Shown: one piece after another, positions 1-32,000 of the stretch
Layout of the letters: the number at the start of each line of letters is the position of its first letter
Numbering within the stretch: position 1 is the stretch's first letter
Origin: Trichlorobacter lovleyi SZ
GTDB taxonomy: Bacteria; Desulfobacterota; Desulfuromonadia; Geobacterales; Pseudopelobacteraceae
Length of the DNA: 32,000 bases
NCBI RefSeq assembly: GCF_000020385.1
Contig: NC_010814.1
Location: 3,600,001 to 3,632,000 of the forward strand
Reading direction: 5' to 3'
Translations under genes and position numbers: made by a program
The notes under the pieces: generated by a model
The model's database searches: none
What the model saw: the letters and a program-made list of their open reading frames with translations, nothing else
What the model was told of the DNA's origin: nothing

Positions 1-1086
1 ACCTCATCCCGACATGCGGCGGCAATTCTGGAGCTCCTGACCGCAATCAGCCCGGAGGCCATACTGGCACACAGATCCGGCTGCGAATCACCAGCAGGGC
101 ATGCACTGATCGAACTTGACTACGCCCGACAGATCAGCCCCTCCGTAAGCGGTGCCGTTTTTTCCAGGGAAAACTCCTTTGGACCAGGCTCACGAAAGAG
201 CGAGTTTGGATATCGCATCCTGTCATCACTGGCCTCCCAGGGGTGGAACGTTGCGCTCTTGCCCTTAAAAGAGCTTTTCAGTTATACCACTCCCTGTCGG
301 CAGGATTTTGTGCTGGTGGATGTGGGGCTGTTCTGGAAGCTGCCGCCGCTTGAGCAGCTCCATGAGCTGCTTGCGTACCTGAAACGTCATTTTCGCAAGA
401 TCATCATCTTTGAACCGGACCCGTGGACCGGGTTCTATGATGAACTGTTGCGGTCAATTGCTGATCGTGTAGATTATATCTGGGGGTTCACCCCGGATTG
501 GGAATTGACACAAGATCCGTGCTACAGGGGTAAAAGCATCATGTTCCCCAATGTCGGCGGATTCGAACAGCTGGCGCCGCCGCACCGGCATGAGCTTGAC
601 TGGAACAGTTGCAGCTTCAACTTTACCGGCTCGGTACAGGGCTACAACCTGAACAGGGTCTACTGGATCCTTGAGGCGATCCGACGTAACCTGCCACTCG
701 AGGTCCAGATTACGAATCCAGGTGTTGATGACGGCCTGGACTGTGAAAGTTCACTGAAGCTGTACATCCGGAAGCTGCTCTCCTCCCATGCCTCACTTAA
801 CCTGGCAACGCGCAAGGATGGCTCACGGATGCTGACCGGCAGGGCGGTTGAGGTCATCAGCCTGAACCGGTTGCTGATTCAGGAATGGTGCCCCGCACTG
901 CGACGGTATTATGTTGAAGGAGAGCACTTTCTGGAGTTCAAAGAGATTGAGGGACTTGCCACCAGCATCCACTTCCTGGAATCACACCCCAGGGTTGCAC
1001 AGACAATCTGCTCCCAGGGACATCAGTTCTATCTGGAACGGTATTCGTGCCGGAAAATGGTAGAACATATCCAGACCCTGCTCTGA
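1..1086 (+). CDS. Glycosyltransferase-like protein, 5'-truncated by the window edge (CgeB / Glyco_trans_1_2-like C-terminal domain)
   Basis: Frame 1 has no stop from nt 1 to the TTG at 259 used by the ORF track, so the CDS most likely begins upstream of the window. Stop is TGA 1084-1086. The C-terminal segment (GRAVEVISLNRLLIQEW..YYVEGEHFLEF..HPRVAQTICSQGHQFYLERYS) follows the same pattern as the C-terminal halves of the CgeB-like domains in the next three genes (NMRxFEA..G.LLL....F..GE....Y......R..IA..G......Y). Confidence 0.6.
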   Translation, partial: TSSRHAAAILELLTAISPEAILAHRSGCESPAGHALIELDYARQISPSVSGAVFSRENSFGPGSRKSEFGYRILSSLASQGWNVALLPLKELFSYTTPCRQDFVLVDVGLFWKLPPLEQLHELLAYLKRHFRKIIIFEPDPWTGFYDELLRSIADRVDYIWGFTPDWELTQDPCYRGKSIMFPNVGGFEQLAPPHRHELDWNSCSFNFTGSVQGYNLNRVYWILEAIRRNLPLEVQITNPGVDDGLDCESSLKLYIRKLLSSHASLNLATRKDGSRMLTGRAVEVISLNRLLIQEWCPALRRYYVEGEHFLEFKEIEGLATSIHFLESHPRVAQTICSQGHQFYLERYSCRKMVEHIQTLL

Positions 1087-1097
1087 TATGGGGCAAA

Positions 1098-4000
1098 ATG
1101 CAATACCGTTACCTAGTCGCTCATGAGGTTCAAGTGCAGAAAGAAAACAACCAATTACATATCTGGCTGGCCTACGTAAACTACCCGATCACTACGGCCG
1201 TGTACCTGAAAAGGGCCTTGCAGCAGATGGGACATCAGGTCACCACCATTGGCCCACGCCTGCCGGAAAAGGCGATTGCCCTGTGGGGGCTTCAGAACAT
1301 GAAACTCCCGTTGGATCCTCAGGACATTGACACCTCCTTTACCCCTGATATGGCTGAAATATGGGAGTCGACACCGCCTGTAGAGCGCCCGGACCTGTAT
1401 CTCTGGGTGGAGTCGGTCAACGGACATAATCCGCAGAATCTGCAGCAGATTACCTGTCCCAAGGTCTGCTATCTGATCGATACCCATTACCATCTGGACC
1501 ATGCCATAGAGATTGCGCAGCACTTTGATTACGCCTTTATTGCCCAGTTGGTGGACCTGGAGGAATTCAGGACGCTACACCCGCAGGTTCACTGGCTGCC
1601 ACTGGCCTGCGACCCTGAAATCCATGGCAGGCAGACGGTCGCAAAGGAGTATGAGGTAAGCTTTGTCGGCGGCATGAATGAGCGCAGGGCAGCCCTGCTG
1701 GATCACCTGGCAAGCCGCTTCAATGTTCATCACGAGCGTTCCTTCTGGACCGATATGGCCCGCACCTTTTCCGCCACCCGGATCGTGCTGAATGATGCCA
1801 GTTATGACGACCTGAACATGCGCTTCTTTGAGGCGCTTGCCGCAGGCTCGCTGCTGCTCTCAAACCCGACCAGCGGCAGCGGACAGGACATCCTGTTTCA
1901 CGATGGCGCCGATTATGCCTGCCATCATGATCATGACCTGCTTGAGATAGTACAACGTTATCTGGACAACGAGCCACTGCGTGAACGGATTGCCGAGCAG
2001 GGCAGGCATCGGGTACTGGCTGCCCATACCTACCAGCACCGCATGGTTGACCTGCTTGAGGTCATCAGCGGCAGGAAACAGGATACCTTCTCAACCTTTG
2101 AACTGCGGGAGCGTTCCCATACTGGGCCTGTGTCACCAGAGGCGGCTACACCCGTGGACCAGCCCCGTATCCGTTCCATCATCTCAACACGCCACGTCAG
2201 CCAATGGCCTACCTTTCAGATGGTCCATGAGTGGGAGGACATCCTGGGCGCACAACTCGGGGTACCATTCCGACCGCTTGACGATTCATGCCTGCTGCCT
2301 GCCGGGGACGCGCCTGAACAAGGCTTTGACCTCCTGTTCCTGCCGCTGGCCAGCGAGCTTGCAGACTATGCCCGCAACCGCAGCCTGATCCCGATTGTCA
2401 TGGATCTGTGGCGGGACGGTTTTGAGGCCTTCATCCGCTGCGCCCCGCAGTTCAGACTGGTTTTTGTTACGAACCTGCAGGCCTACCAGGAACTTTCGCC
2501 GCAGCTCCCGAATCTGCGCTATCTGCCCTTTACGCTTGCAGACCAGTACCTTGACTGCACCCTGCCTGCCAAGGACATTGACATCATCCACTATGGACGG
2601 CGCAATCCGGTGCTGGATCAGTACCTGCACCAGTTCTTGCAGGATCACCCCGCTTGTCACGCCGTCATCACCGATAAGAGTGACAATGGCGAGGCGATCC
2701 TGATTCACTCGAACAGGTGGGGAAGCCTCGGGGTAAGCGACTCACGCAAGAAATTCATGGATCTGCTCTGCCGCAGCCGTATCAGCCTGGTTTCAACTGT
2801 GGGCATGGATGGTTCCCGCCAGACCGGCGGTATTGACCCGGTCAGCCCCCGTTTTCTTGAAAGCATGGCAGCCGGCTGCCATCTTGTCGGCCGGATTCCT
2901 GATAACCCCGAATTCAGGGACAGCGGTCTGTTCCGGCTCTGCCACCACGTTGACAGCTACCAGCAGTTTGAAAAGACCGTACTCGCCCTGCTTGCCGAAC
3001 CGGCCAATCAGCAACGGGACTACCGCCCGTTGCTGGCACAACGACTCACATCGTCACTGGTTCCGATCATACGTGCAGCCGTATCGTCACTGCACAATGA
3101 CTCAGACTCATACACGCCTACCGGGGGTATCATGCACTGTATCAATCCTCGCACTGATCTGGAAGACGGCCTTAAGACGCTCAAGGTGGTCGAGACGGAG
3201 AGGCCTTCATCCGCACAATTCAGCAACTATCAGGCCATGGCTGATGTGATTGCCTATCACCTTGAATTTCATGGCCTTGATTGCTTTGACCTCTTTAGCA
3301 CCATCCAAAATCAGCAAAAGCACCCCACTCAGGTGCTACTCATTGCCGCGTTGGAGCTATCATATCGAGGACAGCCTGATGCGGCCTGCTGCTTGGCATA
3401 CCGGGCCATGCAGATGAATCCAGCAGATAGCGATATTGCCTTATTTTATGCCGACCAGCTACGCAGGGCCGGCAGGTTGGGCGAAGCGAGGGCCATTGCC
3501 GCACAGCACACAACTCACGACACCGAGTTCAAGCTGTCACAAGCCGTTCTTGACACCTGCGAGATTGACGAGACCCTGCCACTGCGCCAAGAACACTATC
3601 ATGTGCTGCATGCGGCCCATACCCTGCTGCGGCCGCGTCGATACGTCGAAATCGGCATCTGCAGCGGCAAATCCCTTGCGCTTACCAAACTCGGGACCTC
3701 CGCCATTGGAGTCGACCCAATGACCGCCTGTGCTGATCAGCAGTTTTATAAATCACCCGAGAGTTCACCGGCGCTCTTTCAGATGACCAGCAATGATTTT
3801 TTTGAGCAGGCCCTGATGGAAAAAACCTGGAGTTCAGAGCCGTTTGATATGGCCTTCATTGATGGCCTGCACCTCTTTGAACAGGCCCTGATGGACTTCA
3901 TCCACCTGGAGCAGCGTGCCGCCCCGAACTCCATCATCTTCATGCACGACGGTCTGCCGGTCAATATTATTGGAGCTGAGCGGAAGCGTACCAGCATGGT

Positions 4001-4283
4001 CTGGACCGGCGATGTCTGGAAGGTGATCCTCTGCCTGAAAACCGTCCGTCCGGACCTCGATATCATCACCTTCCCGGTCAGACCGTCGGGGCTGACCATG
4101 ATACGAAAGCTGGACCGGAACTCAAAGCTGCTTGCAACACAGTTCGACACCCTGGTGGCCCACTTCATGGATGCAAAGCTCCCCGCTTCACTGCCTGAAC
4201 GGTTTCAGCTGCTCAAGGTAACCGACGAAGCGCCGGAGGTGACCCTGCAAAAAGTTGTCGCTCAGCAAGGAGCCTTTCAATAA
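1098..4283 (+). CDS. Multidomain protein: CgeB-like GT + second GT-B-like domain + TPR-like helices + C-terminal class I SAM methyltransferase fold
   Basis: Long ORF. The track start 1047 overlaps the upstream gene, and 1098 is the first in-frame ATG after the upstream TGA. ORF-track aa ~37-345 are paralogous to the N-terminus of the next CDS (LAYVNYPITTAVYLKRAL, PDLYLWVESVNGH, CYLIDTH, WLPLACDPEIH, SFVGG, LNMRFFEALAAGSLLLS, AHTYQHRM). aa ~385-690 form a second GT-B-like unit (IIHYGRRNP, SPRFLESMAAGCHLVG). aa ~735-830 are TPR-like. aa ~845-1078 have an MTase fold (YVEIGICSGKS, FIDGLH, VWTGDVWK). TAATG stop/start overlap with the next gene. Confidence 0.8.
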   Translation: MQYRYLVAHEVQVQKENNQLHIWLAYVNYPITTAVYLKRALQQMGHQVTTIGPRLPEKAIALWGLQNMKLPLDPQDIDTSFTPDMAEIWESTPPVERPDLYLWVESVNGHNPQNLQQITCPKVCYLIDTHYHLDHAIEIAQHFDYAFIAQLVDLEEFRTLHPQVHWLPLACDPEIHGRQTVAKEYEVSFVGGMNERRAALLDHLASRFNVHHERSFWTDMARTFSATRIVLNDASYDDLNMRFFEALAAGSLLLSNPTSGSGQDILFHDGADYACHHDHDLLEIVQRYLDNEPLRERIAEQGRHRVLAAHTYQHRMVDLLEVISGRKQDTFSTFELRERSHTGPVSPEAATPVDQPRIRSIISTRHVSQWPTFQMVHEWEDILGAQLGVPFRPLDDSCLLPAGDAPEQGFDLLFLPLASELADYARNRSLIPIVMDLWRDGFEAFIRCAPQFRLVFVTNLQAYQELSPQLPNLRYLPFTLADQYLDCTLPAKDIDIIHYGRRNPVLDQYLHQFLQDHPACHAVITDKSDNGEAILIHSNRWGSLGVSDSRKKFMDLLCRSRISLVSTVGMDGSRQTGGIDPVSPRFLESMAAGCHLVGRIPDNPEFRDSGLFRLCHHVDSYQQFEKTVLALLAEPANQQRDYRPLLAQRLTSSLVPIIRAAVSSLHNDSDSYTPTGGIMHCINPRTDLEDGLKTLKVVETERPSSAQFSNYQAMADVIAYHLEFHGLDCFDLFSTIQNQQKHPTQVLLIAALELSYRGQPDAACCLAYRAMQMNPADSDIALFYADQLRRAGRLGEARAIAAQHTTHDTEFKLSQAVLDTCEIDETLPLRQEHYHVLHAAHTLLRPRRYVEIGICSGKSLALTKLGTSAIGVDPMTACADQQFYKSPESSPALFQMTSNDFFEQALMEKTWSSEPFDMAFIDGLHLFEQALMDFIHLEQRAAPNSIIFMHDGLPVNIIGAERKRTSMVWTGDVWKVILCLKTVRPDLDIITFPVRPSGLTMIRKLDRNSKLLATQFDTLVAHFMDAKLPASLPERFQLLKVTDEAPEVTLQKVVAQQGAFQ

Positions 4284-6304
4284 TGCAGCAAGCTGCCTCC
4301 CCTACTGTCCTGTTGGCCTACGCCCCTTACCCGGTGACAACGGCGGTGTACCTCGAACGTGCGCTACGGAAAAGCTGCCGGGTAACCACCGTCGGACCGC
4401 TGTTTCCCGATGAAAAAATTGAGGAATGGCACCTGCAGAATCTGCGGGTACCGTTTTTCCAGCAGGATATTGTCAGCTCTCCAGAACCTGACATGGCCGA
4501 ACTACTGGCTGCCAACCCCTCCCTTGTACCTGATCTGTACCTGTGGGTGGAGTCGGTGGGCGGCCATTTCCCCCAGAATCTTGCCGCCCTCCCCTGCCCC
4601 AAGGCCTGCTATCTGGTTGATACCCACCTCAATCTGGACTGGCATCTGCAGTGGGCCGGGCAGTTTGACTTCATCTTCCTTGCCCAGCGGGAATACCTGG
4701 AACGCTTCAGGGCAGCGGGGCTCAACGCCCACTGGCTTCCGCTTGCCTGCGACCCGGAGATTCATAGCGCAGCCAACGTCGTGAAACAGCATGATCTCTC
4801 CTTTGTGGGCAGCCTGTCCCACAATCCCCGCCGCCAGGAGCTGCTGCGCCGGCTTGATGAGACCATCGGGGTCTATTGTGAACGTTGCTGGTGGGATGAT
4901 ATGGCCCAGGTCATCTCCTCGTCACGGATAACCTTCAACAGCGCCGTCAAAAACGACCTGAACATGCGTGTCTTCGAGGCACTCTCCATCGGCAGCCTGC
5001 TGCTGACCGACCCTGCCCCCAACAGTGGCCTGGAAACCCTGTTCGCGGATGGCGAAGATCTTGCCCTCTACCGCACCGATGGAGAACTGCTTGAAGTAGC
5101 TGATTTTTACCTCAGAAACGACCTGCTGCGGGAACAGATCGCCGCCAGGGGTCGTCAGATCGTCCATGCCGCCCACACCTATGACCACCGCATTGCAGAA
5201 CTGCTGGATGTCATGACCGGCAAGCGGGCAACCACCTCAACAGCGGAAGAGCTGCGGGCACGTTCCCTGGCGCCACTTTCTCCGCCCTTCAGCTCCATCA
5301 CCGGCAGCAGCATCGATCTCAGCAGCGCTTCCCGGAGCTTTGTGATCGCAGTCCTCGACTACTCACCGGCCAGCCAATACAATATTGCCACCCTCTTGCA
5401 GGATCTGGAGCAGATACCGGGCGATGTCCTGGTCATCTTCAACGACGAAGGGGTGGCTGCCGACCTGAAAGGGCATCCCCGCATCACCCGTTATGCCATC
5501 ATGAAGGAGAACGTCGGGGTGGCGCGGGCCTGGAACGTGGGTATCGAGATGGCCGCAACTCCCCATGTCTTTATCCTGAATGCCGACCTGCACCTGGAGC
5601 TTGACGCAGTTCGTGAAATGGAAGAGCGGCTCTGCGCACTTGAACGGGCCGCCTGTACCGGCCCGCAGGGATCATTTGTCAATTACCGCCTGACCAAAGA
5701 TTATCTCTACTTTGACAAAGGCACCTTTGACCAGCCGGTTGCCGTGGATGCGGTCTCCGGCTTTCTGTTCGCCGTCAAACGCAACCTGTTCGGACCCGGC
5801 GGACTGAAGTTTGAAAACGCCTACACCCCCTGCTACTTTGAAGAATGGGATCTGGGACTGCAGATCCGCCAACTCGGCCTGCAAAGCTGGATTGTCCCCA
5901 CCAGCGCCTACGAACATCACTGGGGTGGCAGCATCGCTGCCCGGCGTGAAATCAGCTGTATGGGACGGAGTGAATCAGCCCAGGAGATCCTGCAACGCAA
6001 CCGGGTCCTGTTCCTCGCCAAGTGGCGCAAGGCCGGTCATCTGCCGGAAAGCGGCTGGCGGAGCTTTGGTCCGGACTACGCCCTTACAATGCTACAGCAG
6101 GGCCAAACCGACCACGCCCGGGCCGTGATCCAGTCGCTGGCCATCAGTTATCCCGACATCCCCGAGGTACAGGCACTGGGCATCGGCCTGGCCCTGCAGG
6201 ACAACGATATGAAGATCGTAGCCGAGATCAGCAAACGACTGCACCGGACTGATCCCCGCTTTGATCTGGAAAAATTCCTGAAGAAGGCGGTGGCGCAACC
6301 ATGA
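4283..6304 (+). CDS. Bifunctional glycosyltransferase: CgeB-like GT domain + GT2 (GT-A) domain + short C-terminal helical/TPR-like tail
   Basis: 673-aa ORF. ATG 4283 shares its A with the upstream TAA. aa 1-315 carry the CgeB-like motifs (LLAYAPYPVTTAVYLERAL, PDLYLWVESVGGH, CYLVDTH, WLPLACDPEIH, SFVGS, LNMRVFEALSIGSLLLTD, AHTYDHRI). aa ~345-580 are GT2-like (FVIAVLDYSP, VLVIFNDEG, VARAWNVGIE, FILNADLH, EEWDLGLQ). Confidence 0.85.
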   Translation: MQQAASPTVLLAYAPYPVTTAVYLERALRKSCRVTTVGPLFPDEKIEEWHLQNLRVPFFQQDIVSSPEPDMAELLAANPSLVPDLYLWVESVGGHFPQNLAALPCPKACYLVDTHLNLDWHLQWAGQFDFIFLAQREYLERFRAAGLNAHWLPLACDPEIHSAANVVKQHDLSFVGSLSHNPRRQELLRRLDETIGVYCERCWWDDMAQVISSSRITFNSAVKNDLNMRVFEALSIGSLLLTDPAPNSGLETLFADGEDLALYRTDGELLEVADFYLRNDLLREQIAARGRQIVHAAHTYDHRIAELLDVMTGKRATTSTAEELRARSLAPLSPPFSSITGSSIDLSSASRSFVIAVLDYSPASQYNIATLLQDLEQIPGDVLVIFNDEGVAADLKGHPRITRYAIMKENVGVARAWNVGIEMAATPHVFILNADLHLELDAVREMEERLCALERAACTGPQGSFVNYRLTKDYLYFDKGTFDQPVAVDAVSGFLFAVKRNLFGPGGLKFENAYTPCYFEEWDLGLQIRQLGLQSWIVPTSAYEHHWGGSIAARREISCMGRSESAQEILQRNRVLFLAKWRKAGHLPESGWRSFGPDYALTMLQQGQTDHARAVIQSLAISYPDIPEVQALGIGLALQDNDMKIVAEISKRLHRTDPRFDLEKFLKKAVAQP

Positions 6305-9300
6305 CCCATCCCACTGCCCTGACACTGCCGTCACCGCCGTTCATGGACCCCCACGAGGTTGAGGCGTTTGCTCTTCTGCTGCGAGGCTTTAGCAACCCGC
6401 TTCAGGCATTTGAATGGGGCTCCGGTGCCAGCACCCTCTACTATGGCTCCCGGCTCCCGTTCGGCAGCTTCTGGCAGTCGGTCGAGCATGATGCAGAATG
6501 GCATCAGCATACCGCCCAGGAAGCTGCCCGGTGGGATGCGCACCGGATCGCCGTCAGACATGTCCCGCCGGATCGCATCTGGCACGATACCGGCGATGAT
6601 GGCGATTACGCCACCTTCAGGAACTATGTCCTTTTCCCCACCACCCTGGGCAGGCAGTTTGACCTGATCCTGGTGGATGGCCGTGCCCGGGTCGCCTGCA
6701 TGGCTGTCGGCTGGGAGCTGTTGCAGGATGACGGCGTCATGATCCTGCATGATGCCGAGCGTCCGGAATATCAGCCGGGCATTCCAACGGGCTGCTATCA
6801 GATCCGCCTGTCCGCCTATTCAGCCCGTGTCAACGGCCCGGTTGAACTCCTGCTGATGGCCAAGAAGGCTGATCTGCTGGTCAGGCTTGAGCGTCAGCTC
6901 CGTCGCAACATGCCACCTCAGGTCAGTATCGACAGCAACCTGCCGCCGGCAGCACCGGCGCCCCGGATACTGTTCCTCAACACCTACTACCAGGCGTTTA
7001 TGAACGGCCTGTATGCCCGGCAGCCGGAACTGGATACGCTCCCCTATTATCAGCAAAAGCGGGTCCTGATTGACAGCTGCTTCGGTGACAGCGACTTTTA
7101 TTCAACCGGCATGGCATCTGCCGGCTGGGAGGCTGACGAGTTGATCATCAATGCCTCCCGGCTTCAGGAGACCTGGGCCCGGGAGCAGGATTTCCCCGTG
7201 GACGATTGTAACGCCATCCTGCTGGAGCAGATTCGACGCTACCGTCCTGACGTGCTCTATCTGCAGGATCTCTCACCGGCGACCGAGGCATTCATTACTG
7301 CTGTACGCCCCTTTGTCCACTTGATTGTTGGCCAGATCGCCTCACCCATACCGGAACAGACCCATCTGCAGGGGTTTGACCTGATCATTTCATCCTTCCC
7401 CCATTTTGTGAAACAGTTTCGCAAAATGGGGATTACGGCTTATTATCAGCCTCTTGCCTTTGAACCACGCATACTAAATCGTTTACCGCAGGTGGTTCGA
7501 GAGATTCCGGTCAGCTTTGTTGGCGGCATCTCCCCCTACCATGGCACCGGTCTGACAGTTCTTGAGACAATAGCCAAAAGTATCCCGCTGGATGTGTGGG
7601 GCTATGGCGCCCAGGCCCTCCCGCCTGAGTCGCCGCTCAGACAGCGGCACCATGGCGAGGCCTGGGGATTGCAGATGTTTTCCCTGCTGGCCGGCTCCCG
7701 GATCACCCTCAATCGGCATATCGATGTTGCTGAAAATCATGCCAACAACATGAGGCTGTTTGAAGCCACCGGCTGCGGCGCCCTGCTGCTGACCGACTAC
7801 CGCGACAACCTTGGGGAGCTGTTCGAGATCGGCAGGGAGGTGGTGGCATACCGCAGTCCGGAAGAGGCGGTCTTACTGGCCCGCTATTATCAGCAACACC
7901 CCGAAGAGGCGGCAGCCATTGCCAGGGCCGGACAACAGCGTACCCTGCGGGACCACTCCTATCAGCGCCGCATGCACCAGACTGCGCAGATACTGGAACG
8001 GCATCTGCGCTATCGCACTGAACGCGAGCTTTATCCCACGGTTGATTATGCACGCATCAGCTATGGCTACAACAACCTGCAAAAGAACGAGGTACTGCCC
8101 GCCATGGAACAGGGCTGGCAGGATGCCGGCATTCCTGCCAAACAAAGGGCATTGGTGCAGCTTGAGCTTGAAGCCATGTACCACGGCCGGACACCACAGG
8201 TATTCCAGGTCCTTGCAGAATTGCTGCGACCCGTAGTAACGCCCGGCATGGAGCTGCTTGAGATCAGCTGCGCCAGCGGCTACTACTCTGAAGTTATTGA
8301 ATACCTGCTGTCCAGGCAGGTCAACTATACCGGTGTCGATTACTCCGAGGCAATGATCAGGATGGCACAGGATTATTATCCCGACCGGCGTTTCAGGGTG
8401 GCTGACGGAGCGGCACTCCCCTTTGCCGATCAGTCATTTCCGCTGGTTATTTCAGGCTGTGTCCTGTTGCACACCGCTGACTACAGCAGACATATTGCAG
8501 AAACCGCCCGGGTGGCACAGGAGTGGATCGTTGTCCATCGCACCCCGGTCTTTCGTTTACGGCCAACGCAATATCTCTCCAAACTGGCCTATGGCGTTGA
8601 AACCGTCGAAATGCGCTTTAACGAGCAGGAACTGCTGGGTCATTTTATGCAGCATGGTTTTGAGCTTTTACGGACCTTGACCTATGCGGAGCACCCGGAG
8701 GAAGATGGGTATGAAGTCAGCTACCTGCTCAAGCGCACCGGACCAGTCTCCGCTTCCAAAGACAAGCATAAACCGGCAATTCCGGCCAAATCCCCGAGTA
8801 TAGCCCCTAATCGCCAGGGGCCGGTTGTACTGGTATCCCGGGCAATAGCCTTTACCTTTCCCCTGGCCTATGCCTACCTTGCCGGACAGCTGCGTTCTCA
8901 GGGAGAAGAGGTCAAGCTGCTGTTTAAGGAGATGCCGTTTGAGCTGTTGGTGAAGCAGATCATGGCACTCAACCCACTGCTCGTTGGCTTCGGAAACCTG
9001 TATCCCGAACTGGAAGAAACCCGCAGACTGATCCGGATGCTGGATGAGGCGGGCAGAACATTTCCGATCGTGGTTGGCGGCCAGATGGTCAGCCCGATCC
9101 CGGAGTTTGCCGTCCGGATTACCGGAGCCGACTATGGTGTGATCGGCGAAGGGGAACTGATCCTTGCCGAACTGGTCACGAGGCTGAGAAACGGCAGTGA
9201 TGTTTCTGATCTGAAAGGCCTTGTCATCAGAGAGGGCGAGGATATACGCAACAACGGTCCCGGGGCCTGTATTGAAAATCTTTCAACCGGCCTGCCGCCA

Positions 9301-10167
9301 ATCCCTTATGATCTTTTTCCAATTGACCAGTGGCTGCCGATCGGCGAATGGTATGCCCGCCATCTGCCACAGGCACAATGGCATATTGCAGACCGGGTGA
9401 TCAATGTGCACGGCGGCAGGGGCTGCCCCTTCAGCTGCAACTTCTGCTATCATCACAGCAAGCCGCGCTATCGCGACATTGCGGTCATGATGGAAGAGGC
9501 GCAGGAGGCGCTGCAGCGCTTTGATGCCAACATGCTTTATTTTTCCGACGATCTGGTGCTGGCGACTCCCAATCGGGCACGACAGCTGGTTGAGGCGATA
9601 CACCGGCTTGACCGGCCAATCTCGTTCTCGGTCTCAACCCGCTTTGACATTCTGGCCAGGATGGATGATAGCCTGTTGCAGGAGCTGAAACAGGCCGGCT
9701 GCAGGACCATGGGGCTTGGGCTGGAATCCGGCTCTGACCGGATTCTGAAAATCATCGGGAAGAACTGCACGGCTGAACAGATTGAAGACGGACTGGAGCG
9801 GTTGCACCGCACAGGTATCTACCCCACCACCTCAATCATGACTGGCCAGCAGTCTGAGACACTTGAAGATGCTGCTGCATCAATCGCCTTGATGCAGCGT
9901 GCAGTACGGCGCGACCCCTTCATCAACTTCGCCTTTACCCTTGCCACACCGTTCCCCGGCTCTGCACTCCATGATCTGATTTTTGAAAAAGGTCTTCTCA
10001 AGGACGAGCAGGAGTTTTATGACCGCTATTTCTCAACCAGTGGAGATTTCAAACAGGTTATCAACCTGTCAGCCATGAGTGACACCGAAGTCATGGCAGC
10101 ACATTACGAACTTGAGCGGATCTATGCAGAAGAAAAGAAAAATCAGGCCTGTTCACTTAGACTGTAG
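6301..10167 (+). CDS. Four-module fusion: Rossmann MTase-like domain + CgeB-like GT + class I SAM MTase (type-11-like) + B12-binding radical SAM domain
   Basis: 1288-aa ORF. ATG 6301 overlaps the upstream TGA (ATGA). (i) aa ~30-170: FEWGSGASTLYY, FDLILVDGRARVAC, GVMILHDAE. (ii) aa ~220-565: ILFLNTYY, VSFVGG, NNMRLFEATGCGALLLTD, DHSYQRRM. (iii) aa ~640-800: LLEISCASGYY, YTGVDYSEAMI, LPFADQSFPLVISGCVLLH. (iv) aa ~840-1288: B12-binding-like FPIVVGGQMVS / GVIGEGE, then a radical-SAM core with GGRGCPFSCNFCYH. Confidence 0.85.
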   Translation: MTHPTALTLPSPPFMDPHEVEAFALLLRGFSNPLQAFEWGSGASTLYYGSRLPFGSFWQSVEHDAEWHQHTAQEAARWDAHRIAVRHVPPDRIWHDTGDDGDYATFRNYVLFPTTLGRQFDLILVDGRARVACMAVGWELLQDDGVMILHDAERPEYQPGIPTGCYQIRLSAYSARVNGPVELLLMAKKADLLVRLERQLRRNMPPQVSIDSNLPPAAPAPRILFLNTYYQAFMNGLYARQPELDTLPYYQQKRVLIDSCFGDSDFYSTGMASAGWEADELIINASRLQETWAREQDFPVDDCNAILLEQIRRYRPDVLYLQDLSPATEAFITAVRPFVHLIVGQIASPIPEQTHLQGFDLIISSFPHFVKQFRKMGITAYYQPLAFEPRILNRLPQVVREIPVSFVGGISPYHGTGLTVLETIAKSIPLDVWGYGAQALPPESPLRQRHHGEAWGLQMFSLLAGSRITLNRHIDVAENHANNMRLFEATGCGALLLTDYRDNLGELFEIGREVVAYRSPEEAVLLARYYQQHPEEAAAIARAGQQRTLRDHSYQRRMHQTAQILERHLRYRTERELYPTVDYARISYGYNNLQKNEVLPAMEQGWQDAGIPAKQRALVQLELEAMYHGRTPQVFQVLAELLRPVVTPGMELLEISCASGYYSEVIEYLLSRQVNYTGVDYSEAMIRMAQDYYPDRRFRVADGAALPFADQSFPLVISGCVLLHTADYSRHIAETARVAQEWIVVHRTPVFRLRPTQYLSKLAYGVETVEMRFNEQELLGHFMQHGFELLRTLTYAEHPEEDGYEVSYLLKRTGPVSASKDKHKPAIPAKSPSIAPNRQGPVVLVSRAIAFTFPLAYAYLAGQLRSQGEEVKLLFKEMPFELLVKQIMALNPLLVGFGNLYPELEETRRLIRMLDEAGRTFPIVVGGQMVSPIPEFAVRITGADYGVIGEGELILAELVTRLRNGSDVSDLKGLVIREGEDIRNNGPGACIENLSTGLPPIPYDLFPIDQWLPIGEWYARHLPQAQWHIADRVINVHGGRGCPFSCNFCYHHSKPRYRDIAVMMEEAQEALQRFDANMLYFSDDLVLATPNRARQLVEAIHRLDRPISFSVSTRFDILARMDDSLLQELKQAGCRTMGLGLESGSDRILKIIGKNCTAEQIEDGLERLHRTGIYPTTSIMTGQQSETLEDAAASIALMQRAVRRDPFINFAFTLATPFPGSALHDLIFEKGLLKDEQEFYDRYFSTSGDFKQVINLSAMSDTEVMAAHYELERIYAEEKKNQACSLRL
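9424..9447 (+). other. Radical-SAM [4Fe-4S] cluster motif CX3CX2C (CPFSCNFC) within CDS 6301..10167
   Basis: In-frame Cys codons at 9424-9426, 9436-9438 and 9445-9447. The motif follows a Rossmann-like B12-binding-type segment, as in class B radical SAM enzymes. Confidence 0.8.
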
Positions 10168-10190
10168 GCACATATAAGAGAGAGTTCAAT

Positions 10191-11102
10191 ATGACCATCA
10201 TTGATGAAATCCTTGAAAGTAACTACTTCACCGACAACCCTCCGGTACTGCTCGATATCGGGGCCTCCACTGCGATCCACCCCAAATGGCAGCCGTTGGC
10301 CAGGCACTCGATCTGTATCGCCTTTGATGCCGATGACCGGGAGATCGGTTATGCGGCCACCGCTTCAAAGGGGTATAAGAAACTGCACCTGTTCAACAGT
10401 CTGGTAAGCGACGGGGCAGCTGCGGAGGCAGATTTCTTCCTGACCAGGTTCCCCCTCTGCTCAAGCCTGCTTGAGCCGGACCAGCAGAGCCTTGCACAGT
10501 ATAATTTCGGCGACCTGTTTGAGCTGGACAAGGTCGTCCGGCTGAAAACCGTGCAACTGAGAGAGGCCCTCAAAGCGGCAGGTGTGGCCAAAGTAGACTG
10601 GTTCAAGACCGACTCCCAGGGCACTGACCTGCGCCTGTTCAACAGCCTGGGCAACAACCTGATCAAACAGACGCTGGTGGCGGAATTTGAACCGGGTATC
10701 GTTGACGCCTACAGGGGGGAGGATAAACTGCACGACCTGATGAGGTTTATGGACAGCCAGCCTTTCTGGATGAACGACATGCATATCAAGGGGACCCAGC
10801 GGATCAGTCAGGAGGCCCTGCGCAGATGTTTTCAGGATCATACCGGGCAGCTCAGGGAGGGCATGTCGCTCAAGACCTCCCCCTGCTGGAGCGAAGTCTC
10901 CTATTTTAACAGTTTTGGGCCTGAAGCCGACTGGCTGAACCAGCGGGATTACCTGCTGGGCTGGATATTTGCCCTGATTGAAGGGCAGTATGGTTTCGGG
11001 CTGGACATTGCGCTGCAAGGCGGAAAACGATTCGGGACAGCGGTCTTTGAACAGCTGGCCGAATGCTCCGTTGAACTGCTGACCAGAGACAGCTCGAGAT
11101 AG
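10191..11102 (+). CDS. FkbM-family-like SAM-dependent methyltransferase (tentative)
   Basis: 303-aa ORF with a purine-rich stretch (aagagagag) upstream of the ATG. LLDIGAST resembles the FkbM DIGAN.G motif, and VDWFKTDSQGTDLRLF resembles the FkbM (I/L)K.D.EG.E..(V/L)L motif. Confidence 0.6.
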   Translation: MTIIDEILESNYFTDNPPVLLDIGASTAIHPKWQPLARHSICIAFDADDREIGYAATASKGYKKLHLFNSLVSDGAAAEADFFLTRFPLCSSLLEPDQQSLAQYNFGDLFELDKVVRLKTVQLREALKAAGVAKVDWFKTDSQGTDLRLFNSLGNNLIKQTLVAEFEPGIVDAYRGEDKLHDLMRFMDSQPFWMNDMHIKGTQRISQEALRRCFQDHTGQLREGMSLKTSPCWSEVSYFNSFGPEADWLNQRDYLLGWIFALIEGQYGFGLDIALQGGKRFGTAVFEQLAECSVELLTRDSSR

Positions 11103-11114
11103 AAGGACAACCAC

Positions 11115-12122
11115 ATGGAATCATTCAACAACAAACGGGTATTGATCACGGGCGGCCTCGGTTTCATCGGTTCAAACCTGGCTATCCGCCTGGTGCAACT
11201 GGGGGCCCAGGTCACACTGGTGGACAGCCTGATCCCTGAATACGGCGGTAATCTCTGGAATATTGAACCGGTCAAGGAGCAGGTACGGGTCAATATCTCC
11301 GACGTCCGGGATGAACATGCCATGAAGTACCTGATTCAAGGCCAGGACTTCCTGTTCAACCTGGCCGGCCAGACCAGCCACCTTGATTCAATGCAGAACC
11401 CCTATCCGGACCTTGAGATCAACGCCCGCGCTCAGCTTTCGATCCTTGAGGCCTGCCGCCACCACAATCCCGCCATCAAGCTGGTTTTTGCCAGTACCCG
11501 CCAGATGTACGGTGCCCCCCGCTACCTGCCGGTGGATGAAAAACACCCCCTGGCCCCGGTTGATGTGAACGGCATCAACAAGATGGCCGGAGAGTGGTAC
11601 CACCTGGTATATAACAACGTCTACGGCATCCGGGCCTCGGTGCTGCGCCTGACCAACACCTATGGCCCCCGCATGCGGGTCAAGGATGCCCGCCAGACCT
11701 TTCTGGGTATCTGGATCAGAAATATCCTGACCGGCCAGCCGGTGCTGGTCTTCGGGGATGGCAGACAGGTCCGCGACTTTAATTACGTTGACGATGTGGT
11801 TGAAGCAATGCTGCTCTGCGCGGCATCTGACGCTGCCAACGGCGAGATATTCAATCTGGGTGCGGATGACCCGGCCAACCTGCAGGATACCGCCCAGCTG
11901 CTGGTCCAGGCTGCCGGCCAGGGCAGCTTTGCACTGGTGCCGTTTCCGCCGGACCGCAAGGCGATCGACATTGGCGACTACTACGCCGATTACGGCAAGA
12001 TCAAGGCGACACTGGGCTGGCAACCGGCTGTAGCGCTTCAGGAAGGGCTGCAACGCACCCTGGCCTACTACCGCACCGACGGCGCACACTACTGGGAGGA
12101 GGCAGACCATGCCCGCTCCTGA
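11115..12122 (+). CDS. NAD-dependent sugar-nucleotide epimerase/dehydratase (extended SDR family)
   Basis: 335-aa ORF, RBS aagga 9-13 nt upstream. N-terminal VLITGGLGFIGSNL Rossmann motif, FASTRQMYG, LRLTNTYGPR, VRDFNYVDDVV and LGWQP are typical of the GalE/RmlB/UXS-like fold. The position aligned to the catalytic YxxxK reads NGINK (see findings). Confidence 0.85.
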   Translation: MESFNNKRVLITGGLGFIGSNLAIRLVQLGAQVTLVDSLIPEYGGNLWNIEPVKEQVRVNISDVRDEHAMKYLIQGQDFLFNLAGQTSHLDSMQNPYPDLEINARAQLSILEACRHHNPAIKLVFASTRQMYGAPRYLPVDEKHPLAPVDVNGINKMAGEWYHLVYNNVYGIRASVLRLTNTYGPRMRVKDARQTFLGIWIRNILTGQPVLVFGDGRQVRDFNYVDDVVEAMLLCAASDAANGEIFNLGADDPANLQDTAQLLVQAAGQGSFALVPFPPDRKAIDIGDYYADYGKIKATLGWQPAVALQEGLQRTLAYYRTDGAHYWEEADHARS

Positions 12123-12193
12123 TCTGCTCGCCGCAACCACAGACTGCTGCCCTGAACAGATACCCGCCACCGGCAGTTTCCCGGTCGTACGGC

Positions 12194-13267
12194 ATGAAAG
12201 GTAACCGGGACATGCGCTGGTACTGTACCTACTGTGATCGCAACTATCTGGTCAGGCTCCTTGCCCTGGCGGATTCCCTGACCCGGCATGAGCGGCAACC
12301 GTTTACCATCCTCGTGGTCTGTCTGGACGAGCTGACCCGTACCTTATTGAACCACCTTCAGCTACCCAATATCCGAAGCATCGGCCTGCACGAGCTTGAA
12401 TCCCGTGATCACCAGCTGCGTGAGGCCAGAAATACGCGCAGTCTGGTTGAGTACTACTGGACTCTCACCCCGACCGTGCTGCTGTTTCTTTTTGAACAGC
12501 ATCCGCAGATCGACCGTCTGACCTATCTGGATGCCGACCTGTTCTTCTTCAGCTCGCCGGAGCCGATGTTCTCGGAGGCACCCGATGCCTCCGTGTTAAT
12601 TCACAGCCACCGCTTTGCAAAAAGATATACCATGCTTGAGGCGTACGGCACCTACAACGTGGGGCTACTCAGTTTTGTCAGGAATACCGAGGCGCTGGGC
12701 ATTCTACGCGAGTGGCGTGGACAATGTCTGCACTGGTGTTTTGCCAGCCTGGAGGATGGAAAATTCGGCGACCAGCTCTACCTGAACGATTGGCCGCAAC
12801 GGTTTGCCGGCGTCCATGTGCTGCAGCACCCGGGAGTCGGGGTAGCCCCCTGGAACCAGAACGATGCCAGCCTGGCAACCGCTGCTACAGGAGAACTGCT
12901 GGTGGATGGCGCCCCGCTGATCTTCTACCACTTCCATGCCCTGGAGATATTGTCTCCTGAGGTCTATCTGCCGGCAAAGCTGTTACATTACCGTTTTGAG
13001 CTGCCGGTCCTGCGCCATTGCTACCTTCCCTATGTTCGGACCCTGCAGCAGGAGCTGGCACGATTGGACTCACTGCTACCGGGATCAACCTGCGGCATAG
13101 CGCACCAGACCGGCGCTGTTGCCCACACCCTGCTGGCCACACAATCGAGCGCACTGATCCTGGCCGAGCATCTGCCGGGCTTTTCGCAGAGCCCCCTGGC
13201 TGACGGCTGGGTTGTCGGCAAGGTGCCGGTTGAACTACCTGACGCAGGCACTGTACAAACGGCATGA
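12194..13267 (+). CDS. GT-A fold glycosyltransferase (GT8 / nucleotide-diphospho-sugar transferase-like)
   Basis: 357-aa ORF; an alternative ATG at 12212 has aagg upstream. DxD-type motif YLDADLFFF, YNVGLLSF and FGDQLYLNDW resemble GT8-like retaining transferases. Confidence 0.6.
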   Translation: MKGNRDMRWYCTYCDRNYLVRLLALADSLTRHERQPFTILVVCLDELTRTLLNHLQLPNIRSIGLHELESRDHQLREARNTRSLVEYYWTLTPTVLLFLFEQHPQIDRLTYLDADLFFFSSPEPMFSEAPDASVLIHSHRFAKRYTMLEAYGTYNVGLLSFVRNTEALGILREWRGQCLHWCFASLEDGKFGDQLYLNDWPQRFAGVHVLQHPGVGVAPWNQNDASLATAATGELLVDGAPLIFYHFHALEILSPEVYLPAKLLHYRFELPVLRHCYLPYVRTLQQELARLDSLLPGSTCGIAHQTGAVAHTLLATQSSALILAEHLPGFSQSPLADGWVVGKVPVELPDAGTVQTA

Positions 13268-13280
13268 TGAGGAGCTACCC

Positions 13281-14300
13281 ATGAAGGTTTCCATGCCGCG
13301 AGGAACGGCACATGGCTGGGGGGTCGCCGGTGAGCAGCTGAGCCGTGAGATGGCACTGCTGCCATCGCTGGCCGAGGTGACCCTGCACGGTATCCGCACT
13401 GTGGCTCTCGACCCTTTTGACCCTGCCGCCTGGGACCGCCACAATATCGGTTACTGCTTCTTTGAAGACACGATCACCGTGTTGGAGTACACCCGCCAGG
13501 CTGCAAAGAACTGGGACGTCATCGTGGCCGGCTCCTCGTGGTGCGAGCAGCACCTGAGGATCGGCGGAGTACGCAATACGACCACCATCCTGCAGGGGGT
13601 TGATGCAAGCACCTTCTACCCCGGTCCCAAGCGGAACCTTGCGGACCGGTTCGTGGTCTTTTCCGGCGGCAAGTTTGAGCTGCGTAAAGGGCAGGATCTG
13701 GTGATTGCGGCCATGCGGGTATTTATGGAGCGGCACGCTGATGTGCTGCTTTCCTGTGCCTGGTACAACCAGTGGCCGTTTTCCCTGGCCACCATGGAGC
13801 TGTCCACGCTCATCAACTACCAACACCGTGAAGGTGACTGCCTTGAGATTCTGGCCGAGACCCTGGAGGCCAACGGCATCCCGCTCGACCGGGTACTGCT
13901 GTATCCGCTGCTGGATAACCACCAGATGCGGCAGGTCTACCACAACTCCGACATCGGGCTGTTTCCCAACCGCGGCGAGGGGGGCAACAACCTGGTGATG
14001 TGTGAATACATGGCCTGCGGCCGGACCGTGATCGCCTCGGACATGACCGGCCATGGCGACGTGATCACAGCAGAAAATGCACTGGCCCTGACCTCCTATC
14101 GGCCGTATCACTACCGTCATCATGCTGAGGGGGTCTGGTTTGAGGCATCGGTGGATGAAATCGTGGAGCAGCTGGAATATGCCTACCAGCATCGTCCGGT
14201 TCTGCGTCTGAAAGGGCTGAAGGCCGTTGAGGATATGGCACGCCTGACCTGGCACAGTGCGGCGCAGCAGTTTCATGAACTTGGCAGACGCTATGCCTGA
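13281..14300 (+). CDS. GT-B glycosyltransferase (GT1/GT4-like)
   Basis: The track ORF begins at 13212, overlapping the upstream gene. ATG 13281 has GAGGAG (13269-13274) 6 nt upstream and lies just after the upstream TGA (13265-13267). The C-terminal FPNRGEGGNNLVMCEYMACGRTVIAS matches the GT4 E-x7-E nucleotide-sugar binding region. Confidence 0.75.
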   Translation: MKVSMPRGTAHGWGVAGEQLSREMALLPSLAEVTLHGIRTVALDPFDPAAWDRHNIGYCFFEDTITVLEYTRQAAKNWDVIVAGSSWCEQHLRIGGVRNTTTILQGVDASTFYPGPKRNLADRFVVFSGGKFELRKGQDLVIAAMRVFMERHADVLLSCAWYNQWPFSLATMELSTLINYQHREGDCLEILAETLEANGIPLDRVLLYPLLDNHQMRQVYHNSDIGLFPNRGEGGNNLVMCEYMACGRTVIASDMTGHGDVITAENALALTSYRPYHYRHHAEGVWFEASVDEIVEQLEYAYQHRPVLRLKGLKAVEDMARLTWHSAAQQFHELGRRYA

Positions 14301-14314
14301 TGCTGTTCAGATAC

Positions 14315-16105
14315 TCAGTGTCTGGACCGTTCAGACCAGACCTGCGTAAAGGCCGCCTCAAGATCCCGGGTAAACGCAACCGTATCGCAGATCGGCGATG
14401 CTGCCATCTGCTGCCGCAGACGGCTTCGCAGGGTAGACAGACCGGCCAGATTACTGCCCCAGGCAAGCGCTGTAGCAACATAGGCATCCTCACTGGCAAC
14501 GATCCAGTCTGCCACCCCCGCCTGCGTGAGATGACTCTCGGCATGGCGCACAAAAGGCGGCCGCTTGCCGCGTAACACCAGGGTCGGCACCCCCATCCAG
14601 AGTGCCTCAAGAACGGTCACCCCCCCTTGATAGGGAACCGGATCCAATGCGATATCAACCTGATGATAGGCTGCCAACAGCTCTCTACGGGGGGCATACC
14701 CCTCCAGCAGGATCCGGTCTGACGACACCCCTTCAGCTGCCAGTTTTTCCCAATAAGCGCTGCGGACCAAGGGGTCATCAAATCCCTTTGACTTCAGGAA
14801 CAGCCGCGATCCGGGCAGGGCACGCAGCACCGCCCCCCAGAGCGCAAGGGTGCTGCTGTTTAGCTTTTGCACTGTATTGAATGACCCAAAGGTGATGCAT
14901 CCGGTTGTCAGTGCAGGCAAGCTCCCTACCAGCGGCGCATCCGCAGGGGGTCGGAAGCTGACATAGCCGTGGGGCAGGTAGAGCGGGCGTTCCGTATAGT
15001 ACGGGCGATCTTCCGGCGGTAATGCCACCTGATCGGCAAGGATATGATCCATCGCCTCCAGGCCGGTACTCCCCGGATAGCCTCCCCAGGTGATCTGCAG
15101 CGGGGCCAGTCTCCGGGCAAAGAGGTCAAGGTAATTCCCCCCGGTATGGCCCGCCATGTCTACCGCAATATCGAGCTGCCAGGCGCGGATCTGGCGTACG
15201 ATCTCCAGGCGGTCAGTGCCATGCAGCACAACCCAATGTTCTGCTGAGCGTTTCAGGGCCGCAGTCAGCTCATCCCGCTCTGTATAGGGTGAAAAAACCA
15301 CGATCTCAAAGCGATTCCGGTCATGGGCCGGAATCACCCCTTCCAGAAAATAACCCACGGGATGGGCGTACAGATCGGCAGAGAGATAGCCGATCCTGAT
15401 CCGCTTACGTGTACCAGGGCTCAAGGGTGGCGCCGGTGCTGTCTCAATCCGGCATGTTTCCTCAAACCGGCGATGCATGCCGGCGATGAATTCACCGCTT
15501 AGACTATGGAGCTGTTTTGCCACCCTGCTGATCCGCACGGCCAGTCCCGGAACTGCTGCACACATGTCCAGTTCCCGGGCAACAACCTGCGGCGCAATGG
15601 TACGAACCATCAGCAAGGTATAGAGCAAATTACTGACAGTGGCCCGGGCGTGCCGGTCAAGCTCCACTGAGAGGCCATACCAGAGCAGGGCCGCTTCTGC
15701 CTCACCGGCCATGACCAGGGCATTCCCCAGACCGGACAACAATCCGGGATTGACAGGGTCGGCAGCAACCGACCGGCGCAGGGCCGTCACGGCAGCAACA
15801 TACCGTTTGCCCTGCTCCAGCATCCTGGCATAGCCGAGCGCCCCGTTTGCATAGCCCGGCATCTCCTCAAACAGACCACGGTACGCCGTCTCAGCCTCAG
15901 CATAACGGCCAAGCTTTTCAAACAGCCAGGCACAGTTGTTTTGCAGGGTATATTCGTGCGGACAGGCAGCAAGCAGCTCCTGAAAAATGTCCAGAGCCTG
16001 CTGATAGTTGCCGCTGGAGACGAGGGAGGTCGCCTGGGCAAAACGTTTCTCAAGCAGGGCTGCTGCCCCTGCAAACAGGGGAGAGCAAGAATCGCTTGCA
16101 TTCAC
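14315..16105 (-). CDS. TPR-repeat protein with C-terminal GT41 (OGT / SPINDLY-type) glycosyltransferase domain; candidate flagellin glycosyltransferase (FlmG-like architecture)
   Basis: The track ORF starts at GTG 16123. The in-frame GTG at 16105 is preceded by AAGGAG plus 8 nt and makes a GTGA overlap with the upstream stop, so I prefer it. The N-terminal ~230 aa are TPR-like. The C-terminal half carries IRIGYLSADLYAHPVGYF, DMAGHTGGN, APLQITWGGYPGSTGL, ITFGSFN and VDIALDPVPYQGGVTVLEALWMGVPTL, typical of COG3914/GT41. Confidence 0.8.
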   Translation of the reverse strand: MNASDSCSPLFAGAAALLEKRFAQATSLVSSGNYQQALDIFQELLAACPHEYTLQNNCAWLFEKLGRYAEAETAYRGLFEEMPGYANGALGYARMLEQGKRYVAAVTALRRSVAADPVNPGLLSGLGNALVMAGEAEAALLWYGLSVELDRHARATVSNLLYTLLMVRTIAPQVVARELDMCAAVPGLAVRISRVAKQLHSLSGEFIAGMHRRFEETCRIETAPAPPLSPGTRKRIRIGYLSADLYAHPVGYFLEGVIPAHDRNRFEIVVFSPYTERDELTAALKRSAEHWVVLHGTDRLEIVRQIRAWQLDIAVDMAGHTGGNYLDLFARRLAPLQITWGGYPGSTGLEAMDHILADQVALPPEDRPYYTERPLYLPHGYVSFRPPADAPLVGSLPALTTGCITFGSFNTVQKLNSSTLALWGAVLRALPGSRLFLKSKGFDDPLVRSAYWEKLAAEGVSSDRILLEGYAPRRELLAAYHQVDIALDPVPYQGGVTVLEALWMGVPTLVLRGKRPPFVRHAESHLTQAGVADWIVASEDAYVATALAWGSNLAGLSTLRSRLRQQMAASPICDTVAFTRDLEAAFTQVWSERSRH

Positions 16106-18105
16106 CGGCTGTTCTCCTTGCACCAGCGTTGCCAGATCTGACGGTAGACTCCCTCCAGATGGCAGGTGAAGGTACTATTATCAGCAAGGGGCGAAGCCAG
16201 CAGCCGGTCCCGCAAAGAGCTCCTTAGCGCTGCCAAACGGACGGTGTCAGCGGCAAGGGCAACGGCAAGAGAACAATACTCTTCCGGCGAATTACCAATC
16301 AGTTCAGGCAGTCCAACGCTGTGCAGCAGACTGACGCCGACCCGCGAAACATGGCTGTCGCCAGCCCTGGTCACCACCGGCACCCCCATACAGAGCGCTT
16401 CACAGGTAGTGGTGGTACCATGATAGGGAAAGGTATCCAATGCAATATCAATGGTATGGTACCCCTCAAGGTTTTCCACCACGGACCGGGCATGCCCCAA
16501 TACAGAAATCCGCTCCGGAGCAACCTGATGCCGCAGGAAGAGCGGGGCAATATCACGCACAAAACGATCGTGGGAAAGCCCCCTGGCCCTGAAAACAAGG
16601 TGGGAATCAGGAACTTTGGCAAGTATCCGTGCCCAAAGGTCAAGGATGTCAGGCGTCACTTTCTTGAAGTTACTGAAAGAGCCAAAGGTGACATACCCGT
16701 TTGTCTGACAAGGCAATGATCCCACAGCCGGAAAATCAGCTCCGGGACGATAGCAGAGAAAGCTGTCCGGCAGACGGATCAGCTCTTCGGTGTGAAACGG
16801 ATCGGTCACGCCCGGAGGGTCGGCCCAGGCATCACTGATCCGGTAATCCATCTCCATCAGACCGGTACTGTTTGGATAGCCGATCCAGCTGACCTGCAGC
16901 GGTGCCGCCCGCCCGGCAAACAACGGCAGGCGGTTCAGGGCGGTATGCCCTGCCAGATCCACCAGTACGTCAATCTGATCCTGCAGAAGCAGTTCCTGCA
17001 CCGACGCATCATCCATTGCCGAACAATCACGCCAGATCACGTGGTGCTGTTCTTTCAGCTGGCGTGTCACAACATCGGGCTTTTTAACATCCGAGTAGCA
17101 ATAGACTGTTACCTGAGCTGGATCGTGAGCAGCCAGAACCGGCTGGAGAAAGAATACGACGGCATGAATCTTCAGGTCGGGAGAGAGGTAGGCAACCCTG
17201 ATCGGGCGGTCAGGATCAGGATCGTTGGCAAAATGTTTCATTGCCACAGGCTCAAAATACTGTTGGCCCCAGTTTTTATGCTCTGCAGCTATGGCTGCTG
17301 CCGACCAGTTGGCTGAATAATGCAACATAAACAGACGTGTGCTGGCCAAGGCACGCTTCTGGAAGAGATGGTTTGAACTCGCAATGGCCAGGTCAAAGCA
17401 GGCAATCGCATCATCAACCATCCAGAGCTCACTCAGGCAATTGGCAGTGCTGCCAAGCAGTTCGGCCCGTTCATCCGGCCTTACAAGCTCCAGCACCCGC
17501 TGATAGCAGGCCAGAGACTCCTCGAACCGGAACATCTTCCCGTACACTATTGCCAGATTCCCGATCAAGGCAACATTGTCTGAATCAAGGTGAAGACCAT
17601 GGCGGCAGGAGTGGAGCGCTCCATCATTGTCATCGCTTGCCAGACAGACGGCTGTCAGGTTGATCCACGAATTGAGATGCTGCGGATCAATCGCAAGCGC
17701 CTGCTCAAACGCATGCCTGGCCGGCTCCATGCGCTCGAGCCGCTGCAACAGGACCCCTCGGTTGTAATAAAGGTTTACGGTTGTTTCACCAAGTGCCTCA
17801 GCTTCGTCAAAAGCGGCCAACGCCTCTTCAAAGCACCCCAGTTCCTGCAGAGCCAGTGCCAGGTTTATCCGTAAAAAGCCAATCTCAAGAGCCAGATTAC
17901 AGGCCTGCCGGTACAATATGGCTGCCTCATCCCAGGAGCCTGTGGCATACATGATCGTTGCCAGCATGAAGGTAGCCTCAAGGTTACCACTGTCCAGCTG
18001 CAGGATTCTGCGGCAGATCAGCGCTGCTTCTTCATGGAATCCCTGACGGTTCAGGGTCTCTGCTTGATCAAGCGAACACAGTATATCCGGTTGCATCTGC
18101 TCCAC
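16102..18105 (-). CDS. TPR-repeat protein with C-terminal GT41 (OGT / SPINDLY-type) glycosyltransferase domain; paralog of 14315..16105
   Basis: 667-aa ORF starting at GTG 18105, with GGAGG (18116-18120, minus strand) about 10 nt upstream. The N-terminal ~300 aa are TPRs. The C-terminal half has IRVAYLSPDLKIHAVVFF, DLAGHTALN, APLQVSWIGYPNSTGL, VTFGSFS and IDIALDTFPYHGTTTTCEALCMGVPVV, collinear with the downstream paralog. Confidence 0.8.
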   Translation of the reverse strand: MEQMQPDILCSLDQAETLNRQGFHEEAALICRRILQLDSGNLEATFMLATIMYATGSWDEAAILYRQACNLALEIGFLRINLALALQELGCFEEALAAFDEAEALGETTVNLYYNRGVLLQRLERMEPARHAFEQALAIDPQHLNSWINLTAVCLASDDNDGALHSCRHGLHLDSDNVALIGNLAIVYGKMFRFEESLACYQRVLELVRPDERAELLGSTANCLSELWMVDDAIACFDLAIASSNHLFQKRALASTRLFMLHYSANWSAAAIAAEHKNWGQQYFEPVAMKHFANDPDPDRPIRVAYLSPDLKIHAVVFFLQPVLAAHDPAQVTVYCYSDVKKPDVVTRQLKEQHHVIWRDCSAMDDASVQELLLQDQIDVLVDLAGHTALNRLPLFAGRAAPLQVSWIGYPNSTGLMEMDYRISDAWADPPGVTDPFHTEELIRLPDSFLCYRPGADFPAVGSLPCQTNGYVTFGSFSNFKKVTPDILDLWARILAKVPDSHLVFRARGLSHDRFVRDIAPLFLRHQVAPERISVLGHARSVVENLEGYHTIDIALDTFPYHGTTTTCEALCMGVPVVTRAGDSHVSRVGVSLLHSVGLPELIGNSPEEYCSLAVALAADTVRLAALRSSLRDRLLASPLADNSTFTCHLEGVYRQIWQRWCKENSR

Positions 18106-18181
18106 GTATCACGCACCTCCATCAGATTACATGTTTTAGCATGTGCCGGCACAGGACGCCATGCCCAAGAAGCATGAAATA

Positions 18182-18218
18182 TTTTTTACTCAATAGACAA
18201 GAGTTCAACGCCGAATAA
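18182..18218 (+). promoter_or_regulatory. Sigma-28 (FliA)-like promoter of flagellin gene 1
   Basis: TTTTTTACTCAA-N16-GCCGAATAA. TCAA at 18190-18193 is the -35-like element and GCCGA at 18210-18214 is the -10-like element. Compare the consensus TAAA-N15-GCCGATAA. The same 12-mer and the same 16-nt spacing recur upstream of flagellin 2. Confidence 0.55.
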
Positions 18219-18313
18219 GATGAGTAACGACACAACATGGGCTGGTCCTCTTGAAGGAAGCCCACGGCACACCGACCGACTGACGTGTTCCGTCCAAACC
18301 CAAGGAGGCATTA

Positions 18314-19141
18314 ATGGCTATCGGCGATATTTCGCTCACGTCCGGTATGCGGAGCAACCTGCTTTCACTGCAAGGGACCGCAAAATCAATCGACCAGACC
18401 CAAAACCGGCTTTCAAGCGGCAAACGGGTAAACACACCACTGGACAATCCGACCAACTACTTTGCAGCCCAAGGGCACGTAGAACGCGCCTCTGACCTGG
18501 CTGTACGCAAAGATGGCATGGCAGAGGCGATCCAGATGGTCAAGGCAGCCGACACCGGCATCAAGGGAATCACCTCACTGATCGAATCAGCCAAAGGGGT
18601 GGCCACGGCAGCGCTTGCCACCAGTGACACAAATGAACGTTCAACCTATTCTGCCACTTTTAACACCCTGCTCAATCAGGTCTCCATGATGGCCAGCGAC
18701 TCCGGCTATCGCGGTATCAACCTGCTGACCAACGGTTCACAAACCGTTGAATTCGGACAGCGCACCAATGCGTCCACCCTGCAGATCACCGGTTTCAACG
18801 CCACTGCTGCCGGTCTGACCATGCAATCGGCCGTTGCCACGGCCTGGTCTGCATCAGGTAATTCAGCCATCAACTCATCCTCTTCCGAGCTTGAGTCCGC
18901 CCTGAGCTTTCTGCGTACCAAATCTTCAGCCCTGTCGGCTAACCTGAGTGCGGTAACCACCCGTCAGGACTTCACCAACTCCATGATTAACAATCTGCAG
19001 ACCGGTGCTGATAACCTGACCCTGGCCGATACCAACGAAGAAGGCGCCAACATGCTGATGCTACAGACCCGTCAGAACCTTGGCATTACCTCTTTGAGCA
19101 TGGCCTCGCAAGCGGCCCAGGCGGTTCTGAAGCTATTTTAA
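18314..19141 (+). CDS. fliC: Flagellin (short, 275 aa, Caulobacter/Geobacter-type lacking a large variable domain)
   Basis: RBS AAGGAGG 6 nt upstream of the ATG. Conserved flagellin N-terminus (SLTSGMRSNLLSLQ, RLSSGKRVN.PLDNPTNYF) and C-terminus (TRQDFTNSMINNLQTGADNLTLADTNEEGANMLMLQTRQNLGITSLSMASQAAQAVLKLF). Confidence 0.95.
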   Translation: MAIGDISLTSGMRSNLLSLQGTAKSIDQTQNRLSSGKRVNTPLDNPTNYFAAQGHVERASDLAVRKDGMAEAIQMVKAADTGIKGITSLIESAKGVATAALATSDTNERSTYSATFNTLLNQVSMMASDSGYRGINLLTNGSQTVEFGQRTNASTLQITGFNATAAGLTMQSAVATAWSASGNSAINSSSSELESALSFLRTKSSALSANLSAVTTRQDFTNSMINNLQTGADNLTLADTNEEGANMLMLQTRQNLGITSLSMASQAAQAVLKLF

Positions 19142-19177
19142 CCGCCCCATAAAAACAGGATAACAAATATTTTTAAT

Positions 19178-19215
19178 TTTTTTACTCAAGGAGTTGCGCC
19201 TGCTGTCCGATGAAG
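19178..19215 (+). promoter_or_regulatory. Sigma-28 (FliA)-like promoter of flagellin gene 2
   Basis: TTTTTTTACTCAA-N16-TCCGATGAA. TCAA at 19187-19190 and TCCGA at 19207-19211. Same architecture as the promoter at 18182-18218. Confidence 0.55.
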
Positions 19216-19276
19216 TATACTAAGTGGCAACAAAGCGGCAAGAATGCCGTGATAAAATCCAGAAAGGAGCATCACC

Positions 19277-20104
19277 ATGGCTATCAACGACATCTCCCTC
19301 ACCTCCGGCATGAGGAGCAACCTGCTTTCACTGCAAGGCACCTCAAAACTGATTGACCAGACCCAGACCCGCCTCTCTTCAGGCAAAAAGGTTAACACCC
19401 CGCTGGATAACCCGACCAACTATTTTGCAGCACAAGGACATATGGAGCGGGCTGCTGACCTTTCCGTACGTAAAGACGGTATGGCTGAAGCAATTTCCAT
19501 GGTTAAGGCCGCCGATACCGGTATCAAGGCCATTACCTCCCTGATTGAAGCCGCAAAAGGTGTCGCCGGTGCTGCATTGGCAACCAGTGACGCTGCTGAG
19601 CGTTCCACCTACACCACCACCTTCAACACCCTGCTCAGCCAGGTATCGCAGCTTGCTTCCGACTCCGGCTACCGGGGCACCAACCTGCTGACTGCCGGTT
19701 CACAAACCGTTGAATTCGGTCAGCGGACCAACGCTGCTACCCTGCAGATCAGCGGCTTCAGCGCTACTGCAACCGGCCTGACCATCCAGTCTGCTGTTGC
19801 AACTGCCTGGTCAGCATCAGGTAACTCAGCCATCAACTCATCCTCTTCCGAGCTTGAGTCCGCACTGAGCTTCCTGCGTGCCAAGTCTTCATCGCTGTCT
19901 GCAAACCTGAGCGTTGTTACCACCCGTCAGGACTTCACCAACTCCATGATCAACACCCTGCAGACCGGTGCTGACAACCTGACCCTGGCCGATACCAACG
20001 AAGAAGGCGCTAACATGCTGATGCTGCAGACCCGTCAGAACCTGGGCATCACCTCCTTGAGCATGGCTTCCCAGTCAGCTCAGGCAGTTCTGAGACTGTT
20101 CTAA
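19277..20104 (+). CDS. fliC: Flagellin (275 aa), tandem paralog of 18314..19141
   Basis: RBS AAAGGAG upstream. About 32 substitutions out of 275 aa versus the upstream copy by my hand alignment. Same conserved flagellin termini. Confidence 0.95.
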   Translation: MAINDISLTSGMRSNLLSLQGTSKLIDQTQTRLSSGKKVNTPLDNPTNYFAAQGHMERAADLSVRKDGMAEAISMVKAADTGIKAITSLIEAAKGVAGAALATSDAAERSTYTTTFNTLLSQVSQLASDSGYRGTNLLTAGSQTVEFGQRTNAATLQISGFSATATGLTIQSAVATAWSASGNSAINSSSSELESALSFLRAKSSSLSANLSVVTTRQDFTNSMINTLQTGADNLTLADTNEEGANMLMLQTRQNLGITSLSMASQSAQAVLRLF

Positions 20105-20138
20105 TACAATAGTCGCAGACACGCATGAAGGTTGAATC

Positions 20139-20178
20139 AAAGGGGGAGGAGATAACAATCTCCCCCCCTTTACGTTTT
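20139..20178 (+). terminator. Rho-independent terminator after flagellin gene 2
   Basis: AAAGGGGG(A)GGAGAT-AACA-ATCTCCCCCCCTTT forms a GC-rich stem of about 14 bp with one bulged A and a 4-nt loop. It is followed by ACGTTTT. Confidence 0.7.
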
Positions 20179-20209
20179 AACCATCATCGTGTCGTAAAGG
20201 GAGATCGCC

Positions 20210-20854
20210 ATGGAAGTTCAGACAAGCAACGGAGTCAATACTGCGTATCTTTCAGTGCAGCAGACGACGAGCCAGAAGCAGGCCCAGCAATCACAGCAGA
20301 CACAAACAGCTGAGACACAACAGAATACGCCGGACAGCATGGCGCTTAATCCTGCGGCCCAACCGGCAGATCAGGTCAAGCTTTCTTCTTCGGTTACGGT
20401 GAAAAACCTTGACACGGTCAAAGCGATTGAACAGATGCACACCCGCATGAACCAACTGGTAAAAGGAACACGCGAGACGAATGAGGCCTTAAACAAGGCT
20501 GCCGAGCAGGTTAACTTCATGCAGGGCAACCTTACCAGCATCATCAAGAATTTCCCGCCTTTTCCCATTGACAGCAAAGAGCGCCAAGAGCTCCTGATGA
20601 GCTACACCTCAATCCGTCAGGAAATGATGAAAATGACTATACCGCAACCGCCACCGCCAATGTATGAGCAGGTCAAACACGAGTGGGACAAGACGGTGGG
20701 GCAGAATGGCCAGATGCTCTCCAGCGCCGTACCGGCGCTTGAGACAACCAGTAGTGACACCCAGGTAAACGAGGCGGCCGTCCAGCTTGAAAATGCCAGC
20801 GCCGGTCTTGCAAACCTGAGTTCGAGTGTCACAAAGGCGCTGATCGGCGGTTAA
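20210..20854 (+). CDS. Hypothetical protein, flagellar-locus associated (Q/T/S-rich N-terminus; no family recognised)
   Basis: 214-aa ORF with RBS AAGGGAG 7 nt upstream, located immediately after the flagellin terminator. Its stop lies 4 nt before the flbT ATG. I found no FlaF, FlaG or FlgM signature motifs. Confidence 0.7.
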   Translation: MEVQTSNGVNTAYLSVQQTTSQKQAQQSQQTQTAETQQNTPDSMALNPAAQPADQVKLSSSVTVKNLDTVKAIEQMHTRMNQLVKGTRETNEALNKAAEQVNFMQGNLTSIIKNFPPFPIDSKERQELLMSYTSIRQEMMKMTIPQPPPPMYEQVKHEWDKTVGQNGQMLSSAVPALETTSSDTQVNEAAVQLENASAGLANLSSSVTKALIGG

Positions 20855-20858
20855 CCCC

Positions 20859-21278
20859 ATGTCACTAAAAATACGTTTAAAACCACTGGAAAAGATGCTG
20901 ATCGGTAACGCAGTGATTACCAACGGGGACAGAACCACCGAGTTTTTCATTGAAAACAAGGTGCCGATCCTGCGCGAAAAAGAGCTTATGAAAGAAGACG
21001 CCGCCTCGACGCCGGGGCGGCGAATCTACTTTCTGGTTCAGCTGATGTACGTCGATGAAGAGAATTTTGAAACCTATCATAATCAGTTTTGGGAGATTGT
21101 GCGTCAGGTGATTCTGGCAGCTCCGAGCACGACACCGATTATCACCGATATTTGCCATGAGATCATGAACCGCCGCTACTATCAGGCCCTGAAGGAGGCA
21201 CGCCACCTGGTGGATTACGAGCAGGAACTGGTTGATTCCGCAACAGTTCCTGAAGCTGAGGCATCCGCAATGGCCTGA
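20859..21278 (+). CDS. flbT: Flagellar biosynthesis repressor FlbT (post-transcriptional regulator of flagellin synthesis)
   Basis: 139 aa. MSLKIRLKPLEKMLIGNAVITNGDRTTEFFIENKVPILREKELM....TPGRRIYFLVQLMY...YYQALKEARHLVDYEQEL is collinear with the FlbT family as I recall it from Caulobacter (MPLKLSLKPGEKFVLNGAVVQNGDR...LREKDIM...TP.R.IYF...MMY). Confidence 0.85.
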   Translation: MSLKIRLKPLEKMLIGNAVITNGDRTTEFFIENKVPILREKELMKEDAASTPGRRIYFLVQLMYVDEENFETYHNQFWEIVRQVILAAPSTTPIITDICHEIMNRRYYQALKEARHLVDYEQELVDSATVPEAEASAMA

Positions 21279-24200
21279 GCAACGGCTGCAAGCTCCGGGG
21301 AGTTCCCCTGCTGTTGCAACAGGCTGCACCGCACACCACAGAACAGCTGCCTGCAATCCGTTCCGGCTGCCCGTAACTGGCGTAGCAGCTGCCGCCCTTC
21401 TGCCGGATTACCGATACGATAGAGCGCCAGAACGGCAAGTCCCAGCAATACCGGATTGCCGGGACAGCACTGCTGAGCCTGCATCGCGTACCGATACGCC
21501 TCATCTCCCGTATACAGGCAGGTTTCACAGATCGTCTTGTTAACCAGTGCATCGGTAAAGGCTGGATCAATGGCCAGCGCATGCGTGCTGGCATCCACGG
21601 CCTCCCGCAGCTTTCCCTGACGCAATAGCACATACCCCAGATTGAACCATCCTTTTGCTAAATCCGGCTGTTGACTGAGCAGCCTGATCCAAAGCTGTTC
21701 GGCAGTTACGTACTGCTCCAGTTCTGCAGCCTGTACCGCCAGCTCATAGAGGGCCTTGGGATCATCCGGCTGCTCTGCAAGTTTTTTTAATCCCAATGCC
21801 AGGTACTGTTCCTGTTTTGTCTTGTTTTTCTGTTGTTGCAGGGTTCCATAGTGGTGTACCGGCACCGGATGCTGTACCACGGAAAGCCCGGCCTGTTGCG
21901 CGGTTTCCTCAACCATTTCATGGATGGCTCCCCTGAACCTGATATCATGCTGATTCGGAAAAAGCCGGACCTTGTCGCTGGGCGTCCAGCCCGCCCCGGC
22001 TTCGTTTTCCGGATACTCGCCACGACACGCTACAAATCCCTCCAGCCCTGTGCTGAGCGTATAGTTACGGGTCGTCAGACTATATGACTGCCTTGGCGAT
22101 GCTGCAGCCAAAACATCTCTGAAGAGCTGATAATCCCGTACCGAGATCTGTTCATCGGCATCCATCACCAAAATCCAGTCAGCAGTGGCCAGCTCGATTG
22201 AGCGGTTCCTGGCCGCTGAAAAATCATGCTGCCACGCCTGATCCACAACCAGGGCGCCGAACAGCCCGGCAATCTGCCTGGTTCGGTCGGATGAACCGGT
22301 ATCAACAACTATCATTTCATGCACCAGCGGCTTGCACGACGCCAGACAGCGGGCAAGCTGCCGTTCTTCATCCTTCACAATCATGCACAGCGCAACTGAC
22401 CTGCCCGGTTGGGCAGCTACGTGATATGGTCCACTGAGGTGTCGCTGTTTCATGCCGGCCTGCAAGACGCGGTCATCAGGTCCGAATTGATCCAGAAAGG
22501 CCTCTGCCCAGACAAGGCTAGTTTCGCTGCTGTTCTCAAGATCAGCCAGTTCAATCCGCAACCGGGCCAGTCCACGGCTGTGAGGGTACAACCGAAACGC
22601 CTCATCGGCATACTGCGCCAGGCCTGCTCCACCCTGCCGGCGGCCCAGTTCCAGCAGGGCGTCTTGCAGCTCCAGCCGCCACGGCTCCAGTATAAACCCT
22701 TTCAACAGCAGTGCGTCCGCGTACTCCTCGCATCCCTCAGCCCGGGCCAGCTCCACCTGCTGCAATACCGGACAGGTATGATTCGCGCTCGATATAGCCC
22801 GTTCCAGCAGCTCCGCCAGCAACGGCACACCGGGGTGTTCAATGACGGCCTGACGCAGCAGGACGAGGGCCTCATCAATCCGCTCATCCAGCAGCAGCTG
22901 TTCACCCTGCTCAAGCAGACGGCAGACCGCAATCCGTCTGCCCAGATCCGGATCAGTGACCGGCCTGCTCCATTTTTCATGGAAAAGCGCAGCATTACGA
23001 ACCAGAGCAGGTCTGTAGTCAATCCGGTTGCCCTTGAATGTCATGCTGCCATGATGGTGGATATAGACATCTGAGGCCACAAGGTTCTGACGCCCCGCCA
23101 CTGCGGCCCGTATACAGAAGTCATCATCTTCGTAGTTTCCGCTGCCGAACTGCTCATCCAGCAGGCCGATCTCTTCCATGAGTGTCCGATGAAACAGCAT
23201 GCAGAAACCGACAATCCGGCGGGACCGGACCCGGCGGAAGCGGTTACGGATTCTGAATTCAGCGGCAAAGCCATCCAGCCCGCCGGCAGCGGTATAGTCC
23301 GGCAAGGGCAGCACCTGAATACCGCTGGCGCTGTTGCTCAACGGCCCCGCGATCCCTGTACGGGGATGCGAGATATGGCATTCGAGCAGGCCGGAAAGCC
23401 ACTCAGACGTAACAACCACATCATTATTTAGCAGCACGAGGTACTCACCGCGGGCCAGTTGCAGTCCCTGGTTGCAGCCGGCGGCATAGCCGAGGTTCCG
23501 GTCGTTCAGGATCAGATGACAATCGGCATCAGCAGCGCTCAGCTCCTGCAGCCGTGTCCTGGTACCATCGCTGGAGCCATTATCAACGAAAATCAACTCA
23601 TGGGGTTCTGGGGTGTGCTGCCTGATCGAGGCAAGACATTGTTCGGTACAGGCCCACTGATTAAAGGTCAGGATAATGATGGAAACCAGCGGCCTGCCGT
23701 TGCCGGCAACCGGCATTTCCCAGGCGCGGGGCAGGTTGAGCACCCTGTCAAACCTGACAGTCTGGTTGTAGTCCGGTCTGGAAGGGGTAAACCAGTCAAT
23801 CCCCCACAGTTCCATTGGCGCTGGAACCCGGCCCGCGCCATAGTGGGCTGCCAGAATCCGGTACAAGGCATCGCTGCTTTCCTGTACCAGCCGGCCGGTA
23901 GTCGTAACCGGGGCGCTCTTGAAGCTGTGCTGCCCCTCGTGCCAGACAAAGGTGTCAGCTGCTATCATCAGGCGGTAGCCATGCAGCCGCAGCCGCCAGG
24001 ACAGCTCAAGGTCATCGTTGCCCAGAAAAAGCCGTTCATCCAGCCCGCCCAGCCGATGGAGCAGTTCCAGGCGGATCATCAGACAAAAACCGATCAGCAG
24101 CCTGGTCTTTTCCGACCGGCCCTGATTCATCCGGCACAGCAGTTCCGCTGCCTGCTCGGGGTCAATCCCGTGCGGCAGCTCCCCCTGCCAGTGACAGGCC

Positions 24201-25522
24201 ACTGATTGCCGTCCTGCAGCAAAGTTTGAGACCGGCCCCACCGCGGCAACGGAACGGTCTTCAAAAGGGCGTGCAAGCCGGTCGAGCCAGCCGGCTGTTA
24301 CCACGGTATCAGGGTTCAGCAGCACCACAAAGGGAGTAGCAGCCAGCCTGATCCCCTGGTTGGATGCCACCGAAAACCCACGATTCGACGTATTTTTGAT
24401 CAGTTGCAGCGGCAGTCCGGATTGCAGCTTCTGCACCAGAGCGCAGGTAGTATCCTGCGAAAGGTTATCGACGACAATCACCTGATCACCGGGCCGCATG
24501 GTTCGCGCCAGACTTTCCAGGCAGGCCACAATGGTCTTTGAGGAATTGTAGGTTACCACAACGATGGTTGCCGCCTGATCGCCGGGCTGTGGCGCATCAA
24601 TCCAGCCCAGAATCTGTGCCCCCCATTTTTCAAAAAACAGCGTACGGTTCCGTTGCCAGGCTTGCTCAAAACGTGCCGCCTGTCCGGCTGTCCTCTGCTG
24701 CAAGCCGGTCACAAGCGGATCATCAGCGGCAAGGGTGACCCCCTTCTGTTGCAAAACCCCCAGATAGCGTTCCAGGACCAAGGCTTCGGCCTTCAAGGTA
24801 CCGCCCTGGTGATGGATCAGCGGACTCTCCGGGCAGACCCATGCAAGCAACCCCTGTGACCGGAATGCCAGACAGAGATCATCATCCTCCCAACCGTTTT
24901 CATAGCGTTCATCAAAGGGGCCAAAGCTGAAAAACTGTTCACGGCGCAGCAGTATGCATGCCCCGGTAACTGTCAGAAACGCCCCCCCGCCCTGCACATC
25001 TGACAGGTCGGCCGGTTGCCCATAGCGATAATGTTCGCTGCAGGGCAGCCCATCGGCAGCCACGCTCCAACGCTTGCCACAGTGTTGAATGGTGCCATTG
25101 GGAAACAGGAGACGCGGTGCCACGATACCAATCTCCGGTCGCTGCTGCAGCACCCTGACAAGGGGCTCACACCATCCTGCTGCCTGGGCCTCAATGTCAT
25201 TGTTCATAAACAGCAGCAACGTTCCGCGTGCCTCGCGGGCTCCGCAGTTACAGGCCCGGGCAAAACTGTGCGGTGCCTGGTTGCTGATCAGCCTGATCCG
25301 TAGTTCAGCAGGATAAAGCTGCGACAAGGCCACGACCGTCTCATCACTGGAACCGTCGTCAACAACAATAATCTCAAAAGGGAGAGCAGGAGGAAAGCAG
25401 AGGAGAGACGAAATACAGGCACGGGTCAGATGCCACTGGTTGTGAACCGGAATGATGATGGAAAGCGCTGGGCCAGTCAAGGAGGCATGAGCCGCCTTGA
25501 CTGGTGTTTCTTCAGCAGACAT
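21215..25522 (-). CDS. Giant multidomain glycosyltransferase: four GT2 (GT-A) domains, a helical linker and C-terminal TPR repeats
   Basis: 1435-aa ORF. GT2-1 spans aa ~20-240 (LSIIIPVHNQ, IIVVDDGSSDET, FMNNDIE, ENGWEDDDLC). GT2-2 spans aa ~318-535 (IVVVTYNS, VIVVDNLSQDTT, LLNPDTVV, LGNDDLELSWR). GT2-3 spans aa ~612-830 (VSIIILTFNQ, LIFVDNGSSDGT, LLNNDVVV, GNYEDDDFC). GT2-4 spans aa ~1042-1230 (VALCMIVKDEE, MIVVDTGSSDRT, LVMDADEQI). TPRs span aa ~1240-1400. The ATG lies 5 nt after the stop of the upstream TPR gene. Confidence 0.85.
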   Translation of the reverse strand: MSAEETPVKAAHASLTGPALSIIIPVHNQWHLTRACISSLLCFPPALPFEIIVVDDGSSDETVVALSQLYPAELRIRLISNQAPHSFARACNCGAREARGTLLLFMNNDIEAQAAGWCEPLVRVLQQRPEIGIVAPRLLFPNGTIQHCGKRWSVAADGLPCSEHYRYGQPADLSDVQGGGAFLTVTGACILLRREQFFSFGPFDERYENGWEDDDLCLAFRSQGLLAWVCPESPLIHHQGGTLKAEALVLERYLGVLQQKGVTLAADDPLVTGLQQRTAGQAARFEQAWQRNRTLFFEKWGAQILGWIDAPQPGDQAATIVVVTYNSSKTIVACLESLARTMRPGDQVIVVDNLSQDTTCALVQKLQSGLPLQLIKNTSNRGFSVASNQGIRLAATPFVVLLNPDTVVTAGWLDRLARPFEDRSVAAVGPVSNFAAGRQSVACHWQGELPHGIDPEQAAELLCRMNQGRSEKTRLLIGFCLMIRLELLHRLGGLDERLFLGNDDLELSWRLRLHGYRLMIAADTFVWHEGQHSFKSAPVTTTGRLVQESSDALYRILAAHYGAGRVPAPMELWGIDWFTPSRPDYNQTVRFDRVLNLPRAWEMPVAGNGRPLVSIIILTFNQWACTEQCLASIRQHTPEPHELIFVDNGSSDGTRTRLQELSAADADCHLILNDRNLGYAAGCNQGLQLARGEYLVLLNNDVVVTSEWLSGLLECHISHPRTGIAGPLSNSASGIQVLPLPDYTAAGGLDGFAAEFRIRNRFRRVRSRRIVGFCMLFHRTLMEEIGLLDEQFGSGNYEDDDFCIRAAVAGRQNLVASDVYIHHHGSMTFKGNRIDYRPALVRNAALFHEKWSRPVTDPDLGRRIAVCRLLEQGEQLLLDERIDEALVLLRQAVIEHPGVPLLAELLERAISSANHTCPVLQQVELARAEGCEEYADALLLKGFILEPWRLELQDALLELGRRQGGAGLAQYADEAFRLYPHSRGLARLRIELADLENSSETSLVWAEAFLDQFGPDDRVLQAGMKQRHLSGPYHVAAQPGRSVALCMIVKDEERQLARCLASCKPLVHEMIVVDTGSSDRTRQIAGLFGALVVDQAWQHDFSAARNRSIELATADWILVMDADEQISVRDYQLFRDVLAAASPRQSYSLTTRNYTLSTGLEGFVACRGEYPENEAGAGWTPSDKVRLFPNQHDIRFRGAIHEMVEETAQQAGLSVVQHPVPVHHYGTLQQQKNKTKQEQYLALGLKKLAEQPDDPKALYELAVQAAELEQYVTAEQLWIRLLSQQPDLAKGWFNLGYVLLRQGKLREAVDASTHALAIDPAFTDALVNKTICETCLYTGDEAYRYAMQAQQCCPGNPVLLGLAVLALYRIGNPAEGRQLLRQLRAAGTDCRQLFCGVRCSLLQQQGNSPELAAVAQAIADASASGTVAESTSSCS

Positions 25523-25527
25523 GGCGA

Positions 25528-26454
25528 TCAGACGCCGGACAGAAAAGTCCGGGCTTCAGTATTCCACGGTTGCAAGGCAAGCACCTTGTTAATAAATATG
25601 CGAGACTGTTCAGGCAGTTTCGCTTCCTTAGAGAAGATTGCCAGCGCTGTCAGCACCTCAACATCATTGGGATATTCCTTTATCAGCTGGGTATAGATTT
25701 CAACCGCCTCATCAATCATCCCACAGGCTGTATAGTACAAGTCTGCCAGGTTCTTGCGATACATAAGATTTGCCGGTTCACACTTCACCGCCTGTTCATG
25801 GTGAAAACGGGCTTGGTCATACTCCCCCCGCCGGCTGTAGACAATGCCCAGGTTATTGTGGGCCAGTGCGCTGGCAGGATTTTGGGCCAACAACTGTTGC
25901 AGGGGTGCCAGCTCCTCATCCTGCTGTGGCAACAATGCAGGCTGACGGTATTCTGCCGCCGAAACCGGCCCGTCCAGACGGGCCAGGATCTCCCTCACCT
26001 CAGCATTGCCCGGCTCCAGCTGGTTGGCTTTACGGTAAAAGGCCCGTGCTTCTTCAGGCTGGCCGACCGTCTCACTGATATTACCCAAAGCGGTCAGGAT
26101 CTCAAAGTCATTCGGCCAGGCGTTCAGCAGTTCCGTCAGCATCTCAATCGCATCGTCGGTCCAGCCCAGGACGACAAAGTAGAATTCTGCCAGATTCTTG
26201 ATAACGGTCGGATTATTCGGTTGCAGCCGATTGGCCTTCTCGTAATGGGCCAGCGCAAGCAGGTCATTACCGGACTGGTGATAGAGCACCCCCAGATCGT
26301 TATGGGCAAGCGGTACATCCGGAAACATCTTCAGGAAAGTCTTGATCTCCGCGATCGCCTCCGCGGACTCTCGTGACAAACAGGTCCTCAGACGCTGGTA
26401 GGCGTTCTGAGCTTCATATTGATTGTACGGAATAACGGAGGTGGTCATAAACAA
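25528..26454 (-). CDS. Stand-alone TPR-repeat protein (internally duplicated ~110-aa module)
   Basis: 308-aa ORF with RBS AAGGAG 9 nt upstream (minus strand). It holds two collinear halves: AHNDLGVLYHQSGN...PNNPTVIKNLAEFY...WPNDFEILTALG and AHNNLGIVYSRRGE...PANLMYRKNLADLY...YPNDVEVLTALA. Confidence 0.85.
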   Translation of the reverse strand: MFMTTSVIPYNQYEAQNAYQRLRTCLSRESAEAIAEIKTFLKMFPDVPLAHNDLGVLYHQSGNDLLALAHYEKANRLQPNNPTVIKNLAEFYFVVLGWTDDAIEMLTELLNAWPNDFEILTALGNISETVGQPEEARAFYRKANQLEPGNAEVREILARLDGPVSAAEYRQPALLPQQDEELAPLQQLLAQNPASALAHNNLGIVYSRRGEYDQARFHHEQAVKCEPANLMYRKNLADLYYTACGMIDEAVEIYTQLIKEYPNDVEVLTALAIFSKEAKLPEQSRIFINKVLALQPWNTEARTFLSGV

Positions 26455-26521
26455 ATCTCCTTAGCTCACGATCTAATATTCGAACGAGTAATTCTACCCA
26501 TATCAGTCAAAGATGCAATGA

Positions 26522-28531
26522 TTATTGCGCTGTCGTGCTGTCTCTACGAGCCATATAGCGGGCAATCCGCTCCAGTCGCTGTTGATAGCGTTGTTGGTAA
26601 CTCTCAAATATCTCAGCAATCTCCGGATCAGCAATGTGGCGCTTATTGGAGATTCCTTCCGGAGTATACCAATAAAGGCCTGTTATTATTGGTATATGCA
26701 ACAACTGAAACCGCTCGGCAATCCGTAGCCACATCTCCTGATCACCGATGGCAAGATACTTTTCATTAAAGTAGCCAACGTAGTCATGCACCTGTCGTCG
26801 CCACATCGGATGGGGACCGACACAACAATTTTCGATATGATGCTCAAAGGAATACGGTGGCCAAGCAAACTGGCCACAGCGATCATGCCGGGCAAAGGTC
26901 TGATGGGGGTACAGCGTCAGCCAGGTGTCACCATAGACCAGCATCACTTCAGGATTTTCATCCAGCGCCTTTTTCAATAACTCACAGGCGGTGGGCGCCA
27001 AACGGTCATTCGTGCTGAACGAAAGCAGGTAACTCCCTTGCGCGGCCTTGATGGCCACGTTCCAGGCGGCATAAATACCAATTCTCTCGGAAGTTCGTAT
27101 ATATTTAATGTTTCGGTGTTTCCCCTGAAATTCTTCAATAATTATCCGCTCATTTTCCGGCGAGGCAGCATCCACGACAACCACTTCTATCTGCTCGAAG
27201 ATCGTCTGGGCAACCAGGTCTTCCAGACACTCCCGCATGAACGCCTCTGAGGCATAGGTGGTAACAATCACCGATACGACAGGCTTAACCTCCTGCTGCA
27301 TAGCAAAACTCTTCTGCATTGATGATATTGCCGGGTTATGCAACTCCGAAACAAGCGAAAGTAGCGGAGTAATGGTCTTGTCAAGATTCAGATGATTTGC
27401 AAAAAATTGTTCGGCATTCAAACCGCTTTGTTCAAGATCAGATCGACTCAGGTTAGCTAACACCCGCCCTGTATCGGTCACGCTGCCAACAACCCAGCCC
27501 AACCCAAACTGACGGACATGTCTGCTCATTTCTCCGATCTCGTTTACCACTATTGGCAGACCATATTGGAGGTAGGTTGCAATCTTGCCAGATGCAAGCC
27601 CTATATGTTCCAAGTTCTTACCATCAATTGGATGGTCTTTATGGTAATAGGGTGTATAAAAAGCGCAGCCAGCATCGCATGCCTGAATAAGTTCGCCGAG
27701 CTCCGAAAACTCCAGGGGGCCAAATGGCGAGACTAACAATCGGTTATGCGGAAAACTTGCAACTACATCAAATACATCAGACGGATAACAGCCATAACGG
27801 TGGTGAATCAGCAGCGACCAGTCATCCGGCCAGGTGTGAAGACTGCGTAACAACTCGTGAATACCGGTCCATATAGCTGTGATTTCACCCATATACAACA
27901 GTATCTTTTGTTTTTGTGGCAACGAAAAATGGTGATGGATACGATAATTTCTACTGATGTGCTTAACACCACGACCGGCAACTGGGATTTTTACGATTCG
28001 TTCAAGCGGGATGCCATTTTCCAAAGACAAATCAGCAGCACGCAGGTCATCCTGGGCAATTGCAAACAGCAGATTTCGTGAGGCCTCAATCTCCATCTGT
28101 TTCTGCCAGGAGGAAACCACATCAGCAAAATAGAGTTCATATGATATCAATGCATGTGGAACACCCTGCTGTGCGGCAACAAGCGCAGCTTCAACTATTC
28201 CCAGATCAACGCCAATAATCAGCGTATATAGCGGCAGCTCTTTTGTAATATAATTTTGCAGTGTCCCAGAATTTTCAATGCATCCGGGGGGAAGCAAAAA
28301 GAAGAAGTCAGCAGGATAACCGGTACGGCCTTGGCGAGGAATACTGATAAAAGTAGCCAAACTGTGGGGTGTACTCGCTGGTATTCCAGGTTCACCAGGG
28401 CTATAGATATCAACCAGATAGCCGTTATTGCACAGAATATCCACCATACCCCAAAGATTAGGATTGTTAGAAATGTTACCTTCGGGATGAATGAGCATGA
28501 TACGTGCTCTGTCAGCACTGGCTACTCTCAT
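26522..28531 (-). CDS. Bifunctional glycosyltransferase: N-terminal GT-B-like domain + C-terminal GT2 domain
   Basis: The track ORF starts at 28555. ATG 28531 forms an ATGA overlap with the upstream stop and is preferred. The C-terminal ~250 aa are GT2 ([42 protein letters not shown]). The N-terminal ~400 aa are GT-B-like ([24 protein letters not shown]). Confidence 0.8.
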
Positions 28532-29277
28532 GAACAGACCACCAAGGCATTCCAAGTATCAAAACCAAGTGGTCTAGCGGTAAGCCACTCTTCAGCCCGC
28601 ACCACCTCAAAACCAGCCTCCTGCAACATCAAGGAAAGTTCCGGCAGATACAGATAGCGCATTCGATGTGTTTCCCTCACCTCCTGGACTTCTTTGGTCA
28701 GCAGATTCCTTGCAAAAAGATGATAGTTTACATCAACCAGATTCTGATTGGGATGCATGACGGGGCTGGCTATCCGGGTTATGCTGATTGTATCATCGAC
28801 AAGCTCTTTTACCCGCACAGCAGGCCTGTCAGTCAGAACTGCGGGGCCATACCAACAGTCAAAGATAAAAATCCCACCAGACTTAAGGTGTTGTCGAGCC
28901 GTGCCAAATGCAGCCATCAAATCAGCGTTTTCAGCTTGGTAGCTCATGACGTGAAACAAGGAGATAATCACGTCAAAGGTCATGTCCAGACGAACCGTGC
29001 GCACATCATCCTGCACATAACGAACAGCAGCATATCCCTCTGCCGCTTGACGTGCAGCAGCCAGCATATCTTCTGAAAGATCAACACCGGTCATGGCATA
29101 GCCCTTCTCTGACAGGAGCCGGTCATGCCTGCCTGAACCACAACCCAGGTTCAAAATCGAATGTGCTGCTGGACAATGTTGCTGTAGTATATCGTGAATA
29201 TATGCGACTTCAGCAGCATAGTCTTTATCGCGATACAGCAAATCATAGTATCGGGCATACTCACCAAAAAGACTCAT
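28528..29277 (-). CDS. Class I SAM-dependent methyltransferase, TylM1/DesVI-like (candidate amino-sugar N-methyltransferase)
   Basis: 249 aa. [21 protein letters not shown]...[11 protein letters not shown]...[13 protein letters not shown]...DDVR...[13 protein letters not shown]...[16 protein letters not shown] is collinear with my recollection of TylM1 (YDLVHQGKGKDY..EA...LLDVACGTGMH...GLELSADML..AR...GDMR...FSAVTCMFSSIGH...DGVVVVEPWWFP). ATGA overlap with the upstream aminotransferase gene. Confidence 0.7.
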
Positions 29278-30380
29278 TTCAGACTCTCCCGAACAGTAGT
29301 AGTTACAGAAACTATCTGTTCATCGGTTATGGTCAAACCGCTGGGAAGATACACCCCCTGCCGAGCCAGCCGGTCTGCCACCGGAAACTGTTCACCCTGG
29401 AAAAGACCCATTTTCTGGAAAACCGGCTGCTGATGCATGCCAAGAAAAAAAGGACGCGTTTCAATATGCGCTTCGCGCAAGCGGTCTGCCAACATTATGG
29501 CCGTCACCCCCGTGCTCTCACCGACGACAACGCCCAATACCCAATAGACACTCTTGGCCCACGCCTCTTCGACCTGCATGCGTATCCCTGCAACATCCCG
29601 TAACTGCTCGGCATAAGCGGCAGCAATGGCCCTTTTACGGGCCACGATTCCATCCATCCGATCAATCTGTCCGACCCCCAGTGCCGCCTGGATATTCGTC
29701 ATTCTATAATTATAACCCAGTTCATCATGCAAAAAACGCTGCTGCTTCTGAAAACAGAGATTCCGCAGACTCCGTGCCCGCTCAGCATGTTCCGGTGTAC
29801 GCACCAGCACCATCCCGCCCTCGCCGGTAGTCACCAGCTTGTTGGCATAAAAACTGAAAGTACTGATATCCGCCAGGCCACCGCAGCGGCGTCCCTTGTA
29901 TTCCGCCCCGTGCACTTCAGCGGCATCTTCAATGACCGTTAGATGGTGCCTGCGGGCAACGTCCGTAATCAAATCCATATCAGCAGGATGACCGTAGATA
30001 TGTACTACAAGGATAGCCTTTGTTCTTGGGCCTATCTTTGCCTCTATCTGACCTGCATCCATCTGCCAGTTGTGCGGCTCACTGTCCACAAGCACAGGAA
30101 CACCACCTGCGCGTACTATCGACTGGGCAGGAGAGATAATGGTGAAGGTTGGCATAATAACTTCATCGCCCGGCTGAAGATTGAGCAGTCCAACCGCCAG
30201 ATCCAGCGCAACAGAACCATTACTGACGGCGATACCAAACGGCATGCCACAATAAGCAGCCCAGCGCTGTTCAAACAGATCCAGATACATGCCCGCCGAT
30301 GATATCCAGCCTGACTTCAGTGCATCATTTACCAGGGCAATGTCACGTTCCGTTATACACGGTTCAGAAACTGGAAGCAT
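29274..30380 (-). CDS. DegT/DnrJ/EryC1/StrS-family PLP-dependent sugar-nucleotide aminotransferase (perosamine-synthase-like by motif)
   Basis: The ATG at 30380 overlaps the upstream TGA by 1 nt (TGATG); the track used the TTG at 30383. Motifs: SEPCITERD, SGWISS, VSNGSVAL, GDEVIMPTFT, VHIYGHP, the active-site Lys context FSFYANKLVTTGEGGM, YNYRMTNIQAALGVGQ and ETRPFF. Confidence 0.9.
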   Translation of the reverse strand: MLPVSEPCITERDIALVNDALKSGWISSAGMYLDLFEQRWAAYCGMPFGIAVSNGSVALDLAVGLLNLQPGDEVIMPTFTIISPAQSIVRAGGVPVLVDSEPHNWQMDAGQIEAKIGPRTKAILVVHIYGHPADMDLITDVARRHHLTVIEDAAEVHGAEYKGRRCGGLADISTFSFYANKLVTTGEGGMVLVRTPEHAERARSLRNLCFQKQQRFLHDELGYNYRMTNIQAALGVGQIDRMDGIVARKRAIAAAYAEQLRDVAGIRMQVEEAWAKSVYWVLGVVVGESTGVTAIMLADRLREAHIETRPFFLGMHQQPVFQKMGLFQGEQFPVADRLARQGVYLPSGLTITDEQIVSVTTTVRESLK

Positions 30381-30826
30381 CAAAAGCGCTCCTTCTCTAC
30401 CAAGCCGGTATAGGGCCCCTGCTTCAGTTCAAAAAAAATCGTATCCTCAAGACATTTCAGGCGATGACCGCCAGAGACCAGCAGGATGATATCACCCTCT
30501 TCAAGGTTCCAGATCCCAATCAGGCACTTATCCAATCCATACAGTTCCACCTCCGCCCTGCCCTTACGAATAAGCAATGTTTCCGGAGTACCCACCAGAT
30601 GGCGTTGCAGCGGTAGATGGGTATGCCGGGCAACCACGCCATCCTTTGGGTAGACCACAAAGCCGGCTTGCTGATAATAGCTGTCCGGGGAGATGAAAGT
30701 CGTGGTTTCCGGCATATAATCCTTACGGATAATGGTAGCAATATGCTGGTCGTGCCAGACAACATGCTCCACAAGATGGGATGGAGTGTATTCTTCTGAA
30801 ATGATTTGATCAGCTTCTGTTGGCAT
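30380..30826 (-). CDS. Cupin-fold protein, candidate NDP-sugar ketoisomerase/epimerase (specific activity not assignable)
   Basis: 148-aa ORF with GAGGAA upstream of the ATG. It has an HxH cupin motif (GVVARHTH) and a second motif EGDIILLVSGGH. It sits between methyltransferase and aminotransferase genes with overlapping stops and starts. Confidence 0.55.
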   Translation of the reverse strand: MPTEADQIISEEYTPSHLVEHVVWHDQHIATIIRKDYMPETTTFISPDSYYQQAGFVVYPKDGVVARHTHLPLQRHLVGTPETLLIRKGRAEVELYGLDKCLIGIWNLEEGDIILLVSGGHRLKCLEDTIFFELKQGPYTGLVEKERF

Positions 30827-31985
30827 AGGTTCCTCTATATGGGGTCCACATGGTATACAACCTGTCTTGAGGTCGCAGACGATCTAAAACCTTCTGGAGC
30901 ATTTTTTGCCGATGATAGCGGTACATTGCACAAATGATATAGATACATGTGTTCTTTGGCGTGAAGGTGTCCCACGCTTGCACCTTGATGCCGTTAATCA
31001 GAGACTGATGTTTATGGGGGTAATCATCAATCAGGGACTTACAGCTTGCTTCCCACTGCCCCTCCCATATTTGTTGCAGAACGCCACTGACCGCAAGAAA
31101 CACATTGCTTGCCCCATAGAAGCAGAGTTCAGCCCCCTGCTCGGTCAATTCCCGCCATTCTTGCTGGCTCAACACGACTTTTTCACTAAAAGCCCGGATT
31201 CTCTCCAGCCTATCCGACCAGCCTGTCCCCATCAGGCAGGTCCCACCTTTTTTTTTCCGGTAAAGAACTGTCAATTGGTATCCGCGATCAATGGCAACCA
31301 GCTGCAATCCCGCCTGTTCTCCCAGTAGTGCCAATGATTTCCCGGAGTAGTGCCCGACATGTTCCATCACCCATGGATCGATCCCTTCATCAAGATCGTT
31401 CTCCAGGTCCGGGACCTCCACCATCAGCAGGCCGTCTTCACGTAGAAAAGTAGCAATATGCTGCAAAAATGCCTGTGGGTAGAGCATGTGTTCCAGAACC
31501 TGCCGGGCAACTAACAAGTCAAAACTGGATGAAAGCTGAATCTGGCGAACATCTCCAAAAATGGTTGGTATCCCCACAAACGGCAAAGGCGAGCTTTCCA
31601 CCCCAAGCAGCTGAAGATCTGGGTAAAATGACTGAAGACCTGCCAGAAAGTCCCCCCTGTTCGAGCCCACCTCAACTACATGGCGAATCTGCGACCAGTC
31701 GCAATGCAGATCAAGAAAAGCCTTGGACATCTCTGCACGTGGATCTACCAGAGGAAATTCGTGTAGATCAGCACTCAGTAGCTGGTAAGCGTCATAGGCG
31801 GGGGCCATCCAGGTCTCGAATTCCCGGGGTTGAGCAAAGGCAGTAGCATTCCAGACAAAATGACAGGCCTCACATCCCTCCATAAAAAGTGGTCGAGTTT
31901 TTTCAGAATACATATGGACACTGCCAAGCTGCAGTTGACGGTCAAATAATGCTACAGCTGCATTTCCACAAATCGGGCAATTCAT
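30810..31985 (-). CDS. Zn-ribbon + class I SAM methyltransferase + C-terminal Rossmann-like domain (TylC3-type NDP-hexose C-methyltransferase-like architecture)
   Basis: 391-aa ORF with AGGA 6 nt upstream of the ATG. N-terminal 4-Cys ribbon (CPIC...CEAC), MTase core (VVEVGSNRGDFL, LVARQVLEHM, GLLMVEVPD) and C-terminal FYGASNVFLAV...LIDDYPHKHQSLINGIKV. This resembles the Methyltransf_13/23/14 arrangement of sugar C-methyltransferases. Confidence 0.55.
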   Translation of the reverse strand: MNCPICGNAAVALFDRQLQLGSVHMYSEKTRPLFMEGCEACHFVWNATAFAQPREFETWMAPAYDAYQLLSADLHEFPLVDPRAEMSKAFLDLHCDWSQIRHVVEVGSNRGDFLAGLQSFYPDLQLLGVESSPLPFVGIPTIFGDVRQIQLSSSFDLLVARQVLEHMLYPQAFLQHIATFLREDGLLMVEVPDLENDLDEGIDPWVMEHVGHYSGKSLALLGEQAGLQLVAIDRGYQLTVLYRKKKGGTCLMGTGWSDRLERIRAFSEKVVLSQQEWRELTEQGAELCFYGASNVFLAVSGVLQQIWEGQWEASCKSLIDDYPHKHQSLINGIKVQAWDTFTPKNTCIYIICAMYRYHRQKMLQKVLDRLRPQDRLYTMWTPYRGTYANRS

Positions 31986-32000
31986 AGCTAGTCCTGTTAT

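Follow-up and report, generated by a model that had tools for sequence, protein, structure and literature searches.

A probable flagellin O-glycosylation island of soluble, multidomain glycosyltransferases in Trichlorobacter lovleyi SZ

In the genome of Trichlorobacter (Geobacter) lovleyi SZ, two short flagellin genes and the gene for the flagellin regulator FlbT lie among genes for glycosyltransferases (GTs), methyltransferases, and sugar-nucleotide enzymes, which raises the question of what this large enzyme set modifies. The stretch of DNA analyzed (the window, 32 kb) is a section of an island that extends beyond both window edges, to a length of at least 47.7 kb. We suggest, with a probability of roughly 70%, that the window is the central part of a flagellin O-glycosylation island. 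Most likely it is an oversized version, variable among strains, of known systems in which flagellin is glycosylated within the cell and only then exported. The principle is already known; what is new here is the scale, the extent of domain fusion, and the lineage.

Gene content of the window and its flanks

The inventory was drawn from the gene layout and from Pfam, NCBIfam, PDB, and fold searches with 32 proteins across 47.7 kb, 21 in the window and 11 in the flanks (accessions for the locus, ACD97069-ACD97080). An earlier sequence-only reading had listed two 275-aa flagellins, flbT, and GT, methyltransferase, TPR, and tailoring genes, and the searches returned this list nearly item by item. 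The 16 GT domains of the window, 14 recognized via Pfam and two via predicted fold, fall into the classes that had been counted by eye: four CgeB-like (PF13524; g1, g2, g3, g4), three other GT-B (g8, the g17 N-domain, and the g2 middle domain), seven GT2/GT-A (four in g15, the C-termini of g3 and g17, and the GT8-like g7), and two GT41 (g9, g10). The six class I methyltransferase domains and the one B12-radical-SAM domain were also recovered, four of the class I domains being solid (the C-terminal MT24 of g2, the MT11 of g4, g18, and g21) and two sub-threshold (the g4 N-terminus, 19.7 bits, and the FkbM-like g5, about 16 bits in two libraries). That two methyltransferase calls and the GT8 call stand at or under threshold counts against the glycosylation reading. 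TPR modules and three sugar-nucleotide tailoring enzymes complete the window, and at least 19 GT domains are present across the at least 47.7 kb. Two points correct the earlier reading: g1 is open from base 1, and the island passes both ends of the window.

On the forward strand, g1 (1..1086) is the C-terminal 362 aa of a CgeB-like GT-B of about 458 aa (37.8 bits) whose start precedes the window; the full-length gene is present in a sequence 99.99% identical to the window (L011). The g2 ORF (1047..4283; 1078 aa, called as 1049 aa from base 1134) joins a CgeB-like GT-B (111 bits), a second, divergent GT-B, a TPR stretch (weak TPR_19), and a Methyltransf_24 domain (PF13578, 52 bits); the model of its middle domain (aa 346-770; pLDDT 77.7) has a GT-B fold and matches SenB, GtfA, and SdgB at E about 6e-8. 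A CgeB-like GT-B (101.8 bits) is followed by a C-terminal GT2 (PF00535, 23.9-25.9 bits) in g3 (4283..6304; 673 aa), which has a syntenic homologue in G. argillaceus. The largest protein of this block, g4 (6301..10167; 1288 aa), carries the weak MT24-like N-terminus (PF13578), a CgeB-like GT-B (127.5 bits), a class I methyltransferase (PF08241, 52.9 bits), and a B12-binding radical SAM module (PF02310, 59 bits; PF04055, 75.6 bits), whereas in other strains it is 818 aa long and lacks the radical SAM domain. Then follow g5 (10191..11102; 303 aa), a probable FkbM-type methyltransferase on weak matches (TIGR01444, E 0.0095; PF05050, E 0.014); g6 (11115..12122), an NDP-sugar 4,6-dehydratase/epimerase of the SDR family (PF01370, 176.5 bits), whose top NCBIfam match, dTDP-glucose 4,6-dehydratase, is under the equivalog cut-off; g7 (12194..13267; 357 aa), a borderline GT8-like GT-A (PF01501, 24.4 bits vs a cut-off of 24.3); and g8 (13212..14300; called as 339 aa from base 13281), a GT4-type GT-B (PF13692, 40.6 bits; PF00534, 35.1 bits) that is syntenic and 69% identical in G. 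argillaceus.

At the right end, on the reverse strand, g17 (26522..28555; 658-677 aa) has a Gtf3_C-like GT-B N-domain and a C-terminal GT2 (PF00535, 69 bits); the N-domain model (pLDDT 90.8) has a GT-B fold matching MshA, sucrose-phosphate synthase, and BshA at E about 1e-14, and PF26337 (Gtf3_C) is present in its homologues. Its neighbors are two class I SAM methyltransferases, g18 (28528..29277; 249 aa; PF13649, 65.8 bits) and g21 (30810..31985; 391 aa; PF13489, 56.8 bits), and between them the DegT/DnrJ/EryC1-type NDP-sugar aminotransferase g19 (29274..30383; PF01041, 370.6 bits) and a 148-aa cupin, g20 (30380..30826), a possible sugar-nucleotide isomerase or epimerase by its weak WbuC-family match (TIGR04366, 30.9 bits vs a cut-off of 42). 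Neither g19 (317 bits against the LegC-family model, cut-off 420) nor g6 reaches the Leg/Pse equivalog cut-offs.

TM-like segments (19-residue window, Kyte-Doolittle >= 1.6, zero charged residues) were found in none of the 21 window and none of the 11 flank proteins, in line with the earlier remark that long hydrophobic segments are lacking. Its further statement that genes for export, polymerization, priming, and nonulosonic acids are absent agrees with the Pfam and NCBIfam searches, which gave no match to Wzx, Wzy, ABC transporters, polyprenyl-phosphate transferases, NeuB/PseI, CMP-transferases, or Maf; Wzz and initiating transferases were likewise not found among the 32 proteins across 47.7 kb. 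These results bear on the proposal that the product is a polysaccharide of the cell surface built on a lipid carrier (O-antigen, capsule, or EPS), for which the genes for priming, flipping or ABC export, and polymerization lie elsewhere in the genome. WbsX-, GT9-, GT4-, and WbuC-like families, seen in the window and flanks, are frequent in LPS clusters, the JGI labels on homologues of the g17 N-domain sometimes read 'O-antigen biosynthesis protein' or 'cell wall biosynthesis', and the low-GC variable cassette described below is reminiscent of O-antigen loci. For a polysaccharide locus of the same size, however, the lack of TM segments, Wzx, Wzy, ABC, and Wzz across 47.7 kb would be very unusual, and TPR-GT fusions indicate protein substrates (PMC7591256, PMC9638930); with the flagellin synteny also speaking against it, we regard a lipid-linked product as very unlikely. 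Counted against flagellin glycosylation, in turn, is that fliD, fliS, and flgK/L were not found within the 47.7 kb examined.

Flagellins and candidate protein-directed transferases

The two flagellins, g11 (18314..19141, forward; ACD97076) and g12 (19277..20104, forward; ACD97077), are both 275 aa long and 88% identical, and g11 is of the D0/D1-only Caulobacter type (Flagellin_N and Flagellin_C). Ser and Thr make up 24% of g11 (24-26% in the pair), and its closest solved relatives, the 273-aa C. crescentus flagellins FljM, FljN, FljK, and FljL, align with it end to end. Caulobacter flagellins are substrates of FlmG. Glov_3371, a flagellin that may be one of these two, is among the proteins detected in G. 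lovleyi on Fe(III) citrate (PMC6113397). Sigma-28-type promoter-like sites on the forward strand precede flagellin 1 (TCAA-N16-GCCGAATAA, 18190..18218) and flagellin 2 (TCAA-N16-TCCGATGA, 19186..19213), and a relaxed form of this motif lies 5' of 35 of 88 related flagellin genes vs 1 of 88 shuffled controls. Such sites are confined to the flagellin genes, none preceding a GT gene in the window, and co-regulation of flagellins and GTs therefore draws no support from promoters. Flagellin 2 is followed by a terminator-like GC-rich hairpin and T-run (20143..20168, forward), by g13 (20210..20854, forward), a 214-aa Gln-rich protein without a Pfam or NCBIfam match that is conserved in this place, between flagellin and flbT, and has BLAST homologues at 39 of 80 related flagellin loci, and by g14 (20859..21278, forward), which is FlbT, the post-transcriptional regulator of flagellin synthesis (PF07378, 154.6 bits), found at 64 of those 80 loci.

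Three proteins flanking this group, g9, g10, and g15, resemble known protein-directed GTs in sequence and domain order. The first two are paralogues (32% identity) with N-terminal TPRs and a GT41 domain of OGT/SPINDLY type: g9 (14315..16105, reverse; 596 aa; PF13844, 142 bits, and TPR families), which NCBI names 'O-linked GlcNAc transferase, SPINDLY family', and g10 (16102..18105, reverse; 667 aa; PF13844, 150.7 bits), which is 100% identical to a T. lovleyi SZ protein and diverges in transcription from the gene for flagellin 1. In both, the whole catalytic domain aligns with SPINDLY and a bacterial OGT; residues 254-663 of g10 match 434-846 of plant SPINDLY at E 5e-111 and the T. terrenum OGT at E 3.5e-83, so that g10 has both the full catalytic domain and the N-terminal TPRs of GT41 enzymes. 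In architecture both also compare with FlmG of Caulobacter and Brevundimonas, whose TPR domain, placed before a GT-B, binds flagellin (PMC7591256): g9 has the length of FlmG, the presumed substrates are 275-aa flagellins nearest those of Caulobacter, and FlbT is found in both systems. They differ in that FlmG uses pseudaminic or legionaminic acid as donor, whereas GT41 domains are NDP-sugar users and the T. lovleyi window and flanks lack a NeuB/PseI-type synthase or CMP-transferase. We consider g9 a candidate flagellin-initiating transferase.

The third protein, g15 (21215..25522, reverse; 1435 aa; PF00535, 316.9 bits over four stretches), has GT2 domains at about aa 18-240, 318-535, 614-785, and 1043-1234 and a C-terminal TPR region at about 1250-1400. 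Its fourth GT2 matches the GT domain of Listeria monocytogenes GmaR (PDB 22ao) at 89.7 bits with the DADE motif retained, and in both proteins, which are soluble and encoded with flagellar genes, TPRs follow directly. GmaR is a flagellin O-GlcNAc transferase, adding a single GlcNAc, as well as the anti-repressor of MogR. Unlike GmaR (637 aa), g15 has three extra upstream GT2 domains; the two show no match past the GT domain, g15 ending some 185 aa after the TPR start, without the linker and anti-repressor domains, and there is no MogR at the locus. By this homology g15 is a candidate flagellin-directed multi-transferase. Beside it, g16 (25528..26454, reverse; 306-308 aa), a stand-alone TPR protein (many TPR families, e.g. 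TPR_17, 98.8 bits) with syntenic homologues in G. argillaceus and others, is possibly an adaptor or scaffold.

Since GmaR is bifunctional (PMC9638930), many domains here might instead be degenerate or regulatory, with g15 and the TPR proteins acting as GmaR-like anti-repressors or chaperone-like flagellin binders and the modification a simple one of one or a few sugars. The overlap of the flbT gene with the 3' end of g15 fits this, as does N-x-D rather than D-x-D at the metal-binding position of g15 GT2 domains 1-3. On the other hand, L-N-x-D variants are known in active GT2 enzymes of the rhamnosyltransferase type, and g15 lacks the very domains by which GmaR acts as anti-repressor. Moreover, the GT and methyltransferase domains of the locus mostly score far over Pfam cut-offs and are 45-70% identical in other genera, which points to purifying selection on many of them. 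We regard a largely degenerate or regulatory set as very improbable. Taken together, the SPINDLY/OGT alignments of g9 and g10, the GmaR homology of g15, and the flagellin-FlbT synteny give the locus the look of cytoplasmic, lipid-carrier-independent flagellin glycosylation by soluble TPR-bearing GTs, as had been proposed.

Synteny across phyla and variation among strains

A flagellin-based search gave 80 species-level loci, of which 39 have a GmaR-like domain, 19 have GT41, and 49 have any homologous GT within 10 kb. Among the 49 loci informative for synteny (FlbT present and at least 6 kb of sequence past it), 35 have a GmaR-like domain, and in 31, from several phyla, the GmaR-like megaprotein gene lies directly 3' of flagellin-FlbT, convergent and at most 1.5 kb from FlbT, including Geobacteraceae, Syntrophaceae, Nitrospirota, and Desulfobacterales. 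The comparison with relatives that had been called for thus places g15-type genes in synteny with flagellin-FlbT across phyla. Counted against glycosylation are Geomonas and Citrifermentans relatives with similar flagellins and none of these GTs nearby, a locus with an array of at least 11 GT41 genes and no flagellin in 19 kb (L094), a GT41/TPR locus without flagellar context (L095), and a literature search for flagellin glycosylation in Geobacter in which no paper was found. GT41/TPR proteins are widespread, and their link with flagellin is not constant.

Such GT41 arrays also suit the possibility that the flagellin genes are merely embedded and that the enzymes have a different target, be it some other protein, cytoplasmic or secreted, or a polymethylated polysaccharide of the cytoplasm akin to the methylmannose and methylglucose polysaccharides of mycobacteria, which are made by soluble GTs and methyltransferases and are not exported. 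The all-soluble mix of GTs and methyltransferases, the absence of export genes, and the GT genes without sigma-28 sites agree with this, and models of the g17 N-domain (rank 15) and g2 middle domain (rank 6) match, alongside many other GT-B enzymes, the methylmannose polysaccharide mannosyltransferase 7qsg; these matches reflect the generic GT-B fold (TM 0.47-0.59, 13% identity). Against it stand the conserved position of the GmaR-like megaprotein, the specific homology to a proven flagellin transferase, and the presence of the same GT classes after a Selenomonas flagellin gene and in enterobacterial flagellin islands. A target other than flagellin is therefore, in our view, unlikely.

Variation among strains, which is more easily understood for a product exposed at the surface than for one in the cytoplasm, follows the borders of a core. 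The conserved core starts at 10186-10191, with g5 as its first gene; from 10191 to 27274 it is 99.1-99.6% identical across MAGs, and the flanks are replaced. At about base 27274 the N-domain of g17 has been exchanged between strains at the domain boundary, and GC in the right cassette is 46-53% vs 55-60% elsewhere. Flagellin glycosylation islands typically show such replaced flanks and low-GC cassettes (PMC5109656, PMC13317340).

Relation to known systems and a proposed pathway

On homology and synteny, we suggest a pathway in which two short, Ser/Thr-rich D0/D1-only flagellins would be expressed from sigma-28-type promoters under FlbT control and bound in the cytoplasm, via TPRs, by soluble protein-directed transferases (g9, g10, and the C-terminal, GmaR-like GT2-TPR part of g15), perhaps assisted by g16, before the flagellins pass the type III channel of the flagellum. 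The same transferases would place the first sugars on Ser or Thr, and the remaining GT domains (the three further GT2 of g15, the CgeB-like and other GT-B of g1-g4, g8, and g17, and the GT8-like g7) would extend the chain on the protein, stepwise by single sugars and without a lipid carrier. Methyltransferase and B12-radical-SAM domains, several fused to GTs in one polypeptide, may methylate the sugars, and a modified amino-deoxyhexose donor may come from g6 (4,6-dehydratase), g19 (aminotransferase), g20 (cupin), and g18/g21 (methyltransferases). Strain-to-strain swaps of the outer cassettes, sometimes exactly at domain boundaries, would diversify the glycan on the filament surface. The sequence-only reading inferred one unusually large, heavily methylated glycan, but several short or alternative glycans would fit so many GT domains equally well, and the narrow flagellar export channel argues against a single huge one.

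That characterized flagellin systems use few enzymes, as the sequence-only reading held, is oversimplified: Campylobacter jejuni has about 50 flagellin glycosylation genes and a-type strains of Pseudomonas aeruginosa have 14. Its view that the architecture had not been described for flagella stands for scale, degree of fusion, and lineage but not for the elements, since TPR-GTs such as GmaR and FlmG, fusions of GT41 to methyltransferases, and hypervariable flagellin islands have all been published and Selenomonas has the same arrangement of multi-GT2, GT41, and TPR. With 16 GT domains in 32 kb, the window exceeds the flagellin glycosylation islands published so far 3-5-fold in GT content. Those of enterobacteria encode 1-3 GTs, GT41-methyltransferase fusions, and FkbM methyltransferases (PMC4875605, De Maayer & Cowan 2016); there the GTs are of a single family, whereas T. 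lovleyi has two GT41 and 14 other GT domains, and its methyltransferases are fused to CgeB-like GT-B and not to GT41. Islands of Geobacillus (up to 5 GTs in 13-30 kb; PMC5109656), Clostridium, Campylobacter, and Pseudomonas, including hypervariable ones of 23-29 genes (PMC13317340), are likewise flagellin-adjacent, low in GC, and mosaic among strains, with a mix of GTs, sugar-nucleotide enzymes, and methyltransferases and sequential cytoplasmic glycosylation. Compared with their 13-30 kb and up to 5 GTs, T. lovleyi has at least 47.7 kb and at least 19 GT domains, megaprotein fusions of 1000-2000 aa, TPR modules across many proteins, and radical SAM enzymes, and it lacks Maf and nonulosonic-acid genes.

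The architecture is shared and not unique, comparable loci being present in twelve related species and in Selenomonas. In S. ruminantium (L093) a flagellin gene is followed by genes for a 947-aa double-GT2, a GT2, a 1123-aa GT41, a second GT41, a stand-alone TPR protein, a GT4, and a GT2, a set that matches T. lovleyi in enzyme classes and in its use of fusions. This member of the Negativicutes differs in its 435-aa flagellin, the lack of FlbT and, within 19 kb of the locus, of methyltransferases, and a classical fliD-fliS-fliT cluster. The flagellin of S. sputigena, studied by Rath et al. in 2018, reportedly carries complex O-glycans.

Flagellin genes among glycosyltransferase blocks

The 21 tightly packed genes of the window include three blocks of glycosylation-type genes, as delimited by gene calls: g1–g8 on the plus strand (1–14300), g10–g9 on the minus strand (14315–18105), and g21–g15, also on the minus strand (21215–31985). 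The two flagellin genes (g11 and g12), g13 and flbT (g14) lie on the plus strand between the second and third blocks. Exact sequence look-ups matched window proteins to accessions ACD97069–ACD97080. Pfam and NCBIfam scans confirmed the flagellins and FlbT; the flagellins are each 275 aa long, 88% identical to one another and 24–26% Ser+Thr, and their closest solved structures, end to end, are the 273-aa Caulobacter flagellins. As in flagellin glycosylation islands, a glycosyltransferase (GT) gene stands directly beside a flagellin gene: g10, encoding a GT41 protein, is divergent from flagellin 1 across a gap of 208 bp. On the other side, g15 is convergent with flbT, and just g13 and flbT separate it from flagellin 2. 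The product of g13 (20210–20854) is a Gln-rich protein of 214 aa that matched no family even in a relaxed-threshold Pfam scan; FlaF neighbors FlbT in alphaproteobacteria, and by analogy of position g13 may be a functional analogue of FlaF. An Rfam scan and a tandem-repeat scan gave no result.

The window encodes 16 GT domains, 14 recognized by Pfam and 2 by predicted structure, and with NCBIfam included these analyses reproduced exactly the count made in the sequence-only reading. The Pfam set comprises four CgeB-like GT-B domains (PF13524; g1, g2, g3 and g4), six GT2 domains (four in g15 and one each in g3 and g17), a borderline GT8-like domain in g7, a GT4 domain in g8, and two GT41 domains (PF13844; g9 and g10). 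The N-terminal domain of g17 (pLDDT 90.8) and the middle domain of g2 (pLDDT 77.7) are predicted to adopt a GT-B fold; neither has a Pfam match itself, and homologues of the former carry PF26337 (Gtf3_C). Pairwise BLAST found no similarity between the g2 middle domain and the CgeB domain of g3, and relaxed-threshold Pfam scans of g20, residues 786–1040 of g15 and the g17 N-terminal domain returned nothing.

These GT domains occur together with sugar-nucleotide enzymes and methyltransferases, as is looked for in a flagellin glycosylation island. The former include an SDR 4,6-dehydratase/epimerase (g6), a DegT aminotransferase (g19) and a cupin with weak WbuC-type resemblance (g20), none of which reached the NCBIfam equivalog cut-offs for pseudaminic or legionaminic acid synthesis. 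From sequence by eye, six class I methyltransferase-like domains and one B12-radical SAM domain had been proposed; the B12-binding radical SAM domain of g4 and four methyltransferase domains (the g2 C-terminus, g4, g18 and g21) are solid, and the remaining two (the g4 N-terminus and the FkbM-like g5) are sub-threshold. The g4 N-terminus showed no similarity to the Methyltransf_24 domain of g2 in pairwise BLAST.

Soluble proteins resembling flagellin transferases

The 1435-aa protein g15 provides the closest tie to a known flagellin transferase. Its residues 1043–1234, within the last of its GT2 domains, align with residues 11–184 of GmaR (89.7 bits, E 1.7e-24) with the acidic, metal-binding 'DADE' motif kept, and TPR families follow directly at residues 1257–1391; Listeria GmaR likewise has a GT2 catalytic domain and then TPR, in that order (PMC9638930). 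Beyond the GT domain, g15 has no PDB match except generic TPR and ends at residue 1435. The linker and MogR-binding anti-repressor domains of GmaR are not present; the resemblance of g15 to GmaR is thus confined to the transferase module, and the two are not orthologues. The same GT2 domain also resembles the peptide glycosyltransferase SunS. A reading of g15 as a processive, chondroitin-synthase-like polymerase was rejected, as the PDB match covers residues 18–109 only (E 8e-10) and is too generic.

The paralogous proteins g9 and g10 (32% identity) both carry N-terminal TPRs and score 142 and 150.7 bits with PF13844, for which the gathering score is 25. Residues 254–663 of g10 align with residues 434–846 of SPINDLY, spanning its whole catalytic region (E 5e-111), and Thermobaculum OGT was matched at E 3.5e-83. 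Since g9 and g10 are closer in sequence to SPINDLY, an O-fucosyltransferase, than they are to OGT, one may speculate on this weak hint that they attach a deoxyhexose and not GlcNAc. In layout, an N-terminal TPR followed by a C-terminal GT-B domain, the pair can be likened to FlmG of Caulobacter, which binds flagellin with its TPR domain and transfers the sugar with its GT-B domain (PMC7591256; bioRxiv 10.1101/2022.03.25.485807). FlmG is paired with a pathway to CMP-pseudaminic or CMP-legionaminic acid; in the window and 15.7 kb of flanks, by contrast, scans found no equivalog of NeuB/PseI, PseB/C, LegB/C or a CMP-transferase. The locus also differs from those with Maf-type flagellin transferases, since Pfam and NCBIfam scans detected no Maf domain among the 21 window proteins.

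The sequence-only reading had also claimed that exporter, polymerase, priming and nonulosonic-acid genes are missing, which the Pfam and NCBIfam scans bore out. Neither window nor flanks contain the parts of a lipid-carrier glycan pathway, that is, a priming transferase, a flippase, ABC exporter or polymerase, and membrane proteins: no Pfam match was found there to Wzx, Wzy, an ABC exporter, a priming transferase or an oligosaccharyltransferase, and no TM-like window occurs in the 32 proteins of window and flanks, with no credible TM segment in any of the 21 window proteins. A lipid-linked polysaccharide whose export genes lie elsewhere in the genome is a less likely product of the locus than a flagellin glycan, given that no membrane protein is predicted across 47.7 kb and that g15 has homology to GmaR.

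These two observations also count against a second rival, in which the target is something other than flagellin, for instance a cytoplasmic polymethylated polysaccharide. The mycobacterial cluster for such polysaccharides is small and consists of a ManT-type GT, 1-O and 3-O methyltransferases and a hydrolase. The ManT structure 7qsg matched the models of the g17 N-terminal and g2 middle domains at the level of a generic GT-B fold (TM 0.47–0.59, 13% identity). In favor of a non-flagellin target, GT41/TPR proteins are also found in non-flagellar contexts, and no sigma-28 site precedes any GT gene of the window. A motif search located sigma-28-type promoter-like sites for flagellin 1 (18190–18218) and flagellin 2 (19186–19213), and a relaxed sigma-28 motif precedes 35 of 88 related flagellin genes, compared with 1 of 88 shuffled controls. 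The strict E. coli consensus TAAA-N15-GCCGATAA had zero matches; the relaxed form T[CA]AA-N15-17-[GTC]CCGA[TA] had three, with 1.8 expected by chance. These were only the two flagellin promoters and one intragenic site, and they lend no support to co-regulation of the GT operons. Sigma-54 promoters were rejected (three one-mismatch matches, all intragenic and fewer than expected by chance), and generic sigma-70 and terminator scans remained at background level. We nevertheless regard a target other than flagellin as less likely, with flagellin synteny across species a further point against it.

Variable flanks and a conserved neighborhood

The island spans at least 47.7 kb, with neither border reached, and contains at least 19 GT, at least 9 methyltransferase and 4 radical SAM domains. 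On the left, where the reading frame of g1 is open from base 1, a sequence 99.99% identical to window positions 1–16304 (L011) extends 5.7 kb further and adds two methyltransferases, a GT4, a Methyltransf_24 protein, a B12-radical SAM protein and the end of a 1212-aa TPR protein. On the right, three sequences 99.96% identical to positions 20810–32000 (L007–L009) extend 10 kb further. There the island continues well past base 32000, since a 1972-aa protein fusing LIC12162, class I methyltransferase, radical-SAM/SPASM and WbsX GT domains (L007:3–5642) is followed by genes for a radical SAM protein, a GT9, a methyltransferase and a TPR protein.

Comparison among T. lovleyi metagenome-assembled genomes (MAGs) and metagenome contigs showed a core, 10191–27274, of 99.1–99.6% identity, with different flanks replacing those of strain SZ in four of the compared loci (L002, L003, L005 and L006). 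The left breakpoint (10186–10191) is the intergenic junction of g4 and g5, and the right breakpoint (about 27274) corresponds to residue 427 or so of g17, where its GT-B domain meets its GT2 domain. The replacements for g17–g21 in other strains are a 707-aa protein whose N-domain is of GT4 type, an 817-aa protein combining methyltransferase and polysaccharide deacetylase, or a megaprotein exceeding 1755 aa; on the left, some strains have a shorter g4 (818 aa) that lacks the radical SAM domain, together with a separate methyltransferase. The strain-variable right cassette (26522–31985) has a GC content of 46–53%, compared with 55–60% in the rest of the window, which suggests that it was horizontally acquired. 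This hypervariability and atypical composition are as in published flagellin glycosylation islands, of which low GC and mosaic content are hallmarks (PMC5109656, PMC13317340), and they are in keeping with a product that is exposed at the surface and subject to diversifying selection. In one MAG an IS3-family transposase gene (HTH_Tnp_1 + rve; L002:276–1414) lies directly left of g5, where SZ has g1–g4.

Synteny was assessed at 80 loci (L013–L092), one genome per species, found with a flagellin query, by BLAST of the window domains against their ORFs. Some homologous GT is present in 49 of these loci, g13 and a GmaR-like domain in 39 each, and GT41 in 19. The GmaR-like domain occurs in 35 of the 49 loci that have FlbT and at least 6 kb beyond it, and in 31 of those 35 the GmaR-like ORF is convergent with FlbT at a distance of no more than 1.5 kb; the synteny comparison that the sequence-only reading had proposed thus placed a GmaR-like ORF beside FlbT in 31 of 49 informative loci. 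Such loci belong to Geobacteraceae, Syntrophaceae, Nitrospirota/Thermodesulfovibrionales and Desulfobacterales, and the megaproteins in them reach 2710 aa. G. argillaceus keeps the order g3-g8-GT41-GT41-flagellin-g13-FlbT-multiGT2/TPR-TPR-GT2 at 45–70% identity and has further TPR-GT fusions beyond it. The island type is not peculiar to strain SZ, as 12 other species-level genomes have at least eight homologous GT domains within 10 kb of flagellin (T. lovleyi has ten). A locus of Selenomonas ruminantium (L093:2253–16895), in which fliD-fliS-fliT-flagellin is followed by double-GT2, GT2, 1123-aa GT41, GT41, TPR, GT4 and GT2 genes, is a Negativicutes counterpart of the window architecture. Geomonas and Citrifermentans have related flagellins without such GTs nearby, and the distant GT41 homologues P0062 and P0039 have no flagellin linkage within 19 kb, so that GT41/TPR alone is no predictor of a flagellin target.

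That the domains are mostly regulatory or degenerate, a third rival, is less likely in view of their strong conservation, which also argues against the lipid-linked and non-flagellin alternatives; the flagellin synteny, the GmaR homology of g15 and the lack of membrane proteins speak against all three. FlbT is usually treated as an alphaproteobacterial flagellin regulator; here it stands beside Caulobacter-type 275-aa flagellins in 64 of the 80 loci, including Desulfuromonadota, Syntrophia-like, Nitrospirota, Ignavibacteriota and Bacteroidota MAGs.

A possible route of flagellin modification

We suggest that the flagellins would be made from their sigma-28-type promoters and bound in the cytoplasm by the TPR-bearing transferases g9, g10 and g15, perhaps with the stand-alone TPR protein g16, and that these transferases would O-glycosylate Ser/Thr residues. 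The remaining GT domains would lengthen the chains one sugar at a time, methyltransferases, some fused and some free-standing, would methylate them together with the radical SAM enzymes, and a local amino-deoxyhexose branch (g6, g19–g21 and g18) would provide a donor sugar, after which the glycosylated flagellin would leave via the flagellar type III system. Glycan size does not follow from how many GT domains there are: the data would be explained just as well if several short or alternative glycans were attached at many sites, and the need to pass the export channel speaks against very large chains. We give a chance of roughly one in five to the fullest form of this proposal, namely that Geobacteraceae and several other anaerobic lineages build long, strain-specific, polymethylated oligo- or polysaccharides on a minimal D0/D1-only flagellin by means of lipid-carrier-free, cytoplasmic, TPR-tethered, fused GT-methyltransferase megaenzymes, that the glycan coat takes over the function of the missing outer filament domains, and that new glycans arise via swaps at domain boundaries.

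A literature search found no paper on glycosylation of Geobacter flagellin. The sequence-only reading had held the architecture to be undescribed for flagella, which is too broad, as each of its principles is already in the literature: the GmaR and FlmG transferases, flagellin islands with GT41, islands that are hypervariable, and flagellin glycans bearing methyl groups. In enterobacteria, flagellin islands have 1–3 GTs each and include fusions of GT41 with methyltransferases as well as FkbM methyltransferases (PMC4875605); those of Geobacillus have up to 5 GTs in 13–30 kb (PMC5109656). What does set the locus apart is the number of GTs (16 domains in 32 kb), the extent of fusion (into proteins of 1000–2000 aa, many of them with TPR modules) and the radical SAM enzymes.

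If flagellin is the substrate, this is among the most enzyme-rich flagellin glycosylation loci seen, and with its enzymes all soluble it would be a natural system for the limit of cytoplasmic protein-glycan complexity that still passes a type III channel. It could also reveal how TPR modules direct many transferases to one substrate, and glyco-engineering could make use of the modular logic suggested by the exchanges at domain boundaries from strain to strain. Flagella are important when Geobacter-type bacteria reduce metals and when T. lovleyi is used for bioremediation; a flagellin has been detected in T. lovleyi during growth on Fe(III) citrate. Filament glycans differing by strain could affect susceptibility to phage or grazers and attachment to surfaces. 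Conservation of the module of flagellin, FlbT and GmaR-like megaprotein in Desulfuromonadota, Syntrophia-like bacteria and Nitrospirota suggests that flagellin modification of this form is widespread, and unstudied, in anaerobes; mass-spectrometric proof of large polymethylated filament glycans would raise the interest further.

Three minor observations concern gene arrangement. In a 3.86-Mb genome, TPR-GT41 paralogues, at least 11 in number, stand in tandem along with one methyltransferase, with no flagellin in 19 kb (L094:1–19315). The 3' ends of flbT (plus strand) and g15 (minus strand) overlap convergently by 64 bases (21215–21278), an overlap also present in T. lovleyi contigs; in G. argillaceus it measures 11 bases. 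A metagenome contig has three 275-aa flagellin genes in tandem (L005:9092–11845), compared with two in SZ.

Follow-up and report, generated by a model that had tools for sequence, protein, structure and literature searches.

Locus and gene content

The window, by which we mean the whole 32 kb stretch of DNA analysed here, carries a flagellin island of Trichlorobacter (Geobacter) lovleyi in which one open reading frame encodes a 1288-aa protein of four modules, with the flagellin genes and flbT located about 8 kb downstream (Table 1). The translation of this frame is free of internal stops, and its start codon shares bases with the stop codon of the gene before it (ATGA, 6301-6304), so that the two genes probably belong to one operon. 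The counterpart in type strain SZ (ACD97069.1 / WP_012471393.1) is likewise 1288 aa long and falls in the same 90% cluster. All proteins of the island are predicted to be soluble, and the pathway therefore looks cytoplasmic; no transporter, flippase, polymerase or export gene and no multi-pass membrane protein was found in the 32 kb.

Table 1. Coordinates of the features discussed, numbered from the first position of the window.
Feature	Position	Strand	Remarks
Whole four-module ORF	6301..10167	+	1288 aa; uninterrupted frame, ATG start
N-terminal class I methyltransferase-like domain	6301..6945	+	aa 1-215; Methyltransf_24-like, motif EWGSGAST; least secure assignment
CgeB-like GT-B glycosyltransferase core	7399..7983	+	weak DUF3880 aa 367-410; Glyco_trans_1_2 aa 421-561
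Class I SAM methyltransferase domain (MT11)	8203..8670	+	aa 635-790; PF08241/PF13649/PF13489
Strain-variable 'tailoring slot'	8658..10190	+	MT11 tail, linker and whole B12-radical SAM module
Pro/Ala/Lys/Ser-rich linker, MT11 domain to B12 domain	8737..8820	+	
B12-binding-type Rossmann domain	8848..9174	+	aa 850-958; PF02310
Radical SAM core domain	9415..9885	+	aa 1039-1195; PF04055
CPFSCNFC, CX3CX2C [4Fe-4S] motif	9424..9447	+	C1042, C1046, C1049; C1042 at nt 9424
FkbM-like (weak) protein	10191..11102	+	303 aa; conserved partner of the radical SAM orthogroup
SDR, NDP-sugar 4,6-dehydratase/epimerase-like	11115..12122	+	
GT-A / GT8-like retaining glycosyltransferase	12194..13267	+	GT-A fold; YLDAD DxD motif
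Two TPR + GT41 (OGT-like) proteins	14315..18105	-	divergent from the flagellin genes
Two tandem flagellin genes	18314..19141, 19277..20104	+	275 aa each; presumed glycosylation target
flbT	20859..21278		

Domain architecture of the fused protein

The first-pass annotation, made from the sequence alone, had read the frame as a methyltransferase-like N-terminus, a CgeB-like glycosyltransferase, a second methyltransferase and a B12-binding radical SAM module, and this architecture was borne out by hmmscan (PF13524, PF08241, PF02310 and PF04055) together with a match to PDB 3cvo. The motifs LLEISCASGYY, LPFADQSFPLVISGCVLLH and CPFSCNFC are all present in the translation, the last of them where it had been placed. 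The N-terminus is the weakest part of the assignment: the Pfam match to Methyltransf_24 lies below the cut-off (E 0.009), aa 1-215 match 3cvo ('methyltransferase-like protein') with E 1.6e-5, PF13578 occupies the N-terminal position in many ~820-aa homologues, and EWGSGAST is a GxGxG-type motif. The remaining Pfam matches are to Glyco_trans_1_2 (PF13524, E 4.9e-37, 127.5 bits against a cut-off of 25), Methyltransf_11 (PF08241, aa 653-739, E 5.9e-14), the B12-binding domain (PF02310, E 5.1e-16, 59 bits against 32.1) and Radical_SAM (PF04055, E 6.6e-21, 75.6 bits against 29.5). Motif I of the Methyltransf_11 domain reads LEISCASG in the window's strain against the consensus LEIGCASG, and at least 90% of the fused homologues have Gly in place of this Ser.

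The glycosyltransferase module shares its Pfam family (PF13524 / DUF3880; 127 bits) with CgeB, a Bacillus subtilis spore maturation protein, but CgeB consists of one module and serves the glycosylation of the spore crust, whereas the module in the window lies between two methyltransferase-type domains and is joined to a radical SAM enzyme.

Recurrence of the fusion and strain variation

Several independent assemblies of T. lovleyi, among them the complete SZ type-strain genome, encode forms of 1288/1289 aa, and a survey for the same fusion among homologues, as the annotation had suggested, recovered the glycosyltransferase, methyltransferase, B12 and radical SAM domains in one protein in 22 further 90%-identity clusters (39-77% identity). 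P0025 has a permuted order with the B12-radical SAM part N-terminal and the glycosyltransferase and MT11 domains C-terminal, while P0137 consists of MT11 and radical SAM only and P0256 of radical SAM, TPR and MT11. The fusion of the glycosyltransferase-methyltransferase core with the B12-radical SAM module is genuine, and its recurrence, together with P0025, P0137 and P0256, speaks for a functional coupling of the two. The Cys triad is retained in the orthologues (CNFCYHH is invariant), and every residue invariant in the orthogroup is kept in the window's module. That the fusion could stem from misassembly or a frameshift, or that the gene could be a pseudogene in decay, has next to no probability: the same 90% cluster does contain 818-aa forms without the module, but these are clean cassette replacements with sharp breakpoints and no frameshift, and a sequencing-derived fusion is ruled out by these breakpoints, the invariant residues, the independent assemblies and the 22 diverged clusters.

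Comparison with L035, a 99.7%-identical strain, delimits the strain-variable slot of Table 1, since positions 1-8600 differ by 3 mismatches only, identity ends at 8658 and it resumes exactly at 10191. The slot holds 1061 bp encoding a separate 273-aa PF08241 class I methyltransferase in L035 and almost nothing in the relative L032, the 818-aa alleles end just before the Pro/Ala/Lys/Ser-rich linker, and the downstream genes are unchanged between the variants. The B12-radical SAM module is thus a dispensable cassette that is exchangeable between strains, which points to a peripheral decoration rather than a core step. Because the slot may contain a conventional methyltransferase or nothing while the downstream genes stay the same, a decoration also suits the pattern better than a role in making a sugar precursor.

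Gene contexts of the module and the island

The module belongs to a widespread, uncharacterised radical SAM orthogroup, which is tight (50-76% identity), mostly stand-alone, and hosted by Desulfobacterota, Patescibacteria, Omnitrophota, Victivallales and methanogens (archaea). Many of its members are from Patescibacteria, which to our knowledge generally lack cobamide synthesis. The members always reside in glycan gene clusters with a GT8-like transferase, an FkbM-like protein and sugar-nucleotide enzymes. The GT8-like partner is the most constant neighbour (22/29 loci), the FkbM-like partner occurs at 12/29 loci, and an SDR at 6/29 as well as at all fused loci of Geobacteraceae; the 145 neighbouring ORFs from 26 loci include GT2 (17), class I methyltransferases (10), SDRs (9), FkbM (7), DegT (6) and GT1_2 (5). 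Often found nearby are NDP-sugar 4,6-dehydratase-like genes and FdtA/DegT genes for deoxy-amino sugars. Stand-alone orthologues share their clusters with ABC transporters and O-antigen-like genes, and they occur in hosts that have no bacterial flagella.

The flagellin gene context proposed in the annotation holds for the locus, as flagellin adjacency is common to four related loci (the window, L035, L032 and L037), but does not extend to the module in general, as no flagellin was found within ±10 kb of orthogroup members at 29 loci; the T. lovleyi lineage is the only one with the module in a flagellin island. The synteny of the island persists down to 72% protein identity, and no flagellin was detected in the available flanks of the more distant fused homologues (L002, L003, L034, L036 and L038). 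Glycosyltransferase genes lie on both sides of the flagellin genes, and the two TPR + GT41 proteins are candidate protein-directed flagellin glycosyltransferases; the pair is also present in L035 and L032, with one copy in L037, L036, L038 and L002.

The Caulobacter flagellin glycosyltransferase FlmG reportedly has a TPR + GT architecture. As in FlmG/Maf-type islands, glycosyltransferase and sugar-nucleotide genes in the window flank the flagellins, and TPR + GT genes adjoin fliC, whereas the window differs in its GT41/OGT-like domain, its multi-domain CgeB-like glycosyltransferase-methyltransferase proteins and its B12 radical SAM enzymes. The island yielded no Maf protein and no full set of genes for pseudaminic or legionaminic acid, only LegB/LegC-like proteins below cut-offs. 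A full-text search of one paper library found no paper in which flagellin glycosylation is tied to radical SAM or B12 enzymes, in keeping with the annotation, which was aware of no such pathway, and no report of multi-domain CgeB-like glycosyltransferase-methyltransferases in this process.

The same chemistry could serve a glycoconjugate other than the flagellin glycan, for instance a surface polysaccharide or a different glycoprotein, with the flagellin genes merely adjacent. Such a product would agree with the stand-alone orthologues beside transporter and O-antigen-like genes, with those in organisms without bacterial flagella and with the distant fused homologues, but we consider it less likely given 32 kb of soluble proteins with no export, flippase or polymerase genes, the glycosyltransferase genes on both sides of the flagellins with the TPR-GT41 pair divergent from fliC, the conserved synteny and the likeness to FlmG.

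Fold and family of the C-terminal module

In the AF2 model (pLDDT 87, pTM 0.85), a Rossmann fold of 5 strands and 5 helices leads into a barrel. The module would carry one CX3CX2C [4Fe-4S] cluster and no auxiliary one. The top Foldseek matches are cobalamin enzymes, namely TsrM (1e-22), QCMT/MgmA (9CCB, 1.7e-21), OxsB, CysS and TokK. TsrM, QCMT/MgmA, TokK and OxsB (E 1e-22 to 3e-17, TMq 0.61-0.66), 'class I' B12-dependent radical SAM enzymes acting on tryptophan, protein glutamine, carbapenem and nucleoside substrates, share the Rossmann-then-CX3CX2C-barrel layout at 16-21% sequence identity, and the additional domains at the C-terminus of TsrM and TokK have no counterpart in the module. By HMM and fold, aa ~830-1288 are a class B (B12-domain) radical SAM enzyme, and the earlier identification thus stands. 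No NCBIfam equivalog cut-off was reached, the best being a ladderane-type B12-radical SAM model (109 bits against 360). Cobalamin binding and methylation would be expected from family membership, C-methyltransferases being the most represented group of B12-radical SAM enzymes (PMC12931638).

Among solved structures, the highest TM-scores (0.69-0.71) and the lowest profile E-value (1.5e-12) belong to AprD4, an enzyme of similar length from the apramycin pathway. AprD4 is a sugar 1,2-diol dehydratase acting on an aminoglycoside sugar (paromamine), and reactions other than methylation, cyclisation and ring contraction (OxsB) among them, are also known from class B enzymes. There is a lesser, though appreciable, chance that the module acts on a sugar by radical chemistry other than methylation (1,2-diol dehydration/deoxygenation, epimerisation, ring contraction), with or without cobalamin; the abundance of its orthogroup in Patescibacteria and the deoxy-sugar gene neighbours would fit, and AprD4 and ArsL bind no cobalamin, yet cluster among B12-radical SAM sequences (PMC12931638). 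However, AprD4 aligns over the radical SAM half only, whereas the B12 domain exceeds the PF02310 cut-off and aligns by sequence with TsrM, QCMT and OxsB, the AprD4 family model reaches 38.9 bits where 500 are required, and the contents of the slot in L035 and L032 favour a decoration.

QCMT and Mmp10 C-methylate side chains of methyl-coenzyme M reductase. As the best matches by sequence and by fold include QCMT/MgmA, which C-methylates a protein glutamine, the flagellin polypeptide itself might be the substrate, but identity to QCMT is only about 19%, the orthogroup resides in sugar-nucleotide/glycosyltransferase clusters with no flagellin nearby, and the module is repeatedly fused to glycosyltransferase and sugar-type methyltransferase domains, making this highly improbable.

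Proposed function

Our preferred explanation, held tentatively and at somewhat less than an even chance, is that the 1288-aa protein unites several tailoring enzymes of a cytoplasmic island for flagellin O-glycosylation, and that a sugar linked to flagellin receives an optional radical methylation that depends on cobalamin. Cofactor supply in type strain SZ would be met by the complete de novo cobalamin pathway that it encodes, and the cobalamin plasmid is not present in all T. lovleyi strains (PMC3403914).

Counted against this explanation were the AprD4 TM-scores, the unreached equivalog cut-offs, the non-methylating reactions of class B enzymes, the Patescibacteria hosts, the MT11 Ser, the non-universal cobalamin plasmid and the distant fused homologues without flagellin.

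GenK and GenD1 of the gentamicin pathway, which share the B12-domain and radical SAM architecture, C-methylate sugars in already assembled oligosaccharides, acting on sugar carbons of a glycosylated intermediate amid conventional N- and O-methyltransferases (PMC12689558). Unlike the module, they stand alone and belong to the secondary metabolism of actinomycetes, with no glycosyltransferase fusion and no role in protein or cell-surface glycans, and no orthology to them was detected (no curated model at cut-off).

In the favoured scheme, the core (aa 1-~815; methyltransferase-like, CgeB-like GT-B and PF08241 methyltransferase) would extend the growing glycan on flagellin by a sugar, and its methyltransferase activity might O- or N-methylate that sugar. 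The module, following the GenK/GenD1 mechanism, would use one SAM to methylate cob(I)alamin and reductively cleave a second to a 5'-deoxyadenosyl radical, which would take H from an unactivated carbon of a sugar or of a sugar substituent, and the substrate radical would then receive the methyl from methylcobalamin. The module might instead act on a nucleotide-sugar before any protein-linked glycan is formed, and the sugar that it modifies may be one that the fused glycosyltransferase does not install. The module would come from a horizontally mobile orthogroup that normally acts as a stand-alone enzyme in the surface-glycan clusters of many phyla, and the radical modification would be an optional, strain-specific decoration of the flagellin glycan, its place taken by a conventional methyltransferase gene in the sister strain and by nothing in the close relative.

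Architecture and recurrence of the fused protein

The fused protein is encoded in a frame without interruption, and its ATG overlaps the stop of the preceding gene within a same-strand gene run extending from the window edge to 14300. The first-pass annotation had described it as a four-module ORF, and this description, including the quoted motifs, was borne out, with all four Pfam families named there for checking matched (PF13524, PF08241, PF02310 and PF04055). The PF13524 score, above its cut-off, places the glycosyltransferase (GT) domain in the CgeB-like group. In CgeB-type proteins, PF13524 is preceded by DUF3880, which here scored 16.9 bits, under its Pfam cut-off of 25.2. The N-terminal 215 aa are weakly Methyltransf_24-like (Pfam E 0.009) and match PDB 3cvo, a 'methyltransferase-like protein' (E 1.6e-5), and PF13578 covers the equivalent region in many homologues. 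Motif I of the PF08241 domain reads LEISCASG in the window strain and in the 818-aa allele P0125, and LEIGCASG in the T. lovleyi alleles P0121 and P0126; 90% or more of the fused homologues keep a Gly here, and the LEISCASG variant may weaken SAM binding.

Features of the fused protein, the exchangeable slot and the flagellin island (window nt or protein aa, unless a locus is named)
Feature	Position	Strand	Remarks
First ORF	259-1086		275 aa, TTG start
Three further CgeB-like multi-domain GTs	before target ORF	+
Target ORF	6301-10167	+	1288 aa, ATG start
ATGA overlap	6301-6304		start codon with preceding stop
CgeB-like GT (Glyco_trans_1_2, PF13524)	aa 421-561	+	Pfam E 4.9e-37, 127.5 bits (cut-off 25)
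Methyltransf_11 (PF08241)	aa 653-739	+	Pfam E 5.9e-14
Motif I of PF08241	8257-8290, aa 653-663		LEISCASG
B12-binding (PF02310)	aa 850-958	+	Pfam E 5.1e-16, 59 bits (gathering score 32.1)
Radical_SAM (PF04055)	aa 1039-1195	+	Pfam E 6.6e-21, 75.6 bits (cut-off 29.5)
CPFSCNFC (CX3CX2C)	9424-9447, aa 1042-1049	+	[4Fe-4S]-ligating motif
Slot, window	8658-10190		linker and B12-rSAM module fused to ORF; GC 0.546
Slot, L035	12358-13418		stop of 818-aa protein, then separate 273-aa PF08241 methyltransferase; GC 0.404
Slot, L032	~12424-12479		window 8730-10190 without counterpart; flanking alignments 56 bp apart
Paralogue region	L035:314-3343; L032:335-3358; L001:14-3325		537-539-aa stand-alone B12-rSAM, two small methyltransferases
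303-aa weakly FkbM-like protein	10191-11102	+	after target ORF
NDP-sugar 4,6-dehydratase/epimerase-like SDR	11115-12122	+
357-aa GT8-like protein	12194-13267	+
GT1	after GT8-like gene	+
Two TPR + GT41 (OGT-like) proteins	after GT1	-
Two 275-aa flagellins, 214-aa unknown protein, FlbT	after TPR + GT41 pair	+	214-aa ORF at 20210-20854
1435-aa protein	21215-25522	-	four GT2 domains and C-terminal TPR repeats; just downstream of flbT
TPR protein, GT2, methyltransferase, LegC/PseC-like aminotransferase, cupin-like protein, methyltransferase	after 1435-aa protein	-

Forms of 1288 or 1289 aa are present in several independent T. lovleyi assemblies, a closed genome included, and a survey of homologues recovered the same four domains in one polypeptide in 22 other 90%-identity clusters (39-77% identical, 1092-1985 aa). 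Together with the sharp-edged cassette exchange described below, these independent assemblies and diverged clusters rule out a sequencing-derived fusion, a doubt raised earlier, and the probability of an artefact or pseudogene is negligible. Module order varies among the homologues: P0025 is permuted, with the B12-type radical SAM (B12-rSAM) part N-terminal and the GT and Methyltransf_11 domains C-terminal, P0137 combines Methyltransf_11 and rSAM only, and P0256 carries rSAM, TPR and Methyltransf_11. Additionally, the GT-methyltransferase core (aa 1 to ~815) is fused to another radical SAM class, rSAM plus SPASM (PF04055 and PF13186), in nine further clusters (P0046, P0047, P0049, P0050, P0057, P0079, P0080, P0090 and P0114); in P0047 the rSAM/SPASM part lies between the N-terminal Methyltransf_24-like domain and the GT, which is followed by Methyltransf_11. 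Since fusions to two radical SAM classes exist, the core recruits radical SAM modules repeatedly and such recruitment is classical 'Rosetta stone' evidence for activities belonging to one pathway. The repeated and independently ordered fusions to the core speak for an enzyme that works at the stage of glycosyl transfer or later.

Class and fold of the C-terminal module

The C-terminal module (aa ~830-1288) is almost certainly a functional class B-type radical SAM enzyme. Its radical SAM core is recognised by PF04055 and by Foldseek matches to many radical SAM structures, and the three cysteines are invariant in the alignment of its close relatives and at least 90% conserved among the fused homologues, so the loss of the triad in orthologues that the first-pass annotation had considered did not occur; the single exception is probably the permuted P0025, which cannot be aligned. 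Beyond the triad only one further cysteine is conserved among the close relatives, and we therefore expect no auxiliary cluster.

In an AlphaFold2 model of the module (pLDDT 87, pTM 0.85), a 5-strand/5-helix Rossmann domain, in which strand and helix take turns five times between module aa 13 and 135, precedes a barrel. With PF02310 above its cut-off, this corresponds to the 'class I' architecture of class B enzymes, in which such a B12 domain stands before the rSAM domain (PMC12931638). The structural comparison proposed earlier gave the best Foldseek E-values for TsrM (1e-22) and QCMT/MgmA 9CCB (1.7e-21), followed by AprD4 (1.7e-19) and by OxsB, CysS and TokK (down to 3e-17); for the holo-structures of TsrM, QCMT, TokK and OxsB, E-values of 1e-22 to 3e-17 went with TMq of 0.61-0.66. 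The highest TM-score (0.69-0.71) belongs to AprD4, a diol dehydratase for an aminoglycoside sugar, in which a related Rossmann domain does without cobalamin (PMC12931638). This likeness therefore matters, and an AprD4-like or other non-methylating radical chemistry on a sugar has to be weighed; we consider it rather unlikely, as the sequence alignment with AprD4 covers the rSAM half only, whereas those with TsrM, QCMT and OxsB extend over the B12 domain too.

In radical methylases the residue facing cobalamin from below is hydrophobic (W76 in TokK, L322 in Mmp10), in contrast to the polar residue of non-radical or non-methylating members (R69 in TsrM, N186 in OxsB). In a profile alignment, TsrM R69 aligns to the loop after strand 3, the counterpart of the invariant G-N-L-Y-P-E loop of the module, and the Leu or Tyr of this loop are possible candidates for the lower-axial residue. 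C-methyltransferases are the most represented B12-rSAM group (PMC12931638), and a methyltransferase using cobalamin is a moderately likely identity for the module. Assignment to a curated family was rejected, with Pfam and NCBIfam giving generic class B matches only: among the NCBIfam models compared (PhpK, HpnR, HpnJ, BchE, QCMT/MJ0865, BzaD, ApyD, ladderane, TsrM, AprD4 and ArsL), no B12-rSAM cut-off was reached, the best being the ladderane-type TIGR04072 (109.5 bits against 360) and the remaining models all scoring far under theirs.

Distribution and neighbourhoods of the orthogroup

With the module (aa 830-1288) as query, the best 120 matches showed 56-76% identity, and almost all of them stand alone, with lengths of 430-600 aa. 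When 50%-identity representatives were searched exhaustively, the bit score dropped from 405 at 44% identity to 242 at 35%; below this gap lie thousands of generic B12-rSAM proteins, and the family is therefore a discrete orthogroup. Members were defined by an identity of 44% or more across the whole module and by the invariant motifs CNFCYHH and (I/V)GGQM(V/F)(S/T)P, both of which were used and recovered in the genome scan; the module belongs here, together with stand-alone B12-rSAM proteins of ~450-570 aa. Invariant or nearly so across the orthogroup are CNFCYHH, GGQM(V/F)(S/T)P, GEGE and the G-N-L-Y-P-E loop. In one member, P0259 (783 aa), an intein (PF14890) separates the B12-binding domain from the radical SAM core.

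Scanning one representative genome per species yielded 29 loci (L002-L030) with an orthologue 47-76% identical to the module. The hosts include Geobacteraceae, other Desulfobacterota, Actinomycetota, Lentisphaerae/Victivallales, Omnitrophota, Bdellovibrionales, Cyanobacteriota and many Patescibacteria (among them Microgenomates, Uhrbacteria, Daviesbacteria, Falkowbacteria, Saccharibacteria and Zambryskiibacteriota), as well as the archaea Methanospirillum and Methanoregula. When every window protein was compared with these loci by tblastn, homologues of the 357-aa GT8-like protein were found in 22 of the 29, of the DegT-type aminotransferase in 18, of the 303-aa protein in 12 and, as a strong match, of the SDR in six. 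Flagellin had a homologue in none, and no flagellin lies within ±10 kb of the orthologue at any of the 29 loci. The pooled neighbours (Pfam, 145 ORFs from 26 loci) comprise GT2 (17), class I methyltransferases (10), SDR epimerase/dehydratases (9), FkbM methyltransferases (7), DegT (6), GT1_2 (5), Methyltransf_24 (5), ABC transporters (4), additional B12-rSAMs (4) and GT8 (4). A typical cassette, at L012, encodes in this order an FkbM methyltransferase, GT2, the rSAM, a 273-aa unknown protein, an FkbM-like protein, a GT8-like protein, an FdtA 3,4-ketoisomerase, DegT and a second GT2. Given glycan-type neighbours and no flagellin, the orthogroup is best described as a general tailoring enzyme of glycan biosynthesis, and the idea of a flagellin-specific family was rejected. 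The module itself very probably works in glycan biosynthesis or tailoring; methylation of a side chain of flagellin itself, in the way QCMT and Mmp10 act on their own protein substrate, is very improbable.

The most frequent partner, the 357-aa protein, has a modelled GT-A fold (pLDDT 90); its YLDAD (DxD) motif is invariant, and its closest matches are LARGE1, XXYLT1, glycogenin and LgtC. We are confident in predicting a GT-A / GT8-like retaining glycosyltransferase; the GT8-likeness came out of structure prediction, with Pfam GT8 barely reached and PDB sequence searches with the 303-aa and 357-aa partners giving no match. Its family has more than 2000 matches, in which fusions with TPR repeats, GT2 or FkbM domains are frequent. 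Pfam gave no match for the 303-aa protein, which, like its L012 homologue, shows a weak FkbM-like signal only. GT8-like and FkbM domains are combined in proteins of the P0008 locus, read from the gene table only, and in P0458.

Exchange of the module within T. lovleyi

The module occupies a slot whose content differs between close relatives. Compared with L035, a T. lovleyi genome (GCA_050171295.1), the window has 3 mismatches over positions 1-8600; identity collapses within the last ~30 codons of the Methyltransf_11 domain and returns exactly at the ATG of the 303-aa gene, continuing at 99.5% to 19229. L035 has an ordinary methyltransferase gene in the slot, which looks foreign because of its GC content, and the slot of the relative L032 is empty. 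Among the members listed for the T. lovleyi cluster, six have 1288 or 1289 aa and five 818 or 826 aa. As none of the genes around the slot differs, the other steps of the pathway can do without the reaction of the module, which points to a peripheral decoration. The alternation of a B12-rSAM enzyme and an ordinary methyltransferase at one position mildly favours methyl transfer as the function of the module.

In L001, L032 and L035, a paralogous stand-alone B12-rSAM and two small methyltransferases lie upstream, shortly before the first GT gene; in L035 this region is immediately upstream of the 5' end of the window. The island thus probably holds two B12-rSAM enzymes. The idea that the 537-539-aa protein is the missing module of the 818/830-aa alleles was rejected, as the L001 copy scores 129 bits against the module and true orthologues more than 400.

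Putative flagellin glycosylation island

In the window, glycan genes are contiguous with flagellin genes, and this arrangement is conserved in L035, in L032 (~79% DNA identity) and in L037, which has a fused orthologue of the target (72% identical). The three share the order GT1_2 genes, target, 301/303-aa protein, SDR, GT8-like protein, GT1, TPR-GT41 and flagellin. The flagellin glycosylation context of the first-pass annotation therefore stands for these loci, but does not carry over to the orthogroup at large; the link is lineage-specific but real. At the loci of more distant fused relatives (L002, L036, L038 and the P0008 locus), a TPR-GT41 gene also adjoins the cassette, and the flanks available there contain no flagellin. 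The Caulobacter flagellin glycosyltransferase FlmG reportedly has a TPR plus GT architecture.

No transporter, flippase, polymerase or multi-pass membrane protein was found in the 32-kb window, as is expected for cytoplasmic glycosylation of a protein exported later, such as flagellin, and not for polysaccharide export. A flagellin-linked glycan is likely the target in T. lovleyi; that the same chemistry serves another glycoconjugate is unlikely.

Several further features of the island were recorded. The 1435-aa protein is another giant multi-GT enzyme. The 214-aa ORF that separates flbT from the second flagellin gene is conserved in L032 and has no Pfam or NCBIfam match, none to FlaF despite the usual place of flaF beside flbT. 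The first ORF is the 3' part of a gene truncated where the window begins; in L035, which is 99.7% identical, the homologue has 436 aa and starts ~224 nt upstream of the window. Related Geobacteraceae-type clusters carry extra radical SAM genes: in L034 (P0014 locus) a 699-aa B12-rSAM, 815-aa and 367-aa rSAM-SPASM proteins, a formyltransferase, and also TylC3-like C-methyltransferase domains accompany the fused protein, and in L038 (P0004 locus) a 904-aa rSAM-SPASM-TPR protein does.

Proposed function and significance

In the mechanism that we propose, the CgeB-like GT-B domain of the core would transfer a sugar and its two methyltransferase-type domains would methylate heteroatoms; the module would then use two SAM and cobalamin to methylate an unactivated carbon of the sugar or of a sugar substituent. 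GenK and GenD1, on which this is modelled, likewise act after glycosyl transfer (PMC12689558) and belong to the sugar-modifying cobalamin rSAM enzymes known from antibiotic pathways. The type strain SZ has a complete de novo cobalamin pathway, most of it on a plasmid not present in all strains (PMC3403914). Taken as a whole, cobalamin-dependent radical methylation of a flagellin-linked glycan is possible, at somewhat less than an even chance.

The first-pass annotation was aware of no flagellin-glycan pathway using such an enzyme, and none emerged from the literature searched, which also described no cobalamin rSAM enzyme for bacterial protein glycosylation or surface glycans. Searches on flagellin glycosylation with radical SAM/B12, on Geobacter flagellin glycosylation and on CgeB with flagellin gave nothing relevant, and neither the T. 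lovleyi genome paper (PMC3403914) nor a 2026 review (PMC12931638) mentions flagella, motility or glycosylation. Already known are the enzyme class and a generic annotation of the target protein ('B12-binding domain-containing radical SAM protein', for ACD97069.1 / WP_012471393.1 of T. lovleyi SZ in its 90% cluster). Not found in the literature searched are the cross-domain B12-type rSAM orthogroup embedded in surface-glycan clusters, the fusions that joined it repeatedly to a GT-methyltransferase core, and its occurrence as an exchangeable cassette within a putative flagellin glycosylation island.

We tentatively suggest that this may be the first cobalamin-dependent radical SAM family dedicated to C-methylating surface or protein-linked glycans, serving primary cell biology and not antibiotics, and horizontally spread among Desulfobacterota, Patescibacteria, Omnitrophota, Victivallales and methanogenic archaea. 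As a plug-in cassette that alternates with a conventional methyltransferase, it may give T. lovleyi strain-specific flagellin glycoforms. The orthogroup is tight across domains and its glycan partners are constant (GT8-like transferase, FkbM-like protein and NDP-sugar enzymes). Further, the two T. lovleyi genomes, with flanks 99.5-99.7% identical around a B12-rSAM or a class I methyltransferase, and the close relative with an empty slot offer a natural, isogenic-like contrast, and with these allelic variants the function of the family is directly testable by comparing flagellins. If the product is a C-methylated sugar, radical methylation chemistry would be extended to glycoproteins, and flagellar surface variation would be tied to cobamide availability in an organism known for its corrinoid metabolism.

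Follow-up and report, generated by a model that had tools for sequence, protein, structure and literature searches.

Organisation of the locus

The window analysed here, a 32-kb stretch of Trichlorobacter lovleyi DNA, contains two adjacent minus-strand genes, GT41-A and GT41-B, that lie divergent from two flagellin genes within a region rich in sugar-related genes. The features are, in order of position:

10191..14300 (+): variable glycan-building cassette, convergent on GT41-B (Pfam/NCBIfam)
14315..16105 (-): GT41-B, 596 aa, TPR + GT41 protein glycosyltransferase gene (ORF; GTG start 16105, stop 14315-14317)
14318..15418 (-): GT41 catalytic domain of B, residues ~230-596, with D244, H248, K414, Y492 and the Q-G-G-V-T-V loop 493-498 (clade alignment)
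15614..16081 (-): TPR array of B, the shorter of the two, residues 9-164, ~4-4.5 repeats (TPR Pfam matches; AF2 helices H9-30 to H154-164)
16102..16119 (-): A/B junction, an AAGGAG ribosome-binding site (16114-16119) within the end of A and a GTGA stop/start overlap (16102-16105) (sequence read)
16102..18105 (-): GT41-A, 667 aa, TPR + GT41 (SPINDLY-like) protein glycosyltransferase gene (ORF; GTG start 18105, TGA stop 16102-16104)
16105..17220 (-): GT41 catalytic domain of A, residues ~296-667, with D310, H314, K482, Y561 and the G-T-T-T-T loop 563-567 (mapping onto SPINDLY)
17377..18084 (-): TPR array of A, residues 8-243, 14 helices, ~7 repeats (TPR Pfam matches; AF2 helix pairs H8-20 to H230-243)
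18106..18313 (no strand): divergent intergenic region, 208 bp, with a sigma-28-like -10 element and a conserved 5'-UTR block (sequence; alignment)
18314..19141 (+): flagellin 1, 275 aa, short alpha-proteobacterial-type, 66 Ser/Thr, presumed acceptor (PF00669 and PF00700 matches)
19277..20104 (+): flagellin 2, 275 aa, 71 Ser/Thr, with its own upstream region (88% identical to flagellin 1)
20210..20854 (+): 214-aa protein, family unassigned, in the position of Caulobacter FlaF (conserved in L007, L008, L040, L048, L089 and L090)
20859..21278 (+): FlbT, flagellin translation regulator (PF07378, E 1.6e-45)
21215..25522 (-): 4xGT2-TPR, a 1435-aa protein that has four GT2 domains and TPRs at its C terminus (conserved in L001, L002, L007, L089 and L090)

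The layout described in an earlier sequence-only reading, namely adjacent genes with a GTGA overlap at 16102-16105 and two divergent flagellin genes 208 bp away, holds at the nucleotide level, with the ATG of flagellin 1 at 18314. Read on the minus strand (...AAGGAGaacagccGGTGAatg), the TGA stop of GT41-A (16104-16102) shares bases with the GTG start of GT41-B (16105-16103), and the AAGGAG Shine-Dalgarno sequence (16119-16114) is placed 8 nt 5' of this GTG. The ORF listing offers an alternative upstream GTG for GT41-B at 16123, which lacks a ribosome-binding site, and public gene calls annotate the 596-aa form. L090 and Geobacter sp. SVR (L008) have the identical 4-nt overlap, the two genes overlap by 1 nt in L091 and are separated by short gaps in L089 and L007, and fused double TPR-GT41 proteins are found elsewhere.

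On the flagellin 1 side of the intergenic region, the sigma-28-like -10 element GCCGAATAA is located at 18210-18218 on the plus strand and the conserved 5'-UTR block at 18239-18285; in the alignment, five related loci also have a TAAAG..GCCGAWAA-type element 5' of their flagellin gene. The two flagellins are separated by 32 differences, 19 of which alter Ser/Thr status, and their 5' UTRs differ, but a Ser/Thr-rich central segment (residues ~168-200) is identical in both. The 214-aa protein has no match in Pfam or NCBIfam and no similarity to Caulobacter FlaF. The glycan-building cassette encodes a 303-aa protein that weakly resembles FkbM, an NDP-sugar 4,6-dehydratase/epimerase, a GT8-like protein and a GT4. 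Nowhere in the 32-kb window was a gene for a nonulosonate synthase seen. The 4xGT2-TPR protein is a second candidate flagellin-binding transferase.

Family, fold and active site

Assignment of both proteins to GT41/COG3914, previously proposed from motifs, is supported by Pfam, PDB sequence matches and fold. The Pfam check for PF13844 (Glyco_transf_41; cut-off 25 bits) suggested at that stage was positive for GT41-A (E 5.6e-44) and GT41-B (E 2.6e-41), and both match multiple TPR families. The shared TPR array and C-terminal domain were likewise recovered, with all five motifs cited for the latter present in A and in B by pairwise alignment. GT41-A shows 100% identity with a T. lovleyi SZ protein. 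PDB sequence matches of the two proteins include SPINDLY (SPY), TtOGT and OGT; the top match of GT41-A is Arabidopsis SPINDLY (E 5e-111), and GT41-B matches 5djs (E 7.8e-79) and SPY (E 2.5e-73). The AF2 models have pLDDT values of 91.3 (A) and 91.5 (B). In Foldseek searches, SPY gave the top matches for A (TM up to 0.84) and was matched by B with a TM of 0.86 and an rmsd of 2.5 A, the two-lobe active-site fold of B being intact.

Key residues of GT41-A were assigned by mapping onto SPINDLY D491/H495/K665/Y744/T747-749 (residue roles from PMC9715652, where K665 is essential). Across 33 A-clade and 19 B-clade sequences, the positions equivalent to D491, H495, K665, Y744 and T749 show no variation. 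In GT41-B, K414, D244, H248, Y492, T497 and E500 do not vary among the 19 B-clade sequences, which reach down to 46% identity. The G-V substitution in the loop of B is fixed in its clade, and a G-[VL] variant is common among other GT41s; thus, the G-G-V-T-V loop appears to be a subtype rather than a sign of decay. Signature residues of the A clade are S478, H/N562 and T564-T565, and those of the B clade N410, Q493, G495 and V496. The base-stacking histidine of SPY and OGT (H728/H901) is replaced by asparagine in A and, according to a hand alignment, by leucine in B. Both enzymes are predicted from sequence to be catalytically competent.

GT41-A and GT41-B share 32% identity over ~598 residues (E 2e-73) and 36% in the catalytic domain, and are placed in separate deep GT41 clades. 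A recent duplication, as implied when the genes were called twins or paralogs, is contradicted by this placement and was rejected, since GT41-A gives a higher score with plant SPINDLY (375 bits) than with GT41-B (241 bits). The low identity of the catalytic domains, the separate clades and the clade-specific signature residues together suggest that the two enzymes are non-redundant.

Conservation of the GT41-flagellin module

The order GT41-A, GT41-B, divergent flagellin gene(s), 214-aa gene, FlbT and 4xGT2-TPR is common to the window, L007, L089, L090 and L091, and the sugar cassettes vary between loci sharing this conserved module; in L007, L090 and L091 the cassette next to GT41-B is swapped for another that includes a giant radical-SAM + GT9 protein. 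The proposed link of the pair to flagellin is therefore borne out by a module with flagellin(s), 214-aa gene and FlbT that stays constant while the surrounding sugar genes change, and the two GT41 genes may form the conserved core of a putative flagellin glycosylation island in T. lovleyi and its relatives.

The pair is independent of flagellin copy number: counting at the locus only, L089 and L090 carry an A ortholog and a B-clade ortholog with one flagellin gene, and L007 and L091 have two flagellin genes. The flagellin loci of Geobacter sp. SVR and Geomonas paludis also encode two GT41 proteins each. One flagellin is accompanied by two or three GT41 modules in Selenomonas, Geomonas and Geobacter sp. 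SVR. The second GT41 of Geobacter sp. SVR is not a B-clade ortholog, indicating that the partner slot is exchangeable.

Across a wider sample of 80 unrelated genome loci with GT41, a flagellin gene lies <10 kb from GT41 in seven, which represent several phyla (Geobacteraceae, Bryobacterales and Gammaproteobacteria), and is absent nearby in the remaining 73; GT41 genes are likewise near flagellin in Selenomonas ruminantium. Tandem GT41 genes occur in 24 of the 80 loci across bacteria, and L094 and L095 have such pairs in sugar clusters without flagellin. As most GT41 loci lack flagellin and tandem genes are common, pairing by itself is not specific to flagella. A literature search for work on flagellin glycosylation in Trichlorobacter or Geobacter returned no papers.

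Proposed function and alternative explanations

We propose, with a probability of about 0.5, that GT41-A and GT41-B are two non-redundant, flagellin-directed, cytoplasmic SPINDLY-type O-glycosyltransferases that both act on the same flagellin and are distinguished by donor sugar, acceptor sites or both. The N-terminal TPR superhelix (~7 repeats in A, ~4.5 in B) would hold flagellin that is still unfolded or chaperoned, ahead of its export, and the GT-B catalytic domain of each enzyme would move a sugar from a nucleotide sugar to flagellin Ser/Thr residues. Both would share one flagellin as target, or both copies where two are present. Because the donor-phosphate and sugar-binding loop differs between them, they probably add different sugars, modify different subsets of Ser/Thr residues, or both, compatible with the earlier suggestion of site-specific recognition or two different sugars. 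Synthesis in a fixed ratio from one coupled operon opens the possibility that they act as a heterodimer; SPY is active as a dimer (PMC9715652). Strain-variable GT2/GT4/GT8, methyltransferase, radical-SAM and aminotransferase genes may then build and decorate the glycans. The protein-directed role put forward in the sequence-only reading is plausible and finds support in SPINDLY, HMW1C and cyanobacterial Ogt, all of which are protein glycosyltransferases (PMC9715652, PMC9306852).

That reading also suggested one transferase per flagellin, A serving one paralog and B the other. The window, L007 and L091 do combine two GT41 with two flagellin genes, and the Ser/Thr changes and differing 5' UTRs noted above would fit such a split. 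However, L089 and L090 retain the pair although their loci have just one flagellin gene, and the three genera with two or three GT41 modules and one flagellin argue in the same direction. Moreover, the flagellins (88% identical) duplicated recently, whereas A and B (36% identical, in separate clades) diverged long ago, and the central Ser/Thr-rich segment is the same in both flagellins. The idea is thus contradicted and we regard it as improbable; since the pair persists whether a locus has one flagellin gene or two, the T. lovleyi enzymes most likely both decorate the same flagellin. An even smaller chance is given to a non-catalytic GT41-B that has become an adaptor or scaffold delivering flagellin to A, as GlfM does for Maf-2. 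In B, the equivalents of SPY T747/T748 are Gly/Val, and T748A strongly reduces SPY activity (PMC9715652); its TPR array is shorter, and an adaptor-dependent flagellin glycosyltransferase system is known (bioRxiv 10.1101/2023.12.03.569772). Against this stand the clade-wide invariance of the essential lysine K414 and the five residues listed with it, the frequency of the G-[VL] loop in other GT41s and the intact active-site fold of the model.

A sequential scheme, in which one GT41 or the 4xGT2-TPR giant adds the first sugar and the other GT41 extends the glycan or needs pre-glycosylated flagellin, is unlikely but the strongest competitor. The island is rich in elongating-type glycosyltransferases and has the conserved GT2 + TPR protein, and Fgt1 and Fgt2 of Pseudomonas syringae act sequentially. 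ApHMW1C forms both Asn-Glc and Glc-Glc bonds, so that a GT41 can link sugar to sugar (PMC9715652), and a non-GT41 glycosyltransferase with TPRs can prime flagellin, as in Listeria GmaR (PMC9638930). By the same precedent of a GT domain with TPRs, priming could in fact be the task of the 1435-aa protein, which counts against the shared-flagellin model preferred here. In contrast, A and B each have a full TPR array, the substrate-protein-binding module in OGT, SPY and FlmG; both retain the SPY acceptor-side residues, and the O-linking GT41s characterised in the cited papers act directly on protein. Somewhat more doubtful is an acceptor other than flagellin, such as pilins or other cytoplasmic or surface proteins, possibly many as for OGT and SPY, with flagellin proximity reflecting a shared sugar supply or chance. 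The 73 flagellin-free loci and the tandem pairs of L094 and L095 are consistent with this, as is pilin being the target of a cyanobacterial TPR-GT41 (PMC9306852). Yet the divergent layout with flagellin, 214-aa gene and FlbT is retained down to ~55-65% identity while neighbours turn over, proximity of GT41 and flagellin arises independently in Bryobacterales, Gammaproteobacteria and Selenomonas, and the two precedents considered adjoin their substrate genes (Ogt by pilA, PMC9306852; FlmG by flagellin genes in the recovered genome).

Comparison with known systems

The best fold match for both enzymes, and the best sequence match for A, is the Arabidopsis GT41 protein O-fucosyltransferase SPINDLY (PDB 7Y4I, 8DTF), which shares the N-terminal TPRs, a GT41 catalytic domain that lacks the metazoan insert and the conserved D491, H495, K665 and Y744; A also retains the P-Y-x-G-T-T-T-T loop. 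The Tyr at the Y744 position in A and B argues against a UDP-GlcNAc donor (PMC9715652). SPINDLY, however, has 11 TPRs, uses GDP-fucose and modifies hundreds of nuclear and cytosolic targets, whereas A and B have fewer TPRs and lie in a bacterial flagellin island, with His728 changed to Asn in A and G-T-T-T-T to G-G-V-T-V in B.

Caulobacter FlmG, a flagellin O-glycosyltransferase for pseudaminic or legionaminic acid, has a TPR domain that binds flagellin and a gene divergent from the flbT/flagellin cluster (PMC7591256). The kinship implied by the sequence-only reading did not hold up: the FlmG sequence, recovered from a Caulobacter vibrioides genome, has no PF13844 match even at E <= 1, and BLASTP, hhalign and PDB searches gave no alignment with A or B beyond the TPRs (TPR part with A, hhalign E 3e-15). 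FlmG is thus an architectural and positional analogue rather than a GT41 relative; it is also a single gene, uses CMP-nonulosonic acid donors and reportedly does not occur outside Caulobacterales (bioRxiv 10.1101/2023.12.03.569772). Listeria GmaR, a flagellin O-GlcNAc transferase, is a cytoplasmic enzyme with a GT domain and TPRs (PMC9638930), but its small N-terminal GT domain is not GT41 and is followed by TPRs and an anti-repressor domain. It is closer to the 4xGT2-TPR protein than to A or B.

GT41 enzymes are part of enterobacterial flagellin islands (De Maayer & Cowan 2016, PMC4875605), where GT41/COG3914 genes lie by flagellin genes with variable sugar-synthesis, methyltransferase and aminotransferase genes and flagellin glycosylation is predicted. 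By description, nearly all of these GT41s are fused to a methyltransferase domain, with 1-3 glycosyltransferases of one family per island (PMC4875605), whereas the two TPR-GT41 genes of T. lovleyi are unfused, belong to different deep lineages and are accompanied by GT2, GT4 and GT8. Synechococcus elongatus Ogt is a TPR + GT41 protein whose gene adjoins filament-subunit genes and which is needed for PilA glycosylation, for which the conserved catalytic Lys is required; its substrate is a type IV pilin and it is encoded by a single gene (PMC9306852). Cyanobacterial GT41s (L012, L013) are only ~38-39% identical to A.

For a division of labour between two enzymes, the best functional precedent, by analogy, is Shewanella Maf-1/Maf-2, two paralogous transferases that modify different serines of the same flagellins, one of them with a TPR domain (bioRxiv 10.1101/2023.12.03.569772). 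These differ in their Maf GT-A fold (MAF_flag10), their use of CMP-pseudaminic acid and the requirement of Maf-2 for the adaptor GlfM, and are not homologous to GT41. The GT41-A/GT41-B system is thus a predicted variant of the known flagellin glycosylation systems.

Organization of the predicted flagellin glycosylation island

The whole window is one large glycosylation island built around a flagellin module, and its arrangement recurs in several assemblies.

Gene layout of the window, from left to right
1047-10167 (+): three giant multidomain transferases, PF13524 with methyltransferase, GT2 and B12-radical-SAM domains
After the three giants, left side: 303-aa weakly FkbM-like protein, NDP-sugar dehydratase/epimerase, GT8-like protein and GT4
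14315..16105 (-): GT41-B, TPR + GT41 gene, 596 aa
16102..18105 (-): GT41-A, TPR + GT41 gene, 667 aa
18314..19141 (+): flagellin 1
19277..20104 (+): flagellin 2
20210-20854 (+): 214-aa protein
Following the 214-aa gene (+): FlbT
Right end (-): 1435-aa protein with four GT2 domains and TPRs (21215-25522), TPR protein, GT2, methyltransferases and DegT-family aminotransferase

At 100% identity, the 667-aa product of GT41-A matches an annotated protein of Trichlorobacter (formerly Geobacter) lovleyi SZ. On the minus strand, the junction of the two GT41 genes reads AAGGAG-N8-GTGA, and the GTG at 16105 can therefore be assigned as the start of GT41-B, which has a good ribosome-binding site and overlaps the TGA of GT41-A. 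The GTGA overlap described in the sequence-only reading can thus be read directly in the sequence, and the distance of the GT41 genes to flagellin 1, given there as 208 bp, is exactly that. The two flagellins are 88% identical.

Together with the 1435-aa protein, the three giants on the left make four giant multidomain enzymes. Methyltransferase and TPR domains accompany the PF13524 glycosyltransferase in a 1078-aa protein, GT2 accompanies PF13524 in a 673-aa protein, and a 1288-aa protein combines PF13524 with SAM-methyltransferase and B12-binding radical-SAM domains. The radical-SAM fusion points to an unusual sugar with C-methylation or some other modification. Strains differ in the island: compared with the window at ~10167-10191, the retrieved locus L001 has an insertion sequence with an rve transposase (~18379-20013) between the 303-aa and 1288-aa genes, and in L004 (8743-12120) the 1288-aa gene is replaced by 818-aa and 273-aa genes without a radical-SAM domain. 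G+C content is 0.47-0.52 at 26001-31000 vs. 0.54-0.61 in the remaining window. This low-G+C span holds the GT2, methyltransferase, aminotransferase, 148-aa ORF and methyltransferase genes, and the drop points to a separate acquisition of this sugar-modification cassette. The 148-aa ORF (30380-30826, -) is flanked by the DegT-family aminotransferase and a 391-aa methyltransferase, and its position alone would fit a candidate small sugar isomerase or cupin-type protein.

The GT41 pair and the gene for the four-GT2 TPR protein are fixed in the T. lovleyi group, and the neighbouring glycan-building cassette is exchanged for another in three relatives (L007, L090 and L091), as would be expected if the fixed genes acted on the protein and the variable ones determined the sugar. 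In place of the window's GT4/GT8/epimerase cassette, these loci have an uncharacterized 350-aa protein, two GT4 genes and a radical-SAM + GT9 giant (~1220-1575 aa), in which a B12-binding domain is also recognized in L090 and L091. The GT41 pair is unchanged, and the exchange looks like cassette-type glycan diversification.

Family, fold and catalytic residues

Both proteins belong to the GT41 family, as had been proposed from their motifs. Their PF13844 scores of 150.7 bits (GT41-A) and 142 bits (GT41-B) exceed the cut-off of 25 by more than 100 bits, and all C-terminal motifs quoted in the sequence-only reading are found in the alignment of the two proteins, which runs end to end (32% identity, E 2e-73). 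Pfam TPR matches are present in both. In AlphaFold2 models built from homologue alignments (pLDDT 91.3 for GT41-A and 91.5 for GT41-B), the TPRs are packed onto a two-lobe GT-B catalytic domain with which the array is contiguous, comprising 14 helices (~7 TPRs) in GT41-A and ~9 (~4.5 TPRs) in GT41-B. Foldseek ranks SPINDLY (SPY) structures first for both models (TM 0.84-0.86), the other top matches being TtOGT, human OGT (hOGT) and XcOGT. By sequence, GT41-A is closest to Arabidopsis SPINDLY (E 5e-111), followed by the Thermobaculum 'OGT' 5DJS and human OGT, and GT41-B is closest to 5DJS, with SPINDLY next.

The SPY residues D491, H495, K665, Y744 and T749 correspond to D310, H314, K482, Y561 and T566 in GT41-A and to D244, H248, K414, Y492 and T497 in GT41-B, and this set is invariant in every aligned member of both orthologous clades. 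The roles of these residues, including the essential lysine (hOGT K842, SPY K665) and the SPY D491/H495 pair, have been described, and a tyrosine at the SPY Y744/hOGT C917 position restricts the sugar pocket and is proposed to exclude GlcNAc (PMC9715652). Both enzymes have this tyrosine, and UDP-GlcNAc is thus an unlikely donor, so the public annotation as 'O-GlcNAc transferase' is probably wrong in detail. Of the SPY residues that contact GDP (T747-T748-T749, N661 and H728), the threonines are kept in GT41-A as T564-T565-T566, with N661 replaced by S478 and H728 by N545. GT41-B retains N410 and T497, and its residues at the T747 and T748 positions are G495 and V496. This mixed pattern does not by itself imply use of GDP-fucose. 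The donor-binding loops differ consistently, reading P-Y-H-G-T-T-T-T in GT41-A, as in SPINDLY, and P-Y-Q-G-G-V-T-V in GT41-B. The latter variant is fixed across the GT41-B clade and is also found in many other GT41s. With the loop clade-fixed and the catalytic residues kept, the data do not support GT41-B as a decayed pseudoenzyme, and we read its loop as marking a putative different subtype.

Two old GT41 lineages

The two genes had been taken for twin paralogs, a view that the comparative data do not bear out. Their catalytic domains share 36% identity, vs. 47% between GT41-A and a planctomycete GT41 and 44% between GT41-B and a Magnetospirillum GT41. With the same program (phmmer) used for both comparisons, the score of GT41-A is 375 bits with plant SPINDLY vs. 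241 bits with GT41-B, and 171 vs. 102 bits for the C-terminal lobe only. A rough neighbour-joining tree places the two in separate deep clades; together with the identities and phmmer scores, this led us to reject a recent tandem duplication. GT41-B has a narrow orthologous clade (at least 46% identity) beyond which identity falls to 37%, and the members of this clade lie on contigs that also carry a GT41-A ortholog. Given the clades, scores and shared contigs, the pair represents an old, conserved association of two GT41 lineages. The orthologous DNA available is either >99% identical or too divergent for dN/dS.

Two complete GT41 modules also occur within single polypeptides of 1100-1160 aa (proteins P0032, P0035, P0037, P0039 and P0079, and loci L093, 10001-14856, and L094), in several cases each with its own preceding TPR array. 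At the flagellar locus of Selenomonas ruminantium, such a double-GT41 protein adjoins a third GT41, and another gene nearby encodes a TPR protein. Both halves of the fused proteins are nearer to GT41-A than to GT41-B; they therefore reflect independent duplications, and a Rosetta-stone fusion of the pair was rejected. The fusions lend weak support to cooperation between GT41-A and GT41-B and are no proof of a complex.

GT41 genes and flagellin genes

The idea of one transferase per flagellin, also raised in the sequence-only reading, fares no better. Four related loci (L007, L089, L090 and L091) carry a GT41-A ortholog followed by a GT41-B-clade ortholog, divergent from the flagellin/214-aa/FlbT module, and have two (L007, L091) or one (L089, L090) flagellin genes. 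One flagellin accompanies two GT41 genes in Geobacter sp. SVR, where the second GT41 falls outside the GT41-B clade, and in Geomonas paludis, and a single flagellin is followed by the double GT41 and the third GT41 in S. ruminantium. Thus, among the retrieved loci, to which these counts apply, how many GT41 modules a locus carries does not follow from how many flagellin genes it has. In addition, the split between GT41-A and GT41-B is much older than the flagellin duplication, and together these comparisons argue against one dedicated enzyme per flagellin. Flagellins 1 and 2 contain 66 and 71 Ser/Thr among 275 residues, respectively; 19 of their 32 differences alter Ser/Thr status and the central Ser-rich segment is identical. 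Some paralog-specific glycosylation sites are possible.

A six-locus alignment of the divergent region contained only a flagellin-side sigma-28-like element and a 5'-UTR block, and no conserved promoter for the GT41 operon was found in it; sigma-70 and terminator scans stayed at chance level. The ~45-nt block in the 5' UTR of flagellin 1 (18239-18285, +; GGCTGGTCCTCTTGAAGGAAGCCCACGGCACACCGACCGACTGACG) differs little between the window, L007 and L091 and is absent upstream of flagellin 2, whose leader differs. As a candidate FlbT-type control element of translation, it would subject the two flagellins to different regulation. The 214-aa gene, present in all related Geobacteraceae loci seen, lies between the flagellins and FlbT, the position of FlaF in Caulobacter. 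Its product matches no Pfam or NCBIfam family and was rejected as FlaF for want of sequence similarity to the Caulobacter protein, and it may be an analogue of a flagellin chaperone or regulator.

Proposed function and its alternatives

As the likeliest mechanism, we consider it about evenly probable (roughly 0.5) that the locus encodes two non-redundant, co-translated SPINDLY-type protein O-glycosyltransferases. GT41-A and GT41-B would both act on the same flagellin or flagellins, using different donors and/or sites.

In a survey with one genome per species, 35 of 80 loci with GT41-A-like genes had at least two GT41 ORFs within 10 kb and 24 had directly adjacent same-strand GT41 genes, which makes tandem GT41 genes a general habit of the family. 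A flagellin gene occurred within 10 kb in 7 of the 80 loci, from Geobacteraceae, Bryobacterales, one gammaproteobacterium and one unclassified MAG. Coupled pairs are not restricted to flagellar loci either, as L095 (8001-11863) has TPR-GT41 genes of 693 and 594 aa with a 4-nt overlap in a deoxy-amino-sugar cluster; more TPR-rich genes come next, and no flagellin lies within 8 kb. At the present locus, the linkage to flagellin noted earlier is well supported by the conservation of the GT41 pair beside the flagellin module in relatives, and GT41 genes have been reported in enterobacterial flagellin islands (PMC4875605). An acceptor other than flagellin is improbable in our view. We found no literature on flagellin glycosylation in Geobacter.

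Somewhat less improbable, though still doubtful, is a sequential scheme in which one GT41 or the four-GT2 TPR protein attaches the first sugar and the other GT41 acts later. We give little weight to an obligate SPINDLY-type heterodimer with flagellin as acceptor, in which the G-T-T-T-T site of GT41-A and the G-G-V-T-V site of GT41-B would add two different small sugars (e.g. 6-deoxyhexoses, possibly GDP- or dTDP-linked); if true, this would be the first defined native substrate for bacterial SPINDLY/OGT homologues.

To our knowledge, bacterial OGT/SPINDLY homologues are very common and their natural substrates are mostly unknown. The locus nominates such a substrate for SPINDLY-like enzymes, as two of them lie back-to-back with a Ser/Thr-rich flagellin as concrete candidate acceptor, and T. 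lovleyi SZ, the strain with the matching protein, is an organism in which this acceptor could be examined. The practical payoff would be modest: the locus could provide tools for protein glycosylation and help to interpret the flagellin glycosylation islands of environmental bacteria.

Comparison with known glycosylation systems

The two enzymes had been likened to Caulobacter FlmG. We recovered the flagellin locus of Caulobacter vibrioides (L092) by a search with the FljK sequence; FlmG (L092:5922-7712, -, 596 aa) is divergent from flbT, flaF and the flagellins (+). It shares with GT41-A and GT41-B this position beside and divergent from a flagellin/FlbT cluster, and the build of a soluble ~600-aa protein with TPRs at the N terminus and a GT-B domain at the C terminus (PMC7591256). 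In contrast, FlmG has no GT41 (PF13844) match at E <= 1, BLASTP and profile-profile (hhalign) comparisons with GT41-A and GT41-B align the TPR regions only, and all FlmG matches in the PDB lie within its first 282 residues, the TPR part. FlmG was therefore rejected as a GT41 member, and the implied kinship is not supported, as these comparisons found no homology between the catalytic domains. Since only the TPRs align, the Geobacter enzymes are FlmG-like in architecture and position and stand outside the FlmG family. For the C-terminal half of FlmG (residues ~300-596), neither Pfam at E <= 1 nor a sequence comparison with PDB chains gave a match, so that the catalytic domain of FlmG still appears unclassified although the enzyme class is experimentally defined. 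As for the nonulosonic acid (Pse/Leg) donor pathway of the FlmG class, a search of the ORFs in the 32-kb window yielded neither a NeuB/PseI/LegI-type synthase nor a CMP-transferase, and the score of a LegC/PseC-like aminotransferase falls short of both family cut-offs.

The two solved bacterial 'OGTs', of Xanthomonas and Thermobaculum, have little or no O-GlcNAc activity and are without a known native target (PMC9715652). Other systems offer further parallels. The Synechococcus Ogt is a pilin-directed TPR-GT41 enzyme encoded next to pilA (PMC9306852), and two Maf paralogs of Shewanella modify distinct serines within the same flagellins (bioRxiv 10.1101/2023.12.03.569772). If the heterodimer reading is true, flagellin transferases would have arisen at least twice, each time through the linking of flagellin-binding TPRs to an unrelated GT-B domain, and two GT-B types, FlmG-type and GT41, would occupy the same genomic position. 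The comparison with FlmG suggests a general building rule for flagellin transferases, in which a TPR recognition module would be combined with an interchangeable catalytic domain at the same flagellin/FlbT position, and the locus is predicted to be a variant of the known flagellin glycosylation systems.

Follow-up and report, generated by a model that had tools for sequence, protein, structure and literature searches.

The window analysed, a 32,000-nt stretch of the Trichlorobacter lovleyi SZ genome (NC_010814.1, positions 3,600,001 to 3,632,000), contains a minus-strand operon of overlapping or abutting glycan-biosynthesis genes, encoding methyltransferases, a LegC/PseC-like aminotransferase, a WbuC-like cupin and a further GT2 family glycosyltransferase, which ends with an ORF for a 1435-aa multi-GT2 protein (21215..25522). 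Only 5 nt upstream of the ATG of the latter lies the stop codon of a gene encoding a 308-aa all-TPR protein (25528..26454, minus strand), which is co-conserved with the multi-GT2 gene in relatives and is a candidate adaptor. On the plus strand, the gene for the flagellin-synthesis regulator FlbT (20859..21278; PF07378, 154.6 bits) is convergent with the multi-GT2 gene, the 3' ends of both overlapping by 64 nt. It is preceded by two flagellin genes, the first at 18314..19141 (275 aa, 24% Ser+Thr; PF00669 and PF00700) and the second at 19277..20104 (275 aa, 26% Ser+Thr), with a product 88% identical to flagellin 1. Divergent from the flagellin genes, and nearer to them than the multi-GT2 gene is, two minus-strand genes combining TPR families with an OGT/FlmG-like GT41 domain (PF13844) are located at 14315-16123 and 16102-18105.

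The 1435-aa protein is composed of three GT2 domains (D1-D3), a helical spacer, a fourth GT2 domain (D4) and C-terminal TPRs, and is deposited as B3EBP1 under the generic name "glycosyltransferase". The ORF is free of internal stops over its entire length. Since three independent T. lovleyi assemblies encode the identical protein and orthologues of 1380-1453 aa (53-71% identity) are full-length and keep the same six-module order, a frameshift, a gene fusion or an assembly artefact is ruled out; the intact ORF postulated in an earlier note on this DNA is thus real, and the frameshift or stop errors that would betray several genes were not found. Scanning the full-length protein with PF00535 gave four stretches (E = 3.9e-95), and when the segments were scanned separately, scores of 88.9 (D1, E = 4.6e-25), 82.7 (D2, E = 3.9e-23), 97.4 (D3, E = 1.2e-27) and 62.0 bits (D4, E = 8.6e-17) were obtained, all above the gathering score of 23.3 bits, corroborating the previous assignment of four separate GT2 domains. 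A GT-A alpha/beta fold is supported by AF2 models of D1-D3 (pLDDT 85.8) and of D4 plus TPRs (pLDDT 92.9, pTM 0.85), for which Foldseek matched the GT-A enzymes K4CP, ppGalNAc-Ts and SunS. A membrane-bound synthase can be dismissed, as no TM-like segment was found in the protein.

D1 (residues 18-260; 24743..25471, like all domains on the minus strand) is a WbbL-type GT2 domain with a modelled GT-A-like alpha/beta fold. Its nucleotide-binding motif IIVVDDGSSDET at residues 51-62 includes VVDDGSSD (D55 and D60) and is followed by NND (107-109, with D109) and EDDDLC (212-217), all of which are invariant or at least 90% conserved in orthologues. D2 (residues 315-560; 23843..24580) resembles Glyco_tranf_2_3 (PF13641, 80.1 bits) and rhamnosyltransferases and bears the conserved motifs VIVVDNLSQDTT at residues 348-359 with VVDNLSQD (D352 and D357), NPD (403-405, with D405) and NDDLE (502-506). 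D3 (residues 608-850; 22973..23701), assigned by PF00535, architecture survey and conservation, shows LIFVDNGSSDGT at residues 643-654 with FVDNGSSD (D647 and D652), NND (699-701, with D701) and EDDDFC (798-803). Accordingly, the nucleotide-binding and (N/D)xD sites are where the earlier note had placed them in all four domains, whereas the ED(D)D(L/F)C loop claimed for the first three is present as such in D1 and D3 and only approximated in D2 by the weaker NDDLE, which lacks the Glu and Cys residues. NCBIfam models for rhamnosyltransferase, EpsD, GlfT1 and MftF matched D2 below their cut-offs, and no domain of the 1435-aa protein reached an NCBIfam equivalog cut-off, so that the transferred sugars cannot be named.

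In D1-D3, the first Asp of the DxD motif is replaced by Asn (NND, NPD and NND), while the last Asp is invariant and D4 has a canonical DAD. This substitution, the incomplete loop of D2 and the retention of D.D in the first module only of three-module D4-type proteins from Gemmatimonadota and Latescibacterota could be taken as indicating that at least one GT2 domain is a pseudo-enzyme serving as a glycan- or nucleotide-binding scaffold, in which case fewer than four sugars would be added. However, the (N/D)xD, VVD..S.D and acidic-loop motifs of all four domains hardly vary, if at all, among 20 orthologues and over 20-40 homologues, and decaying active sites are therefore not expected, making a partly inactive enzyme improbable.

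The spacer (residues 860-1030; 22433..22945) is modelled with high confidence (pLDDT >90) as ten short antiparallel helices of about 11-18 residues each, arranged in five TPR-like hairpins. This agrees with the helical linker of ~180 aa suggested before, its length being ~170 aa. A Pfam scan of the spacer (about 860-1030) gave no match, but weak TPR scores are obtained for the corresponding region of relatives and Foldseek matches the spacer to TPR superhelices. A coiled-coil molecular ruler, as in O-antigen terminator proteins, was also considered for this region and rejected, as the AF2 model gives short-helix hairpins instead. The adjoining D4 (residues 1040-1235; 21818..22405) belongs to the GmaR/SunS-like protein-directed GT2 enzymes (PF00535, PF13704) and contains the nucleotide-binding motif MIVVDTGSSDRT at residues 1070-1081 with VVDTGSSD (D1074 and D1079), DADE (1121-1124, DAD at 1121-1123) and HHYG (1223-1226), the motif columns being invariant. 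The C-terminal TPR domain (residues 1245-1422; 21257..21790) is modelled with 13 helices and matches TPR_17, TPR_2, TPR_1 and TPR_19 of Pfam at ~1257-1391, in accordance with the TPRs previously recognized at this end; the last ~35 residues are poorly conserved and the last ~11 have pLDDT values <50.

In the PDB, the best sequence match of D4 is 22ao_A, a chain deposited under the name GmaR (33% identity over 186 aa, rising in the nucleotide-binding half; E = 2e-26), and a Foldseek search with the spacer-D4-TPR model returned SunS/ThuS first (E = 1e-12), followed by the TPR glycosyltransferases SPY and OGT. Both matches bear out the proposal that the last module is GmaR-like. In the flagellin beta-O-GlcNAc transferase GmaR of Listeria monocytogenes, VDTGS.D and DADE motifs are likewise found and TPRs directly follow the GT domain, which O-GlcNAcylates flagellin, while the TPRs are proposed to recognise it; a C-terminal linker plus antirepressor domain binds MogR (PMC9638930). 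In contrast to GmaR with its one GT domain, ~250-aa linker and antirepressor domain, the 1435-aa protein possesses three additional GT2 domains, a second TPR-like block before D4 and, downstream of D4, a TPR stretch of just ~190 aa. A PDB search (E <= 1e-5) revealed nothing similar to GmaR residues 183-630, and the antirepressor half is absent. The resemblance to GmaR is therefore confined to the GT and TPR parts, and the protein is not expected to act as a thermosensor or antirepressor. The glycocin enzymes SunS/ThuS (7msn, 7msp and 7msk) resemble the D4 block in that a helical domain for substrate binding adjoins the C-terminal side of a GT-A domain (TM on target 0.54-0.70, E about 1e-12; sequence match with E = 4e-12), albeit at an identity of only 16-19% and with a score for the NCBIfam SunS-family model TIGR04195 of 92.2 bits, below the cut-off of 350. 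They have a single GT domain and S-glycosylate small bacteriocin precursors, whereas no such precursor context exists here.

The three N-terminal GT2 domains, all of the WbbL type, show pairwise identities of only 25-31% and are therefore old, diverged paralogues. Their mutual arrangement in the joint AF2 model is of low confidence (pTM 0.56), which thus provides no structural support for a coordinated line of active sites. With this model, the best Foldseek matches are the chondroitin polymerase K4CP of E. coli K4 (E = 9e-24), the heparosan synthase PmHS2 of P. multocida and human LARGE1, all tandem-GT polymerases with several GT domains per chain, as here, and LARGE1 even acts on a protein-linked glycan. 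Considering also that multimodule polymerases are established for O-antigen assembly (PMC11231755), two or three of the domains D1-D3 might act repeatedly and synthesize a repeating polysaccharide on a primer installed by D4. However, the TM-scores to these enzymes are only 0.2-0.3, so that the match reflects tandem GT-A folds, not a common arrangement, and the three polymerases have two catalytic domains instead of four and no TPR or GmaR-like module. Moreover, the TPR-like hairpins of the spacer are unlike the coiled-coil ruler of chain-length-regulating systems, and the variation between one and six modules across the family is more simply explained by each module adding one sugar. Polymer synthesis is hence regarded as quite unlikely.

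The gene order at the locus, with the TPR gene leading into the multi-GT2-TPR gene and the latter convergent with FlbT plus flagellin, persists over a protein identity range of 99% to about 36%. It is present in the T. lovleyi assemblies, loci L001/L002 (63% identity), G. argillaceus, Geobacter sp. AOG2 and a Geobacteraceae MAG, and throughout loci L001-L006 the multi-GT2-TPR gene converges with or adjoins FlbT and flagellin. In addition, a flagellin gene is found 0.9-6.3 kb from a multi-GT2-TPR gene in at least nine further Thermodesulfobacteriota genomes, from a scan without Geobacter genomes, the contigs of which were examined separately. The link of the 1435-aa protein to flagellin via this conserved synteny is strong, and flagellins 1 and 2 are presumed to be its acceptor substrates. 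On the other hand, most D4 relatives at 35-40% identity do not adjoin a flagellin gene among the matches listed, and the D4 module itself is therefore not flagellin-specific. Some homologues are named 'O-antigen biosynthesis protein' by JGI and the best sub-threshold NCBIfam matches are EPS/OPS enzymes, so that one might think of an enzyme that makes a glycan of the lipid-linked, O-antigen or exopolysaccharide type or modifies another protein, with an incidental proximity to flagellin. Against the conservation of the FlbT/flagellin convergence across Thermodesulfobacteriota families, the lack of a membrane segment, the affiliation of D4 with polypeptide glycosyltransferases and the TPRs on both sides of D4, such a role is very improbable.

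In Caulobacter FlmG as well as in Maf-1, a TPR domain provides a cytoplasmic glycosyltransferase with its flagellin recognition, the TPR domain of FlmG binding flagellins in a setting with FlbT/FlaF and short flagellins of ~275 aa (PMC7591256) that is similar to the one found here. FlmG, however, consists of an N-terminal TPR and a GT-B domain and transfers a single pseudaminic acid, whereas the 1435-aa protein is built entirely of GT-A domains and did not match PF13844 (GT41); the FlmG-like architecture belongs to the neighbours at 14315-18105. Judged from their sequences, the latter could be alternative or additional flagellin glycosyltransferases. The glycan might even be initiated by them, with all four GT2 domains including D4 extending or branching it and the TPRs just retaining the enzyme on flagellin. 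A pair of TPR-GT41 genes divergent from the flagellins is also present in L001 and in G. argillaceus, and FlmG of TPR-GT architecture is sufficient for glycosylation of the ~273-aa flagellins in the FlbT/FlaF-containing Caulobacter (PMC7591256). In Geobacter sp. AOG2, however, the multi-GT2-TPR gene still neighbours FlbT and flagellin although GT41 genes are absent within 10 kb, and polypeptides are the direct acceptors of GmaR and SunS/ThuS, the nearest characterised relatives of D4. A role restricted to elongation is thus unlikely.

For tracing the distribution of this architecture, 120 homologues and 150 representatives were surveyed with custom module HMMs and a Pfam cross-check, GT2 domains of the 150 being counted by an N-terminal-anchor rule that replaces unreliable earlier counts for distant loci. 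A total of 1,582 representative clusters contain the spacer-D4-TPR module, and within the best 150 of these, at least four GT2 modules are present in 20, with a range from one to six; Pfam confirms six PF00535 stretches in each of two members (P0199 and P0142). The core of the family is D3-spacer-D4-TPR, preceded by differing numbers of GT2 modules at the N-terminus, D3 being located immediately 5' of the spacer and D4 in 119 out of 119 homologues with a D4 hit (survey of 120). Methyltransferase inserts are found in some members (P0037, P0075 and P0117), and GT4 inserts also occur. In ORFs from Gemmatimonadota and Latescibacterota, what looked like five D4 modules in tandem resulted from HMM hits being split; these proteins have three modules. 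Separate genes for the missing D1/D2 were not found beside two three-module variants (L003 and L004), where neighbouring GT2 proteins score 30-58 bits compared to >250 for true orthologous modules, so that usable Rosetta-stone evidence for fusion or fission cannot be derived; an exception in L004 are D1-like domains (183 and 154 bits) within a 1881-aa neighbour. The ortholog survey suggested earlier thus reveals a constant six-module order in orthologues and variable GT2 numbers across the family. In line with the earlier note, a four-GT2 protein that has been characterised was not found, whereas the rarity implied there does not hold in view of the 20 clusters with four or more modules. The 1435-aa protein is a member of a large uncharacterised multi-module family and not unique. 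A multidomain glycosyltransferase is reportedly part of flagellin glycosylation in Paenibacillus alvei, as ascribed to Janesch et al. in 2016. For Geobacter or T. lovleyi, nothing specific on flagellin glycosyltransferases was found in the literature; a 2012 genome paper merely remarks that Pelobacter/Geobacter flagellins are probably glycosylated.

Taken together, the ORF product is best interpreted as a soluble cytoplasmic flagellin O-glycosylation enzyme in which D4 initiates, D1-D3 extend and the TPRs dock flagellin, a reading to which we assign a probability of roughly 60%. Regarding acceptor, sugars, order of action and TPR docking, we infer the following course. The spacer-D4-TPR block would function as a GmaR/SunS-type protein-directed GT-A glycosyltransferase, with the helical repeats holding flagellin in an unfolded or unassembled state and D4 attaching the initial sugar to Ser/Thr residues of flagellins 1 and 2, both short and rich in Ser/Thr. 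D1-D3, WbbL-type inverting modules tethered by flexible helical connectors and each with its own specificity, would then lengthen this sugar to a short oligosaccharide without substrate release. Due to its invariable position directly 5' of the spacer and D4, D3 probably adds a conserved second sugar, while the variable D1 and D2 may add outer, lineage-specific sugars. The remaining operon genes would make and tailor the nucleotide sugars. The four-domain assembly line adding up to four sugars on TPR-docked flagellin, as envisaged from the beginning, is plausible because all four catalytic centres are conserved and FlmG provides a precedent of TPR-mediated flagellin docking (PMC7591256). The same logic is described for type B glycosylation in Clostridioides difficile (GT1, GT2 and GT3), combining a GT2-family initiator with PF00535 extenders: GT1 puts GlcNAc on flagellin and a GT2 plus methyltransferase protein, a fusion also seen in the family members with methyltransferase inserts, then adds two rhamnoses (PMC5207246). 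In C. difficile, however, these steps reside on separate polypeptides, whereas here the putative initiator, three extenders and the TPR docking domains are united in one chain.

Flagellin O-glycosylation usually employs separate enzymes. To our knowledge, the cytoplasmic, lipid-carrier-free build-up of a multi-sugar glycan on a secretion-competent substrate is poorly understood. Uniting an initiator of the GmaR type with three diverged extenders and a pair of TPR blocks in one soluble chain, the T. lovleyi enzyme would make a compact and genetically tractable system in which to study stepwise protein glycosylation on a tethered substrate, for which the natural variants with one to six modules represent a ready comparative series, and might be a possible glyco-engineering chassis for transferring defined oligosaccharides onto proteins. 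About 1,600 representative clusters are annotated merely as 'glycosyltransferase', of which at least the Thermodesulfobacteriota subset may be re-annotated as probable flagellin glycosylation enzymes. A collinear, template-free glycan assembly line for a protein substrate, with one defined sugar added by each GT2 module and module position mirroring glycan position, D4 acting first, D3 second and the N-terminal modules adding the outer sugars, is doubtful. If true, gain, loss and swapping of modules would write flagellin glycan diversity in Geobacter and relatives, comparable to the module order of NRPS and PKS systems.

The 1435-aa protein is encoded at 21215–25522 on the minus strand of the window by an ORF with an ATG start codon and no stops inside it. 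In Pfam, the whole sequence yields four PF00535 (Glycos_transf_2) stretches (E 3.9e-95). When the protein was split into six segments and each was scanned separately, the glycosyltransferase segments D1 (88.9 bits, E 4.6e-25), D2 (82.7 bits, E 3.9e-23), D3 (97.4 bits, E 1.2e-27) and D4 (62.0 bits, E 8.6e-17) all exceeded the PF00535 gathering score of 23.3 bits on their own, confirming the four independent GT2 domains proposed in the earlier note. Segment 880–1035, scanned alone, gave no Pfam match, and the C-terminal tail, likewise alone, matched several TPR families. Three assemblies, two from NCBI and one derived from SRA data, yield exactly this 1435-aa product, and 19 full-length relatives (1380–1453 aa, 53–99% identical) keep the same six-module order as judged by module HMMs built from the alignment of full-length relatives, which establishes the ORF as one real gene and not an artefact. 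Under a generic name the protein has long been public: its 90%-identity cluster comprises WP_012471404.1 / ACD97080.1 / UniProt B3EBP1, listed for Trichlorobacter lovleyi SZ (previously placed in Geobacter) as ‘glycosyl transferase family 2’, plus other T. lovleyi entries. A homology search with the protein returned 575 sequences at E ≤ 1e-10.

The VVD..S.D motifs are located at residues 53–60, 350–357, 645–652 and 1072–1079, followed by the (N/D)xD motifs NND 107, NPD 403, NND 699 and DAD 1121. These positions agree with the motif list proposed previously, whereas the acidic loop ascribed to D1–D3 fits D2 only approximately (NDDLE at 502, compared with EDDDLC at 212 and EDDDFC at 798). In 20 full-length orthologues as well as in three broader alignments (A1–A3), conservation is complete or at least 90% for the nucleotide-binding Asp/Ser/Asp residues and the last Asp of (N/D)xD in every domain, for the acidic loop of D1–D3 and for DADE and HHYG of D4. 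Moreover, mean identity to the query amounts to 68–72% in the catalytic domains versus 46–58% in connectors, spacer and TPR region. One of the main alternatives to a fully active enzyme is that one or more GT2 domains are inactive, and D1–D3 do carry Asn for Asp in (N/D)xD. The conserved motifs and the higher conservation of the catalytic domains argue, at the sequence level, that all four domains are functional, the chemistry of D1–D3 being putative in view of this change.

D1, D2 and D3 are WbbL/GlfT-like GT2 modules with sub-threshold NCBIfam matches to rhamnosyltransferase, EpsD, GlfT1, MftF and HpsN models. Their pairwise identity of only 25–31% marks them as paralogues that diverged long ago, as opposed to recent duplicates. 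Residues 1–860, modelled with AlphaFold2, reached a pLDDT of 85.8 at a pTM of only 0.56, hence predicting three GT-A units that are each well folded, with helical connectors between them and no fixed mutual arrangement. The best structural matches of this part in a Foldseek search, all at low TM-scores, are the tandem-glycosyltransferase polymerases K4CP, PmHS2 and LARGE1, followed by polypeptide GalNAc-transferases. With these polymerases the protein has the tandem-glycosyltransferase principle in common, from which it differs by its four catalytic modules and presumed substrate-docking repeats. Repeated, polymerase-like action of D1–D3 is a main alternative to a single transfer by each module. 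No transmembrane helix-like segment was found along the protein.

D4 represents a different, PF13704-like kind of GT2 domain. By sequence, it is matched best in the PDB by a 204-aa chain that carries the name GmaR (22ao; E 2e-26; 33% identity over 186 aa, higher in the nucleotide-binding half), corroborating the GmaR-like character suggested earlier for the last module, and next by SunS and ThuS, the peptide S-glycosyltransferases of glycocins. Residues 860–1435, modelled with AlphaFold2 from a 40-sequence alignment, gave a confident prediction (pLDDT 92.9, pTM 0.85) in which the Pfam-silent spacer folds into five TPR-like hairpins made of ten regular, antiparallel helices, followed by D4 as a GT-A domain and thirteen TPR helices. 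Searching the PDB with this model by Foldseek returned SunS and ThuS on top (E about 1e-12, TM on target 0.54–0.70) and then TPR superhelices, including those of the protein glycosyltransferases SPINDLY and OGT. SunS and ThuS glycosylate peptides directly and are in this respect analogues of the action proposed for D4, but at 92 bits versus the 350 bits required by the curated cut-off the protein is not a member of the SunS family. Nor is it a GmaR orthologue, as the resemblance is in the D4-TPR part and the linker and antirepressor half defining the second function of GmaR are missing, and it is not of the FlmG type, since its fold is GT-A and not GT-B. On these grounds, we regard it as a probable flagellin glycosyltransferase of the TPR-guided kind that carries three putative extender modules in the same chain.

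Among the 120 closest homologues, D3 directly precedes spacer and D4 in all 119 having a D4 match, while the N-terminal GT2 modules vary (D2-D3, D1-D3, D1-D2-D3, D1-D1-D3 or more) and methyltransferase or GT4 inserts occur in some. Querying 1.84 billion representatives clustered at 50% identity with the spacer-D4-TPR part resulted in 1,582 clusters at E ≤ 1e-30. In the best 150 of these, protein length has a median of 1,411 aa and exceeds 2,000 aa in 35 cases. Counting only matches comprising the N-terminal portion of the module HMM, 19 of these 150 representatives possess one GT2 module, 45 two, 66 three, 13 four, four five and three six. Independently, Pfam counted six PF00535 stretches each in the representatives P0199 and P0142 and five in P0153. 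Hence, the uniqueness implied by the earlier note was overstated, with four to six modules present in 20 of the best 150 representatives, and four GT2 modules are not very unusual among uncharacterised sequences. In the literature, no paper characterising any member of this multi-GT2-TPR family was found. The same C-terminal D4-TPR module occurs in giant proteins of 4,061 (P0153), 3038 (P0199) and 2742 aa (P0142), with GT4 modules also in P0153 and P0199 and long TPR arrays in P0142 and P0153. A different route to concatenated GT2 modules is represented by ORFs of 1361–1428 aa from Gemmatimonadota and Latescibacterota MAGs (L021, L024, L027 and L041) with three tandem D4-type (GmaR/SunS-like) modules, the D.D motif only in the first one and a weak TPR tail; in L027, a flagellin gene is 2.2 kb away.

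The gene content of the window is that of a probable flagellin glycosylation island. Upstream of the 1435-aa protein, same-strand genes overlap or abut in one run on the minus strand, encoding a methyltransferase (30810–31985), a WbuC-like cupin (30380–30826), a LegC/PseC-like aminotransferase (29274–30383), a second methyltransferase (28528–29277), a 677-aa protein with a GT2 domain and a Gtf3_C-like N-terminus (26522–28555) and a 308-aa all-TPR protein (25528–26454), whose stop codon is 5 nt before the ATG of the glycosyltransferase gene. At the position of the 677-aa protein, the T. lovleyi assemblies L007 and L008, like the window, encode a protein of ~660–677 aa with this architecture and assembly L006 a 707-aa GT4+GT2 protein, the island thus varying between strains. 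A TPR gene of ~250–350 aa also precedes the homologue in L006, in the 63%-identical metagenomic relative (L001), in Geobacter argillaceus (L003) and, in two copies, in Geobacter sp. AOG2 (L004). The 308-aa protein may be a flagellin-binding adaptor, a candidate role likened to that of GlfM for Maf-2. On the other side, the glycosyltransferase gene is convergent with the FlbT gene, the 3′ ends overlapping by 64 nt (21215–21278; 67 nt in L001, 17 nt in L003, 0 in L004). The overlapped C-terminal tail is poorly conserved, with pLDDT <50 for the last ~11 residues, and flbT could conceivably be subject to antisense effects or transcriptional interference. Past FlbT follow a 214-aa Gln/Ser/Thr-rich protein (20210–20854, plus strand) without Pfam or NCBIfam match, its place taken by proteins of 216, 202 and 183 aa in L001, L003 and a Geobacteraceae MAG (L005), and two 275-aa flagellins (88% identical, 24–26% Ser+Thr). 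L004 and L005 have a separate gene for FlaF. Further multi-module glycan-tailoring enzymes of the island are three consecutive large plus-strand ORFs of 1078, 673 and 1288 aa at 1047–10167, each with Glyco_trans_1_2, which is fused to TPR and methyltransferase, to GT2, and to methyltransferase and B12-binding radical SAM parts, respectively; the first two also contain CgeB-like DUF3880.

Divergent from the flagellins, two adjacent minus-strand genes (14315–16123 and 16102–18105) show the TPR plus GT41 (PF13844) architecture of Caulobacter FlmG, the second one weakly matching the HMW1C-like protein N-glucosyltransferase model. FlmG furnishes direct evidence for recognition of flagellin by means of a TPR domain (PMC7591256). 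Another main alternative is that these neighbouring FlmG-like enzymes initiate and the multi-GT2 protein only extends. TPR-GT41 genes are present in L001 and L003; in Geobacter sp. AOG2, no GT41 gene was found within 10 kb.

The order of TPR gene, multi-GT2-TPR gene, convergent FlbT gene, mostly an uncharacterised gene, and flagellin recurs in the 63%-identical metagenomic relative, in G. argillaceus and Geobacter sp. AOG2, where the protein has three modules, and in the Geobacteraceae MAG with four modules on 1590 aa. In L003 (610–6864), L004 (2426–8071) and L005 (4851–10058), a second mega-glycosyltransferase of 2084, 1881 and 1735 aa, respectively, with several GT2 and/or GT4/GT9/methyltransferase modules is encoded immediately ahead of the TPR gene or the homologue. 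Scanning a species-representative genome collection with the D4 alignment gave 513 relatives, of which the best 80 loci were retained. Among these, the loci whose D4 shows an identity of ≥45% belong to Desulfobacterales, Syntrophales, Pelobacter and others, nine having a flagellin 0.9–6.3 kb away plus FlbT; where flagellin is missing in this group, the locus lies on a short contig, is a single-domain case (L016 only) or comes from Gemmatimonadota. Relatives in the same 80 loci with 35–40% identical D4 (Bacillota, Actinomycetota, Eremiobacterota and others) mostly have one D4-type match, and mostly no flagellin was detected in the 10 kb around them. The association with flagellin is thus a property of the clade of the protein and not of the D4 fold as such. 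Within this clade, the proposed link to flagellin is well supported, and the synteny makes the remaining main alternative, a substrate other than flagellin, unlikely.

A role of the protein in flagellin-glycan biosynthesis is likely. We assign a probability of roughly 0.6 to the more specific picture of a soluble, flagellin-docked enzyme, which would bind its substrate via the helical repeats on one or both sides of D4, possibly assisted by the upstream TPR protein conserved along with it. D4 would put the first sugar on Ser/Thr, as an analogue of SunS/ThuS and of GmaR, for which O-GlcNAcylation of flagellin is established (PMC9638930), and the glycan might then be extended by D3 and subsequently by the more variable D2 and D1, not needing to dissociate due to the flexible tethering of these modules. 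The putative four-sugar assembly line of the earlier note is plausible. A split-gene analogue of this scheme is type B glycosylation in C. difficile, where GT1 adds GlcNAc and a GT2+methyltransferase protein two rhamnoses (PMC5207246). The protein is part of a large, unstudied family and, with its natural series of one- to six-module variants, a clean, testable system for substrate-tethered, multi-step protein glycosylation.

Follow-up and report, generated by a model that had tools for sequence, protein, structure and literature searches.

An overlapping gene cassette in a flagellin glycosylation region of Trichlorobacter lovleyi SZ probably builds and attaches a methylated, carbon-branched amino sugar

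In a 32,000-nucleotide stretch of Trichlorobacter lovleyi SZ DNA (the window; Table 1), we find five overlapping genes that probably build and attach a carbon-branched sugar whose amino group is methylated. The cassette would provide the final steps of a nucleotide-sugar pathway, together with its transferase, and we consider it moderately probable that a C-methyl-4-(methyl)amino-4,6-dideoxyhexose is added in this way to a protein O-glycan. This agrees with the general chemistry proposed in an earlier note on this DNA, in which an N-methylated, probably C-methylated amino-deoxyhexose is passed to a transferase of its own in a region for flagellin glycosylation, and the five gene identifications given there are borne out at the fold or family level. 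Their coding sequences are translationally coupled, and a direct reading of the minus strand upholds the four start/stop overlaps described before: 17 nt at 30810-30826, TGATG with a shared A at 30380 (cupin stop and aminotransferase start), and ATGA at both 29274-29277 and 28528-28531. The TGATG overlap sets the aminotransferase start at the ATG at 30380 rather than at the TTG at 30383.

Table 1. Features of the window discussed in the text
Feature	Accession	Coordinates	Strand	Length	Remarks
SDR-type NDP-sugar 4,6-dehydratase or epimerase-like	ACD97071	11115..12122	+	335 aa	PF01370, PF16363
Two tandem flagellins		18314..20104	+	275 aa each	PF00669; presumed glycan acceptors
Intergenic gap		26455..26521	.		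GC step falls here; likelihood change point 26410
Two-domain glycosyltransferase	ACD97082	26522..28531	-	669 aa from ATG 28531	Gtf3-like GT-B ~1-400; GT2 ~416-614
Class I SAM methyltransferase	ACD97083	28528..29277	-	249 aa	DesVI/TylM1 amino-sugar N-methyltransferase-like
DegT-family PLP sugar aminotransferase	ACD97084	29274..30380	-	368 aa	Nearest GDP-perosamine synthase and LegC
Small cupin	ACD97085	30380..30826	-	148 aa	Very conserved family adjoining aminotransferase genes
Zn-ribbon methyltransferase	ACD97086	30810..31985	-	391 aa	Divergent relative of TylC3/TcaB9/KijD1 NDP-hexose C-methyltransferases

Rather than forming a self-contained module, as had been supposed, the five genes make up the 3' end of a longer conserved block, which numbers at least 10 genes and continues past 32000. 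The block order is radical SAM, GT9, methyltransferase, TPR-glycosyltransferase, Zn-ribbon methyltransferase, (cupin), aminotransferase, N-methyltransferase and Gtf3-like glycosyltransferase, and it is kept in contigs of 26-66% GC. The co-directional array extends at least 10 kb beyond 32000, and the low-GC stretch, which is cut by the window end, can likewise be followed for 10 kb or more on metagenome contigs of 99.95% identity (GC 0.45-0.55). In every locus with a Zn-ribbon methyltransferase homolog of at least 43% identity and enough flank (L007, L009, L010, L011, L012, L015, L016 and L024; host GC 0.26 to 0.66), aminotransferase and N-methyltransferase homologs lie within 5 kb. Four of these loci lack the cupin (L007, L009, L015 and L016), while the cupin-aminotransferase-N-methyltransferase trio is found without the C-methyltransferase in L013, L014, L025 and L026. 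A Gtf3_C-type glycosyltransferase lies directly 3' of the N-methyltransferase in L010, L011, L012, L024 and L026, the same loci in which the N-domain of ACD97082 is kept beside that gene.

The earlier TylC3-like call for ACD97086 holds for its predicted structure but not for its Pfam domains, as neither PF08421 nor PF08484 was found and only generic methyltransferase domains were returned. With the AlphaFold model (pLDDT 88.9), the top 18 Foldseek matches in the PDB are all KijD1, TcaB9 or MtmC, aligned over the full length (TM 0.68-0.72, E ~1e-19), and the ranks that follow are generic methyltransferases (1e-9, TM 0.33). The full three-domain fold predicted here, a 4-Cys Zn ribbon followed by class I SAM and C-terminal Rossmann-like domains, is shared in these matches with NDP-sugar C-methyltransferases only. 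Across 18 homologs, little or no variation is found at Cys3, Cys6, Cys38, Cys41, His165 and Glu207-His208. The family profile (A1) matches MtmC (4rv9, 2.9e-8) in an alignment that pairs the His and Glu-His residues and in which Val205 appears to occupy what we take to be the position of Tyr222 in TcaB9. Unlike the known enzymes, the ACD97086 family is found in glycoprotein-type clusters of anaerobes instead of antibiotic clusters. The protein shares only 17-20% identity with solved C-methyltransferases, a divergence that, together with the missing Pfam signatures and Val205, weighs against the assignment. The core family is rare (22 matches in 5.8 billion proteins, with E <=1e-71 for 20 of these, and 61 representatives at E <=1e-30 in 1.84 billion).

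The assignment of ACD97083 as a TylM1/DesVI-like enzyme is likewise upheld, with DesVI (3BXO, 4.8e-23, residues 6-225), TylM1 (~1e-17) and CalS10 (6e-17) as its best solved relatives. It resembles these enzymes in size and in the position of its gene directly after the aminotransferase; DesVI and TylM1 act on dTDP-3-amino sugars, whereas ACD97083 is expected to act on a 4-amino, probably GDP-linked substrate. Instead of a nucleotide sugar, one or both methyltransferases could modify, for example, a lipid, a peptide amine or the lysines of flagellin: Pfam shows generic class I methyltransferase domains only, the NCBIfam model that ACD97083 matches best describes a daptide peptide N-methyltransferase (65 bits, cut-off 175), and an Anaerolineae trio adjoins an LPG_synthase_TM membrane protein, with no glycosyltransferase beside it. 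We consider this highly improbable in view of the predicted fold of the Zn-ribbon enzyme, the almost end-to-end alignment of ACD97083 with DesVI, and the coupling of ACD97083 to a sugar aminotransferase, whose homolog adjoins the N-methyltransferase homolog, or is found no more than about 1 kb away, in every related locus examined.

The aminotransferase belongs to the DegT family (PF01041 at 1e-110). Its best PDB match is the Caulobacter perosamine synthase 3BN1 (1.3e-79, 271 bits, 40% identity end to end over 344 residues), with the PLP lysine aligned (SFYANKLVTTGEGG against SFFGNKIITTGEGG), and its NCBIfam matches are led by the LegC family (317 bits, cut-off 420), followed by PseC (249). 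Since ACD97084 lies under every curated equivalog cut-off in NCBIfam, its regiochemistry and carrier are judged by nearest-neighbor similarity only; this favors C4 amination of a GDP-sugar. Its predicted product differs from those of Per and LegC in being N-methylated rather than N-acetylated or N-acylated, and its substrate is probably C-methylated beforehand. By sequence comparison, a sibirosamine/kansosamine-like product is favored over mycaminose or desosamine, the analogy drawn in the earlier note. In a mycaminose/desosamine-type route, the cupin would be a 3,4-ketoisomerase (Tyl1a, FdtA or QdtA-like), and C3 amination would lead to a 3-dimethylamino-3,6-dideoxyhexose. The cupin-aminotransferase-N-methyltransferase order does parallel the Tyl1a-TylB-TylM1 order of the macrolide pathway, the N-methyltransferase has DesVI and TylM1 as its nearest solved relatives, and the cupin has an H-x-H motif and, as its highest-TM Foldseek match, the FdtD ketoisomerase domain (4zu4; TMq 0.53, though no higher than rank 46 and with an E of just 8.7e-4). 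We nevertheless find this route unlikely, as ACD97084 sides with C4-aminating enzymes both in bit score (DesV, 186, and QdtB, 161, being the C3 enzymes) and in its top NCBIfam matches, which are C4 enzymes throughout. Furthermore, comparison of the cupin with PF05523 (FdtA) gives nothing even at E = 10, orthologous aminotransferase-N-methyltransferase pairs occur in the four cupin-less loci, and, on chemical grounds, prior C3-methylation would leave C3 fully substituted, with no ketone possible there.

The earlier note was right to be cautious over the activity of the cupin. ACD97085 has no Pfam match even at E = 10, its sole family signal is the WbuC cupin TIGR04366 (30.9 bits, under the cut-off of 42), and Foldseek returns generic cupins only (E 7e-5 or weaker). 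The family has 951 homologs, and those listed are 65-100% identical, with His67, His69, His75 and His120 invariant. An oxygen-dependent cupin is less likely, given that the block is found in anaerobic hosts.

The LegC and PseC matches also bear on a third possibility, that the aminotransferase and N-methyltransferase, with the cupin, perform early steps of a nonulosonic-acid pathway (legionaminic/pseudaminic type), in which an N-methylated 4-amino sugar would later be condensed with PEP and no hexose would be transferred directly. Flagellins are classic acceptors of such acids, and in Citrifermentans bremense (L013), the trio holds the sole aminotransferase of a locus of flagellin-modification-type genes, including NeuB, a CMP-transferase, a NeuC-like 2-epimerase and a Maf-like (MptE-like) domain gene. 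However, NeuB, NeuC-like and CMP-transferase genes are absent from the 32 kb window and the 10 kb beyond it, and none is listed in the gene-called loci with close Zn-ribbon methyltransferase homologs. With the LegC score under its cut-off and the N-methyltransferase directly followed by a dedicated Gtf3-like glycosyltransferase, we regard this route as quite unlikely, if only a little more so than C3 amination, and retain direct transfer of a 4-aminohexose as the preferred reading.

The transferase itself was correctly described as a GT-B and GT2 fusion. The precomputed Pfam match of ACD97082 is to Gtf3_C and is weak, and a profile of its N-domain (A3) matches the Gtf3 structures 9hu9 and 3qkw at 1e-6 to 7e-5. 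The part matched (1e-6) is the nucleotide-sugar-binding end of the Gtf3 of streptococcal serine-rich-repeat adhesin glycosylation, an enzyme that extends protein O-glycans. The alignment spans only some 70 residues, ACD97082 carries a GT2 fusion, and the two systems differ in sugar donor and acceptor. The GT2 domain matches PF00535 (residues 428-539, 5.8e-19) and chondroitin synthase 2z86 (1e-16), and has TND in place of the usual D-x-D/TDD, a point against the proposed pathway.

The presumed acceptors are 88% identical flagellins with 31-34% Ser+Thr in residues 100-200, and their setting includes two adjoining TPR+GT41 proteins and FlbT. Geobacter genomes carry differing glycosylation enzymes inside flagellar gene regions (PMC3543383). 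In no other locus is a flagellin gene found within 10 kb of the block, so the acceptor is read from the T. lovleyi setting only. For the supply of the sugar, the earlier note suggested that a nucleotidyltransferase and a 4,6-dehydratase may lie beyond 32000, but the 10 kb inspected there contain no RmlA, RmlB or Gmd. A candidate supplier of the 4-keto-6-deoxy intermediate is ACD97071, with an inferred tie to the cassette; in NCBIfam, it scores below cut-off as a dTDP-glucose 4,6-dehydratase (157 bits) and LegB (139 bits), and only 48 bits as Gmd. This in-window SDR thus stays below all curated cut-offs and does not resemble Gmd, which speaks against the proposed pathway. So does the finding that, across loci, the block has neither a conserved dehydratase nor a conserved nucleotidyltransferase; in L012, a Gmd-like dehydratase (TIGR01472, 363 bits, cut-off 415) lies 7 kb downstream of the cassette homolog.

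The previously reported drop in GC at about 26.5 kb is confirmed by computation, from 0.567 at 1-26454 to 0.492 at 26455-32000, with a one-step likelihood model about 54 log-likelihood units better than no step. Seven of eight hand-counted 60-nt lines are reproduced (41.7% at 27301, 38.3% at 28201, 35.0% at 29701, 50.0% at 29821 and 46.7% at 31021 in the cassette; 60.0% at 5401 and 58.3% at 13021 outside), the exception being 26101 (55.0%, a little under the stated 57-60%). GC3 also falls, from 0.586-0.747 in the 16 genes ahead of the break to 0.460-0.544 in the five cassette genes, and synonymous codons move with it (ATC 0.59 to 0.31, GCC 0.46 to 0.29). The dinucleotide signature does not deviate: the distance of the cassette from the rest of the window (34.1) is inside the range of same-size control chunks (mean 32.5, max 44.7).

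The proposed horizontal acquisition stands in part, and is only moderately supported, by GC3 and codon usage. It is possible, though doubtful, that the drop reflects only local compositional variation in an already mosaic, weakly expressed glycosylation region. In keeping with this, the cassette does not stand out in its dinucleotide signature, another GC dip, to 0.51-0.54, is seen around the flagellin genes, and no tRNAs, integrases or flanking repeats were found at the cassette. Genes on either side of the step are co-directional, with no terminator-like or promoter-like site found in the 26455-26521 gap; the TPR gene (ATG at 26448) has an AAGGAG ribosome-binding site ahead. The sister lineage (L024) has equally low GC at 77.6% nucleotide identity, such that any transfer was not recent. 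Against local variation, GC3 steps by 10-25 points exactly at the gene boundary, and the same block in several phyla, with hosts of 26-66% GC, cannot be explained without transfers at some point. L010, the closest block outside Trichlorobacter among the loci compared, has a GC of 0.455, and the sister lineages do not carry the same genes at the junction: L024 has a toxin-antitoxin pair and an additional GT2 gene between the cassette glycosyltransferase and the TPR gene, at the position of the gap.

The closest known systems are those of sibirosamine (sibiromycin) and kansosamine (Mycobacterium kansasii lipooligosaccharide), both 3-C-methyl-4-(methyl)amino-4,6-dideoxyhexoses made as dTDP-sugars in actinomycetes to decorate a small molecule or glycolipid. 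The predicted set and order are alike: a TylC3-type C-methyltransferase acting on a 4-keto-6-deoxyhexose, a C4 aminotransferase, an N-methyltransferase and a dedicated glycosyltransferase. In T. lovleyi, an anaerobe of the Desulfuromonadota, the aminotransferase instead resembles GDP-sugar enzymes, the C-methyltransferase is highly divergent, and a protein is the probable acceptor. The proposed route would start from an NDP-4-keto-6-deoxyhexose made outside the cassette, with GDP as the most likely carrier, which the Zn-ribbon enzyme would methylate at a carbon adjoining the keto group (C3 or C5). The metal-type cupin may then re-shape the sugar, our best guess for this weakest step being epimerization, before the perosamine-synthase-like enzyme would aminate C4 and the DesVI/TylM1-like enzyme would methylate the new amine once or twice. 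The Gtf3-like domain of ACD97082 would finally add the product to a growing protein O-glycan, probably on flagellin. The longer block to which these steps belong is a lower-GC3 segment within the flagellin glycosylation region, uncharacterized to date and also present in unrelated anaerobes.

The window covers a flagellin glycosylation region (see the table). The five proteins of the minus-strand cassette near its end have exact matches in ACD97082-ACD97086, encoded on the 3.92-Mb chromosome of Trichlorobacter (formerly Geobacter) lovleyi SZ. The tabulated pair of TPR+GT41 proteins are candidate priming O-glycosyltransferases for flagellin, and the window also encodes several very large multi-domain fusions of glycosyltransferase, methyltransferase and radical-SAM domains. 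In Geobacter flagellar gene regions, the enzymes differ where P. carbinolicus has presumed flagellin-glycosylation enzymes (PMC3543383). Our literature search found no study of the cassette locus or of its trio of cupin, aminotransferase and N-methyltransferase.

Features of the glycosylation region and of the sequence read past position 32000
Feature	Position	Strand	Remarks
Multi-domain fusion, 1288 aa	6301-10167	+	Glyco_trans_1_2 domain, class I methyltransferase and B12-binding radical SAM domain
SDR	11115-12122		
Two TPR+GT41 (OGT-like) proteins	14315-18105	-	directly upstream of the tandem flagellin genes
Two tandem flagellins, 275 aa each	18314-20104	+	88% identical; Ser+Thr 31-34% in central part
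FlbT	20859-21278	+	
Multi-GT2 protein, 1435 aa	21215-25522	-	four GT2 domains and TPR repeats; 3' end overlaps 3' end of convergent flbT by 64 nt
Two-domain glycosyltransferase, 669 aa	26522-28531	-	
N-methyltransferase, 249 aa	28528-29277	-	NCBI name 'class I SAM-dependent DNA methyltransferase'
TPR + TIGR04372-type glycosyltransferase, 503 aa	past 32000	-	stop 14 nt before Zn-ribbon methyltransferase start
Methyltransferase, 312 aa	past 32000	-	
GT9, 313 aa	past 32000	-	
Radical SAM protein, 313 aa	past 32000	-	
WbsX + SPASM radical-SAM protein, 843 aa	past 32000	-	
LIC12162-family protein, 673 aa	past 32000	-	

By its modelled structure, the 391-aa Zn-ribbon methyltransferase is a divergent member of the TylC3/TcaB9/KijD1 fold. 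Its AlphaFold model (pLDDT 88.9 overall, >90 in the N-terminal region) retrieves only KijD1, TcaB9 or MtmC among the top 18 Foldseek matches (TM 0.68-0.72 over ~430 columns, E = 4e-19 to 8e-18), and the next matches follow after a gap of nine orders of magnitude (E = 1e-9, TM 0.33). All three domains of the fold are present in the model, the nucleotide-sugar-binding domain at the C-terminus among them. Cys3, Cys6, Cys38 and Cys41 form a CxxC...CxxC zinc ribbon; across 18 homologues, Cys38 and Cys41 never vary, and Cys3 and Cys6 are at least 90% conserved. His165 and Glu207-His208 are likewise invariant and align by profile with the 'AHI' and 'HEH' motifs of MtmC; the catalytic residues of TcaB9 are His181, Glu224 and His225. 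Pfam assigns only generic methyltransferase domains, with neither PF08421 (zinc-binding) nor PF08484 (C-terminal) at E ≤0.01, and one or the other of these occurs only in the distant relatives P0219 (96 bits to the family profile) and P0022; the architecture and the catalytic residues are nevertheless retained. A search of the PDB with the single sequence gives TcaB9 and MtmC at non-significant E values (0.14-0.5); the relationship is visible only through the structure model and the family profile, which reaches MtmC (4rv9) at 2.9e-8 in an alignment running through the conserved 'EH' motif. The enzyme is probably an NDP-4-keto sugar C-methyltransferase. The family is rare, with 22 proteins (20 of them strong) in a word-indexed search of 5.8 billion and 61 representatives at E ≤1e-30 in an exhaustive search of 1.84 billion.

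The 368-aa aminotransferase has the DegT fold (PF01041 at 1e-110) and a start that is fixed by the TGATG junction as the ATG at 30380. The alignment pairs its PLP lysine, in SFYANKLVTTGEGG, with the one changed to alanine in entry 3DR4, and the enzyme shares 40% identity end to end with the Caulobacter GDP-perosamine synthase, again with the PLP lysine aligned. None of the curated equivalog cut-offs is reached, LegC ranking first among NCBIfam models (317 vs 420) and PseC second (249 vs 423). An alternative to C4 chemistry is a C3-amino route of the mycaminose type; the C3-acting DesV and QdtB score about 90-110 bits lower. Together with a Gmd-like gene at the related locus L012, this nearest-neighbour ranking leads us to favour a GDP-linked 4-keto-6-deoxy sugar as the substrate and C4 as the site of amination, and the affinity to perosamine synthase and LegC likewise favours GDP as the carrier. 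The L012 gene (L012:19594-20586, on a contig of 26% GC) encodes a Gmd-like GDP-mannose 4,6-dehydratase (363 bits vs a cut-off of 415) and lies 7 kb downstream of the cassette homologue. The SDR in the window was rejected as a Gmd (48 bits vs the same cut-off); RmlA, RmlB or Gmd-type genes, which it had been suggested might lie past 32000, are absent from the 10 kb read there.

Joined to the aminotransferase gene by an ATGA overlap is that of the 249-aa N-methyltransferase, and homologues of the two are adjacent or within ~1 kb of each other at the related loci L007-L016 and L024-L026. The best solved relatives are DesVI (4.8e-23, residues 6-225), TylM1 (~1e-17) and CalS10 (6e-17), which points to a predicted amino-sugar N-methyltransferase adding one or two methyl groups. 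The public label of DNA methyltransferase is probably wrong. Alternatively, the methyltransferases of the cassette could use non-sugar substrates, a reading to be set beside the amino-sugar relatives of this enzyme and the predicted nucleotide-sugar-binding domain of the Zn-ribbon enzyme. With an amino-sugar N-methyltransferase as the preferred reading, the public annotation would be corrected for a mislabelled DesVI-like enzyme, the other four cassette proteins being named only generically.

The 148-aa cupin gives only generic cupin matches in the PDB, Pfam (E = 10) and Foldseek, and these assign it no activity. Neither sequence nor structure places it with the 3,4-ketoisomerases (FdtA/QdtA/Tyl1a): Pfam, searched up to E = 10 with four members of the cupin family, gives no match to PF05523, and the FdtD domain appears only at rank 46 in Foldseek (E = 8.7e-4). 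The sole family signal is TIGR04366 (WbuC cupin), at 30.4-31.3 bits in four diverse members and under the cut-off of 42, and by sequence the family is a relative of WbuC that stands apart from it. His67, His69, His75 and His120 are invariant, which suggests a putative metal site. An oxygenase role was rejected, as the hosts are strict anaerobes. The family is large (951 matches, 65-100% identical among the matches listed, with a mean column identity of 74%) and occurs in Geobacteraceae, Anaerolineae, Desulfobacteraceae, Fibrobacteria and Ardenticatenia.

In each of the four contexts read that lack the Zn-ribbon enzyme (L013, L014, L025 and L026), the cupin gene is followed by aminotransferase and N-methyltransferase homologues. 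At two Anaerolineae loci (L014:8001-11655 and L025:10001-13639), the trio has no glycosyltransferase and stands next to genes for an LPG_synthase_TM membrane protein and a MiaB-like radical SAM protein, where the acceptor may not be a protein. In Citrifermentans bremense (L013:3424-10278), the trio lies amid NeuB, CMP-transferase, NeuC-like epimerase and Maf-like genes and supplies the sole aminotransferase there, which suggests an N-methylated nonulosonic acid. The cassette of T. lovleyi could by analogy carry out early steps toward such an acid, but NeuB-type genes are absent from the 42 kb read around it.

In the 669-aa glycosyltransferase, a profile of the conserved N-terminal domain matches Gtf3 structures (1e-6) and the GT2 domain at the C-terminus is similar to chondroitin synthase (1e-16). 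The GT2 domain has S-T-N-D at residues about 505-510, where D-x-D or T-D-D is usual and chondroitin synthase aligns DSDD; judged from this motif, its activity may be altered. Homology with the sister lineage L024 ends inside this gene, at about window 27348, which marks the GT2 part as a variable add-on.

TylC3-type C-methylation proceeds via an enolate and requires a 4-keto group, as established for TcaB9. Since transamination uses up the keto group and N-methylation needs the amine, a single order is chemically coherent, in which the C-methyltransferase would be followed by the aminotransferase, the N-methyltransferase and the glycosyltransferase, matching the gene order. The cupin, placed between the C-methyltransferase and the aminotransferase, probably acts on the keto sugar, although this is a guess. 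An epimerase would fit it better than a 3,4-ketoisomerase because orthologous aminotransferases work both with and without the cupin, because a C3-methylated carbon cannot turn into a ketone and because the aminotransferase is similar to C4 enzymes. The predicted product would be a C-methyl-4-(methyl or dimethyl)amino-4,6-dideoxyhexose, for which sibirosamine and kansosamine, rather than mycaminose or desosamine, are the closest known counterparts. The analogy with C3 macrolide sugars drawn in the earlier note is thus probably wrong, a C4, perosamine-like sugar taking its place; its gene calls were mostly right, and its interpretation was right in kind and wrong in extent, as the cassette is part of a block with some 10 genes or more and is not a self-contained module of five.

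The region past 32000 (10 kb) was read from metagenome contigs that share 99.95% identity with the window; its GC content is 0.45-0.55 throughout, and it continues the array on the same strand. We also read the contexts of eight Zn-ribbon methyltransferase homologues with enough flanking DNA (43-84% protein identity). All eight have the block, which consists in its 5' part of genes for a radical SAM protein, GT9, a methyltransferase and/or B12-radical SAM protein and a glycosyltransferase of ~500 aa, and in its 3' part of those for the Zn-ribbon methyltransferase, the optional cupin, the aminotransferase and the N-methyltransferase (the L015 contig, of 6.8 kb, shows the 3' part only). A Gtf3_C-type glycosyltransferase comes directly after the N-methyltransferase or a few kb before. 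At four loci (L007, L009, L015 and L016), no cupin is present and the genes of the aminotransferase-N-methyltransferase pair lie on the other strand. Comparison of the loci thus resolves three nested units: this pair, found at every locus examined; an optional cupin and an optional C-methyltransferase; and the large block. On L004, a contig that reads past the window end, the three proteins encoded upstream of the cassette at 5658-8478, namely the 313-aa radical SAM protein, GT9 and the 312-aa methyltransferase, are 57-78% identical across hosts, with one value of 49%; the Zn-ribbon methyltransferase, at 43-63%, is below them. A B12-binding radical SAM domain is present in the 1288-aa fusion of the window, and B12-radical-SAM genes also adjoin the conserved block in L009, L010 and L012; this recurrence hints at additional C-methylation of the glycan.

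The compositional step reported earlier is reproduced. GC falls from 0.567 before 26455 to 0.492 after, a single-step likelihood model places the change point at 26410 (gain ~54 log units), and GC3 drops from 0.59-0.75 in 16 upstream genes (about 0.65) to 0.46-0.54 in the five cassette genes (about 0.50), with synonymous codon usage moving the same way. Seven of the eight hand-counted GC lines agree, the exception being line 26101 (55%, vs the 57-60% given), and all four minus-strand start/stop overlaps (17 nt, TGATG, ATGA and ATGA) are present. The gap at 26455-26521 has no terminator-like site and the next two genes, for a TPR protein and the 1435-aa protein with four GT2 domains, are co-directional, which places the step within a single long array of co-directional genes; scans for promoters and terminators gave no more than chance-level matches and do not mark the ends of the operon.

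A recent horizontal acquisition the size of the five genes, by comparison, is unsupported. The dinucleotide signature of the cassette is not deviant (distance from the rest of the window 34.1, vs a mean of 32.5 and a maximum of 44.7 for same-size controls), and searches for island borders or mobility marks found no tRNA genes, no integrases and only chance-level repeats. Low GC is also common to T. lovleyi and the sister lineage L024, which are 77.6% identical in nucleotides over 8.9 kb, so any acquisition is older than that split. Between the cassette glycosyltransferase and the TPR gene, L024 carries genes for a 76-aa protein, a PIN-domain toxin and a 1002-aa multi-GT2 protein (L024:10484-14155); the toxin-antitoxin pair at this junction is found in L024 only and not in T. 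lovleyi. The block itself is patchy over unrelated hosts, which include Fundidesulfovibrio butyratiphilus and MAGs labelled Deltaproteobacteria or Proteobacteria, with GC contents of 0.26-0.66 (contigs of 26-66% GC). Horizontal transfer at some time is likely in view of the abrupt GC3 step, the variable L024 junction and the occurrence in hosts that are unrelated and differ widely in GC. The earlier note therefore overstated acquisition: the compositional step and the patchy distribution speak for it, whereas the oligonucleotide signature and the lack of mobility marks speak against it.

The cassette is a variation on known deoxysugar chemistry in an unusual setting, and its cupin is a very widespread component without an assigned role. 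As a tentative proposal that we regard as possible but rather doubtful, the ~10-gene block would be a horizontally mobile system, not described before, by which anaerobes O-glycosylate proteins with a heavily methylated glycan that contains a C-methyl (branched-chain) N-methylamino sugar. The cupin, whose ~950 detected members mostly neighbour a perosamine-synthase-like aminotransferase where the context was examined, would carry out a new metal-dependent reaction on NDP-keto sugars. Enzymology gains three clearly delimited, so far uncharacterised targets: a divergent branch of the TylC3-fold C-methyltransferases that is rare, the widespread trio of cupin, aminotransferase and N-methyltransferase, in which the cupin is exceptionally conserved, and the Gtf3-like transferase that accompanies both. 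To our knowledge, branched-chain N-methylamino sugar chemistry has so far come almost exclusively from actinomycete antibiotics. If the product predicted for the cassette is right, such sugars would not be limited to antibiotic producers and would also occur on surface proteins, probably flagellin, of environmental anaerobes.
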